Positions 1-64,000 of a stretch of DNA of 64,000 bases are shown here, piece by piece. The DNA is taken from assembly GCA_024137785.1 (NCBI GenBank), contig JAHRHZ010000122.1, positions 3,311,227 to 3,375,226 on the forward strand. Reading direction: 5' to 3'. A model generated the notes under the pieces. That model did no database searches and was not told where the DNA came from. It saw only the letters and a list, made by a program, of their open reading frames with translations. This DNA is from Ginglymostoma cirratum. Taxonomy: Eukaryota. The translations under genes and the position numbers were made by a program. The stretch's first letter is position 1. The number at the start of each line of letters is the position of its first letter.

Positions 1-636
1 ATTCCCGAGTAAACAAAATTCGATTAGTATGCTGTTCCAATAAATACAAATCCCACTTATATAAACCAAAGAAATAAGAAAAATAAATGAAAACTTAGTC
101 TCTCAAAATTGCAGCCAGGATAAGTCTTCCGGAATACTCTGTACCCTCTCCTTTGATCAGTCAGGAATGTCTTTCTCCGTCGAATTGTTATGTCAGGATT
201 ATTAGCTAAGAGAGCTGCTGTACCTTTAGTTTAAATGATGGTTTTCTGAGAGCTTAGAGAATTATGCAAGAGCTAGTGATTCTTTCTTTTATAGCTGAGA
301 GCTGTCTCTTGGCAGATGATAGTTGACTCACACTGATTTTCAAATGCCCTCTTCTTTTATACCCTTGATGACTTATTAATTTCTTACAATTGGATTGGAC
401 CTAAGTTGTCAAAACCATCAGATTTTAAATTTAGTTGGGTTCTGGTATCTAGGGCCAGGTTTAAATTAGTTGACTAAATTCAAAAGTCTGTTGTCTTGGT
501 AAAAATGCTGCTTTGCCTGCTAACAGTATAGTCTTTTGATACGTTTCAATTTCAAGAATTTTCTGTGCATCAGCTGCTGCCTGCAGACATTTTTTAAAAT
601 CTCTTAAAAAAATACATCAGTTTTAAAGGGACCACA
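1..636 (-). mobile_element. Possible LTR running off the window start (tentative)
   Basis: Minus strand begins TGTGG at 636 and shows CCAAT boxes (about 389-398) followed by TATAAAAG (about 355-362). Confidence 0.3.
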
Positions 637-704
637 TACTCTTCCCGCTCCCCCACCCCCCACTATCATTTTACAACCATCAACTTCACAATATCTGTTC
701 TGCC

Positions 705-1432
705 TGTGTTCAGCCCATATTCCTCTGAACCTTTCTTATCCATTTACCTGTACAAAAGTCTTTTAAAAGTTGTAATTGTACATGCTTCTACCATTTCCTC
801 TGGCAGTTCATTCCTTATATGCACCACTCTCTGTGTAAAAATGTTGCACCTCAGGTCCCTTGTAAATCATTCTGCTCTCACCTTAAATTTATACCCTCTA
901 GTTTTGGACTCCCCTACCCTGGGGGAAAGACCTTGTCTATTCACCTCATCTATATCCCTCACAATTTTATAAACCTCTACAAGGTGACCCTCAGCCTCCT
1001 ACGCTCCAGGGTGAAAAGTCTCAGTCTACCCAGTCTCTCATTGTGACTCAAACCTCCAGTCTTGGTTACATCCTTGTAAATCTTTTTAGCTGCCTTTCCA
1101 CTTTAATAACACTCTTATGGCAAGGCGACTAAAATTGGATGCAGTACTCCAGATGTGGCCTTACCAACGTCTTCTACAGTTGTAACTTGACATCCCAACT
1201 CCTGCACTCAATGCCATGACTGACGAAGACAAGCGTGCCAAGCACTTCACCACGCTGCCGACTTGTGACGCCTCTTTCAAGGAACTATGCACCTGTACCG
1301 GTCAGTCTCTCTGTTCAGCAACACTTCCCAGGGCCCTACCATGAGCTGTGCAAATCCTGCCCTGGTTTGTCTTACCAAAATGTAACAACTTGCCTTTATC
1401 TCAATTAAACTCCATCTGCTATTCCTCAGCCC
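705..1432 (-). mobile_element. CR1 LINE 3' fragment
   Basis: Reverse complement resembles the C-terminal ORF2/3' UTR of the other CR1 copies, e.g. 23480-24400. Confidence 0.8.
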
Positions 1433-1479
1433 ACAATTTCATTGTTCACAATCTGACTGATCCCGCCAAAGGATATCTG

Positions 1480-1660
1480 CAATTTGAAGTTGATCGCTCT
1501 CTGTACCCTCTCAGCAGCTATAACATTGTATCCTGCGCTCTGTTCTGTTACCCTGACGCGCTTGTATAGTACAATCTACCTGTAAAGCATTTAAGACAAC
1601 ACTTTTCACTGTATCTCGGTACACGTGATAGTAATAAATCAATCAAGTCAAATCAAATCA
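1480..1660 (+). mobile_element. LINE 3' tail (Rex1/Babar-like) ending in (aaatc)n
   Basis: ttttcactgtatctcggtacacgtgatagtaataaatcaatcaagtcaaatcaaatc; family assignment from memory only. Confidence 0.45.
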
Positions 1661-1824
1661 AAAATGTTTTCTTTAAAATCACACTTCAGACTTTGTTAAA
1701 AGTCAGTTGTAAACAAAATGGTGCAGAGATTTTTTGGGTGCCGATGCAAGTGTTGAATCAGAAGTGATAAATAAATTTAACTGATGGGAAATTTTCATAA
1801 AACTCCCACAGCTGCAGAACCAAG

Positions 1825-2880
1825 GACTACGGTGAGGTGCCGGAAGACTGGAGAGTGGCTAATGTGGTGCCATTATTTCAGATAGCCGGTAAGGAAAAGC
1901 CAGAGAACTATAGACCGGTGAGCCTGAAGGTGGGCAAATTGTTGGAAGGATTTCTGAGGAACAGGATTTACGTGCATTTGGAAATGCTGATTAGGGATAG
2001 TCAGCATGGCTTTGTGCGTGGGAACTCATGTCTCACTAACCTGACTGAGTTTCTTGTAGAAGTGACAAAGAAGATTGATGAAGGCAGAACAGTGGACATT
2101 GTCTATATGGACTTGAGCAAGACTTTCAACAAGGTTCCACGTCTGGTTAGCAAGGTAGATCACATAGAATCCCGGAACAGCTTAGGCTGAACAAAGAGAC
2201 CTTGGGGTGCAGGTTCATCGTTCATTAAAAGTGGAGTCGAGGGTAGAGAGGGCGGTGAAGAAGGCATTTGGTACGCTTGCCTTTATTGGTCTGTGCATTG
2301 AGTACAGGAGTTAGGTACAGCTGTACAGGACATCGGTTAGGCCACTTTTGGAATACTGGTCTTCATGCTAGAGGAAAGATGTTGTGAAATTTGAAAGAGT
2401 GCAGAAAAGATTGACAAGGATGTTGCTCAGGTTAGAGGGTTTCCAGATATAGGGAGAGGTTAATAAGCTGGGGCTATTTTCCCTGGAATGTCAGAGGCTG
2501 AGAGGTGGCCTGATAGAAGTTTATGAAATCATGAGGGGAATGGATAGGGTGAATAGCTAAGGTTATTTTCCCAGGGGAGGGGAGGGAGTTCAAAACTAGG
2601 GGAATGGGTTTAAGTTGAGACGTGTAAGAGATAAAAGGGATAATAGGGGAAACTTTTTTGCAGGGAGTGGTGTGTATGGAATGAGCTGCCAGAGGAAGTG
2701 GTGGAGACCGGTACAGTTACAATGTTTAAAAGGCATCTGGACGGGTACAGGGATAGAAAGGGTTTACAGTGATATGGACCAAATGCTGGTCAATGGGATT
2801 AGATTACTTTAGGATATCTGGTCAGCGCGGACCAGTTGGACCGAAGGGTTTATTTCCATGCTGTATAACTTATGACAATG
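1825..2880 (+). mobile_element. CR1 LINE 3' fragment with an internal deletion
   Basis: ORF 1837..2190 PEDWRVANVVPLF...QHGFVRGNSCLTNL; CR1-type 3' end near 2880. Confidence 0.88.
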
Positions 2881-2914
2881 ACTCCACATCTAGTTACATT
2901 TTCAATGTTAAACA

Positions 2915-4460
2915 CTATGAACAATACAGTATTATTGACAGGATATGATTTAACAGGAAATAAAGTAAGTTAATGATATATTTATAGAGAGTCAAAGGTA
3001 TAAAAATGAACAAAAAGAAAAAGATGAAGAAAACCCAAGAGGAGGGGGAGTTAAGAAAGAGAGAGAGCAGAAAAACTGAAGATACAACAGAATAAGAAGG
3101 CAGAATAGGGGATATAGAGAAAAAGCTAAAGCCAAAAAGACAAAAAATAACAAAAAGTGAAAAAGAAAAAATGCCATTTGGCACCTGGATATTCTAGCTG
3201 GTCAAACTCTAACTCTATATTCTGCTGTGAAAAATGTTATTACATCTTATACATCCATTAGACAGGAGTCCTCAAGCTCAAAGTCTCAACCAATAGATGG
3301 TGGAGAAAGAGAGGTGTTTTCATTACCTCCATGTCTCCACCAAGTGCAAATATTTCAGCATACACACTCTGAATTGAACAGCCACACAGTTGGATAGAAA
3401 ATCATGCAATCAACCCTTCCATCTTTACCTACATCCAGAAAATCTCACATATCCTTTTCTTTTAAAACACAAGGGTATATATCCTTTGGAAAGCATCAAC
3501 CACCAACAATCCATAACAGGAATGGGAGCACAAAAATGTTAGGAATACACTAGAGGGACCCAGAAGTACCTGGAAGTGGGAAACGCCTGACAAACATTTT
3601 GGTTGGAACTTGCCAATCAAACACGGCAAACATTACAGAACTGATAAAAGTTTGGAAAGTTAAGAACAAATATAAACTTGTTCCCACCATTTTGGACATG
3701 ATTAATTGATTGACTTTTTCTGAAAGTATTTAGTACATCATTACTGTTGTCCAGAGGTTCTGGTTTGCTCAGTCCTGTTAAAGAGGTTCCCATCTTTCTG
3801 TAGCAATTCACATGCAGGGTCTCCACCCAAATCATTATCCTGCAAGCGCAGACATTGTGTGCTCTTATTCACATTTTACTCGTCCCGTGGTGTGATAATG
3901 CTATTTTGTACAGTATTAGTTAATTTGCTTTTCTCTTTGAGTCAACTAAATGAAAATTTTAAAAATGTAAATCTGACAGAGAAATGTCAGTAACACTATC
4001 TGTTGAGTGGAACTGCTGATATGATTTGGACAGAGGTGGTCATTACACTGGAATTGATCACTTTCCGATCTCCAGTTGATGAATCAGATCCAGATTGTGC
4101 CACATCAAGGCTACTGGCCCTCTGTGTCCAACCAGCTCTCCTCCTGAGCTGTAGTCCAGCAGTATTAAACCGTAGAACATTTATTCTCTGAAATCCATTC
4201 TTTGACTCCCTACTCACTGTGTTGCCCATCTGCTTTTTGAGGTTTCCTCTGACTGTTCCTCAGGCACAGTCAAGTATCATCCAGGGTTCTTTGCTTTGTT
4301 GGGAAAGCAGTGGGGTATCAGTGTGGTGGGCTTCAAGAGAGCTACGGGGTGATTGTATTCGTAGGGAGAACACAAGTGCTGATTTGAAATACAGGAAAAA
4401 CACAGCAAGCTAGGAGTGACTTTCGGCAGTTGGATGGTGGCTCTGGTACAAATTAATGTC
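2915..4460 (-). mobile_element. Highly decayed L1/Tx1-like LINE fragments (tentative)
   Basis: T-rich 3'-UTR-like tract on minus, plus weak ORF1/ORF2-like peptides (e.g. LNFPNFYQ); no intact motif. Confidence 0.3.
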
Positions 4461-4524
4461 AATGGAAGAAGTTCGCATCACAAAATCTGACTCAAATTTA
4501 GCAGATACCATTAATTTGAACAAT

Positions 4525-5050
4525 GAGATAACAAGGTGTGGGCCCTGCAGCCCAATGGTATCAATGTGGATTTCACAAGCTTCAAAATCTCCCCTCCCCC
4601 AACCGCATCCCAAAACCAGCCCAGCTCATCTCCGCCTCCCTAACCTGTCCTTCCTCTCACCTATCCCCTCCTCCCACCTCAAGCCCCACCCCCATCTCCT
4701 ATCTACTAACCTCATTCCGCCCCCTTGACCTGTCCGTCCTCCCTGGACTGACCTATCTCCTCCCTACCCCCCCCACCTACACTCACCTTTACTGGCTCCA
4801 TCCCCGCCTCTTCGACTTGTCTGCCTCTTCTCCACCTATCCTCTCCTCTATCCATCCTCTATCCGCCTCCCCCTCTCTCCCTATTTATTTCAGAACCCTC
4901 TTCCCCTCCCCCATTTCTGATGAAGGGTCTAGGCCCGAAACGTCAAGCTTTCCTGCTCCTATGATGCTGCTTGGCCTGCTGTGTTCATCCAGCCCCACAC
5001 CTTGTTATCTCGGATTCTCCAGCATCTGCAGTACCTTTTAACTCTCATAT
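4525..5050 (+). mobile_element. 5'-truncated Penelope-like retroelement: GIY-YIG C-terminal remnant, pyrimidine-rich UTR and hammerhead-like pseudo-LTR, with a short inverted copy of the terminus at the left end
   Basis: From 4542 it translates ALQPNGINVDFTSFKI, resembling the end of PLE GIY-YIG endonucleases. 4525-4542 is the reverse complement of the element's own 3' part. TSD ccattaatttgaa(c/t)aat at 4508-4524 and 5051-5067. Confidence 0.75.
4914..4947 (+). ncRNA. Minimal type I hammerhead-ribozyme-like motif (family A)
   Basis: uuu-CUGAUGA-A-GGGU(CUAG)GCCC-GAAA-C-GUC-aag: conserved core boxes, 4-bp stem II, self-complementary ACGU helix III, GUC triplet, weak 3-bp stem I. Confidence 0.55.
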
Positions 5051-5354
5051 CCATTAATTTGAATAATCCCTTGTTTTGATTTTCTCTTTAAGGTTTCTCG
5101 AAGGGTTTTTAAAACTCTGAATTCTGTGAAGACTGCAGGCATATTTCTTGTTGATGGATGCAATTTTAAACGGGTCTTAGTGCTGCCGTTTCCCTTCTCG
5201 TGTCTTAAAGCTGGGGCTGGGGGGTTATCATGAACATTTGATTTCCCAAGATCCAAGTGTTAACATTGAGACGATTCCCCATGATCAGCTGGAGGTACTT
5301 TCCACAAGCTTTGTTTACATAAATATCGACGTGTCACCTAATGATATGAATGAA

Positions 5355-8020
5355 AGAACAAGAGAAGTCCTGCACAGGAACAGGCCCTTTGGCCTTCCAA
5401 GCCTGCGTCGATCGATCATCATGCCCTAACTAAACTGAAAAAACAAACCTCCTGCCTTTATTCAGTCTGTATCCCTCAATTCCCTCCCTATTCACGTAAC
5501 CATCCAGATGCCTCTTAAATGTTGCCAACATGCCTGCTTCTGGCAGTGCATTCCAGGCTCCTACCACTCTCTGTGTGTAAAACTTCCCTCGCACATCTTC
5601 CTCAGACTTCACCCCTCTCACCTTGAACCTGTGCCCCCTTGTAATTGAACTTCAACTCCGGGAAAAAGCCTCTGACTATCCACCCAATCTGCACCTCTCA
5701 TAATTTTGTAGATCTCTATCAGGTCTCCTCTCAGCTGCCATCTTTCCAGTGAAAACAATCCGAGTTTTTTCAACTTTGCTTCATTGCCAATGCCCCCGAG
5801 ACCAGGCAACATCCTAGTGAACCTTCTCAGCACTCTCTCCAAAGCGTCCACGTCCTTCTGGCAGTGGGGTGACCAAAACTGCATGCAGTACTCCAAATGC
5901 GGCTTAACAAGGGTTTTACATAGATGCAACATGTTTTGCCAACTCTTGTACTCCATGCCCTGGTCAATGAAGGCAAGCACGCCATATGCCTTCTTAATCG
6001 CCTTGGCCACCTGTGTTACCACTTTTAGGGAAATGTGGACCTGCACATCCAGATCCGTCGATATGTTCATGTTCCTAAGGGCTTCTGCCATTTACAGTAC
6101 GGTTCACACCCAAATTTGATCCTCCAAAATGCATCATCTCGCATTTGTCTGGATTAAACACCGTCTGCCATTTCTGTGCCCAAGTCGCCAATCTATCTAT
6201 ATCCTGTTGTATGCTCTTACGATCGTCGGCACTATCAGCAACTCCACCAGTCTTCGTGTCATCTGCAAAATTATTAATCAGACCACCCACATTTTCCTCC
6301 AGATCATTTACTTACACTATGATTAACAGAGGACCTAAGACTGATCCCTGTGGAACAGCACTAGTTATCGGCCTCCATTCTGAAAAACACCCTTCCACCG
6401 CTACCCTCTGTCTTCTGTGACCAAGCCAGCTTTGTGTCCATCTAGCCAGCCCACCCCGAATCCCATGTAATTTTACTTTTTGTACCAGTCTGCCATGTGG
6501 GACTTTATCAAATGCCTTACTAAAGTCCATATAAATTATATCCACAGCCCTTCCCTCATCAATTATCTTTGTCACCTCTTCAAAAATTTCAATCGTGTTG
6601 GTGAGCTACGACCTTCCCCATACAAAACCATGCTGCCTGTCACTAACTAGTCCATTTTCTTCCAAATGTGCATATACCTTGTCATTCAGTATCTTCTCCA
6701 AGAGCTTTACCACCACAGATGTCAGGCTCACCGGCCTATAATTTCCTGGATAATCCCTGCTTCCTTTCTTAAACGAGGAAACAATATTGGCTAAGCTGCA
6801 GTCCTCTGGAACCTCACTTGTGGTCAAAGAGGATGTGAAGATATCTGGTAATGCTCCAGCTACTTCTTCCCTTGCCTCTCGCAGCAACCTGGGACAGACC
6901 CGGGACTTCAGTTTTGTAGGGACATGCAAGTCCTGCAGTTTAATCAACTGGTCTTTAAAAGCCTCCCACATGCCAGATGTAGATTTGTCCTCAAATAACT
7001 GCTCCCAATCCACATTCCCCAGTTCCTGTCTAATTTGGATATAATTGGCCCTTGCCCAAGTAAGCATCCTCACCCGAGGGCCACTCTTGTCCTTGTCCAT
7101 GACTCTTGAAATCTTATGGAGTTATGGTCACTAAGCCCAAAATACTCTCCTAATGAAACACTGATCACCTGTCCTGGCTCATTCCCTAATACCAAGTCTA
7201 GTATGGACTCCTCTCTGGGTGGATTGGCAACATACTGTCTCAAAAGAGCCCTCCTGGACACATATAACAAATTTCTCTCCATCCGAGCCTCTGGGTCTAA
7301 GGGAGTCCCAGTCAATAAGAGGAAAGTCAAAGTCACCCACCACAACTACACTGCTTTACTTACAACTTTCCATTGTCCAACTACATATCTGCTCGTCTGT
7401 CTCGCATGGACTATTGGGAGGTCTATAGGAAATTCCCAACGTTGTGATTTCACTCTTCCTATTCCTGAGCTCCACCCATAATGCCTCACTGCAAGATCCC
7501 TCTGATGTGTCCTCCCTCAACCAAGCTTTGATGTGATCCCTACTCAGCAATGCAACTCCCTCAACCCTCTTGTTATCCATCTAAAACAGTGATATCCTGG
7601 AATGTTAAGCTGCCAGTCCTGCCGCTCCTTTAACCATGTCTCTGTAAGGGCAATAACTCATAATCCCATGCAGTAATCTATGCTTTTAGCACACCTGTCT
7701 TAATTTTATACTTGCATCGAAGTAATGCACTCCAGACCTCCAGTCCCTCTGAGCCCTGCAACTTCCCTCTGCCTGCTTTTACTCTGCACCATGCATACCT
7801 CAGTCTCTCTTTTGACCACAGTCCCTGCACTCACCGGCCTGTTGTTCCAGTTCCCAACCCCCTGCCACGCTAGTTTAAACCCTCCCGAAGAACTCTAGCA
7901 AATCTCTTGCCCAGGATATCAATGCCCCTCCAGCTCAGGCACAACCCGTCCTTCTTGTAGAGGTCCCACCTTCCCCAGAAGACATCCAACGATCCAAATA
8001 TCTAAAGCCCTCCCTCCTAC
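5355..8020 (-). mobile_element. CR1 LINE, internally deleted (endonuclease and RT remnants)
   Basis: Minus-strand ORFs with YRPPNS, ILDLVLGNEPG, SDHN, NYRPVSLTS, YMDFSKAFDKVPH, VPQGSVLGP, FADD; large deletion junction near 6900. Confidence 0.9.
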
Positions 8021-8271
8021 ACCAGCATCGGTCCAATTCAAACCTCCTGAAATAAAGACCGACATATAATTAGTCACTTAGATGTCCTTTTTTGTAAGAC
8101 CTGTCCACTGGTGTTGAGCGATGTGTACATGAGACCCAATAAATCCCTTTGCACATACATATATCTTAACATCTCATCTTTTAAGCAAAAAAACCCAATT
8201 CATTTCTTTCAAGGTGAATTACCTCACTTGCTCATAATGCACTATTTGTTCCTTTGTAACTTGTTTTACAG

Positions 8272-8388
8272 ACAATAAGGATTGCAGATGCTAGAAGCCA
8301 GAGTCTATAGGCGTGAGGTTGGAAGAGCACGGCAGGCCAGACAGCATCCGAGGGGCAGGAAAGTCCATGTTTCAGGCCAAAACCCTTT
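8272..8388 (-). mobile_element. Diverged single-arm Penelope-like terminus (family A-related)
   Basis: tgcagatgctagaa...gcaggcc...agcatc...gcaggaaag...tgtttcaggcc...cccttt aligns by eye to the family A arm. Confidence 0.55.
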
Positions 8389-8639
8389 GTAACTCACTGC
8401 TCTGTTTGCAAAGTTTACACTACCAGCTTTGCATCATTTGCAAACTTATGCAACTTCATTAGCTCATTGTTATATGCAGAACCATGAAAAGGCAAGGCCC
8501 CAGTACAGATCTCTAATGACATCTTTTTATCCTTGCACTATGTCTCCCACTCTCAAGTAATTACCACCTCCAATCACTTACTTACCTCCATTTTCAATTA
8601 TATTAATAATCTCTTAAATAGACCCTTATCAGACTTGTT

Positions 8640-11600
8640 TGAATGAGAGCAGAGCTAGTTGGAATTGACTGGGAAAGGAGTTCAGCAGCAAAGATAGTTG
8701 AGGCAAAATGGTAGATATTTAAGAAAATAATTAACACTTACAGCAAAGGTATATCCCAGTGCGAAAGAGGAATTCTAGCAAAAGGATAAGCTAACCATGG
8801 TTAACCAGGAAAGTGAAGGCTAGCTTCAAACTGAAAGACAGACCACAAAGAACACATACCATGTGGTAAAGATTAGTGGTAACTGGAGGATCGGGAAAAT
8901 GTTTAAAAAAGGAAACCAAAAACAAAATAAAGAGGGAAAAAAAGAAACTTTGAGGGTGACCTTTCAAGTAATATCAAGATGGACAGAAAAAGCTTCTTTA
9001 AATATCTAAAATGGAAGAAAGAGGCCAAAGTTAACATCGTCCCTTAGAGTATGAGGCTGTGGAAATAATAATGGGGGAGCAGGATACGGCAGAGGAGTTG
9101 AATAAATACTTAGCATAAGTCTTCACAGTGGAAGACACTAATAACTTTCCAAAACTACTAAATACTCAAGGGGCAAAAAGAGGACAGGAAATAAATACAA
9201 TGTCCATCACTAGAGAAAAAGTGTGATGGAAACTAATGGGGCTTAAGATCTATGCCCCACACCCCCTCCCCAGGCCTGATGGAATGCACCCTAGAATATT
9301 AAAGTTTGGAGCTACAGAGACTGTGGATACACTGGTAATCTTTCAGGAAATCTTAGTGTCTGGAAAAGTCCCAGAGCATTGGAAAACTGCCAATGCAATA
9401 CATTTATTTAAAAAGGGAAGGAGATAAAAATCAGGTAGCAATGGGCCAGTTAGCTTAGGATCTGTTATTGGTAAAAATGTTTGAGTCTACTAAAGAGAAT
9501 ATAACAGTACAGTATTGAGAAATACATAATATGGTCAAGCTGACTCAGCGTGGCCTCATGAAAGGAAGGTCAAGCTTGACAAATTTACTAGAGTTCTTTC
9601 GTGAGGTAACAAGTAGGATGGATAAAGGGGAAGCTGTGGATGGGATATATTGAATTTTCAGTAGGTGTTTGAGAAGGTACCACACGTTTGCATACTTAAT
9701 AAGAGCCTGTGGTGTTAGAAGCAGTCTAGTAGCATGGATACAGGAATGGCTAAGTAATAGAAGACAGACAGTTGGGAACCTGTAACTAGTGGAGTGCAGT
9801 GTCACAGGAATCAGCTTTAGGGCCAAAATTACTTAGAATATATATTAATGACAAGGACAAGGAAAATGAGCATACTTTCGCCAAGTTTGCAGATAACACA
9901 AAAATGTGGGAAGACAAGTGTTGAGGACGGCACAAAGAGTCCACAGAGGGATACAGACAGGTTAAGACACTGGGCAAAAACTCAGCAGATGGAATATGAT
10001 GTGGGAAAATGTGACGGTGTGGACTTTGGCGAGAGGAATGCAAGATCTGAATGATATTTAAGTAGAGAAAGACTATGTAGCTATAAGAAGTAGAGCTATA
10101 AGAAAGGGTAGATAGCTATAACACAGAGGGAGGTTCTTGTGCATAAATCTCAAAAAAACTAGCATATATATTTAGCTAGTAAAAGGAAGGCAAATGGAAT
10201 GTTAGCTTTGAATATAAAGTAATGGAGTATGAAAATAGGGAAGTCTTGCTAAAACTAAAGAAGGCCCAAAACTAAAATAGTGTGAACAATTTTGGACCCC
10301 TTATCGAAGGGAAGATATAATGGCATTGCAGGCAGTTCAAAGAGCAAGTGTGAAAATAGATAAGTCCCCTGGGCCGGATGGGATCTATCCTAGAATTCTC
10401 TGGGAAGCTAGGGAGGAGATTGCAGAGCCTTTGCCTTTGATCTTTTTGTCGTCATTGTCTACAGGAATAGTGCCAGAAGACTGCAGGATAGCAAATGTTG
10501 TCCCCTTGTTCAAGAAGGGGAGTAGAGACAACCCTGGCAATTATAGACCAGTGAGCCTTACTTCGGTTGTGGGTAAAGTGTTGGAAAGGATTATAAGAGA
10601 GAGGATTTATAATCATCTAGAAAGGAATAATTTGATTAGGGATAGTCAACACGGTTTTGTGAAGGGTAGATCGTGCCTCACAAACCTTATTGAGTTCTTT
10701 GAGAAGGTGACTAAACAGGTGGATGAGGATAAAGCGGTTGATGTGGTGTATATGGATTTCAGTAAAGTATTTGATAAGTTTCCCCATGGTAGGCTATTGC
10801 AGAAAATTCGGAGGCATGGGATTGAGGGTGATTTGGCGGTTTGGATCAGAAATTGGCTAGCTGTAAGAAGACAGAGGGTGGTGGTTGATGGGAAATTTTC
10901 ATCCTGGAGTTCAGTTACTAGTGGTGTACCGCAAGGATCTGTTTTGGGGCCACTGCTGTTTGTCATTTTTATAAATGACCTGGATGAGGACGTAGGAGGA
11001 TGGATTAGTGAATTTGCGGACGACACTAAAGTCGGTGGAGTTGTGGATAGTGCGGAAGGATGTTGCAGGTTACAGAGGGACATAGATAAGCTGCAGAGCC
11101 GGGCTGAGAGGTGGCAAATAGAGTTTAATGCGGAGAAGTGTGAGGTGATTCACTTTGGAAGGAGTAACAGGAATACAGAGTACTGGGCTAATGGTAAGAT
11201 TCTTGGTAGTGTGGACAAGCAGAGAATGTTGGTGTCCATGTGCATAGATCCCTGAAAGTTGCCACCCAGGTTGATAGGGTTGTTAAGAAGGTGTACGGTG
11301 TGTTAGGTTTTATTGGTAGAGGGATTGAGTTTCGGAGCCGTGAGGTCATGCTGCAGCTGTACAAAACTCTGGTGCGGCCGCACTTGGAGTATTGCGTACA
11401 GTTCTGGTCGCCACATTGTAGGAAGGATATGGAAGCATTGGAAAGGGTGCAGAGGAGATTTACCAGGATGTTGCCAGGTATGGAGGGAAGGTCTTGTGAG
11501 GAAAGGCTAAGGGACTTGAGGTTGTTTTCGTTAGAGAGAAGAAGGTTAAGAGGTGACTTAATAGAGACATACAAGATGATCAGAGGATTAGATAGCGTGG

Positions 11601-12370
11601 ACAGTGGGAACCTTTTTCCTCGAATGGTGATGGCTCGCATGAGGGGACATAGCTTTAAATTGAGGAGTGATAGATATAGGACAGATGTCAGAGGTAGATT
11701 CTTTACTCACAGAGTAGTAAGGGCGTGGAATGCCTTCCCTGCAGCAGTAGTAGACTCGCCAACTTTAAGGGCATTTCAATGGTCGTTGGATAAACATATG
11801 GATGATAATGGAATAGTGTAGGTTAGATGGGCTTCAGATTGTTACACCGCCCTGTGAAACCATCGGGGGCCGAAGGGCCTGTACTGTGCTGTAATATTCT
11901 ATGTTCTATGTTCATTCACTAGGCATGATTCTGGGTATGGAAGGCTCCTTATGAGAAGAGGTTGAATAGGTTGGGTCTGTACTTGTTTGAGTTTAGAAGA
12001 ATGACAGATGACCTTATTGAAACTTACAAGATTCTTAGAGGACTTGACAGGTTAGATGTGGCCAGGTTGTCTAGCCTTGTTGAACAATATAGGACCAGAG
12101 GGTCTAATCTTAGAATAAAGGGTTGCCTCTTAAAACAAAGGTTGAAGGGGAATTTCTTCTAGCAGTGAATGCATGTCAAGACTCGATCATTAAGTATACT
12201 CAAGGCTGAGACAGACACATTTTCATCAGTAAGGAAATCAAGAGCTCTGGAGAGAAGGCAGGAAAAAGGAGTTAAGCATTGTCAGATTAGCCACGATCCC
12301 ATTAAGTGGTGGAGTAGACTTGATGGGCTCAGTGACTTGCTTCTGCCCCCATCTTATGGTGTTCTGGTTT
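8640..12370 (+). mobile_element. Older decayed CR1 LINE (host of the nested copy)
   Basis: ORF2 remnants with stops and frameshifts (PDGMHPRILK, KVPEHWKTAN, LIETYKILRGLDR); continues on both sides of 10346-11913. Confidence 0.8.
10346..11913 (+). mobile_element. Young 5'-truncated CR1 LINE (ORF2 reverse transcriptase and 3' UTR) nested in an older CR1
   Basis: ORFs 10320..11255 and 11240..11821 give KSPGPDG, NYRPVSLTS, QHGF, YMDFSK, GVPQGSVLGP, FADD and YCVQFWSP; single frameshift near 11226; (ttctatg)n tail. Splits the host sequence gcagttcaaagag|ttcactagg. Confidence 0.92.
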
Positions 12371-12739
12371 TCCATGACATTCAATGACAATCTCCCTTTC
12401 ATCATATGAGTGATGTTTTTAACTACAAGTCAACTAGATTAGTAAGATGATACCTACCCTGTCACAAATCATACTTCTCTGTGTTCAGTCACATAGCACT
12501 TGGTAATAGTTTCTCTGTTGTAAGGAAGTTGTGGTAATCTGGCAGCTCCTCAGTTAGTTAGATTTCTCTTTCCTTAAATAATGGTCTGACACTTGCATTT
12601 TTCCTATCCATAGACAACACTCCTGAATTAAGAGAAAAATTATGACCGATGCATCCCCAAGTTCCTCATCTACGGTATTTCATTCATTATACTGAAATTG
12701 AAACCATCAAGTCTTCAGATTTTGACCATCTCAACAGTA

Positions 12740-15180
12740 TTCCTGGCATCTAACCTGCCCTTGTAGCCAATGTTTTTATGTGGCAAGTCCATTTGAGTTT
12801 CTGGACAACGGTAACCCCGAGGATGTTGATATTGCACAGTTCAGTAATGGTAACGCAACTGACTGTCAAGGGAAGATGGTTAGATTCACTCTTATTAGAA
12901 ATGGTCATTGCCTGGCATTTATTTGGTACAAATATTACTTCTCACTTCTCAGCCCAAACCTGGATATGGTCCAGATCTTGTTGCATTTGAACATGGAATG
13001 CTTCAGTACCTGAGGAATCGCAAATGGTGCTCAACATTCTGCAGACATTTCCACTCTTGACCTTATGATGGAGGGAAGGTCATTACTGATGCAGCTGAAG
13101 ATGTTTCAGCCTAGATTATTACCCTGAGGGATTTCTGCACAGATGTCCTGGAGCTTAGATGACTAACCTCCAAAACCACAATCGTCTTCCCGTGTGCCAG
13201 CTATCACTCCAACCACTGAGTGTTATCCCCAGTACCCATTGATTCCACTTTTTATAGGGCTCCTTGATGCCACACTCATTCAAACATGGCCTTGATATGA
13301 AGGGCTGTCACTCTCACCTCACCTGTGGAATTAAGCTCCTTTGTTTGAACTAATACTGTAGTGAGGTCAGGAACTGAGTGTCTCTGGGCCTGGCAAAACT
13401 CAAACCGGGTGTCACTGAGCAGCTTACTGCTGAGCAGCTTACTGCTGGGCAGGTGCTGTTTGATAGCACTGCTGATGACACCTTCCATCACTTTACTGAT
13501 GGTCGAGGATAGACTGATGGGATGGTAATTCATGGGTTTGGTTTTGTCTTGCTTTGTGTGTACAGGGCATTCCCAGTGTTGTAAACTCCGAGAAGATGTT
13601 GGCTCATTCTGGAGCACAGGTCTTCAAAACTATTACTGGAATTTTGTCAGGGCCCATAGCCTTTGAAATATCCTGTGCCTACGATTATTTCTTGATATCA
13701 CGCGGAATGAACCAAATTGGCTGAAGAATGGAATCTGTGATGCTCGGAACCCCTGCAGGAGTCCGAGATTGTTGTGAATGCTTCAGCCTTATCTTTCGCA
13801 CTGATGAGCTGGGCTCTTCCATCGTTGAGGTTGAGGATATTTGTGAAGCCTCCACCTCCAATGAGTTGTTTAATTATCCACCACCATTCACGACAGGATG
13901 TGGCAGGACTGCATGGCTTAGATCTGATTCATTGATTGTGGGATTGGTTAGCTCTGTCTGTCACTCGATGCTTATGCTGTTTGGCACACAAGTAGTCCCG
14001 TTGGTAGCTTCACTAGTTGATACCTTATTTTCAGAGACGTCTTGTGCTGCGCTGGTATACCCTTCTGCACTGTCCATTGAACCAGGGTTGATCCCCTAGC
14101 ATGATGGTAATGGTTGAATAGGGGATGTGCCATGCCTTGAGGTTGTAGATTATGTTAGAATACCACTCTGCTGCTATCAATGGCCTACTGTGCCTCATGG
14201 ATACTCAGTCTTGAGTTGCTAGATCTGTTCAAAGTCTGTTTGATTTAGCACGGTGATAGTGCCACACAACACGATGGATGGTATCCTCAGTTTGAAGGCA
14301 GAACTTTGTCTCCACAAAAACTGTGTGGTGGTGACTCTTACTGATACAGTCATGGACTGATACATCTGCAGCAGGCAGATTGGTGAAGATGAGATGAAGT
14401 ATGATTTTCCCTCTTGTCGGTTCCTTCAACACTTGCTGCAGACTCATTTTAGCAGCTATGTCCTTTAGAACGTGACCAGCTCGATCGGTAGCATTTTTGC
14501 CGAGCCACTCTTAGTGGTGGACATTGAAATCCCCCACCCGGAGTTCATTTTATGCCTTTGCCACCCGCAACGCTTTTTCCACGTATTGTTCAATTTGGGG
14601 GAGTACTGATTCATCAGCTGAGGGAGGAAGGTATGTGGTAATCAGCGGGAGCCTTCCTTGCCCATATCTAACCTGAAGCCATGAGACTTCACAGGGTCCG
14701 AAGTCAATGTTGAGGATGCCCAGGGCAACTTCCTCTGGACTGTGCTGCCACCTTTGCTGGGTCTGTCATGAGGATGGGAGAGGACATATCCAGGGATGGT
14801 GATGGTGGTGTCTGGGACATTGTCTGTCAGGTATGATTCTGTGGGTACGACTATGTCAGGCAGTTGCTTAACTAGTTTGTGAGACAGCTCTCCCAATTTT
14901 GGCACTAACCCCAAGATTTGATCAAGGAGAGCTTTGCAGGTTTGATAGGGCTGTTTCTGCTGTTGTCTTTTCCGGTGCCTAGGTCGATACCAGGTGGTCT
15001 GTCCGGTTTCATTTCTTTGTGGAGATTTTTTGTGAGTGATACAACGGAGTGGCTTGCTATGCCATTTCAGAGGGCAGTTGAGAGTCAACCACACTGCAGT
15101 CGGTCTGGAGTAACATGTACCAGGCGAGATTGGCAGATTTCCTTCCCTGGTGGACATTAGTAAGCCAATAGTTTCTGCCT
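12740..15180 (-). mobile_element. Second LINE family (CR1/Jockey group, Zenon-like), decayed, with endonuclease and RT remnants
   Basis: Minus ORFs: PDIVVPTESYL...IPGYVLSH..DRPSKGG (AP endonuclease), EPTRGKIILHLIFTN, NYHPISLSSTISKVMEGVI...VRVTALHIKAMFE (RT). Related 3'-end fragments at about 15320-15930, 28880-29420, 59355-59520 and 60640-60790; its 5' part recurs at about 18570-18720. Confidence 0.8.
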
Positions 15181-16238
15181 GATTCTTTTTTTTTTTGCAA
15201 CTCTCCATTTAGCCCTAAATATCGGGTCCCTGGCTTGGAGCATAAAAAGACTTCAGTTTCCATATTTTCCTGGGTTTTTTTAACTTTCCTTTCTCCCCCC
15301 AGATTAAGAAGTTGTAGCTGCACCAGGATTTGTTGCTTATCCCCAGTTGCGCTCACGAAAGTGGTGGTGAGCTGCCTTTTTGAACAGCTTCAATCTATGT
15401 GGTGCAGATATTACCACAGTGCTGTTAGGATGGAAATTTGAGGATTATGACCAAGCGACAAATGAAGGTATGGCAAGTTCCAAATCAGAATGGAATATGG
15501 CTTGGAGGGAACACACAGGTGGTGGTGAGCCCAAGTGACTGCTGTTCTTGTCTTTCTTGGAAGTCAGTAATTTTGCCATATCAAAGAACTATGGCAAGTT
15601 GGTGCAGTAAATCTTGTATATGGTAATATATTACTACCATTGAGTGCTAGTGGTGAAGGGAGTGAATATTTAAGGTGGTGAGTGGCATGTTGATCAAGTA
15701 AGCTGGATTGTGTTGAGCTCCTTGTGTGCTGTTGGAACTGCCATCATCCAGGTGAATAGAGACTATTCAAACAGATTCTGGACATGTGTCCTGCAGAAGG
15801 TAGGCTGGCTTTGAATTATCAGGAGGTGAATTATTCAAGGCAGAATTCCAAACCTGTGACGTGTCCTTGTCGTCACGGTATTTATATGACGGGTCCAGTT
15901 CAGTTTTCCGATTAAAGGTAACTCCCAGGTAGTCAAGACACTTTCAATAAACTGCTACTAACCAGTATCTGGAATCAAGGACAAAAAACAAGCAGGAGTC
16001 TGACAGTGGATTGCAGCCTAGAATCAACAGAAGGGGCTTGAAACCAAAGAAAACCTGGCAACCAAAAGAAAAATCCTCTGGCATGAAAGAACAATTCATT
16101 AAATTGAGATTGTAAGCAAAGATTGTCAGAGTGAAGATCTGTATCGTAGAAGCTGATTTGATGCAGATGAAAGTTCATCTCATAAAAAAAGAACATCTTC
16201 ACCATACATTTCACTTTCATCGCCAGAAGTAACTGCCA

Positions 16239-16294
16239 TCATAAATCAAAGATCAAAGCTCCCCTGATTCTTTTGGCAAGCGATAATTAATTAA
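16239..16294. promoter_or_regulatory. Candidate Wnt-responsive enhancer motif cluster (tandem TCF/LEF sites, PBX-HOX-like site, homeodomain palindrome)
   Basis: ATCAAAG-ATCAAAG at 16245-16258, TGATTTATGA on minus at 16239-16248, TAATTAATTAA at 16284-16294; a further CCTTTGATC at 17030-17038. Confidence 0.4.
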
Positions 16295-17779
16295 ATTTTT
16301 GCCCACACTGAAAATGCCATGGAAATATTTAATTGTATCTTTTCATTGCTTCCTGACTTTCATGTCCCACAAAAACAATGTGACATTGTCGGATAAGACC
16401 ATCAACAGTGCATTCCCACCTGTGACTGGAGGACTTTGTTGCTCAGGCATGTTCTCTCTTGGTTGACTCACAAAGGCTAGTTTCAAACAACATCAAGTTT
16501 AAATCTTCCCTTTCCGGTTTTTTTTTCTGGCTCCTGGTGAAACTTGAGAGTTTTTTTTAAAAAAAATAGTAACTAAAATGAAATTAGAGTGATAAACCAC
16601 AGGAGGAGGCCATTCAATCCATATGCTTGTTCCATGGTTAGCCATGGGAAACGCAGGGTGAATGGGTATAGGATGGGTCTGAATGGGATGCTCTTCAGAG
16701 CGTAGGTGTGGACTCGATGGGACAAATAACAACTTCCACACTGTAGGGTTTCTATCATGCGTCTCAACTGCCTCCCACATTGTGACACTATTCTTTCCCT
16801 TCTCTTCAATGTCTGATAACTGAAATCCCTCATCCCTGATATCATTTCAGTAAACTATGCACCTGACCCTACCCCATCCTCACCAAGGCCTCGACATCCC
16901 GTCTTAATGTGTAGTCTATAGAATTGGACATAAAGGCTGAAGTCTTACACGACTTATAAAGGCTTGTCAACACTTCCATTGCTCTTGAATTCCAACACTT
17001 CTTATACAACAAAAGATTTTCCACTTGTTCCTTTGATCAGGGTTCCCATCGTAAAATCTGTATTTCCCCACTGTCTTCCGTGAACAATCCTGTCAGACAT
17101 GATTCTAAGACCAGGATGTAGAGGGAGATGGCACACTGAAACATTAATATGTTTCAGGCTGCCTGAGTGGAGTTTTGCTTTCTCCTCGCTGACATGATAT
17201 TACTAGCGTGTGTGACTTACTTGATGCATGCTTCCATCTTCATGGAATCAGAAACAAGAACTTGTGACGGCTAGAAATGAGGAGTGTGGGACCAGACACG
17301 GCTGAAGCATGAAATGGTGCCTGCACTGATTGAATTCACTATTCCTTCCAAAATAACTCAGGCTGTGCTGATTTTAAAATACATGCCCTCCTGTCATAAG
17401 TTCCATCATGTTGTAGTAACCAGCAGAGATAAAAAGCAAATTCTGAGAATCTTAAATAAATGCAGTAAATGCTGTAATAACTGTAGGTCATTCAGTGCCT
17501 TTCGAAGATAGGAATTGAGAGTAGTTTGACATAGAAGTCTGATAAAGATGCTCTGCCATGACGTTAACCTCTCTTCCTCCTCCAGTTGCTGACATCTGTG
17601 CTGGGGACTTCCAGTACACACTGATTCTGCAGACCAAATGCAAAGGTTCTGTGCTTCTGCGAAATAAGAGAAGTAAACAACTGCATTATGTTAGTGTAGA
17701 CAATCCAGGGGAATTCAAATTTGATTAATACATCTGGGGGTAAAAAGTCCTAGTCTCCTTAATGATCATGAAATTCTTT

Positions 17780-18548
17780 GAAATTTGCATCACAGGTGGA
17801 CAGAATGGTAAAGAAGGCGTTTGGCACACTTGCCTTCATTGCTCAGACCTTTGAATATAGGAGGGAGGATTAGGCCCGAAACGTCAGCTTTCCTGCTCCT
17901 ATGATGCTGCTTGGCCTGCTGTGTTCATCCAGCTCTACACCTTGTTATCTTTGAGTATAGGAGTTTGGGATGTTATCTTGAGGTTGTACAGGACATTGGT
18001 GAGGCCTGTTCTGGAGTACTGTGTCCAGTTCTGGTCACCCTGTTGTAGGAAGGATATTGCTAGCCGGAGAGGGTTCAGAAAAGATTTACCAGGATGTTGC
18101 CAGGAATAGAGGGTTTAAGTGACAAAAAAAAGGCTGGGACATTTTTCACTGGAGCGTGGGACGTTGGGGCGAGACCTTATAGAGGTTTATAAGATCATGA
18201 GGGGCATTGGTAAGAACAAAAGCAAGGGTTGTTTCCCTAGGGTGGGAGAGTCAAAACCAGGGGTCATACTCGATGAGAGGAGAAAGTTCTAAAAAGGATG
18301 CAACTTTTAAAAAGGGGCAACTTTTTTCACCCAGGGAATGGTTTGTGTGCGGAATGAACTATCAGGGGAAGTGGTGGGTCCAGGTCCTGTTATAATTCTT
18401 AAAAGATATTTGGGTAAGTACATGGCTCCGAAAGGTTTGGAAGGATACAGGTCAAATGCAGGCAAGTGGGACTAATTTAGTTTGGGAACATGGGCAGCAT
18501 AGACTAGTTGGGTCCAAGGGTGTGTTTGCATGCTGTACGACTCTATGA
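17780..18548 (+). mobile_element. CR1 LINE 3' fragment, interrupted by a Penelope-like insertion
   Basis: [21 protein letters not shown]; CR1-type 3' UTR. Confidence 0.85.
17864..17950 (+). mobile_element. Short Penelope-like terminus (family A) inserted in a CR1 fragment
   Basis: Near-identical to 4930-5010; TSD ttga(a/g)tataggag at 17851-17863 and 17951-17963. Confidence 0.75.
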
Positions 18549-19545
18549 AAGTATCAGATTTCTGTTAAAAACTTATCTGGTTCATTCATGCACATTTGGG
18601 AAGGAAATCTGCCAGCCTCACTTGGTCTGGCCAACATGTGACTCCAGACCCATAGCAACATGGTTGACACTTAACTGCCCTCTGAAATGGTCTATCAGGC
18701 CATTCAGTCCTGTCAAGCCACTACAGAAAGGCAGGGGTGAAGCTGCGCCATACGTTTGCAGTTGGTTTTGAGGCACTTTAGGGCACTTACCCGAATGAAA
18801 TTTGGGGTGGGAAATGCCTTGCCAGCTATGCCGACATATAAACAACATTTTGCTTTTAAAACAACTTTGTGGCCTCTTTTGAGGATCTTATTGGGATGAA
18901 TATGAGAGGTGATATTTGAAGAACAGAGAATTGAGCGATCCAGCCAGGACACAATCTCTCAGCCACCATCGCAAAGAGAAGCCCATGCTCTGATCGCATG
19001 GAAGCTTGATGTGCGCAAATTTGCTGCTGCCTTTCCTACAATGACCACAACGAGCGAGTTCAAAAAAGCACTCATCAGCCACAAAGCGCTTTGAGGTGTC
19101 TTGAAGACAGGAAATCAGGCAGTGAAACGTATCCTGTTCTTTAAGATTTTCTTTTTCCAGCACTGCCTTTAATCACCTCAGTGCACCCGCAATACTTCCT
19201 TTTTTAAAAAACACCGATCAGCATCAATGTATATTGGAAGGACACTCCTCACCTTCCTGCTAATTAATTACAGGGTTTGGGACTGCTGCATCACTGTTTG
19301 AAGTTGAGTTTTGACTTGCGTCTAGCCCACTGTTGATTCAGACAGTAACAAGGGGAAATGAGCAGAAGGGGTGGGTGGATTTAGAATAATTCTCACCCAC
19401 AGGCATCGCAAAAGGAGAAGTGCCTGGAGCGCCCGCTATTCGGAAACGCTTTGTTTCAAGGAGAAATTCAGTTTCTTGTCCCTCCTCACGTCCGGTGACT
19501 GGGAGAAGCACCTCCACACGTCAGAGAGGGTGTGGGCTGCAGCGT

Positions 19546-19553
19546 TATAAGAA
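19546..19553 (+). promoter_or_regulatory. Putative TATA box of DKK4 (TATAAGAA)
   Basis: 140 nt upstream of the ATG within a CpG-containing unique region; CTTTGTT (HMG-box-type site) at 19449-19455 and TAATTAATTA at 19261-19270 lie further upstream. Confidence 0.5.
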
Positions 19554-19685
19554 ACGGTTATCTCCCGAAGAGACAGAGTAAGAGAGACAGGCACTTCGAG
19601 AGGGACTGGTCTCCAATTGCGTTAAAGTGCCTTCTTGCAACCTGCTATAATTGTTGCTGGTTTCTCTGCAACCTCTTTGAACACC

Positions 19686-19805
19686 ATGGGCTGTGCAGTG
19701 GTCCTCCTGCTCCTGTCCTGCCTCTGTTGTAACGTCAGTGCATTGGTGCTCGACTCAAACAACATTAGGAGCTCCACCGAGGTTGGTCAGGGTCCTACAA
19801 AGCAG
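19686..19805 (+). CDS. DKK4: Dickkopf-4 exon 1 (signal peptide and NxI motif): MGCAVVLLLLSCLCCNVSALVLDSNNIRSSTEVGQGPTKQ
   Basis: ATG in strong Kozak context (acaccATGg), hydrophobic signal peptide, ALVLDSNNIRSS closely matching human DKK4 ALVLDFNNIRSS as I recall it; ends CAG|gtgag (phase 0). Confidence 0.93.
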
Positions 19806-20549
19806 GTGAGTTTCTCAGGGGTCCAGAGGGAACACAGCGGGATGTCTCGGGCAAGTGCAGGGGGAAACGGAAGGATGGGTGGGAAACTCAGCGAACCTTA
19901 GCGTCAAAAAGAGGTTTTTAAAAAAAAAACTGATCCAAAGTTGGTTTAAAGTTGACCAGTTCTGCGGTGGCTCAACTCATAGCCGACAAAAATTGATATC
20001 CCCATCAATTGTCCACCTACTAATGACAAAGGCTGAGTCTGATCTGAAGCAGCAATTCGGAGGATATTTAGGTGGGTGGGGAGTTGGGAGGGGTAACAGG
20101 TCCTACTTAATTCCACTGAAACTTCAGCAAGATGAAACTTCCCATCTCCACTGTCAAGGTGGACAGGGCATCAAGTGTGTGAGGAAACCATAGAGGATGC
20201 AGACTTTTCAAATTGATGTCTTGAAGTAGATTTTCAGGTAGACACGTAACAAACGATTGAGAGATGGGCATGAGGTTTTGTTTGGTTTCCGAGCTGGTGT
20301 CAGGCGTGAAAGACACTCGCTGGAATTGCATCACTTGTATTGATCATAACTTTGACGTCCGTGTTAATCTAACAGCACTATTCGAATTGTTGTGAACTCG
20401 AAGCATCAGTGAGATATTGACTGTTCGGTGATAATACTAACTGCAGTGGGACCCCGAATGCATTGTGTAGCCTCACCCTCAATGAAATGACTATTCTGAT
20501 AGCCCTATCCCCCTGTGCTTTTTGACGAATTCTCATGCTCGTAATAATG

Positions 20550-20559
20550 GGAAAACCCC
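20550..20559 (-). promoter_or_regulatory. NF-kB consensus site (GGGGTTTTCC) in DKK4 intron 1
   Basis: Exact match to GGGRNWYYCC on the minus strand, about 750 nt after exon 1. Confidence 0.35.
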
Positions 20560-20972
20560 ACTAATTTCAAGTTCACTTGCAGAAAGAGAGAAAAATATTT
20601 GCTCTCTTACCAGCCTAGAAAATTGGGAGAGAAAATGAAAAGAGAATTGCGGACGGCTGTCAGAATATACATTGCTCGCTCATCATAATCGTGATGATGG
20701 GTCTTCTGCTTAAAGTAGATGGTTGAGATGTTCTTAGCGTTTGGGAAGAGTTCCATTTCAATTTGAAACTCACTGCGCTGTTTCCCCGAAACTTACATTG
20801 CGGCATGAAAACAGCGGCGACGGTGATAAAGATTTCAGCCAAATGGACGTGGAACAGGAACAGGGGAATAAACGAGAGAGTCAGACGAAGTCTCTCTTCA
20901 ATTATTTCCTATCTGTGCAAATACGTTGCTGTCTGATCAAGGAGGTACATATGTGTGGCTGGACGCTTGTTC

Positions 20973-21136
20973 AAAGTCAGAAGTCACACGACATCAGGTT
21001 CCAGTCCAACAGGTTTATTTGAAATCACAAGTTTTCTGAGCGCTGCTCATTCGTCAGGTGACTTCACCTGACTATAACCTGGTGTCGAGTGACTTCTGAC
21101 CTTGTCCGCCCCAGTTCAACACCGGCACCTTCACAT
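20973..21136. mobile_element. Self-inverted Penelope-like terminal repeat, family C
   Basis: Arms gtcagaagtcac...caggtt / aacctg...gtgacttctgac; TSD ga(c/t)gcttgttc at 20962-20972 and 21137-21147; related copy at about 52575-52698. Confidence 0.65.
21021..21065 (-). ncRNA. Type I hammerhead-ribozyme-like motif (family C)
   Basis: Minus strand GAAGUCAC-CUGACGA-A-UGAGC(AGC)GCUCA-GAAA-ACUU-GUGAUUUC: 8-bp stem I (one G-U), 5-bp stem II, intact core boxes. Helix III (AACU) is not self-complementary in this copy. Confidence 0.6.
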
Positions 21137-23231
21137 GATGCTTGTTCCTAAAGAACTCAGTCCAATCCCGACTGGAACAGAGACACTGCACAATTTGTTT
21201 TCGGTAAGTTTGGGAATGGCAGAATTCTATTGGTGCCGACCGTATATGGCTGGAGTTTGACAAGTCATGAGTTGAACTTTTAGGTCAAGGTATTCCGCTC
21301 CCATTCTTGGTCATCCGCCAATGCTGCTTAGCAGTCGAGGTACACTGGGACGGAGATTGATACAACCCCGTCAAGGAAGTAGATGGGATATTGACCAGGT
21401 GATAAAGTTCCTACTAAAATTACTGATGCAACCAGCCCCAAATGCCAGTGTAATAAATTGTGTGAAGCAGATAGATGGTGTGTTGAGCGGCTCAGCTCTC
21501 TCCCAACTTTGATGCCAGTAACTCATTCCCAAGTGAAGATGTGGTCATTCTGGTCATCGACGCCAGGTAGCACATTGGCTTGAACAGTTATAATTCCAGC
21601 ACATGCAGAAAGCCGGATAGCCTACAGTGGTTGTGTTGGTTCAAAAAACGTCATAGTTAGTCTCAAATCCCTGCTTTTGATTTTCATCCGTCAACTTGAA
21701 ACTTGTCCAAGTACCTGTTCAACTTCAACCGTAACATTATTTATTGAAGCAGTTACCACCAACTTCTCCGGTAAAACATTCCAGATCCTCTCAACTGACT
21801 AAAAACATTTCTAGTCTAGATCCTTTGTCAATAAGTTTAACATCTATAACCTCTTGTTGTTAGACCCATTTGTCAGAGGGACAGTAGGGTCTCTGCGCCT
21901 CCTCAATCAAAGCTTCACATAATTTTGAAAACCTTTATTAAGGCTCCTCGAAGCCCTTTCTTCTTCCGAGGAGAACAGTCAAAACTTGTCCAGCCTCTCC
22001 TCGGGAGCATCATCTGTATTTGAGCCCGAACGAAAGGCAGACACACAGAGGCGGAGATGAAGAACACCAACAGCAGGCGGCAAGGTGTTCCAAACAGAAG
22101 GGAGCAATGTGTATGCGTGCGGGAGAGCAGAAACAAGAAATAAAGGGAGCAAGAAAGGGAGGCAACGTGAAGAACAAATCACACAAGTGACAATACCATA
22201 GTCTAGAAAAGAGAATTGGTAAGGATAATACAATTTGGACAAATTCCAGTTAGCTGATTATTTTCAAATTTGTGTAACATACAAGCAGCTTGAATAAATT
22301 AATTCACAACCACTTTAGTTGGAAAATTCAATACAGAAACATAGGTACGGAAATGCCACCAGCTCATCCCTTCCTTATTCAATTCTGTTTCTCTCCATAA
22401 ACGTTACGTGAAGATTCACCTTTAGCCTGTACACCGGTCTTGCGCAACATGAATCCCGCTACAAGACATCGCATAGTCCTCATTTCTAGGGGAAGAGCAA
22501 AAATATCTTCTACAGCAAGTGGGCAGCAGCCACAAGCCAATCTCTCCTTTGGGTCCTATCCCTATCGAATAGCTGATATGGGCATTAAAAATTAAGAACG
22601 ATCAACAATGTGCAACCCTGAGTCACCTCCAGGTTGACACGGACTTGGTTTTCCGGTTTGCGTATCGTGCCGGGCATCGTTGTCAAAAGCAATTCGGCAC
22701 AAAAGGTCCATGCTGGTGTTTGTTCTCTACATTCTTCACTTCACTCCATTCTCAGAAAGCATCATTACGCGTAGGGCAGACCTCTACGACATTGTCTGTG
22801 TGCCAAGTTGACTTGACTCAGAGATCAACTGGTATTGCACGCAGCTGGGGTAAAAAAAATACAGGCTTACGGGATTTCAAGAATAATATGCACTCCCCAT
22901 CTATTTCAATCCCTTCCGGTCAAAACCCTTGTTGTGAGGGGGATCCAAGTAGCTAGAAGTAAAAGGTACTTTTTGATCTCACTGACACGGAACTGGTCCC
23001 AGCATGAGATTCTCCATCTCAGATGTGCTATTAACAAAACGTATCAGTTGTTGTCACTTTTTAACCACACGCATTGCAGTTAAACTCCTCGGAGCACAAT
23101 CCGTGCGAAAGTTGACTAGTCCTTGTAATACCAGAAACATTGACTGAACAGGGTTAAACAGCTGAATGAATTTAGTTGCTGTGGTTAGAACTTGGCACTG
23201 GATCCAGTTGGGCAGGTTGCACAAGCGTAAA

Positions 23232-23250
23232 TAGCACCGCCTAGTGGCTA
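23232..23250 (-). promoter_or_regulatory. CTCF-binding motif in DKK4 intron 1
   Basis: Minus strand reads TAGCCACTAGGCGGTGCTA versus the CTCF consensus TGGCCACCAGGGGGCGCTA; lies in unique CpG-rich sequence. Confidence 0.6.
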
Positions 23251-23479
23251 CAGTTAAACTATCAACAAAAACGCTGCCGCACTATTTACAATGTATCGCA
23301 GTGGGATCTTTACCAACAGCTGAGGGGTCGAACACGTCCTGAGTTGAACGTTACTTACGAAGTCGAGATTCACTGGGTGGACTATCATTTAAATAGGCAC
23401 CGTGGCAGACAGTACAGAAAGTAATAATCTGGATACATTATAGGTCACATTGGAAAATGTGTTTCCCAGGTTACAGAGC

Positions 23480-24400
23480 TATACAGACTTTTACAGGATT
23501 GAAACAGGCCCGTCGGTGCAATTCATCCATGCCGACCAGACATGCTAAACTGATCTAGTCACATTTGGGCCATATCCCTCTTCGTGTACCCATCCAGATG
23601 CCTCTTAAATGGTGTAATTGTACCCGTTTCCACCACTTCCTCTGGTAGCTCATTCTATACACGCACCAACCTCTACTTGAAAAAGTTGCCCTGCAAGCTA
23701 TTTTAAATCATTCCTCTGCCAGCTAAGACCTATGCCCTCTACTTTTAGACTCCCCTCCCCTAGGAAAAAGACCTTGGCTATTCACCGTATCCATGCCGCT
23801 CATGATTTTAAAAACCTCTATAAGGCCACCTTCAGCCTCCAACAGTCCAGGGAAAATAGCCTCAGCCTATTCAGCCTCTTCCTATAGCTCAAACCCTCCA
23901 ATTCCTGCAACATCCCAGTAAATAGTTTCTGAGCCCTTTCAAGTTTAACAATATCTTTCCCATAGCAGGGAGACAACAACTGAACACCGTATTCTAAAAG
24001 TGGCCTCACCAACGTCCTGTAGAACCACAACATGACTTCCCAGCTCCAATACTAAATGCACTGACCAATGAGGGCAAGCATGCCAAATATGTTCTTCACC
24101 ACCCTGTCTACCTGCAACTCCACCTTCAAAGAACTATTCATCTGTATTCCTAGGTCTCTTGGACTGGCACACTCGCCAGGATCCTACCGTAAGTCCTGAC
24201 TGGTTTGCCTTAACAAAAATGTAACACCTCACATTTACCTAAATTAAACTCCATCTGACACGCCTTGGCCCATTGGCCTACTTGTACTCTGAGATAACCT
24301 TCTTTGCTGTCCTCTACACCACCAATTTTAGTATCATCTACAAACTTACTAACCATACCTCCTATGTTCACATACAAATCATTAATATAAATGAGAAAAA
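23480..24400 (-). mobile_element. CR1 LINE 3' fragment in DKK4 intron 1
   Basis: ORF 23818..24033 FYRTLVRPLLEYGVQLLSP...RLRLFSL. Confidence 0.85.
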
Positions 24401-24726
24401 ACTGTTACCTCAACAGGAATTTTGGGCTGAATACTCAGTGATTGGTACTTTCTACTGTTGATAGTCTGATTTTGAAACTGTTGTGACATCCTTTGTAATT
24501 CTCATGTTTTCCTGTTCTCAGTTATCTATTTTAGTTTTGCTAGCACCAAGAACGAAATCCACACCTTTTTCCCCTCTTGAGCAGCAAGTGTGATGAGCCC
24601 AGTACTATCCCCTGCCCATTTCCTTAACTTGGATTCATAGCAAAACCATCAACTCTTGAAGCAAACATTTTGACTGCTTGCTAATTTTCTTTCAGTCCAG
24701 TGATTTGGACCGCCTCAGAGCCAGAA

Positions 24727-25175
24727 TGGCACAGCATAGGTTAGCAACGAAGCTCCCTCGACATTGTCCCATCAAATGTTCATAGCTTAGGTATGGCATA
24801 TGGTTAGATACAGAGCAAAGCTCCCTCTGTTCTTTTAATCTGAAAGCATTTTCCACTCTTTAAATTGAAAGAAAAACTTCTTGACATTGTATTTAACATA
24901 ACAAGCATGGGGCTGGATGAACACAGCAGGTCAAGCAGCATCATAGGAGCAGGAAAACTTGACGTTTCGGGCCTAAACCCTTCATCAGAAATGGGCAAAG
25001 TTTTCCTGCTCCTATGATGCTGCTTGACCTGCTGTGTTCATCCAGCCCCATGCTTGTTATCTCGGATTCTCCAGCATCTGCAGTACCTTTTATCTCTGAC
25101 ATTGTATTTACCCCTGCACTGCTGTTGTCCTAGAGTGTTTGATGGGGACAGAGTAAAGCTTCCTGTATCCGCATC
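24727..25175. repeat. Inverted array of ~65-bp units, split by the Penelope-like insertion
   Basis: ggttag...aagctccctc at 24740 and 24803; tgtcccatcaaa at about 24767 is mirrored by tttgatggggaca at about 25138-25150. Confidence 0.5.
24896..25096. mobile_element. Self-inverted Penelope-like terminal repeat (family A, young subfamily)
   Basis: Two arms are exact reverse complements over about 60 nt; hammerhead core on minus at 24961-24988; perfect 14-bp TSD tgacattgtattta at 24882-24895 and 25097-25110. Confidence 0.8.
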
Positions 25176-25504
25176 AAAAATTTCCAGAACTGGAACATAT
25201 TGATACAGAGTAGGGATTGCTCAATCATTTGTCTTAAAGTCAATGACAAACTGCAAAGAGAGATGTTACCAAGCAGATCATGTTGGGTTGCAACAATATA
25301 CAGTGAGGACTCACTGCAGATAATTACAAATTACAAATTTCAAGTACAGAATGGGTGCATGGAAATGTGTGAACATCAACTCTCTCATCATGTTACACTG
25401 TTGGATCCCAACTCCCTTTCTTGTACTGTTAACGTCCCACAAGCATTAATCACTGACCTAGTCTTAATTTTTCACTATAATGATGTTTTTCATTGATTCT
25501 TCAG

Positions 25505-25655
25505 GTGTCTCGGTGCTTGGCAGATCTTGACTGTGGCCCTGGGAACTTTTGCCTCACTTCCCATCATGACCAACCCATCTGCTCTGCTTGCAGGGGGCTA
25601 AGGAGACAGTGCCAACGTGATGAAATGTGCTGCTCGGGGAGCCACTGTTTGAATG
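25505..25655 (+). CDS. DKK4: Dickkopf-4 exon 2 (N-terminal cysteine-rich domain CRD1): VSRCLADLDCGPGNFCLTSHHDQPICSACRGLRRQCQRDEMCCSGSHCLN
   Basis: ttcttcag| acceptor, 151 nt open frame, DKK CRD1 cysteine spacing (CxxCRGLRRxCQRDxMCC), G|gtaag donor (phase 1). Translated by hand; absent from the ORF track. Confidence 0.95.
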
Positions 25656-26129
25656 GTAAGGACTGAACTGCAGCAACATGAGATTCTACCAAACAGCTGT
25701 CACACACAGTTGATGTGAAGTAAGCTCACTTCACATTATAGCCCGAAAGGAATCCAAACCAAAATGACTGCACTATCCCTGGAGTCAGTCAGTCAGTGGT
25801 GAAGCTGGATTATTCCAAATGACATTGGCGCAAAATACAAATCTTACTCTTCAGATCACACTGGGTAACTGAATGGCTACAGTTTCTGATAGACATTACT
25901 TCGACACTAGCGGAAACCATTGCTATTTAGCATTTGCACATTTGCATTAGCATATCCCAAATCAGAAGCTAAGTCTATTTTATCCGGTGTCACCTTCTCT
26001 CTGGTTGGCTTTAAGGCTTTAACAATGTTGTGTTCAAGATTTACTTTTGAAATGGTGCAGCACAGACTGAGGGGTAGGAGTCAGTGTCATTCCAGCAAAT
26101 TGAATGGAGGTAAATTCACCAGCAGTCAA

Positions 26130-26995
26130 TGAAATGGTTAGGATTTATTCACTGATCCCACATTAAAGACACAAATATTGATAGGGCGGTGAATACTGAG
26201 GAGGATAGCTGTAAACTGAGAGAGGATGGACCAGTCAGGTGAGCACAGCAATGGCAAATGGAATTCAACCCAAAAACAGTGTCAAAAAATGCACTGAGGG
26301 AGGGCTAGCAATGCAAATGATACATTATAAACTGGAGGACTCTGGGAAGTACAGAAGATCAAGAGGATCTTGGTGTACATTAATTCAATAATCTCATTAA
26401 TCGAGGCACAGAATACAAGAACAAGGAGGTTATACGAAGACTATATAAAATGCTGATTAGGCCACAACTGCAGTATTGCGTGCAAATCTGGTCACCAGAT
26501 GACAGGAAGGATGTGATTACATAAGACAGAGTACAAAGGAGATTTACCTGGATGCTGTATGGGCCGCAGTGTGGACGATGAAGAAAGACTGGAGAGGCTG
26601 GGGTTGTTTTCCTTGAAGCAACAAAGGTTGAGAGGGCACCTGTTATGAGAAGGGGTATAAGATTGAAACATTTAAATAGAACACATTTTCCTTTTCCACT
26701 GGTAGACCGTAAATAACCAAGAGCATAGATTTAGGCAAGAGGTAGAAGGCTAAGTGGAAAATGAAGAGAATTTTTTTCACTCAGAGGGTGGGGAATCTGG
26801 AACTCACTGTCTGAAAGGGTGGTTGGGACAGAAACTCTCAAAAGATTTAATCAGTATTTAGATATTTGCTTGTATTCCCATCACCTCAACAGCTGAAAAA
26901 TGAGAATAGTGTAGTCAGATCCTTGCTGACTATTGCAGACATGTTGGGTAAAATGGCCTCCTTCTGCACTGCAAACATCTTATGAGTCTACTCCA
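26130..26995 (+). mobile_element. Decayed CR1 LINE 3' fragment in DKK4 intron 2
   Basis: Aligns by eye to the young CR1 (tattgcgtgcaaatctggtcacca, ggagatttacctggatgctg, ttcactcagagggtgg). Confidence 0.75.
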
Positions 26996-29900
26996 ATTCC
27001 TGCTGAGCATACCAGTGGTACATGACATAACTATTTCCATCTAATGGAGTTCCTTTCCCTTGATCTATGGACAATGGAATAACCTTGCCTTTTAACAGAA
27101 TTCTTTAGGAACAAATAGAACATAGTGACTCAAACAACCGTAGGTAGCAAGCAAAAGGGGAATGGAATGAAAAGGTACATAGAGATGCAAATCTGCTCCT
27201 TACACAGGTGAGGGAGAGACAGACCAGAAACATCCCTGAAAAACTGTACAATGATATCATGACAATAAATGAAGCTCTTTGGTTTAACGCTCCCTCAGCA
27301 CTGCCTCTGACTTTTTTAAAATCAGGCTTAAAACCAGGTTAAACAGCCATGTTGTGCCACTGCAACCAAAATACAAACTAGCGGTTAACAAAATATCATT
27401 GTCCGAAGTAATAGTGCACTCCAGCCCTTGCAGTGCTCACTGGTCTCTAAAGACCTCTATTGTGCCAGTGGACACCGCTCACTCTCCGTAGATCTGAGTT
27501 TGGAGGTAACTGAAAAAAAAGGGCAGGCAGTTAGTTAGAATGACTCCTCCACAGCCTGCTGCCTGATCCTGTTAATGGCCACTTTGGCCAAGCCCAGGAA
27601 CAAACCTACAGGGCACCCTCTGACCTGCCCAGCCTAACCACCGGCATGGGGTGCCCACAGATCAGGAGCATGGAGCTGAAATGCAACCAAAAATTTAGCA
27701 GCAGCCCCTCCAAAAAACTAAGGAGTGGCTGCAAATATAAACATTCACTGTAAACATGGAAAACCATTTTCCCCGGCATCCAGAACGTATTTAACTCACT
27801 ATTGCATGGGACTTCCACAGGCAATTCTCCTTGACATTGAAGCACACACTCTGGAAAACCTGCTTTTCAGACTGCCAATGTGTAAGTGGCCATTGTTAAG
27901 CATCTTGCAGAGTTATGGATTAATAACAGAGTTTCACCACGCCTTAAAGCAATGGTTATTCGATGCCAGCAATGAAGTGCAAAGAAGGACGCTTGGCTAA
28001 TCTTCTGCTTCAAATCTTAGTTTATTATGAATAAGAAACTATTATGCAAGAAAATAAGTGACTGTGACAATGTTGGCTATGACTGGTTGAAGAATAACTT
28101 CCTTCAGAAGCAGAGGGGAGGTATTAATTATAGGATAGGAAGATAAATGGTGAACAAACTTATGTCTCAAAGGATTCCAAAGCAGTCAAATAAGGAAGTC
28201 TTGGTTGAGAGAAGTATCTTTGAAGTAAGTAGCTATTTATATGAATTGACTGTTTTCAAAGGATTCAAAAATAGGTACCTCATGAGGTCTTAGCTGTGAT
28301 ATGTACCTTTGAAGTAGGTAAACTAAGAATGATTTTCAAGAGTTCTTCAAAGAGCTCAAAGGAAAGAGGTAGAAGCTGAAATCAAAGTCAATCTTTGTGT
28401 GCAGTTAGGTCCATGACCAATGCTGAATACAGTATGTTATGTACAGTCCAACAAGTGTCTCGAGCTTACTCAGTGAGTCCAGCTTTCAAACTTAGCAGTA
28501 TTCCCTCAGTATTGCCCCCTGACATTGCAGAGTTCTCTTTGTATTGTTGAGCTGATACTTAATACTGTCCCCACCTGCATTAGTGTTGTATTGCCTTAGT
28601 ACAGCGGTTCTGATAGTGAAGGAACACTGAACTATTACCCCACCTCCAGTCACTCAGCACTGTCCTTCCAATGATGCTGGAGCTACACCGGCTCAGCAAA
28701 GGGGAAGATGTATGTGTTTCTACTGTGTTTCTTTGTCTAGTTTTGGGATTTATGTCCCCAGTTTGGTTGATTCAAACAAAAAGCAATTTGCAAATCCAGC
28801 TCCCATCCTTAGAAATTTCACTGTGTGTTTTCCTTTGTTTAGTTGTTTTTAAAAAATTGCTCATGGGAAACTCCAAAATTTATTCTGTTTCCTAAATTGC
28901 CCATGAGTAGGTGGTGATGAGCTGTTTTCTTGAACCACTGCGGTCTTTACAGTGTCCTACACCCACAATGCTGTTGGGAACTGAGTTCCAGATTTTGGAA
29001 TAAACAATAATGAAGGAAAAGAGACATTGTTCCAAACAGTGAGTGAGCGAACGAAAGAGCAGAACAGCGTGTGCATGAGACTGTGGGTGAGAGTGGCTGA
29101 GTGAGTGAGCACGTGTGTGTCTCTGTAAACCACCATGCATTGGTGGTGGAGAGAGTGAACATTTAAAGTGGCGGATGGATGCCAATCAAATGAGCTGCTG
29201 TGCTCCAGATGGTGTCAAGCCTCTTCAGGGTATTTGGAGGGGCACTCATTCAGACAAGTATGGAGTAATCAACCATATTCCTAACATGTGTCTTGTAGTT
29301 GGTAGACAGGCTTTGGGAAGTCAGCAGCCGAGTTACACATATAATTCCCAGCATTTGAGCTGCTGTTGCAGCCACAGCACACGTCTGGCTGGAACAATTA
29401 AGCGATCGATGTTAATCCTCAGAACACTCTTCCCTAACCAATTCATCGCCAACCAAGGTACATCTTACAAAGTCAGAAATAGGTTTTGTCAAGAAGAATG
29501 CATAAGTGGGGATTTAAAAAAAACAATCTTCAGTGCGCAGCAGTCAGTCTTTTCTCAACATAGTGCTGGCAAGACTGAACATTCCAGGAGTCATGCAACC
29601 AGAGATAAATATACATTCTGGAAAGGTGCCAGTTTTGATCCCAAATGAACTAGCTCTTCTCAGCCAGGGTGGAACATAATATTACCGCTGGCTCTGGTTC
29701 TTTAGACAAAGGAATGGAGCAATTAGCCTTGTGAGATTTGAACAAAGCATGTGCTGGTCTCCTATGGTACTGTGTTCCCAAGGAGTCAAAGCTTTCAATG
29801 GGGAGAGAATTAATTAGGTAAAACAACATCAATGTATTACTAAAACCTGTTGGATGGCAACAGCTACATCTGCAGGATACAGCTGTACTGTGCTGTAGGG

Positions 29901-30249
29901 AGTGACCCAGTCTGTAATAATTTAAAACTTTAAAATAGAACAGCCAGCAAGGAGCTAATTTGTCTTTTAAAACATGAATCTTAGCTTGCTAAATTCCGAT
30001 AAACTGCCTTCTTTCACTATTCCATTCATAGGAACAATTACTTGCAAGGACATACTTTGCGACCATTATGCCTATATTTTTTCCAGGAGATAGAACTGAA
30101 AGATGGCAATAGCTTCAAACTGAAAAATGAAATTCTGGATGTTTCAGCCATGGCACAGAAAGTTAGGTTTTGCAAATATATCATACAATGTATTAATTGT
30201 GTGTAATTTTGAAATCTCTAAGCAAACTGAGGGATGAGAATGATACAAG

Positions 30250-32035
30250 GAGCTGAATTTTACTTTTTTTGGGACTCATGCGAGTTGAGTCAAGTTTTTT
30301 GGAGGGGTTCTCACGATAAGGCCCAGCAGGACATCCCACTAAATCTTACCAAGCGTCCTTCATTAATTTAGTAACTTGTCCCCATGGGATCCCTCTCATC
30401 CACTTTTAGTGCTATCTTACCACATTCTGTTCTCTGAACAACTTGCCATTTGCTGGTTATCCATCAAAAGATCAGCAGACTTGCACCCACACCATCGTCA
30501 AAAACCTGTTGTGTACCTAGACAAGCACAATCAATACAGAGCCATCCTGCACGGTTCCCAATATTTGCCCTGGATGTGACAGACAGGAGGAAACTGCCAC
30601 CCCGCTTTGCAAGACGGACCTAGTGGATGGTGCAGACACAGGAGTTCCTCCTCTCCCAACACCAGCAGCACAGGCCACAACCCCAGACCTTGTCAGTCTG
30701 ACCAAAGGTTGCCACCTGAATCAGTACAGTCTCAGCCATATGGAGGAATGCTCACCACTGCAGAAAGAGGGTCAATGCTCTTCTCCGCCTTGCCAGCTTA
30801 TGTGCCACCATCATCTCTCTGGTGCCTCACACTCACTCTGTTTTTGCTCATGCACCAACCTCCCACCATGGCTCATGGTCTACTACTCCCATGATTGACT
30901 GCAACATCTTCCCTCACTTGCTGTCACCCACCACAATCCCTGACATCACTAACGATACACACACTCTGTGCTGGCCACTCACTCACTTGGGACATCGCCA
31001 TACCTGCACCAAAAGTAACAGCGATGCCACCCACTTTCATCTCCCTTAATATCTGCTTCTCTCTCACTCCAGGTGGAAAACAGTCCCCAGTGGGGCAAAA
31101 AAACTCAAGAAAGGTGGTGGGCTGCCTGACGTCGCTCCTCACCCTGCATGTGGAGAGCATTCTGACTCTTGACTGTCCCAAATAGCTGACTGTTATCAAT
31201 TCCCTTGAGGTGATAGCACAGTCTAAACTCGACTTACTTTACTGGGAACACCTGAGCAAACGCTATCCCTGAACTTGACAGAGATCTTTTTTAGCTTCCT
31301 AGCTTCATGTCTGCACTAAACAGCAAAACAAGACAGAAGTAATACCTTTGACTGAGGGTCCAAAGTGCAGAAAAGCAAGGCAAGGTAATGCAAGGCAGGA
31401 TGCTGTGAGCATCCAGGTAGGTTCAGTGAGTGAGTGCTGTGACAGCAAATGTACAGCTCGAGATGCAGCCTTATGTAGTCCATGAGCGGACTTCATGTCC
31501 CTGAGCGCACACTGTCTTTGCAGCAATGTTACAGTAATGATAGCTGTTGGTGCAGCCCGAGTTGCAATACTGAAGTGCAGAGGCATCGTATAAGTGGATC
31601 AGAGATGTGCCATGAGAGCTCTTAGAAGCTAGCACATGTTGAATGTCAGTGTCTGTAGACGTGCATCATGTGCGGCTACTGCCCATGAAGAATGCATAGT
31701 GTCTGACATGGAGGTCCTTTGGAGCAAACAGCGAGCTGAAAGTTTGATTTACATGCGAGTTTGCTTTCCGTCCAGCTTGTTTGGTACATTTGGTACATCT
31801 GGTAAGATGGGAAGCTGAACATTAATGGGGTGATTTGGGCCATTAATAGGGCGTTTAACAAGCTACAATCCCCCTTAATTGACAACTCACCTGTCCCCAT
31901 TGAGAAACTCACCACACTGCTTCGAAAATCATAAAAAATGAAGCTCCTGACAGTGATATAGGCCTTGCTGCATTTCTCATCTGATTCTGTCATAAATCTC
32001 ACCCACAATGCTCAGATGCTGCTAAAATTCTGCCC
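30250..32035 (+). mobile_element. Non-autonomous PIF/Harbinger DNA transposon with a decayed Myb/SANT-like ORF, in DKK4 intron 2
   Basis: Imperfect TIRs GAGCTGAATTTTAC / reverse complement GGGCAGAATTTTAG; 3-bp TSD AAG at 30247-30249 and 32036-32038. An internal frame at about 30645-30797 reads ...TLSV*PKVAT*ISTVSAIWRNAHHCRKRVNALLRLA, resembling the Myb/SANT (trihelix) helix pattern. Confidence 0.65.
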
Positions 32036-32250
32036 AAGGTACCCAGAAATGATAAATTTGACATCATATGCATTGTAAAGTCTTGGGTTCACCCGAACAT
32101 TCACCCAAACTTTTCACAACATGTTTACACTTTCTTCTGGTACAGACTACCTGTGGGAGACATGGGTGATGTTGGGTTGTAACTCAGAAGGTAGGGGGTG
32201 GGGGGAAGAGAGAGAGGGATGGGAGTGGGAGTGGGAGTGGGACGGAGAAA

Positions 32251-32254
<4 letters not shown>

Positions 32255-32296
<42 letters not shown>
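32255..32296. repeat. (GA)21 microsatellite preceded by a G-run/(GGGAGT)n tract
   Basis: Read directly from the sequence. Confidence 0.95.
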
Positions 32297-32300
<4 letters not shown>

Positions 32301-32753
32301 CATGACAACATGCTGGTTTACCTTCAAGTGCTGCTGGTCCCACTGCCTCTGGCGGGTTTATCATTGAGCATGGCTCGTCTCTCTGGTAACAATGTCTTCC
32401 TGGGAATATGGTAACTGTCAAATTTAACTTTAAAAACAATTAAAATTGAAATCTGCTGATGGTCAATCCCATCTAGGATCTTGCACATGTCTTAAAAATT
32501 GAAATTCCTTATTGCTTCTTGCACCAAAGTAAGTTGTCTGATCAATCTATTCAACAGATGCAAGTGTGTCCCCGATATCAAATAAAAAGTGTCCTCATTT
32601 CTACCTGTAACTGGGGATCACTTACACTTCAAACTACATGCACACGCACCAGAACAGAAAGTTACAATGAGCTATAAATGCCGACTGAATGTCATTTAAT
32701 TGGAAATTAGAAACTCAAAGTTAACATTTTCCCTGGTCTATGAGAACACAAAT

Positions 32754-33054
32754 GGGGCAGCACTTTGACTCAGTGGGTAGCACTGCTGCCTCACAGCACC
32801 AGGGACCTGGGCTCAATTCCACCCTCGGGCGACTGTACGTGTGGAGTTTGCACATTCTCCCTGTGTCTGCATGGGTTTCCTCCGGGTGCTCCAGTTTCGT
32901 CTCATAGTCCAAAGATGTGCAGGCTAGGTGGATTGGCCATGCTAAATTGCCTGTCGTATTCAGGGATGTGGAGCTCAGGTGGGTTATAGGGGGATAGGTC
33001 GGTGTGGACCTGGTGGGCCGACTGACCTGTTTTCACACTGTAGGGATTCGATGA
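32754..33054 (+). mobile_element. tRNA-derived SINE (HE1/V-SINE type of elasmobranchs)
   Basis: A-box TGACTCAGTGG, B-box GGCTCAATTCC, V-domain gtggagtttgcacattctccctgtgtctgcatgggtttcctccgggtgctccagtttc, CR1-like tail. Confidence 0.85.
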
Positions 33055-33991
33055 TCAATGATCTTCTGTGAACGACTGGGCAATCAGATGGCTCTCTCCT
33101 TTTCTTAAGTGCAGCAAATTTGAGAGCAAAGAATGGAGAGTACTTGCAAATATTTTATGTCAATGGTACAGCACACTACACATTTAATTGTCACATCTGT
33201 CTTCCAGGGAAAGTACAAAGCACAACTTCCTCAGGAGGAGGGAGACAAAATCTAGAGTCTCTGTTAAGCTGGAAAACCCAACAGACTCTCGGACGAAAGA
33301 AACTTTGAAGAATTTAAGGAGTTTAAACATTGCAGTGATTTAGAGGGAGGAAAAAGAATGTATAGGATGAGTTAGGACGCTCAAGAGGATTAAAAAGAAA
33401 ACTAAGGAAAACAATGATCATAGCAACTAGCTGCTACATTAGAAGGCACATTGTGAAGGTGGCCTTCTGACTGGGAAAGTGTGCTGAAAAAAAGGGAAAT
33501 GAACACTGCTATGTGGAAAGTATTCCTTGACGGTTAAACATACAGAGGATCTGGCTACAAACTTGCAATAACTGAATGAAATTCTTGCAGGCAATCTGGT
33601 TCCTCATCCAACAGGAAATTAGCTGTCTCCTCTTATGAAGTTGAGTTCTGTATAAAGTTAAGAATCTTTAACTCAACTCATGTTTCATCAGAAATCTGCT
33701 CAGAAGTACACCTTTGAAAAGTATCTTTAATCTTAACTGCTTCCCCTCACCCTCGACTAGCCTGAGGCACTGCTTTTATACAGCTGTATCCTGCGTAAAT
33801 CTACACCTACCACTGTTAAGTGTCACACAATAAAGTTTGTTTTAAAAGCCTTTCCATCTTGCGAACGCAATTCATGGTGAAGTACCAAAATTGTTTGGGA
33901 AGATTGATCCCTTGGGAAGGTGTGGAGTTGAGTGGGAGGGGGGGTTGTTGGCAATTTCTGACAGACAACTCTTTTGTTCGCTCTCTCTTAG

Positions 33992-34159
33992 ATGTATGTA
34001 CACGAACAGAAGGGCAGATTGCAGAAAAGCCATCCGAGGCTACACAACCTCAGAAAACAAAAGGTGGCAAAAAGGCAAAGAAACCCAACACTCAAGAAAT
34101 AAAGGAGACTCGACAGAAAAATCAAAAAGAAAATCTCGACAAACCACAAATGATGAAAG
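33992..34159 (+). CDS. DKK4: Dickkopf-4 exon 3 (last CRD1 cysteine and Lys-rich linker): DVCTRTEGQIAEKPSEATQPQKTKGGKKAKKPNTQEIKETRQKNQKENLDKPQMMK
   Basis: Polypyrimidine tract and ttag| acceptor; 168 nt with phases 1/1 compatible with exons 2 and 4; starts DVCT as in DKK4; AAAG|gtaat donor. Lies within ORF 33820..34242. Confidence 0.9.
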
Positions 34160-34691
34160 GTAATAGGTGCGACCAGCTAAGGCTGCCACTTTTGATTTCA
34201 GCCATTTCTGCATTGTCTGGGTTTTATTGTACTTCACTCTAGAAACCCAGAGGCCGAATAATCATACTAAACCGCAGCTTCTAAAAATAAATAAATGAAC
34301 ATAATCAATGACCACAGCAGGGAATTCTTTCACTCTGCACAAACTAACATGGTTTATCTCCAATAAAGTATGAATAATTTAATAGAAACATTCACTGTTT
34401 GGAGTCAAGTTGTGAGGAAAATGTTGGATTTAAAAATGATGTTGGTTCCGCACCAGAAAAATGTTGGCCGTGCCCCTTTAACACGCAGTTCTATGTTCAG
34501 AGTCTAACTGCATTACTAACTGGAGTTTGGAAACAAAAGGATGCAGTTTAGCCCCTTCAACCTTTTCCATGAGAAAATGGTTCATGGTTGCTCTGAGATC
34601 CAATTTCATTCCAGGACGGCTAGTGATTTCTGAACGTTGCACTCTCCTACGTCCACATTTGCAGGTCAAATTGGTGATGCTGGTTATCTTT

Positions 34692-34837
34692 GTATCAGAG
34701 ATAATAGGAACTGCAGATGCTGGAGAATCCAAGATAACAAGGTGTAGAGCTGGATGAACACAGCAGGGCAAGCTCTCCTGCTGCTATGATGCTGCTTGGC
34801 CTGCTGTGTTCATCCAGCTCTACACCTTGTTATCTAG
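34692..34837. mobile_element. Self-inverted Penelope-like terminal repeat (family A; ribozyme core lost at the junction)
   Basis: Inverted arms agataacaaggtgtagagctggatgaacacagcagg / cctgctgtgttcatccagctctacaccttgttatct; 13-bp TSD gctggttatcttt at 34679-34691 and 34838-34850. Confidence 0.8.
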
Positions 34838-35574
34838 GCTGGTTATCTTTCCTACTTAACCTTTTGTCATGACAGTGATGATTAATTTCAGTCCTTTAGA
34901 ATTAGCAGAGGCTTAGATCAATGAACAGGAGAAGGGTGGGCTGATTTCCATACAACCTATGTTCAGCAATGTTTAACCACCAACCAACAGAAATGCTTCT
35001 CGACGAGTACACGAAAATAATACTCGCAGCTTGCTTTACTTCTTTACCATGTTAAGTTTTCAGATAGTTTTTTTTCAGACGATTTAAGCAAAAATATATC
35101 ATTCGGTTAGATTTGTCATCATCTTGTGTTCAGGCTTGGCATGACAGAATTACATGATTGGCTGATAAACTGCCATTATTGTCACTTTTCCATCAATATT
35201 CTTATGAACAAAGGTGACATCAAAATAAAACTTTTTAAAACTTCTAAAATTTGTAACTCAACATCAGGCAATACATCAGTGCAGAATTTTCTCATGAGAG
35301 ATTAAATGCTGTTTCCTGTATACTGGACCAGTTTCCACGTGAAAGGAAGTGCACTGATTGGCCAATTAGCTCTGTTTATTTGTATCATTAAAGGCACTTT
35401 TATAGAAAGTCTTTTAAATGGCATTCCAGGAGCTCTAGTTAAATCTCATTTCTGACACTAACAGAACATTTGAGCCTTCCCCCTGCATTAACTGGCTCCG
35501 CTTTTGAAATTAATAATACCAAACGTAATTTGACCACTGCTCCGACAAAACACTTGTTCTACATTCTACAAAAA

Positions 35575-36005
35575 TATAATCAAGAAAGATATTCCAAAAT
35601 GCTTCACAGTCTTCAAAGTACTTCGGAGTTGTAATGTAGTGAATTGCCAAAGCACATTTTATGTGTAACGTGGAGAAAAGTAGCAAAGAAAACTGTTTGC
35701 AGCAAGGCCTCAGAAACAACAATGAGATGTATCACCAGAAAATTTACTTCAGTAATGACAGTATTGGAGTAAATAATGCCAGCCACCAAGAGAGCTCTCT
35801 CATATGGGATTCTGAGCATCTATCTTTTAAGGGCAGATTGGGCCATCATTTCTCTTTCTAAAGAAATCTCCTCCAGCAGTGCAGCACACTCTTGATGTGT
35901 CATTAAAGCATCGGCTGAAATTATGCGCTCAAGTTTTTAAAGAGTGGAGCTTGAACCCACAACTTTTTGACACAGAGGCAAAAATAATACCACTAAATTA
36001 AGACT
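35575..36005 (-). mobile_element. Old tRNA-derived SINE with Deu-like core and L2-like tail (DeuSINE type)
   Basis: B-box (gggttcaagctcc on minus, about 35946-35958) and a tail similar to the plus-strand copy at about 18840-19140 upstream of DKK4. Confidence 0.5.
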
Positions 36006-39000
36006 TACACCTGAATTATACCACAGCTTTACATTAAGTGATCTCCCTCTGGTTGTCTGAAATTATCGTACTTAACGGCAATGGGCTTCTAATTACTTAC
36101 AATCTGGCTTGTATCAGAGCCCAACCAATTCATTTTTATAGCTCTGGAAAGCAAATGCTCTTCAGCTCTTTCATTGCTAAAGACATAATTGCTGCAGGAT
36201 TGAAACCAAATTATCAGTGCCAAGAAATATAATTGGTTTTTTGGGTTTTACACATCCCAGTTTAATAGCTCACAGGGCTGGCAGATTTAAGTACGATGCT
36301 TGAAGTCTCAGTTATCATTGCTACCCGCAGCGAACAACACTGTCAAGTATCTGCGGACCTCACCACAGAAGGTTGTTAAAGAGCAGGGTAAAACAGTTAT
36401 CATGAATAAGAGAAGCTCAAAGAATATGGAGAAGGATCAGGGTAGATATTTCAAACAAGAAATGGCTGGTTTGGAGAACTGAATTGTAGATTCTTCAAAT
36501 CAAGGAATGGAAAAGTAGGTACAGTGGCTGGGCCTGAGGAGGCAGAGGACTCTTTAGATGTAGCAAAATTATAAAAATACTTTGAGCTGATTTATAAGTT
36601 TACCAGACTAAATGAAGCAGAGGAAATTTCTTCCTTCCTAATACAAGGAGGAAGGAACAGTACAGATCTGGAGGTAATGCAGGTTGTTTTGGGAATGGCT
36701 CACCCAGTACTGGAGAACTACACAGGCTAGTGTGCCTGGTGATATCCTGTCTTTTATGCTCTTGCAAATGGAGCAGGGATGCTTCTCTGGTAAGGGAGCA
36801 GCAATAAATAACAATTCACTATGCGTTCCTCTTCCATTCCTCAACAAAGATCTGTCAGCAAGGGAATGCCTCTTGTGCGGCAGAGAGATTAGTGACGTTT
36901 AAGTGACAAGATAAGGAGGTAGGAAAAACAAAATGGCTCAGATGGGAATATCAGCAGTGAACTGGATTGTCTTAACTGTGATGCAGCTGAATAGCCTGTC
37001 AACATAAACTTCATAGGGTCACATATGAAGAAAGACTATCTGGATGAAAATTTGTGGATACTGGGATTGTCCACTCACAAGAGTTAGCACCTTTTAAGAC
37101 AGGAATTTGGGAAACTTAAAATAAAAACCAAGTTTGAAAATTAGAAATTAGGTTAACAATTGCATGACAAAAATTAAATGGCATAGCTACTGCATCTCAA
37201 ATAGATTTAACACAAAGCAAAGGACTTCTCCAGCATTTTGCGGTGAGCAACCAGCCTGAAGCCACAAGGTTATAAATACATCTTGTGAATTAATGCCACA
37301 AGTTTGTAATTTCTTAAACATGTGGAAGGTTTGCTTTTGGAGTACAGTGAATTCTCTCGATGTCTTCCTATGGGCTAAATTGTAGGGTTTAAAATCAGGC
37401 ATTTTATTAATGTAACCATCACTGCACTGGGGAGTCATTACCCTCTACAAGATAATCAGATGGAACATGCATGAACAATCTTCAAACTGTGCGCCAGGTT
37501 CCCTACGTACATTTATGAAGAGGCACCAACCTGGTGCATTTATTTTCCAATTCTAACTGATCACAATACTGAAGTCTGCTCTTGTGACAAAGGGCAGTGC
37601 AAAATGGAAGGTGTCTTCTCAGTTACTTATGGCACCATTTTACTTCTTTGCCTCACCAGATTTGGAAAGAAATAATTAATTGGGAAATTATGAAATAACT
37701 TACAACAGACAGCATAAGCTTTTGCTTGGTTCTCAATTGTACTCCCAAAACCTTTGCCCAAATGTAAATATTTTTATAGATTAGTTTCATCAGATTTTTA
37801 ATATTGTCCATAGTAGAGCGGGATAAACATTGATGTTTATTGATTATTTCTCAGAAGTATAAAAGTTCTGCATAATAATTAGCATTCAGCGATTGTACAT
37901 TGGAGCTCTGACCCTTTTTGCTTCATGCTTGCGTTTAAATAGCCAAGCTTTTTATTTTGAAGCTTCTGAACCACAAGGATTCAGTAAACATTGTGAGGCT
38001 TTGATACTGTGAAATAGCAGCTGATCTATGTAATGAAAAGTACATCAGTTTGTCTGCAACTTTTGTTCCAATATGTTTTCAAAAGATCTCAAAATATGTT
38101 CAATAAGCAAGTCAAGCCGGGGATGACAAAGCTAACTGACAGCAATGTCCGAGGTCATTGAGCAGGAACAGCATCAATGATTGTCTCATAGCTTTGCAGC
38201 CAGTCGTCTCAGACATTGAATTTAAGTGCAGGTGCTTGAACCAGATTGTCAGTCAGCAAACAGTCTGGACAAGTCTGATTAGCAACTAATTTCAGGGAGT
38301 TAGTCGTGTTGAATAATAACTTAGTGATTTTCTTTCCAAATTAAAAAAATGAAACAGGTAGTAATGTTGGTACATTACTGTGAATACACAATGTTGATTT
38401 AGGTACTGTCCATTTACATCTCCTCTGTTAAGTAAATCATTTGCTCCTTTTTGACCCAAGACTCAATCTGATCCATTTAACATCAAATATGTAATCCACT
38501 TCCTGGTAAAGATAATAATGATGTGGTGGCACAAGATACTAATCACCAGTTTAATGAAAAATCTCAAGAATACTCGGATAAATCCCTGAGTCTTATGATT
38601 GGTTCTCCAGATATGGTAAAAGTATGTTATAGGTATGGAATCAATACCAAACCTGAATAACACCTTGCTACATATTGAACCAAAAGTGGGAATGTTCCCA
38701 TTGTCTGTTTCTGATCATTCTTTTGCCTAAAAAGAAAGCTTTCCTATCCACTCTCCAAAAAAACATACATTTTAAATGTTTACTTAAAGAGCCATGACCT
38801 ATGGGATGACATGCCAAATGCAGCAAGATAGGAATGGTTGGGACTCTTAGTGGACTGGCTTGGACACGATGATCTGACCTGCCTCTTCTTTTGGTCATAA
38901 ACGTTCTATGATTTCTATGAAACTAATTATTTCAATAATGTTAAAACCAATTTCACTACCACGAGACTATTAAGTATCATATTTTGAAATACTGTCAATA

Positions 39001-40065
39001 AAGTGATGAAATGCATCAAACAATACAGGATAGTAATCCTATATTAGGATAGTCTCTACTGCATATTCCCTGCTTAATAGCGATACTGTATACATTCGAA
39101 TTGTTTTTCTATAACACCTTTAACAATGTTAATATGTCCCAAGGGTCTTATCAGAAAAATTGAATCAGAGTGAGAGTTATAAGAACAGATGAAAGGAGCA
39201 GGTGCAAGGGAGCATCTGACAATGAAGACAGTAGTGTTCAGCCAAACTGCTGGGTAAAAGAATCTAGAAAAATCCACTCTGATCCCCATGAGCATTCAAA
39301 CTAGTCCTGACCATCTTGATCTTGGTTAACATTACAAACAGCAATTGTTCAAGTTTAAATAAAACGTTGAAAAGGACACGTGGTCTTCAATAGCACACAC
39401 TTCTAAAGACTAAATTTCACAGCAAACCTCAGCCAGTGAATCTATCTATTCAAGAGAAGATGGTGTACATATGAAAACAGCTAACTACCTTTTGAAAGGG
39501 TCTATCAGGTCTTTGAGATGATCTTAGAAACTCCAGGATAATGTTCCAATTTCTGCTTTAGAACACCGTACAACTACGTCCAAGAGCTGACATTTTTGTG
39601 TTGCTCCAATTGCACCACGTTCCAGCAAACGTTTTATGGCTACTAACTTTGTTCATCCATACCATCACTTGCGTCCTTATTAAATATTCATGCAACTGCT
39701 GAAATCAAATTAACCTAATGCTAGTGGAGGTCCACCCTCATAGCTACTTCTCTGAATCTACCAATAAAAGTCTATGCTGAATGACTGCCATAAGACCACA
39801 GTTAAGGTTAAACATATTTTTGCTCTTTAAGCTGTGCAAAATATAAATATCAACACAGATATGATTGGACAGTCCTTACCTCTCCATTCTGCAATAAATA
39901 TTTAGTTGTGGAGCCTAGCTTTTCACTTTATGATCAGTATTTAGACTATTTTCCTTGCTGTAGAATGTTGCGAGCACATTTGAGACACCAGCTCTTTCAC
40001 AGTTTTGGGATGACCTAATCACACAATAAGAATTCCTCTGTGATGCTGTGAATGAGTTTGTGAAG

Positions 40066-40217
40066 ATTTCTTCTCCTGGGTACTTGCTGGCATGTTCATG
40101 AAGCAGTTATTTCCAATCTCACTAGAATAAACAGCAAGAGAATTTCTTCTCCTGGGTACTTGCTGGCATGTTCATGAAGCAGTTATTTCCAATCTCACTA
40201 GAATAAACAGCAAGAGA
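40066..40217. repeat. Perfect 76-bp tandem duplication in DKK4 intron 3
   Basis: 40066-40141 is identical to 40142-40217. Confidence 0.95.
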
Positions 40218-40799
40218 GGCTGAAAATATTACTCAGAGGTGTCAATACGGGGTGAACGTTTTGAATGAATTTCATATGACAGTGACAATTGTAAACAGTT
40301 TAAATTAATGAAGGCTTGCTTATGACATACATTTAAAGAAACAAAATAAGTCAGTCTCACTTCCAAGTGGGTGCTTTGTATCATAATCTTGAAGCATATA
40401 CACGCTTAAGTTTGGTAAAGATTTATATTTGAAGCAGAACTTACAATCTTTTTTTAATAAGAAAGAATGACATCAAAGCAGATCTTTTCTTTAATATCAG
40501 AAATTTACTGTAGAAAAATAAAGGTGAAATTAATTGAGAATTAATTTGGAATTGTAAGATAACAGGAATTCTGAACTATTGGATTATCATTTGAGAGGGG
40601 TTGAGGATGTCTTGTGTATTATTCTAAAGAGAGTTTCAAACTAAATGTGATAATGAGACGACAACTTTGGTAGCTCAAAGAATATTCAGAGAAAAAAGTG
40701 CAGTGAACAAAGCGATGAAGATCTCTTCCATTCAGAAGAGCACTGTAAATATTCAATAACGGACATTAGAATAAATAAGTATTACTCTCTGTGTTGCAG

Positions 40800-41053
40800 G
40801 GTTAGAAGGAGAGACATGCTTGCGAACATCAGACTGTTCTGCTGGACTGTGCTGCGCTCGTCACTTCTGGTCGAAGATTTGTCGACCTGTACTGAAAGAG
40901 GGGCAAGTCTGCTCAAAACGTGATCGCAAAGAAGGCCCACAAGGACCGGAGATCTTCCAACGATGCGACTGTGGCCCAGGTTTAGCTTGTCGCAATCAAA
41001 ACCAACGCACATCTCAATCTAACTCCCGGCTACGAGTCTGCCAACGTGTCTAG
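40800..41053 (+). CDS. DKK4: Dickkopf-4 exon 4 (colipase-fold CRD2) to stop: [84 protein letters not shown]
   Basis: gttgcag| acceptor; hallmark [15 protein letters not shown] and RLRVCQ motifs; 10 cysteines; TAG at 41051-41053. Spliced CDS is 693 nt = 230 aa plus stop. Confidence 0.96.
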
Positions 41054-41896
41054 AAAGACAGAGCGAGAGAGAGACCCCAGCCCGCACAAATTAACAGCAT
41101 CAGCTATTGCACCAGTTAAAGTAAAATTGAATCATCAAACAAAGCAGAAAATGTGGAAACCTGAGCATCAAAATGGGTGCAAAGAAGTATTAAACAAATT
41201 TTGTGAGGTGAAGCACTTGAAGTGTAGGGCGGTGAGTGTGATGGAAGAAATGTTAGTTGGATGTGTTAAATTGTATTATTAGATGCAAGTATTTGATGGC
41301 CAAAGGTGATACCCCATTTTCAAAGACAAGTAACAGAGAACAAATATGGCAGAGCAAACCGATGCAGTGTTTCAGTCAAGTATGTTAAAGCTGAATATTA
41401 CGATTATTTGAATTAAGAAAAATGTCCAACCGTACAATCCAACGTTATGATCTTCCAAATTTGACCTGTCCCTTCTATCATGACATAAGGCTAAACTGTG
41501 AATGGGCAACAAACTTGGGGAGGGCAGAAGCAGAGAATGGTTTTTAATAACTGAGACACACTAAAAGTGTTTGAACAGCATGGAATGTCGAAAATATTCA
41601 AGTATGTCAATACCTGAACTGGAAAAAGCTGAGTCCATGTTTCAGGTGCAATTATATCAGAACTGGTGAAGGTCTACAACACCCTGTCTCTTTCAGATCT
41701 TGACTAGCCTATATTTCATATCTGCAGCACCAGCAGCTCTGAATTTTCTGCCTATTATAAGGATGTTTTTCTTCAATCTGACAGCTTACAGGTTCCTTTG
41801 CACGGAGAAAACAAATGGTTAATACTGTGCATACCCAGATATCATCAACTAAGAGAGTAAGCTGTTATTCTTGTCAGCTTATCCTGCTCATAAGAA

Positions 41897-41902
41897 AATA
41901 AA
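41897..41902 (+). terminator. Candidate DKK4 polyadenylation signal (AATAAA)
   Basis: First AATAAA I found after the stop codon, about 850 nt downstream, followed by T-rich sequence. Confidence 0.45.
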
Positions 41903-43461
41903 TTTATTTTAGGATTATTTTGCAAAACGTTTTACAATTGGGAAAGTAGTGAAATTGTACATTGCGCAGGGGTCTGAAAGTGACTCTGACCCTTTTTTTG
42001 GATCATTCTCTGCTGAAGCACTCCACTATCATTCTCTTTGTTTACCATTCACTTCACGTTAGTTTTGTTATGATATCAAGGTTACATGTTTGACGGAAAT
42101 ATTTAAAGACCGAATTGTTTAAGTTTGTATGATTAACTTGTTCAAACTCCACTAACAATCGTTCACTGACATCACAACAAAAATAATTAGGATCAACCCA
42201 CCAAGAAAGCTTCTCTTCTTCACACTCTAGTCTGTTGTCCATATTCCAAACTTTAAATCTGGTAACCTTTTACAGCTTTATTCTTCACCCCGAGTTAATG
42301 TCCTCCTCCTAAGCCTCTTTGAGGTTGCAGCACTTGAGAGGTTTTCAAGTCAGGAAAAGTCTTTCTGCTTCATGCTCCTTGAGTTGTGCCATGCATATTC
42401 TCCACTAGGCAGCCAGCTTGAGAGGATCTGCCAGCTAGCTTTTTGTCGCTCCACGTTCTGTATTTGGAAATCCACTCCCTCCACACTGCCATTATCATCA
42501 TGTGGCAAACACATTTCTGCATCCATTTGCTCCATCACATCATGTACATTTAGAGTAATCTACTTTTCATGCAAAGTTCAGTGTTAAATGTGTCTTTCAA
42601 TATGGCCACACCCTGAGTAGCAATAACAAAGGCTCCACAGACAAAATACCTTGATTTGGTTGTTTGATAAGATCAGAGGCTGTACTGTTAACAGCCTATA
42701 TGCTGTCTAAAATTGAAAAATCAGTAGGTTGCTTACTTCGTTCGATTGACTCACCACTATCAATATAATCCAATATTCTATTAATTGTAAAACAATGCAA
42801 TTAACATGTCACGTATGTTTGAAACTGCTTACAACTGCTTATATTGTATGACAACACATAGTTGGCACACATAAAGGATCTGAAATACAACAGTACATGT
42901 GTGCTGTTCAGAAAAGCCATTTGGCACCATCAGGCCAAGTTGACGTTTTATCTTCCACCCTAGCAAACAGAACTGGATGGATGTCCTGGACTCTAAGCAA
43001 TGCTAGGTTCTGCACAGAGATTGGAGACAGTAAAAATTCCAACAAATGCCTGCAAAATAACTTTTCCCATCTTCAATACCAAAGCATGACATGTTCGGCA
43101 GGACCTCGCCATCATCATACACCAGGTCTTTTCCAAAGTTTTAACCTTGCCAAGGTCAGAACTCTGCATCTCAGGTGAGCACCAACATAATTTGATCCAA
43201 ATTCCGAGGAAGTCTCGGAGCAATTTCTTGCAGTGAAGGGCAGTCTTTGTATTATTTTAAACATTAATTTCTGAAATATTTGAGAACGTTTGGATATACA
43301 ATCTTCCGTATATCTTAGAATTGAGATAAACTCTGTAAAAGTTTCTCATGATACTAGCAAATTACAGGGTGTTGAATCAGTTTGGCAAATTCTACAGAAG
43401 TATTCACAAATAACTACTTAAACCAGAACAACTATTAGCTAACCGACAATTTAGCAGTTTA

Positions 43462-43636
43462 GAGATAATAGGAACTGCAGATGCTGGAGAATCTGAGATA
43501 ACAAGGTGTAGAGCTGGATGAACACAGCAGGCCAAGCAGCATCATAGGAGCAGGAAGGCTGACGTTTTGGGCCGAGACCCTTCATCAGAATTTCTGATGA
43601 AGGGTCTAGGCCTGAAACGTCAGCCTTTCTGCTCCT
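43462..43636. mobile_element. Self-inverted Penelope-like terminal repeat (family A), between the DKK4 and POLB 3' ends
   Basis: Central palindrome cccttcatcagaatttctgatgaaggg (43578-43604); 14-bp TSD aatttagcagttta at 43448-43461 and 43637-43650. Confidence 0.8.
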
Positions 43637-44827
43637 AATTTAGCAGTTTACTTGAGTTCTCCACCCATACTCTAAAGCTGCCAACTATTCATGTCAGTTT
43701 TCATGAAATTTGAGAGCTATCTCCTGCCATAGAGTTCATAGAAACTTTCACTGTTTACCATCACTATGGTTAGTTTATGGTAGATAGAAAAATTCACAGT
43801 TCGTCAAGAGACATGGCAATCCCGACTTTAGCTGGTTTCATGATCAAGCTGTCATTCAGCTTCAAATCCCAGTGACATAGTTGATAATATTCCAAAACCG
43901 AAAAAAAACTTACTGTAGTCAAAACTTTCTTATTTTATTCAAAGTGCATGTTCTTATTTATTTATTGCTAATCATATTATTAATCTAAGATCATGTGGGT
44001 TAGGATCATTTTTCATTCTGATAACAGAACAGTAACTTACCTATTTATCCTTTCTTTACTTACTCCAACACTGATAACTCAATTATCAATTCTGTGTGCT
44101 GACTGCATTGCAACAGCAAAATGCATACAAAAAAAATCAAAACTTAGTGTATATTCTGAAAATGAGTCTGCAATTCTGCTCGAAAAATATCAGATAGCAA
44201 TTTTCTTCAAATCTGAACTGCTTAATCTTTTACTCATTGCAGTGAATGTTTGCTGTATTTTAAGGAACAAAATAAGTGATTTACCTTAGAGACAGCACAG
44301 TGCACTAAAACAGATGCCACAATTGTCAAATGAATTGCACAGCATTTGTACCAACAGTTTGGAAGCTGTGTCCCAGGACCTGTTGCAGAGAGCTTGTAGC
44401 ATTCACAACTTGTGGAAATTTATTGCCAGAGAAAACCTAATGAGAGTGCAGTGTTACCCTCTGTTCATGAGCCTGCCATAAATGTAAAAGCTATGAATTG
44501 CCTACACAGTCACTGAAGTGAATGTTTATGAAGCTTTTACCTAATTTATATTGAACATTATATGATGTTGGCAAAATAGGGGCCACTCAGATTTGTACAG
44601 TTTTTTGTTGGCTTTCCAAGCAGTTTGTGAATACTATACTTTGGAACGAGAGGGCATTGCGTTTGGAAAGTATCACTATAATTACTTTAGCATTTAAAAA
44701 GGTCCAATAGTGAAAGTTGCCATGGCTTGTGTTCTTTAAGATCATATATGTGCAGCCCTTTGGTTTCACTACTTTTACATACAGTATTGATTAATCATGT
44801 GCATTTTTTGTATTTAATATTCTATTT

Positions 44828-44873
44828 TTTATTCATTATTAAATGCGACAATGAGTCTACAAAATGGTTTATT
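44828..44873 (-). terminator. Candidate POLB polyadenylation signals (two AATAAA on the minus strand)
   Basis: TTTATT on the plus strand at 44868-44873 and 44828-44833, about 240-280 nt past the POLB stop. Confidence 0.45.
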
Positions 44874-45111
44874 GATATTACTGCACAGTACTTTATCGAA
44901 TGATGGTCTTCTCTACAAATACATTCAAACTTCATGCATAATATACCAGTCACATTTGTGTACACAAAGTTCTTTCGCAAGCAAATTGAGAAATTCTTAT
45001 GAAGGTTTTAACTAGCTCTACATTTATCAGGACTCACTGTATTCTTATTCCTACAGAACTTCAGAGTATTTTTCATGTAAAGAGGTCCTTAGGATAACCC
45101 TCAGGCGACAA

Positions 45112-45206
45112 TCACTCACTTCGCTCTTGTGGCTCTCGGTATTGCCAGTCAATGTAATCAAAGATGTCCTTTTCACTTTCAACAGGCAGTGGTTCTCCTG
45201 GCACTC
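45112..45206 (-). CDS. POLB: DNA polymerase beta, last exon: [31 protein letters not shown]
   Basis: ctgcag| acceptor, phase compatible with the previous exon; matches the POLB C-terminus (human [31 protein letters not shown]); TGA stop. Confidence 0.96.
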
Positions 45207-46001
45207 CTGCAGTTAACAAACAGTAGGCTGTTAATGATACAGACACAATTCTACTGAATGAAATCAATTTAGAATGAAGATGAAGATCCATTTTTAATAT
45301 TCAGGTGGAGATAGCAGAAGTTTATTAAGCAAGAGAATCAAGGGTTGGGGGAAAGTGCAGGAAATTAGAGATGAGGATTATCAGGTCAGCCATGATATCA
45401 CTGAATGGCACAACAGACTCACTGGGTTAAATGGCCAACTTCTGCTCCTAGGTTTTATGGTCTTAAAAAGCTAGAGAGTGAACTCAAAAGAGAAACTACT
45501 TTGGTGACACAGACTTCACCTTCAATTTCAGCAAGTCGTTAGTGTTACCACGATTAATTAGGTCATAATACTTTTCCCTCTTAAGGGTACAGTTAGCCAG
45601 TGGACACACCACCAAGGGTGTGGGGATAGTGGATCCATTTATCTAAAATGGATAAGAGAACTGTAAGAAAACAGTTCACACATACAAGGATGCCTTCGAT
45701 CTGTCAATTTACCACTTGCAAGCAGAGATTATTCTGATTCAATAAAAAAAGTTGCTTGCAGAAGACTTATAGTAAGTCAAAGAACAGGAATGATTACAGA
45801 AGTTAAATTTTTCTCAAGAGCTTCAATTAAATATTTGCAACATCACACTGCTGATGCGCAGAAGTCCAGTGCAACATGAAACAAAGCAAAAGTAAGTCAT
45901 AAATCCTTGCTGCCAAGGATTTTAACTTGAATATATCACTGTGAATTTTGCCCTGATGTATCCAGAATCACAAGATACGAAGAAATAACACTCTTCATCA
46001 A

Positions 46002-46656
46002 GAGATAAAAGGTACTGCAGATGCTGGAGAATCCGAGATAACAAGCATGGGGCTGGATGAACACAGCAGGTCAAGCAGCATCATAGGAGCAGGAAAACTT
46101 GACGTTTCGGGCCTAAACCCTTCATCAGAAATTTCTGATGAAGGGNNNNNNNNNNNNNNNNNNNNNNNNNNNNNNNNNNNNNNNNNNNNNNNNNNNNNNN
46201 NNNNNNNNNNNNNNNNNNNNNNNNNNNNNNNNNNNNNNNNNNNNNNNNNNNNNNNNNNNNNNNNNNNNNNNNNNNNNNNNNNNNNNNNNNNNNNNNNNNN
46301 NNNNNNNNNNNNNNNNNNNNNNNNNNNNNNNNNNNNNNNNNNNNNNNNNNNNNNNNNNNNNNNNNNNNNNNNNNNNNNNNNNNNNNNNNNNNNNNNNNNN
46401 NNNNNNNNNNNNNNNNNNNNNNNNNNNNNNNNNNNNNNNNNNNNNNNNNNNNNNNNNNNNNNNNNNNNNNNNNNNNNNNNNNNNNNNNNNNNNNNNNNNN
46501 NNNNNNNNNNNNNNNNNNNNNNNNNNNNNNNNNNNNNNNNNNNNNCCCTTCATCAGAAATTTCTGATGAAGGGTTTAGGCCCGAAACGTCAAGTTTTCCT
46601 GCTCCTATGATGCTGCTTGACCTGCTGTGTTCATCCAGCCCCATGCTTGTTATCTC
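46002..46656. mobile_element. Self-inverted Penelope-like terminal repeat (family A, young subfamily) spanning the assembly gap
   Basis: Arms are exact reverse complements (the two 187-aa ORFs on opposite strands are identical); TSD acactcttcatcaaga at 45988-46003 and 46657-46672. Confidence 0.8.
46146..46545. other. Assembly gap (400 N)
   Basis: Run of N; both flanks carry the same 28-nt palindrome. Confidence 0.99.
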
Positions 46657-46983
46657 ACACTCTTCATCAAGAACTCAGTTTAGGAACAGCAGGCTCAATC
46701 CTCCACTCAGGAATTATACATTGCTGCAAAATCAAATCACAGCTAGGAATCTGTCAAGGCTTAAAAAACAAGCAAGAAAGTTTTGTTGATACTCCGTCAC
46801 AGCTTAAAAATAACCTGAATGATGTGTCATAGAGCTGCTCTAATTGCTCAGTGTGATAACGTAACAGCCAAAGGGGGGCTACTAGACGTCCAGTTCAATT
46901 CCCAATTTGATCAGCCTCTGGTACATTCCAGCCAAAGCAACAGTTAGAGCTGCTTCAAATGACCCTGCAAGGCTAGACTTTAT

Positions 46984-47183
46984 AGAAAAAAAACAGAATT
47001 GCTGGAGAAGATCAGTGGGTTTGGCAGCAGCTGAGGAGAGATGTAACATTTGAAAAAGTGTCATACTGGACTCGAAATGTTAACTGTTTGTTTCCACAAA
47101 TGCTGCCAGATCTGCTAAGTTTCTCCAGCAATTTATGATTTCAATTCAGTCCTCCAGCAGCTGCATGATTTTGCCTTTTTTTT
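46984..47183. mobile_element. Older self-inverted Penelope-like terminal repeat, family B-related
   Basis: Arms aattgctggagaa...tggcagca / tgctgcca...ttctccagcaatt with a decayed core (gtgtc-atactg-gactc-gaaa-tgtt). Confidence 0.6.
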
Positions 47184-47789
47184 TTGAGTAAAGTACAACA
47201 CACCATTTTCCATTGCGAAAGTTGCTCAATAAGCCTTTTGGGAAACTGTGAACATTGGGTGAGAATAAAAACACGTTCAGACATTGTGCTTTTTGCAGGA
47301 TAGAACAAGAGGAGGTTGGGGTGGACTTCACCCAGGAGAAAGGTTGAACAGGGTGGGAATTTTTAAACTGCAGAGATTTTTTTGCTTCAGGCATCAGGGC
47401 TCAAAAGATCTTTCTGTTATATCACGCCCACCATCAGAAAAGCACCCAATCGCTAACATGGGTCTCTAGTCCAAGTATTGTGGCAGCCTTTGCTGCCTCA
47501 GAGCTTGCAGTCCCAAAATCTTGTTGGAGAACCCCAGCTATATAGTTAGTGGGAACTAAATTTGGCTGGATTACTTTCACATCCTTTAAAAGTGTTTCAA
47601 AATGCTCCCATCACGACAGCCAACTCCTGGCCCTCCCCATTACAACTAAAGTATGATTCATTACTCTTACACAGAACCATGGAATTGGTTGAAGAATGAA
47701 AAACATGGAAGGCTCAAACAGGACATCTAATTCATTCTGACACAGTATTTTGAGTCCATTTTAAGCACCAGAATTGTACACCATCACCA

Positions 47790-48865
47790 ATTCAGCTGAC
47801 AGCAGAAACATGTTCCAAGGTGAATTGAGATGCAGAGAAATCTGGGTGTCCTAATGTATGAACCACAGAAGGTTTGTGTACTGGTAAAGTAAGGAATCAG
47901 GAAAGCTAATAGAATGTTATATTGTTTGATGAGGAAATTGAATTCAAGAGTAGGGAGATTATGCTTCACTTAAACAATGCACTGGGGAGACCACATTTGA
48001 AGTAGTGTGTATAGTACTGGTCTCTTAGCGAAGGATGGCAATGTGTTGGAAGCAGTTTAGAGGTTTACTGGATTAAAACCTGTAAAGAGTAGATGGCCTT
48101 ATAGGGAAAGACCAGACAGATTTGGCCTGTATCCTCTGGAATGCAGAAGATTCAGAGGTGACTTAAATGAAACATAAAAAGCTTGAGGGTTTGGTGATTG
48201 TAATGAGGTCAGCCAGGTAGACCTCAGAGAATATCAGTTCCCTGATTGGGGCTGTTAATCTGGTCCAATCAGGGAACCCGGGCTGACAGATAAGAACAGA
48301 AGAGACAGAGGTTCTGTTCATTCTGAGAGGTGGCTCTGGGGAAGCTGGATCAGTGTCAAGGACTCTCCTGTGTAAATAAAGGATGACTTAGTGACTGGGT
48401 ACCCACTCCGGTGAAGTTATGAATTTTGAGAGGATGTTTCCTCTTGTGGGAGAATCTAGAACTCGAGATCACAGTTTGAAAATAAGAGTTACCTCAATTA
48501 AGACCATAAGACACAGTAGAAGTAGGCCATTCAGCTCACTGACTCTGCTTTGCCATTCAATGAGACCATGACTGATCTGATAATCCCCAACTTCACTTTC
48601 CTGCTTTCTGCCCAAAACAGAGATGAGGAAACACTTTTCTCTCAGAGGATTGAGAGTCTTAGGAATTTCCTTCCTCCAAACGCAGTGGATGCAGAATTTT
48701 TAAATATGTTTAAACAAGAGATGGTGAGAATTTTTATTACCAAGGGGAGGAAAGATTATCAGGGATATGCAGGAATGTAGAGTTGAGGTTAAAATCAAAT
48801 TAGCCATGATCTTATATAATAGCAGAGCAGATGGGAGGATCCAGTAGCCTCTTCTTGCTCCTTGT
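47790..48865 (+). mobile_element. Decayed CR1 3' fragment in the last POLB intron, carrying nested insertions
   Basis: CR1 C-terminal and 3' UTR similarity to 11915-12370; interrupted at 48199-48420 and about 48503-48612. Confidence 0.7.
48199..48420 (+). mobile_element. Probable solo LTR
   Basis: Starts TGTAA, has a 13-bp internal inverted repeat containing CCAAT (48237-48249 / 48265-48277) and AATAAA at 48375-48380; interrupts a CR1 fragment; terminal CA not seen. Confidence 0.5.
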
Positions 48866-51187
48866 TCACACATTCAAGGAACTTTTAAGCTCAACTGATA
48901 CGATCACAGGGCTAGATGCTTCAAGCTAAGCTAGCATCTTTGAGAAGTCCTGGCAACACAGTGCTTACTGGACAAAAGTAAGGAAACTAAGAAAACAACA
49001 TTTTAAAAAAGTAAAATAGAGGCAGGACAAAGCAACACTTCTACTATTTGCCTGAATTTCACAGAGATGATCAGCTATTTATGAGTATGAGGGGTAAATT
49101 TTAAGATTGAGTCCTCCAGATGCAGAACTCCAGAGACAAAATCATGCCTGTGATTTGGTCAGATGACTGCCACATCAAAATCCAAAAAATGTACTCCTCT
49201 CCTGCAAGACTCTGTGCCAGACAATTTTGAAGTTGGATAAAGTAGAAGAAGTGGAAATCATTCACAGAATTGCTATGACACAATTGTTTGACGCAAGAGG
49301 TGACTGTTCGGCCTGTCGTGTATGAACCAGCTTTTCAAATGGGCATCTTTACCAAGTGATACCATCATTACCAATACTGTCTTTTCCCCACATCCCAACA
49401 CACCATTTCAATCCAAATAATCATCGAAAGCCTTCCTGACTGTCTCAATTGAATCTGCCTCCAACCACACTTCCAAGCAGTGCAGCCCATCTCCTAACTA
49501 CTTGCTGAGTTAAAACATTTGTTTTAATATCACCCTTGCTTCTTTTGCACATCAGTTTACTCTATTCAGTTCACTCTCAACATTGAAAAATTCTAACAAA
49601 ACTATATCAAATCTCCTCTCAGACTTCTCTCCAGGACGAAGTTCCAGCTTCTTCAAGTTATCTTTGCAGCAGGCAACTGGCCTCAAAAGATCTCTGTGTT
49701 AGGAAAATTTTCCTTACCTACCCTATGTTCAAGACTTGGAATGTAGAAGGAAAGCATGAATTGATGGAAATAAGTTGTGAGATGATCGCAACTATGTGTT
49801 AGGTTAAGAAATGGTGATAAGTGAGAATGTAGGGTAGATGAGGAGTGTCCAGGTCAATGGAGTGAGGATTGACATAGAAGTCGAGAAAAGTGAGAGAATC
49901 ATTGACCGCAATACTACACATTAACCAATGAAGACAAAAAGTTGTGACAGAAAAACAGCTAGACCCACTGGAGACAAAAACAAGAGGAGGCAAAATAAGA
50001 AACTGTGATTGGGTAAGCAATGCTTTGTATCTTGCGTCATATGCTTGCAAAATATAGCAATACAATTAAGGACATTCAGGCTCAATTTCAACATTTAAGA
50101 AGTATCAGAAACCAGTGGAAATAATTTTCATACAATGGGGCTGATATTTTTGATAAGATACCGAAAAGGTTGGTTTAAATTTCTTAAATTATGTACATGA
50201 ATTTATTACATTCTGTTAAAACATGACATAAATTAGTTAACAAGTTTATTGATGTTTTGACATTGTTTAATACAACACCTGCAATACTTATGAATCCCTT
50301 CGGGGAAACAGACAGTCTTTCACATCATTAGCCAATTAGTGGCAAACTATAATTTTAACTGCTTTTGCAATGATACTTGGGAAGCTCATTCTGTAATTCC
50401 CACCTGCATTTGCCCCAGGTGTGCATCATATCTTTTCCGAGAAACAAGTATATATTTCTCCACTAGAACCCTGCTACTTTCACTTGGAGGAATAATTTTC
50501 ATCACGTATTGAAGGATATTTCAGAGTTCAAAACCTAATCTGCATGGAGCACTTTTCTGCAAAACATGACTTTTTTCCTGCTCTGCTGAAGGCTGAAATT
50601 CTTGTTAACATATGATTCCACTGACAAAAATACACCGAAGAAAATTCTCAGGTAGCAACGCAATATTAGTTCTTCCTATAGGGAAGCAAATGGGAAAATG
50701 CATGAATATTAAGAGGCTTTCCACTTCTTGAATTCAGTTTAAGAATACCATTGGCCAAGCCACGGTTAATAAATTTCAGAGCTCTTCACTCAATTATAAA
50801 ATATTTTAACCATTATTTTAACAAAGTCTGAAAATAGTGAGGAAAACTATTTATTTATGATCTTTATTCACCATGCGTGCATAAAAGGTAAAACAGTGCA
50901 ATATTTTGACAACATTCTGGTATATTTAAAATCAAGTTTGGGCAGAAGGTCCTGAAAGGCCTTTTTAGCAACTACCTAATTTATCTATTCAGAAAAGTCT
51001 TTTGATTGAAAGCAATTATAAATTAGTGAGCAGTTGTGAACTGAGTGTTTCTGTTTTTGTTGAAACCAAAAAGCTATGAGCTCAGAAAGAAACACTTTCT
51101 CAAAACTGTATCTTAAACTGGTGTGTTTCAGAGATGATAAGGTTCTGGAAACCTGACATATCAATCATGGGTAAATAAAACTACATC

Positions 51188-51375
51188 AAAAACAAAGTTG
51201 CTGGAAAATCCCAACAGGTCTGGCAGCATCTGTGAAGGTAAAAACAGAGGAAGGGTCACCGGACCCGAAACGTTAACTCTGTTTTTTCCTTCACAGATGC
51301 TGCCAGACCTGCTAGGCTTTTCCAGCGACTTTGTTTTTGTTCCTGATTTACAGCATCCGCAGTTCTTTCGGTTTT
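51188..51375. mobile_element. Self-inverted Penelope-like terminal repeat, family B
   Basis: Arms caggtctggcagcatctgtgaagg / ccttcacagatgctgccagacctg; partial core GAGGAA-GGGUC(ACCG)GACCC-GAAA-CGUU; TSD taaataaaact(a/g)catc at 51172-51187 and 51376-51391. Confidence 0.75.
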
Positions 51376-52574
51376 TAAATAAAACTGCATCATCGTCTGG
51401 ATACAGCTCAGCATGCATCTGCAGTACAAGAGTTCCATACCTCTTTGCGATTCTACCTCCAATCTTTGGCACAAATCTCTGACATTTTTCACACAAAAGG
51501 TAATTATTCACAGTTTGACTATGGAGACTTTCAAATTTTTGGCAGTTGTTGGAGCACATCTGCATCCAAAAAGCAATCAAATCTGGAAGCAAAGATATGT
51601 ATACGTGCTGAATTGTGAAAAGGACCAAAAAAGAGAAGTCCATTTATTCTTACAATACTTGCAGATCCTTGCTGGTAGCATCGGTGGTTTCCCAAAGTTA
51701 GGATATTGTACACCTGTTGTAAATTGGTAGAAAATTATTTCACCTGCCTGTGATGCCAGCATAACTACTAATCAGGATGAATGAGCCTTCACAATTATCA
51801 TCTACAATTTCTAGTTTCTCTGTCTCACCAAATTTAAGAAAGCTCAAAATCTACTCCAAAGTTTCCTATAGCCCAGTCACAGTCAACTGGTTTATTAATG
51901 TCAGCGAGATGTTATTTTTGTTACAAATAGATACTCAGATAGTTTTTGCTTTTTTTTAAAATGCCAACTTAAAAGTAAAAACCTGAAATAAACTCCTAAT
52001 CTCGCTTGCATGTTTCTTGTGCTCTTCTCTTCTCTCGGTATCATTGTGATTATGTCTGTGTTGCTGAAACACAGCTTATGCCAAGGGTTCACTACAACAT
52101 TGCAGGCCCCGAGTCTAAACTCAGCCAGGTCAGGGTGTGCCTGTCACCACTAACACCCTCACCATCGAGCCAACTGAAATCCGATAGAAGTCTAATGTCA
52201 AGGTTCTGGATAGGCTTAAGCTTTATAGTGGCTGTGAACCACTATCTTCCTCAATTTTCTCTTCAAAGAACAGTTCTTCGATGCCGCACATTTTTCCGAA
52301 AACCTCACAAGTGAGGTTGAAGACAGATTTCAAAACCCGTCATCAGTGCAACATTGGAAGCTCGACTCTAACTTGACACTGGAAAAGTGGTTGACAAGGA
52401 ATTGATTTATATATGAGGATAAATTTTAGAAATTTCAGCATGATCTTGACTCTTTGTAATTACGTAAAAACTTGAAATATGGCACCAATATGACCACTAT
52501 AAAACTGGTAATTTCTTACTCCTCATTTCAGAATGTTTACACCATTATCAAAAACATAACACAGTACAAAATTC

Positions 52575-52698
52575 ATGCGGATGTGCCAGACTAGGGTGGA
52601 CAAAGTCAGAAGTGTCATGATGCTAGGTTATAGTCCAACAGGTTTATCTGAAATCATAACCTGTTGGGCTATAACCTGGTGTCATGTGACTTCTGACC
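52575..52698. mobile_element. Self-inverted Penelope-like terminal repeat, family C (core deleted)
   Basis: Shares aaagtcagaagt...ggttatagtccaacaggtttat.tgaaatca and ctataacctggtgtc...tgacttctgacc with 20973-21136. Confidence 0.6.
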
Positions 52699-54217
52699 AC
52701 AGTGCAGTAAAACAAGTTTAAAGCATTCACGACAAGATTTATTTGAATAAAAGAATAATAAAGAATCTGTGATTTCTTGGGTCAGGGAAACCACCCACTT
52801 GAGTACCAGGCAGGAACAGTGAGTCCTCACAGCTGATTATTTAATTTTTTTTAACCCCTTCAGCCTCCCCAAATTTACAAAAATTTCTCAAATCTACCTT
52901 TTCACAATTGCAGTCTTCTGAACTACCACCTGAAGTCCAATGACTTAACATCAGCAATAAACGTATGGTCAAACATTCTACTCTCACTTTCTGCTCATTT
53001 TGCAGTCTATACTGGAAACAATTTCTTCACTCTGCCTGCTTGTTTCTCATTTTGTTGAACACTTGCAAACTGTTGGCGTGTGACACTTAATTTTCTGATT
53101 TATCTGTTAAATATAATTGCCGTATGAGGTACCAGAGGTAGAATTCTGAGACGCTTAACGCATTTTCATGAATTAGCTCAATCCTTTTTCGGCAGGAAAG
53201 CAAAACTAAAATTGCCTAACATGTTGTGAATAAAAGCAGCGATTAATATTCTAACTCTAGAAAACCACGGAAACAGTCTAATTAAGGTCTTAGATGTATT
53301 TCCATGGCAAGCTGTTTTTGTGGTACTGCAATTTTGAAAGATAGGTCTACCTTTTATCATGCACACTAAGTTATCAAAAACAGAAATATTAAATAACAAA
53401 TGAGATAGTTCTTAATGAAAGCTCAAGGCAGTATGGAGTAGCTTGTGCAAGATTATGACAGCCAACATTTCACTGCGAAAGTGTACTTAATTCTGACTTC
53501 CTGTATTTCTCAGCAGGAGTCGGATCGTTGGAATAGGAGTTGGTCATTTAGGTCCTTGAATCTGTTCTGCTGATATTCAATGAGATGATAGCTGATGTGA
53601 CCTAAATGCGCAAACCCAGCATTGCCCCATATCCTTGGATACCTCTGATAAACACACATCACACTGCGGTTTCAAATTAACAAATGATCTAGTATCAACT
53701 GCTGTCTGCAAAACTTCCTCCAGCCTTTCTGTGAGATGAAGAATCTGAATCCCACTTTTGAGAGGTCTATGCCACTTGTCACAAGTGAGGTTCGCAACAT
53801 TCTTATGTTTTGGCACTGTCTCTCTCAGATGAAATTGAGAAATGAAAAGGATCACACGACCTGTCATAAATTCAGCCCCACAACAAGCTTCAGTGATTTT
53901 GTTGTTCAAGGTTCAAGGGAAGACCAGGTATTCGAATAGGAAGAAGGTACAAGATATTCCCACCCTGTAAATAATGACCAGACCAGAGGTCTCTAGTGGT
54001 GTACTGGTACTGTTCCTTCCTCTGAACCAGGAGGTCACAGTTCAAGTCTTATCTGCCTCAGAGGTGTGTCATAAAGGTTGATTGGAAAATACCAATGACC
54101 AGGCCAACCATACTAATGAAGGGTAGACAGGTCGGTCAGGTTTTTGCACAGCTAGAAAGCAGGGTGTGATTCACACAAGTAAGGAAACACAAACTCAGCA
54201 GGGCCATTTGAATCAGG

Positions 54218-54352
54218 TAAAAAGCAAAGTATTGCAGGTGCTGGAGATCTTAAGTTAAATCAGAAAGTGGCAGACAAACTCAGCAGGTCTGGCAGCATCT
54301 GTGGAGGGAAGAACAGAGTCAACGTTTTGAGTCCAATAGAATTCTTCTTCAG
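54218..54352 (-). mobile_element. Single-arm Penelope-like terminus, family B-related
   Basis: Similar to 51188-51375; minus strand starts tCTGAAGAAG...ggactcaaaacgttgac. A further decayed copy lies at about 63165-63265. Confidence 0.6.
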
Positions 54353-55007
54353 ATCTCCACTTTGCAGGAATACAAACTGATGGAGTAGATGTAAACATAC
54401 TTGAAGGGCAAATATGGTTAGTACACCGACTTGGTCTGGAGTTTTTTTTTTAATGCTCTGCCCAATCAATTTTAAGAAAAAAACATGCTGTAGCTGTCAA
54501 TGAAAGAGTTTCTAAAATACCTTTCTGGTGGACTGTTTGGACTGACAGTTTAGATAAAAGTAGCAACAGCTGGTAGTGTTTGATATTTCCCGAAAGACGA
54601 TCTTTTTGTCATTATGAATGCTTGGCTCAGTTTCAAGAGCATCAATTATCTAAGCATGGAATTCTGAGTTCACATCTTGATTGAGAATTTAAAGAGGCCA
54701 TTACAGCATTACCTGTCTTTGGTCTGCGATCTGAATAGAAATTTTTAGAATAAAAATAAGCCATCGGTAAATGTGAAAGCTTTCAACTGATTTTGTCAAA
54801 AGAAGATTCTTTTCACTGTCAAATGTGTAGGACTAAGATCAAGATACTACAGGTATTCAAAGTTTTGATTTTCCATCAACAATAATGACAAATGTAAATT
54901 TTAAATAATTTGAAGTCTTATTAAAAGCATGTATTTGTTGCAAGTGCCACACTCATTGCTTGTATCACCCTTATGTCATAAATCTGATAATTAAACAAAA
55001 CACAACT

Positions 55008-55340
55008 CGGTCGCACAGTGGTTAGCACTGCTGCCTCATGGTACCAGGAACCCAGGAACAATTCCAGCCTTATGTGGAGTGTGCATGTTCTTCCCTTGTT
55101 TGTGAGAGTTTGAGCTGTGTGTTCCAGTTTCCTCCCACAGTCCAAAGATCTGCAGGTTAGGTGGATTGGCCATGCTAAATTACCCCATCGTGTCCAGGGA
55201 TGAGCAGGTTAGGTGGATTAACTGCGGTAATGTGGGAATTACGGGGATAGGGTGGGGATGGGATGCTCTTCAGAGGGTCAGTGCAGGTCCTATAGGCTGA
55301 ATGGCCTTTAACTGCACTGTAGGGGTTCTGTGATTCTACA
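55008..55340 (+). mobile_element. tRNA-derived SINE (HE1/V-SINE type)
   Basis: Clear similarity to 32754-33054; a 3' fragment of the same family lies at about 16640-16760. Confidence 0.85.
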
Positions 55341-57013
55341 CATCCACTAATTCTAAGAGCTACTGCCATGAGAATGCCACTATACACACACAAGTAAATA
55401 GTACAATTGGATATTGCCACCATCAATCTTATTTTGTGTCCCACTGCAATTGTGGCTCACTTGTTATGAAACGGGGCAGAGGGTGACACCAGGAGTTGTT
55501 TAAGATCTCTAAAGATAGTAAAGTACTGCAAAGACTTTAGCTGTTATGGTTCTATAATGACTGAAAATCACAAACTCCAGGCATTTCCACAAATTGCTCT
55601 TCAAAGAGAAATTTTATGTTGTACACAGGTTGAAGAAAGAGTCAATAACCTGTAATCAATTCAAAAATTCAGTTCTGACATTAGAGGAGTAATGAGCTAG
55701 AAGTTGAATTTTTCTTGCCACATGTACGAAGATACATTTTTGAACCGCTAACATGGGCTTGACTGCCTGCAATTTGACGATGATTTGCATAATTCACCAG
55801 TGACACCCACTATAAATTCTGACCAACTACAAAACAGATAATTTCTCACCATCCAGTGTGCCAAAGTAAAGCAATCATAGACTCTTAAGATACAAACTTC
55901 TTTTACACCAAAATGAAAAACACAACAAACCACAGAAAGACAAGTTTATTGAGTTCAAGATTTACTTGAACAAAGAAACATTGAAGATCCTGTCTTTTTC
56001 AGTCACTTGAACTCAACTTACTTTCATATACTGCTTAACAGAAAAGTCACACCTACAGCTGCAAAACAGAACATTTAGCCCACTTGGTAATGCCAGCATT
56101 TGCATAGCATGCAAGCCTCTTCCCACTTCCTTTTAATCTAACTTTATCAGTATTTACTTCTATTCCTTTCCCTGAATTCATTGTTGGATTTAGAGACTAT
56201 TTTTTAAAACCAATCTGATATCATGGCACACATGCGAGGCAGATGGGACTTGTACCTGGGCCTCCTGGCTTAGCGATAGGAAAACTAACACTGCACCACA
56301 AGAACTCTCCTGTATTGGATTTTATATTTTTCAACCAATGTGACATGCTTGGAGCAGGTGGGATTTGGACAGAGGCATTCTCAGCTTTTTCTCAACAAAA
56401 GGGACAGTGGCAGTGTGGAAGTTAAATTTACCAAGGGACAAAAGCAGGATGTAGCAATGAGCAGTTATTTATCAGACTGGGATAAAGTACATTGGCCACG
56501 AACAGGACTAAGTTATATTACTCCAGTTTGTGATTAATTATCTTCACAAAAAGAGTTCTCAAGAAGAAATACACCATTTGACTGAATCTCAGTTTCTAAA
56601 GCTCCAAGTCTTTTTGACAGAAAAAGAAATGTGGAGTTCCACTATGTTTCTTTGCCATGCTTCCAACAACAAAGTAAAGCCTAGTGCATGCATTTGGATC
56701 TACACTGATTAACTTTTTCTTCAGATACACAAGTCTCAATCCTCTGAAGGGGAAAAAAAAAATTGAAGTTGTAAATATTCCATCAGGGTGACAATGTTCA
56801 ACTTAAACATTTATTTAGTAAAATTCTTCCATTCTGAAGTATTTCTGAAACGTAATCAACTGGTATTAGAATTTTAGTGATTTAATTCCAAACTAGATGC
56901 ATACTTTTCATTTAACCTAGTTAATAAAGAAGGAATCTTCATCTATTTGGTTGATTTAGTAAACAGGCAAACTCTGCGAAAACATTAAGTTTCCAATATC
57001 ATTCAGTTCTTAC

Positions 57014-57153
57014 CTGTGCTTCCCAAAGGGCGAATTGTGTACTCATTCAATGTAAAGCCTTTTTCTAGTGCTTGGGTCCTCATGTTCTTGTTAAAAAGAT
57101 CACTGCCAGTGAAATAAAGCACACCGCAGAAATACTGATCTTTTGGAATTAGC
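57014..57153 (-). CDS. POLB: DNA polymerase beta, penultimate exon: [46 protein letters not shown]
   Basis: 140 nt, ttgcag| acceptor and G|gtaag donor; X-family YFTGS motif and N279/R283 equivalents. Within ORF 57003..57206. Confidence 0.96.
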
Positions 57154-57223
57154 CTGCAACAGGAGAAATGCATGGTCAGCAATGAGATTCCAAAGTGAAT
57201 AGCCACAAGTTAAAACAATTCTG

Positions 57224-57375
57224 ACTCAGAGATAGTAGGATGCTGGAGTCTGGGATAACAAGGTGTGGCGCTGGATGAACACAGAAAAGAAGGGTCCAGA
57301 CCCGAAACGTCAGCTTTCCTGCTCCCCTGATGCTGCCTAGCCTGCTGTGCTCATCCAGCTCCACACCTTGTTATC
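57224..57375. mobile_element. Self-inverted Penelope-like terminal repeat (family A), 70 nt from a POLB splice acceptor
   Basis: Arms gataacaaggtgtggcgctggatga / tcatccagctccacaccttgttatc; TSD ttaaaacaat(t/a)ctg at 57210-57223 and 57376-57389. Confidence 0.75.
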
Positions 57376-60300
57376 TTAAAACAATACTGGGTGGTCAGAG
57401 TGTTTGAACCCCAAACTCGGCCAAAGTGAGTTACATGGAAGGCTCGATATAGACATAATTTGTCTAATTTTGAAATACCAGCAACTGGAACCAACTTTCA
57501 AGATTGAAAACAGACACAACCCAAAGTTCCTTCTGAGGCACAGTTGCATCCTCTTCAGCATCATTTCTGAACTGTTGATACGTAATCATTGATTTCAATG
57601 ATACAATGAGAGTAAGTAACACCTGCAGGTGATTTTTACAAATATGGACTGGGTGCTCCAAAATGGAATAGACAATGCATGTTCAAGTCTGAAAAGAGAA
57701 TACATTCGAAATGCATACATCAAGGACAAAGTCTAAATAAGGGGAAGCATCATGGACTTGATGTGGAGTAAGTTTCACCCCATGATCTATTTCATAATGA
57801 GGTTTTCAACTGAGCAGCGCTCATACTCACCATAATATATCGCTATTTCTGAATTTACATATTACAATCAGAAGAGGTTTCCAACAAAATTACATAAAAT
57901 TAAGCATAAATCATCACATTAATATTGAATTCAGGAGTGCCTTGTTAACCTGTACCGGAGACTGTGGCAATTAGGTTTAACTTCCTGTGGCCTACATTAT
58001 CGTTTAACAACTCTAAACTGGTCAACTAAATAGATATATAATCGGTTAAATCCAAGAAATATGTATGACGTGATTTGAAAACTATATGGAGGGGCCAAAA
58101 GCAAAAAAAGCATATTTTATTTAAGAGGTTACTAGATCAAGTGGCAGAGTAATCTAAATCAGTCACAGTCTTCACATTGATAATTCAACAGAACCCTTAA
58201 TAAAATAGCAGAATGTCTCTTAAATATTGGCAATGTTTCTAATCATAATGGTTAGATTTTCATAACTTTCATTTGAGCAAAATGTCACTTTTTATTAAAA
58301 AAAAATGCAAATCAAGTCATTTTTTAATTGACTTTAAATTGAAAATTGCTAGTTGTACTGGGGTTGAGAAAAGTAGTCAGCCGATGGCTTCAATTGGAGA
58401 CTCTGTCCTGATGTGAATCGGAAGAACCAAGATTGGCAATATGGGAGGTCCACTGTGCTTAGGCTAAACAAAGACAAAACCTAAACCACAATGAGGAACA
58501 CATAGCAATCTGAGCTGATACGCAAAACTGGAAATAAAGCATGGCAGTGCACCATTAAACAATACCTAGACATAAAAGCAAAATACATGTTAAATTTACA
58601 TTAGAATGGGGAAATTTGACAGTAAATCCAGGTACTGCAGACAAGTTCATTAGAAATATCTTAACCACAAGAATCCACATCAGCCCCACAGACCGGACCA
58701 TTTGACATTTCCTTGGTTTATCCTGCACACGCATTCAACAAAAGATCACATTTGGGTAAACTCACCCATTCTCAGCATCCGCACACTAAGAAGTCCTACT
58801 TTATCATTCAAATCACCTTCTCTATTTCTGAAATCGTTCTAATCACTGGTTATTTGTGGCCCACAGAAGATGCATTACGATTCAATCTCTCTGCTTAGTT
58901 CACTTCTGGTTACTCAACAGTGTTACTCCAGGGCAGTTGTCGCTCACTTATAAGTTTCTTGTCCATTTAAAAAAAGAGATTAACTTTGCTTTGGAATTGG
59001 ATTAACTCTGCCAGAAGTGGGCAAACTGTCTAGTCCCTTTTTGGAAACAGGATAATAAAAGAATTGGGAGTACGTTTCGTTTATCAAAAGAAGTTTGTGA
59101 AAATTATCAAATGAAAATAAACTAGAAACTGAGGCACATTGAAATGAGTCTCAAGTTGCATCCAATGACAGGGCCACAATGAGCAGTGCTATCTCCTCCT
59201 CCCTTACTGTCAACTTAGGAGATTGTTTAATGCCTGAAACTGTGAGCTTTGTGATTGAATAAGCAGGCAATTAGACATTGCAAGTGCTCACATTCAAGAA
59301 GCAACACTTTGAATAAGCAGAAACAGTGGAAGAGAGGCATACTTTTTTTTTTCTATTTGGTTGTGGGATGTGGGTGTCGTTGGCTGGCCAGCATTTCTTG
59401 CCCATCCCTAGTTGCCCTTGAGGAGGTGGTGGTGAGCTACCTTCTTGAACCGCTGCAGTCCTCCTGCTGTAGGTTGACCCACAATGCTATTAGGGAGGGA
59501 ATTCCAGGATTTTCACCCATTTTCCAGGGAGATCACTCCTCTATCTTTGGTGAACAACAATCACCTGACATTTTAGAATACTTTAGCTTTAAGAGCTCAA
59601 TCCTTAGAAGATTAGTTGAAACTAACCACTGCTAACCTATGTGCATTGATCCCTTTCAACAAGATGAACAAAACTTAGACAATTAAAAAACACAAAGTAA
59701 AGTTTATAACCGAGTGTCTTAGAAGGGTATGCAATGTTGTATAATGACAAACTGCCATCCCAAACTCAACTTTGCATGAACCAATGGCTTTAAAATGAAC
59801 AAACAAACAAAGACCACACAGACTACACAGTCATTTTTGAAAAAAAATGAGAGATTTGCTCAGGAGTATTATAACCACTGGCCAATGTCACAGATAAGAA
59901 AGACTGAATTCACAGTCATGAGTAGTAAGACTAAGCCAGCTCAAAGATGTTAACTATTACCAATTATTAAATTATTTTGTAAAATTATAGAACATTACCC
60001 AATACTAACCAGATAATTTTGTAAATATATCAGACAGAAACGGAAAAAGGCAGGCAAATCAGAAAACTTAAACAGAACGGTTCTAAATAAGTTCCACTGA
60101 GTAAATACAAAAGGGATATGTGAACATCCAGAAGATTTTTATCAGAAATGTAGCTGATAAACCAAGACATGGTGAAGATTCACAACATTTCATGAATTTG
60201 GAAAGATCAAGGTAAATCGAAGACGAGTAATTAGGCAATGCTAGTTTTGGGTTTTAGATGCTAAGGAAGGTACAGAGTTTAGAAAAAAAAGTAAACCTAA

Positions 60301-62962
60301 GAAACTGCGACAATTAATGATGATAAAAGAACTAGATGGGGAAGAGAAACAATGTTCAAATCAATATACTTTCACTTGCAGCTTTGATGGCAAGATCATA
60401 GAGCCAGGACCAAAGTATCAAATAGATCAACAGAAACAGACAAAAAGATACTGTAACGGAGAAGACAGAATTAGTGATGAGAGAGCAATCGGTGATGTGA
60501 CAGAAACTTTGCTTTGTACACTGCTCAATGGCTATTAGAAGGGTCTCCGTATAAACATTGTTGAGTGACTCAAACTTTATACAGCTAAATTATTGATTAA
60601 GATTGTTATTTAGCACAGTTAAAAGGTCAAGTTTTTTTTTCCCCCAGATTATGTTGCAAGGTTGATATTTGTTGCCGGTCAGTGGTTGCCCTGGAGAAGC
60701 TGGTGATTGCCTTCTTCTTGATTGCTGCATCTCTAAGCACCCTACAATGCTTTGCACTTCCAGTTCCAGGACACTGATCCTGCAACTCTCACAAAGGCAA
60801 CTTTGGTGGCAATTAATAACCCTTCAGTCTTATAGATCCCACTGACCTGAAGCGCTATAGGAGTTTAAATTCCAGTATACTTCCCATTTGGAGTAAGATA
60901 TCTAATTTTAATGAGATAAGAAAATGATCCAATATCCACAAAAAAAATCTCTTCTGTTCCTGCTACCTGTTGTGACCAACGGCCCTGGCATCCCCACCAA
61001 CACAGCTGATACAAACTGAAGTTTAACTGGCAATGTCAAGCTAATTGTTTCATTTTACGTTTCCTCCTGGAGGCCACCCACATGAAGCATCTCAGCTCAT
61101 CACAAAACACCAATTACAAGACCACCATCAATCTCATGTTTGAGTGGCTACTTGAAAACACAAACTAAGCAGAATCAGATGTCAAATTAGGAACAATTGA
61201 GCAATACGTCATATCTATACGTTTTTCTATGTACTAGTTACAAGTCAACCTTGACAGTTGTCAATTGGGAATTATCCATTACATAGAGCAAAAAGCCATA
61301 GGCATCAAAATAAGGACCTTGCTTAGTCCTGAAAATAAGGTTCACATAAATTCAGCTCCATGTTGGTTTCATACAGGATTATGAATTTCCCTTTTGGCAT
61401 CCTTTCTGCATTCTCTCCATGTGTCCCCACCAACCTCCGCTTTACTTCTGAAGGCAATGCTGGATTACAATTCCATAGACCCCAGCAACTATTTTGAACC
61501 ACATCCAAATAACCATTGTTCACATAATCTTGATAATTAGTACTAGCAGGACAATTAGCTATGTGGGAGGACATGAAGACTCAGCCAGATCCTGTCTTTT
61601 TTCCTGTCATCCGTAATCTTCAGCAGGAATAGGCAGCTCTTAAATGCTCTTCCCTTACAAGCACTGAGGTCAATTGTACCATATCAAGTTAGCTGGATAT
61701 TGATTAAGAACTTAAATTTCAACTTCCTTGAAATGCAAAATGCAGAATCACACTACAACAACATTAAGTTTCTGAAGCCCATGCAAAGAATCTATGCGAG
61801 GCAGAATTTGACTTTTTAAGTTTAGAATTATAAGATTAATTTAATGGAAACCATCTCTGAAGTAAGTGCAGACAAGAAGCAAAAGGAATGAGATTGTATC
61901 CCTATCTCTTAGCTTCCTGCTGAAGTTCAGCCTCCGCCCTTTTGTTGAAAATCATTCCTTCGACTAAGCCTTTAAATCCAGTTTAGCAAAGGGTGAATTT
62001 GTGCTAAAGTCACTGTCTTATATATATTTTTATCAGCAACACGAGCTGTTAGGGAGTCAGCAACTTCAGCCATTAAGGAAAGGAGGCACAGGAAAATAGG
62101 AACAAACAACACAAAAGTAGAAAACCTGCAAACACAAGAAATGCTTTAGGAATGGCAAAATTTAGTGAAATGGGTAAACAGCTGGCCAGTACAACTTGAC
62201 GTGGAGAAGTGCAAGTTACTACATTCTGGGAGGAAAAACAAAGAGTGAGAATACAGTGTTCAAAACTTTGCAGACAGGTACAACCAAACAAAATGATTTA
62301 TGGGGTTCAACTGTACAATTCCTAGAGACTAAACAAAATCACAAAAAGCCTCAATAGCATTTTGAGATTAATAAATAATAACGTGATAAACTTTCACAAT
62401 TCTATGGATTTAGAAGGCAAAAAGTAAAGGCACAGATCAAGAGAGAGGGGAGACAGCCAAGCTGAGGAGTTCTAAACAAAATGAAAATAAACAAAAAGAG
62501 AGTACTGGAGTATTCAAGCGACACAATACATAGCTCATTATAAACAGACCATATGTTTTTGCTTAGAAGGTTTATTCAGCAACTTGCAACAATTTTAATG
62601 CAGAAAATGAACTTCAAGTCACCTCACAAACATAATTTCCCTTATGTGGAGAATAATATGGCTTCCAAATTAACTAGTCAGTTCACTATTCCTTGGCAAA
62701 CATCCACACTCTGCACCTGCTGTCAGTTTATATTGCACATGGTTCCTAACTAGCAGGTGAAAAAGTGGAATGCTTACAACTTTTTCAGTGCAAAAGAAAA
62801 GCTAGCAAAAAGAACGACCATACAACATTGAGTTACTTCATAAAGCTTAGTTATCAAACTGCTATCTTGGGGTGCTGACCACATTAATCGGATAGGTGAC
62901 AGTTGAGGGAAAAACATTCTGAGTGACTTTGAGAATATACAAACATCAGATAATTAACTTAC

Positions 62963-63027
62963 CTAATGTCAATTCTCCTGAATGGATAATCACTACCATC
63001 ACTATCATCTGGCAATCGGCAAACACC
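62963..63027 (-). CDS. POLB: DNA polymerase beta, third-last exon (human exon 12 equivalent): GVCRLPDDSDGSDYPFRRIDIR
   Basis: 65 nt with cag| acceptor and AG|gtaag donor on the minus strand; contains RRIDIR with the third catalytic aspartate (D256 in human numbering). Translated by hand. Confidence 0.93.
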
Positions 63028-64000
63028 CTGTTGAAGAAGGAAAGGCAAAGAAAGAGTTGGCAAAACACAATGGCTCCAGAGATAATGAGAGAATAATACC
63101 GCACAGGAGGAATCTCATCTTGCCCATCACGTTTGTATCACAGAAAAGAACGCCACTTTCTCAACATAAAAACAGAAATTCCGGAGAAACCCAGCAAGTA
63201 TGGCAGCATCTGAGGACAGAAAACAGAATTATGATTCAAGTCCAATGACCGCTTTTTAGAACTGCCCTGGAAGTTGCCCATCATGATCTCTGCAGTTACT
63301 AGGCACATTCAAGGCTACCGCTCCTTCACTCACAAAGCCAATTATAAGGAGAGTGCCATTATTTAGTCCACAGGGCAACTACAGCAAAGTAACGAAATAA
63401 CATTTCAATAAGTAGCAACGCTGCATTTTTGTGACTGAAGTCTCCCCATGTGATTCTTTACAATCAAATGCAGAAAGATTATCAAAGTCAGTGGGAAGTA
63501 GTGGCATGCAACAACTAGTGGAAAATGGCTTTGAAACCTGATGTGCAAGTGGTCTTGAGTCAGGGCAACCATGAGGTAGGTTTGTAAAACATATTAATAC
63601 AGAACAGATGAAAGTTGCTGAGTTGGCAATTGACAACCCCAAAGAGGAAGACATTTTTTAAAATGGTTAAAAATAGTTGACTATTTCAGTCTTCTCTTGC
63701 ATACTTTTTCCAAACTAATTACAGGTGGTAGAGGCAGAAAATGTAGCTCAGCACACATAGTTCAAGATCAGGCAATAAATGCTTCATTCTTGGTATTTAT
63801 TTTGATAGTTTTGAGTGTGTTCATGTAATTTTACTTGTTATTTTATGTGGATTGTTAACAACTTTAGTTTTCGTCAATGCATGACTGCTGATTTGCAAAT
63901 CAGACTGCAAATTTTACAAGTCGTGGAACAAAATAACATGTCTAACAATGAAAAGATACGATGCAATGCATACCAAAGTGTTTAAATCCAGCTTATAACT

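What the first reader, a model, noticed from the sequence alone, without database searches (positions are those of the whole stretch)
4525..57375. A dense population of short hairpin retro-insertions with hammerhead-ribozyme-like cores, from three Penelope-like families
Seen in sequence: about 12 insertions of 90-530 nt, most made of two head-to-head copies of one terminus. Nine have 11-17 bp target-site duplications. Three families have different sequences but share the layout CUGANGA-A-[stem II]-GAAA-[4-nt helix III]-UH. Stem II is GGGU(CUAG)GCCC in family A, GGGUC(ACCG)GACCC in family B (whose best copy lacks the leading CU) and UGAGC(AGC)GCUCA in family C, so sequence differs while pairing is kept. 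Established knowledge: Penelope-like elements carry minimal type I hammerheads in their pseudo-LTRs, thought to act as dimers, and often insert with an inverted terminal copy. Inference: most copies here are only the ribozyme-bearing terminus folded back on itself, so they may be a non-autonomous, retrozyme- or MITE-like class of hairpin RNAs mobilised by a PLE reverse transcriptase. The alternative is extreme 5' truncation. The PLE-hammerhead link itself is known; I do not know whether this short palindromic form has been described in sharks.
Basis: partly seen in the sequence, partly recalled or inferred. Interest (0 to 1): 0.8.

Follow-up and report, generated by a model that had tools for sequence, protein, structure and literature searches.

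The report
Penelope retrotransposon fold-back end-pieces with hammerheads
The short hairpin-shaped repeats are real, but they are dead-end by-products of how Penelope-like retrotransposons integrate in this shark genome; they carry the already known minimal hammerhead ribozyme motif and are not a new class of self-propagating hairpin elements.

Summary
I found 14 short insertions (86-526 nt) from three families: 8 A, 4 B and 2 C. Ten are head-to-head arm pairs, and 11 have 9-17 bp AT-rich target-site duplications. A related species has an empty site for the largest copy. Five family-A arms keep an intact minimal hammerhead. Family C keeps one near-intact copy and family B none.

The favoured reading, an independent hairpin or retrozyme-like mobile class, is not supported. 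Every hairpin in the window has a different junction. Two copies that are 100% identical in sequence have different junctions. Genome-wide, many junction types occur, each at only about 1-10 loci, against roughly 10^5-10^6 arms.

In 9 of 10 hairpins, one arm reaches the element's end and the other stops 30-40 nt short. This is the Penelope "tail" signature. It matches published in-vitro work in which a Penelope protein nicks and extends both DNA strands from two internal start sites. So the hairpins are made at integration.

The PLE assignment rests on these structural hallmarks. No PLE ORF (RT plus GIY-YIG) was recovered.

This scan reached the same verdict in other windows of this genome. 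One open lead remains: arm 5' ends cluster at the hammerhead's 5' edge and just after its predicted cut site.

The parts
4525..5050 (+). Family A copy A1, 526 nt. An 18-nt inverted stub (4525-4542, the reverse complement of 4994-5011) is joined to a 5'-truncated body (4543-5050) that carries the 39-nt tail (5012-5050). The 17-bp duplication lies at 4508-4524 and 5051-5067.
   Evidence: An empty site in a related species joins 4507 directly to 5051 (X3 record 9).
4917..4944 (+). Intact minimal type I hammerhead motif of family A: CUGAUGA-A-GGGU(CUAG)GCCC-GAAA-CG-UC. The predicted cut lies between 4944 and 4945.
   Evidence: No Rfam match.
8262..8385 (-). Family A copy A2. An old, simple 5'-truncated copy that starts inside the hammerhead and has the tail. 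9-bp duplication.
17864..17949 (+). Family A copy A3. A simple copy that starts in the stem II loop and ends at the tail-less 3' end (ref 5010). 14-15-bp duplication.
24898..25096 (.). Family A hairpin A4. The inverted tail-less arm covers ref 4910-5008 and holds an intact hammerhead at 24965-24988 on the minus strand. The direct arm covers ref 4945-5044, carries the tail and starts at the predicted cut site. Arms are 63/63 identical. 14-16-bp duplication.
34692..34835 (.). Family A hairpin A5 with no hammerhead. The inverted arm with tail covers ref 4969-5049. The direct tail-less arm covers ref 4944-5013. The two are joined over a 5-nt overlap (caagc). 13-14-bp duplication.
   Evidence: The sub-threshold mir-607 hits are caused by this hairpin.
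43462..43636 (.). Family A hairpin A6. The inverted arm with tail covers ref 4915-5044 and its hammerhead has G12 mutated. The direct arm covers ref 4913-4960, which is an irregular outer end, and carries a motif at 43594 with a G-U closing pair. 14-bp duplication.
46004..46656 (.). Family A hairpin A7, split by the assembly gap at 46146-46545. The left arm with tail covers ref 4913-5040 and the right tail-less arm covers ref 4913-5011. Intact hammerheads lie at 46105-46128 (minus) and 46563-46586 (plus). Arms are 111/111 complementary. 16-bp duplication.
57224..57375 (.). Family A hairpin A8. The inverted arm with a partly deleted tail covers ref 4979-5026. The direct tail-less arm covers ref 4922-5009 and starts inside the hammerhead core. 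10-14-bp duplication.
46997..47170 (.). Family B hairpin B1. Old, with arms 73% alike and a tail on the right arm only. No clear duplication.
51189..51375 (.). Family B hairpin B2. The tail-less inverted arm starts 3 nt after the predicted cut. The direct arm starts inside the core (it lacks the CU) and carries a 38-nt tail (51338-51375). 16-17-bp duplication.
54218..54345 (-). Family B simple copy B3 with a decayed hammerhead region.
63183..63250 (-). Family B fragment B4, old and 74% alike.
20973..21136 (.). Family C hairpin C1. The tail-less inverted arm holds a hammerhead-like motif on the minus strand (about 21030-21057) with an 8-bp helix I. The right arm carries a 33-nt tail (21104-21136). 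10-11-bp duplication.
52569..52697 (.). Family C hairpin C2 with no hammerhead. The left arm has a 36-nt tail (52569-52604) and starts 1-2 nt after the predicted cut. The right arm is tail-less. 9-bp duplication with one mismatch.

Best explanation
These are non-propagating integration products of Penelope-like retrotransposons (PLEs) from three lineages. Families A and B are visibly related in their 3' part; family C is distinct.

Reverse transcription starts at one of two internal sites about 30-40 nt apart, only about 65-105 nt downstream of the hammerhead. Most cDNAs stop within about 100 nt. Most copies are therefore just the ribozyme-bearing end-piece.

The fold-back form arises at integration:
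1. The GIY-YIG nuclease nicks both target strands 9-17 bp apart.
2. Each nick primes a cDNA, one from the outer start site (giving the arm with a tail) and one from the inner start site (giving the tail-less arm).
3. The two same-sense cDNAs are joined head to head in the middle, by short overlaps or a few filler nucleotides.

The hammerhead is inherited from the parent's terminal repeat and has no role in the dead copies. A transcript of a hairpin copy folds into a long duplex instead of a ribozyme.

What is shown here: the insertions, the duplications, the empty site, the two discrete 3' ends, the one-tail-per-hairpin pattern, the variable junctions, and the absence of any amplified junction.

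What is shown in the literature for another PLE: nicking and extension of both strands from two start sites.

What is inferred: that the same mechanism made these copies, and how the two cDNAs are joined.
For: 1. Retro-insertion. Duplications of 9-17 bp vary in length within a family and are AT-rich. A contig from a related species joins 4507 to 5051, lacking the insert and one duplication copy.

2. Tail signature. In 9 of 10 hairpins from all three families, one arm reaches the element end and the other stops 30-40 nt short. Six tail-less family-A arms end within ref 5008-5013. If each arm took either end at random, 9 of 9 one-tailed hairpins has P of about 0.002 (my calculation).

3. Genome-wide ends. 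Ends followed by heterogeneous flank pile up at 5009-5014 and at 5045-5049. Depth halves over the tail bin.

4. Published match. A 30-40-bp tail at one end, and an adjacent inverted 5'-truncated copy, are described PLE hallmarks (PMC8557442). The anole PLE protein cleaves and extends both strands in vitro, starts at two adjacent internal sites that define the tail, and prefers AT-rich targets (PMC11167929).

5. Junctions made per event. The inner ends of all family-A arms differ. Copies at 24898 and 46004 are 100% identical over 100 nt but differ in junction. One search lists at least 11 different strand-switch joints. Each has depth 6-127 in organism B DNA contigs, where a single copy is about 12. 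Summed depth over the arms is 1-14 million.

6. Longer parents exist. Reads run on upstream of 4543 with 0.94 agreement.

7. Fold. The hairpin RNA of 24898-25096 folds at -137.9 kcal/mol, z = -19.6, as one 63-bp stem.
Against: - No PLE reverse transcriptase or GIY-YIG ORF lies in the window. I could not fetch a full-length parent, so the PLE assignment rests on structural hallmarks and the hammerhead motif.
- The two-strand priming model comes from one anole element in vitro. That paper saw no strand preference between the two start sites, so the strict one-tail-per-hairpin pattern is not directly explained by it.
- One hairpin (43462-43636) has an irregular outer end at ref 4960.
- Two loci share nearly the same symmetric junction (ref 4913/4913-4915). 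That is a hot spot, which an amplified master would also produce.
- Only the best-supported joints were displayed; 281 were not shown.
Confidence: 0.78

Rival explanations
1. One priming event plus snap-back. A single target-primed cDNA folds back on itself (or switches template onto itself) and copies its own 5' part. The distal arm is then trimmed when it is joined to the other target end, for example by the element's nuclease at the tail boundary.
For: - The two arms of a locus always carry the same subfamily variants and are 100% identical in the youngest copies.
- Several recurrent joints pair ref 4913-4914 with 4949-4950. These are the two strands of hammerhead helix I, as expected if the cDNA 3' end anneals there.
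- The 34692 junction shows a 5-nt overlap.
Against: - Perfectly symmetric junctions with no loop (46004; joints 4913/4913 and 4914/4914) cannot form by intramolecular snap-back.
- At 24898 and 34692, the arm joined second contains sequence that the first arm lacks, so a second template molecule is needed.
- Simple, non-hairpin copies also end at the inner site (17864-17949). That site therefore behaves as a start site and not a trimming site.
- Extension of both strands is directly shown in vitro.
Confidence: 0.15
2. The hairpin is itself a non-autonomous element (retrozyme- or MITE-like) that is transcribed and re-inserted by a PLE enzyme.
For: - Two loci from different subfamilies share an almost identical central junction (43590 and 46131-46132).
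- Symmetric 4913/4914 joints recur at several loci.
- The 43462 copy's short distal arm could be a 5' truncation of a hairpin template.
Against: - No junction type exceeds about 10 loci, against roughly 10^5-10^6 arms.
- Junctions differ between identical-sequence copies.
- Distal arms end at the inner start site and not at random truncation points.
- A hairpin RNA would be a near-perfect duplex and a poor template.
- There are no tandem direct repeats as in metazoan retrozymes (bioRxiv 10.64898/2026.07.22.740005).
- No pile of RNA ends suggests processing or circles (section 6).
Confidence: 0.04
3. A discrete short RNA of about 100-135 nt, running from the 5' edge of the hammerhead (or from its cut site) to the two 3' ends, is the usual template. 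Many 'truncated' arms would then be full-length copies of a small hammerhead-defined RNA.
For: - Four family-A arms start at ref 4913-4915.
- Most listed joints have one side at 4913/4914. Ends at 4914 abut heterogeneous flank in 56 contigs. Depth halves across 4913 and again across about 4945.
- Four arms in three families start 1-3 nt after the predicted cut.
Against: - About half of the arms that cover the hammerhead continue upstream (depth 1.0 against 1.8 million).
- The arm at 24898 runs 3 nt past 4913 into parent sequence.
- No RNA ends pile up at either place in poly(A) reads (section 6).
- In vitro, hammerhead mutants did not change the product size, and no RNA-seq ends were seen at the cut site.
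Confidence: 0.12
4. DNA transposon of the MITE or foldback type, with terminal inverted repeats.
For: Inverted arms flanked by direct repeats.
Against: - Duplication length varies from 9 to 17 bp within one family.
- Arms are unequal, and one end always carries an extra 30-40 nt.
- The central junction differs at each locus.
- Single-arm copies with the same ends exist.
Confidence: 0.01

Closest known systems
Penelope-like elements of the Penelope/Poseidon type, e.g. PAc of Anolis carolinensis (Frangieh et al. 2024, PMC11167929) and the general PLE insertion anatomy (Craig et al. 2021, PMC8557442)
   Same: - Heavy 5' truncation.
- An inverted 5'-truncated copy next to the direct one.
- A 30-40-bp tail at one end only.
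- AT-rich targets.
- A hammerhead a short distance upstream of the reverse-transcription start sites. In PAc the cut lies about 85-92 nt before the starts; here it is 67 and about 101-105 nt.
   Different: - Here the copies are almost all tiny (86-526 nt in this window) and extremely numerous.
- No coding parent was seen.
- The host is a shark.
- The rule of exactly one tail per hairpin, and the clustering of inner ends at the hammerhead edges, are not stated in the papers I could read.
Minimal dimeric type I hammerheads of metazoan PLEs (Cervera and de la Pena 2014, PMC4209133; Lunse et al. 2017, cited in PMC6765202 but not readable here)
   Same: - Conserved core.
- An unpaired nucleotide between A9 and 10.1.
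- A G10.1-C11.1 pair.
- No closed helix III, with a palindromic 15.2-16.2 instead (ACGU).
- A short helix I.
   Different: - Stem II here is only 4-5 bp, against 6-8 bp reported for Schistosoma and Drosophila.
- Helix I of family A is only 3-4 bp.
- Activity is untested.
- Family C departs at 10.1/11.1 (U-A).
Metazoan non-LTR retrozymes (Cervera and de la Pena 2020; Li et al. 2026 preprint 10.64898/2026.07.22.740005)
   Same: Non-coding, hammerhead-bearing sequences derived from the PLE terminal repeat and presumably dependent on PLE enzymes.
   Different: Retrozymes are head-to-tail tandem repeats that give circular RNAs. These are dispersed single or head-to-head copies, with no tandem direct arrays in the window and no sign of processed RNA ends.
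Twin priming inversions of human L1
   Same: Both target strands prime cDNA synthesis, which gives an inverted segment joined by microhomology inside one set of target-site duplications.
   Different: In L1 the two segments are different, adjacent parts of one RNA. Here both arms cover the same part of the element, and they start at two defined internal sites.

Membership tests
Penelope-like element (insertion product) | Parent encodes a PLE-clade reverse transcriptase with a GIY-YIG endonuclease | tested here: inconclusive
   No such ORF lies in the window. ORFs of at least 110 aa give only RVT_1 fragments, which I read as LINE-type. Reads show the parent continues upstream of 4543, but its coding part could not be fetched. 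The metagenome scans found no shark DNA.
Penelope-like element (insertion product) | [quoted passage not shown] | tested here: met
   Tails of 30-40 nt sit on exactly one arm in 9 of 10 hairpins in families A, B and C. Two discrete 3' ends are seen genome-wide.
Penelope-like element (insertion product) | An inverted 5'-truncated copy adjoining the direct copy, with heavy 5' truncation | tested here: met
   10 of 14 loci. The depth profile falls about 5.7-fold over the last 80 nt before the hammerhead's 5' edge.
Penelope-like element (insertion product) | Hammerhead motif in the terminal repeat, close upstream of the insertion's 3' end | tested here: met
   The motif lies 67 nt and about 101-105 nt upstream of the two 3' ends in family A.
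Penelope-like element (insertion product) | AT-rich target with staggered cuts (duplications of variable length) | tested here: met
   Duplications are 9-17 bp and 72% A+T, against 59% for the window.
Minimal dimeric type I hammerhead (PLE min-HHR) | Conserved core CUGANGA ... GAAA ... UH | tested here: met
   Five family-A arms and one family-C arm. Other arms are truncated or mutated; for example, G12 is changed to A at 43561-43590.
Minimal dimeric type I hammerhead (PLE min-HHR) | Unpaired nucleotide between A9 and 10.1, and a G10.1-C11.1 pair | tested here: met
   Bulged A in all hits. G-C in families A and B. Family C has U-A, and 43594 has G-U.
Minimal dimeric type I hammerhead (PLE min-HHR) | Palindromic 15.2-16.2, allowing an intermolecular helix III | tested here: met
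   CG (ACGU) in families A and B. The single family C copy has AC, which does not meet the criterion.
Minimal dimeric type I hammerhead (PLE min-HHR) | Helix I of about 4-5 bp | tested here: inconclusive
   Read from the sequence: family A has 3 bp (AUUU/AAGC type) or 4 bp in the AAGU subfamily. Family C has 8 bp. The thermodynamic fold prefers a competing UGAUG/CGUCA helix.
Minimal dimeric type I hammerhead (PLE min-HHR) | Self-cleavage after H17 (as a dimer, or protein-assisted) | not testable with these tools
   No pile of RNA ends at 4944/4945 in poly(A) raw reads (section 6). This is weak evidence either way.
Rfam hammerhead families | Score at or above the gathering threshold of a hammerhead covariance model | tested here: not met
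   No hammerhead hit, even at E up to 10. I expect this because those models need a closed helix III (my reading).
Metazoan non-LTR retrozyme | Head-to-tail tandem repeats of the hammerhead unit that give circular RNA | tested here: not met
   No direct tandem arrays in the window. Only rare 'goes back' joints and no RNA end piles.
MITE / foldback DNA transposon | Symmetric terminal inverted repeats and a duplication of fixed length | tested here: not met
   Unequal arms, a one-sided tail and 9-17-bp duplications.

The most novel reading that the evidence does not exclude
The hammerhead leaves a footprint in the genome. Reverse transcription starts only 67-105 nt downstream of the cut site. 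Self-cleaved (or ribozyme-folded, protein-bound) template RNA would then force run-off or a stop there. That would explain both why the insertions are so short and why arm starts cluster 1-3 nt after the predicted cut and at the 5' edge of helix I. The cut-site cluster is 4 of about 24 arms in three families, with about 0.8 expected. The helix I cluster lies at ref 4913-4915, and junction partners lie at 4946-4950. If true, this would be in-vivo evidence that PLE hammerheads act during retrotransposition. The only in-vitro study did not see that.
Probability: 0.15. Interest if true: 0.6.

Novelty: new member of a known kind. Interest (0 to 1): 0.27.

Why it matters
The main value is for annotation. 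These end-pieces number in the hundreds of thousands in this shark genome. They create perfect palindromes that break assemblies, as the gap at 46146-46545 shows. They can also be mistaken for microRNA precursors or for a new class of mobile hairpins.

A secondary value is mechanistic. The genomic copies give natural, in-vivo support in three shark lineages for the two-start-site, both-strand priming seen in vitro for an anole Penelope element. They also add the observation that each fold-back uses each start site once. If the clustering of arm starts at the hammerhead holds genome-wide, it would bear on what PLE hammerheads are for, which is still an open question.

Tried and rejected
- **Rfam scans** at gathering threshold and at E up to 10 gave no hammerhead. 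The only notable hits, to mir-607 on both strands at 34729-34838, reflect the long A5 hairpin and are far below threshold.
- **Search for a PLE coding parent in the window.** I found only RVT_1 fragments, which I read as LINE-type.
- **Search for more copies or parents in public metagenome contigs.** A parent-specific 28-mer found nothing. A 19-mer from the most abundant part found five contigs that lack any surrounding similarity, so they are chance hits.
- **Monomer and dimer folding** of the hammerhead regions. The minimum-energy folds are a competing core helix and a stem II duplex, not the hammerhead. This neither supports nor refutes activity.
- **Two papers were not held:** Lunse et al. 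2017 and Pyatkov et al. 2004.
- **MITE reading** rejected because the duplication length varies.
- **Retrozyme reading** rejected because there are no tandem direct repeats.
- **Assembly artefact reading of the 46004-46656 palindrome** rejected. Its flanks are distinct and share a 16-bp duplication, and the arms have the usual unequal ends.

Full report
**What is there.** Taking copies from the window itself as blastn queries and reading each place, I find 14 short insertions in three sequence families.
- Family A: 4525-5050, 8262-8385 (minus), 17864-17949, 24898-25096, 34692-34835, 43462-43636, 46004-46656 and 57224-57375.
- Family B: 46997-47170, 51189-51375, 54218-54345 (minus) and 63183-63250 (minus).
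- Family C: 20973-21136 and 52569-52697.

Ten of the 14 consist of two inverted arms. Eleven are flanked by direct repeats of 9-17 bp. These repeats are 72% A+T, against 59% for the window. Families A and B share a recognisable 3' part. Family C is different in sequence.

**Proof of insertion.** I laid contigs and reads of public runs on 4400-5200. One run of organism A matches the unique flank without a difference, so the window comes from that species. A DNA contig of a related organism B, about 4% different in the flanks, runs from window 4507 straight to 5051. It lacks the 526-nt insert and one copy of the 17-bp repeat. This is an orthologous empty site.

**The hammerhead motif.** A descriptor for the minimal hammerhead gives 8 hits, against 0.115 expected in shuffles. 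Five are family-A arms with CUGAUGA, a bulged A, stem II GGGU/GCCC, GAAA, the palindromic CG and then UC. One is the family C copy. It has an 8-bp helix I and a 5-bp stem II, but a U-A pair at 10.1/11.1 and a non-palindromic AC at 15.2/16.2. Family B has no intact copy here.

These features are the ones published for PLE minimal hammerheads, which are thought to act as dimers and cleave poorly in vitro (PMC4209133; review PMC6765202).

A second abundant subfamily is seen as read overhangs. It keeps the core while changing N7 and one stem II pair (U-G to U-A). Comparing family C with A and B gives three stem II pairs changed on both sides (read). That fits a conserved structure in the parents.

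Rfam finds nothing. I attribute that to its models needing a closed helix III. Energy-based folding does not predict the ribozyme fold. Activity is untested.

**Why the hairpin is not a propagating unit.** In reference coordinates of the 4525 copy, the arm inner ends are 4543, 4910, 4913 (three arms), 4915, 4922, 4923, 4930, 4944, 4945, 4969, 4979 and 4994. No two hairpins in the window have the same pair of ends. The copies at 24898 and 46004 are 100% identical over 100 nt. Yet one has an asymmetric junction (4910 joined to 4945) and the other a symmetric one (4913/4913).

Genome-wide, one search lists at least eleven different strand-switch joints, with 281 further joints of all kinds not shown. 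In organism B's DNA contigs each has a summed depth of 6-127, where single-copy depth is about 12. That is one to about ten loci each. The summed depth over the arms is 1-14 million, which means roughly 10^5-10^6 arms. The window density of about 24 arms in 64 kb agrees with that order of magnitude. No junction has been amplified.

**The diagnostic anatomy.** In nine of ten hairpins, and in all three families, one arm reaches the element's extreme 3' end. The other stops 30-40 nt earlier.

Measured tails:

| Copy | A1 | A4 | A5 | A7 | A8 | B1 | B2 | C1 | C2 |
|---|---|---|---|---|---|---|---|---|---|
| Tail length (nt) | 39 | 36 | 40 | 31 | 30 | 37 | 38 | 33 | 36 |

Six tail-less family-A arms end within ref 5008-5013. 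Single-arm copies use either end: 8262-8385 has the tail and 17864-17949 does not.

Genome-wide, ends followed by heterogeneous flank pile up at 5009-5014 and at 5045-5049. Depth over the tail bin is half or less of the bin before it.

If the two arms drew their ends independently, nine one-tailed hairpins out of nine would have a probability of about 0.002 (my calculation).

**Comparison with the literature.** Craig et al. 2021 describe the following for PLEs in general: heavy 5' truncation, an inverted 5'-truncated copy next to the direct one, assembly problems caused by these structures, and a 30-40-bp tail often present at only one end.

Frangieh et al. 2024 purified the anole PLE protein. 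They showed that it cleaves and extends both target strands, prefers AT-rich sites, and starts reverse transcription at two adjacent internal sites. The sequence between those sites is the tail. In that element the hammerhead cut lies a short distance upstream of the start sites, the same geometry as here (67 nt and about 101-105 nt).

The shark fold-backs are what that mechanism predicts when both primed cDNAs are short and are joined head to head. The joining step is inferred. In the window I see a 5-nt overlap (34692 copy), a 2-nt palindromic overlap (46004 copy) and one or two filler nucleotides (24898 copy).

**The copies themselves are inert.** The RNA of 24898-25096 would fold into a 63-bp perfect stem (-137.9 kcal/mol, z = -19.6). 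Poly(A) RNA reads cover the element in proportion to its genomic abundance and equally in both read directions. There is no place where molecules begin or end in excess, including the predicted cut at 4944/4945. This looks like passive read-through transcription. The library may be unstranded, so I cannot name a strand.

**The assembly gap.** The 400 N at 46146-46545 lie at the centre of the 46004-46656 palindrome. The 28 nt before the gap and the 28 nt after it are the same self-complementary string. The arms are 111/111 complementary. A perfect 16-bp duplication brackets the insertion. Both sides thus belong to one insertion, and the contig ends may simply overlap.

**An open lead.** Arm starts are not evenly spread. 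Four family-A arms start at 4913-4915, the 5' edge of helix I. Most of the displayed joints have one side at 4913/4914, often with the partner at 4946-4950, which is the other strand of helix I. Contig ends at 4914 abut heterogeneous flank.

Four arms in three families start one to three nucleotides after the predicted cut: 24998, 34769, 51249 (minus) and 52657 (minus). About 0.8 would be expected if starts were uniform. This is a post-hoc count.

Because reverse transcription begins so close to the cut site, self-cleaved template would give exactly such very short cDNAs. Against this, the in-vitro study found that hammerhead mutants do not change product size and saw no RNA-seq ends at the cut site. 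I see no RNA ends there either. I rate this at about 15%.

**Verdict.** The PLE origin and the hammerhead motif are supported by structural hallmarks, but no PLE ORF was recovered. The idea of a new, self-propagating hairpin class is not supported. The structures are a known by-product of PLE integration, here in a shark and at very high copy number. Earlier follow-ups of this scan on other windows of the same genome reached the same conclusion. I tested it independently here.

Noticed in passing
window 1837-2190 (+), 5618-7100 (-), 10320-11821 (+), 13276-13617 (-): Fragments of reverse-transcriptase ORFs. Pfam RVT_1 scores E = 1e-34 for 10320-11255. By their motifs they look like LINE-type elements, not PLE. 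They are unrelated to the short hairpin insertions.
   Followed up: partly
window 34729-34838, both strands: Rfam mir-607 matches at 52-54 bits (gathering threshold 94). They are caused by the long A5 fold-back and are not evidence of a microRNA. Such PLE palindromes could mislead miRNA predictors.
   Followed up: partly
window 4918/4939 (joint): A strand-switch joint is seen in 514 poly(A) RNA reads starting at 115 places, but in no DNA contig of X1 or X3. It may be one highly expressed fold-back locus, or a library artefact at the near-palindromic stem II.
   Followed up: no
window 4946-5000 (run X24): About 540 reads of one RNA library share well-defined, non-repeat flanks on both sides of a diverged family-A-like fragment (agreement 0.95-0.98). 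They look like a single expressed or amplified locus that carries a decayed hammerhead (CUGCAGA core).
   Followed up: no
window 4590-4912: A long C/T-rich, low-complexity tract lies upstream of the hammerhead in the 526-nt copy. It creates a spurious 167-aa ORF (4538-5041) with no Pfam match. Arm starts pile up exactly where this tract begins (4913).
   Followed up: partly
window 4918-4922 with 4941-4945: Energy folding predicts a 5-bp helix UGAUG/CGUCA that pairs the hammerhead core with the cleavage-site strand in family A. This is a possible inactive alternative fold.
   Followed up: no
window 1954-1984 and 47031-47055: Two further matches to the relaxed hammerhead descriptor lack the palindromic 15.2-16.2 and a proper U16.1-H17. 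I take them for chance matches.
   Followed up: partly
window 21021-21065: A separate first-stage note places the family C hammerhead antisense in an intron of a DKK4-like gene. I did not check the gene assignment.
   Followed up: no
window 24898-25096 and 46004-46656: These two fold-backs belong to one subfamily. They are identical to each other over 100 nt and have 100% identical arms. This suggests very recent activity of that lineage in this species.
   Followed up: partly
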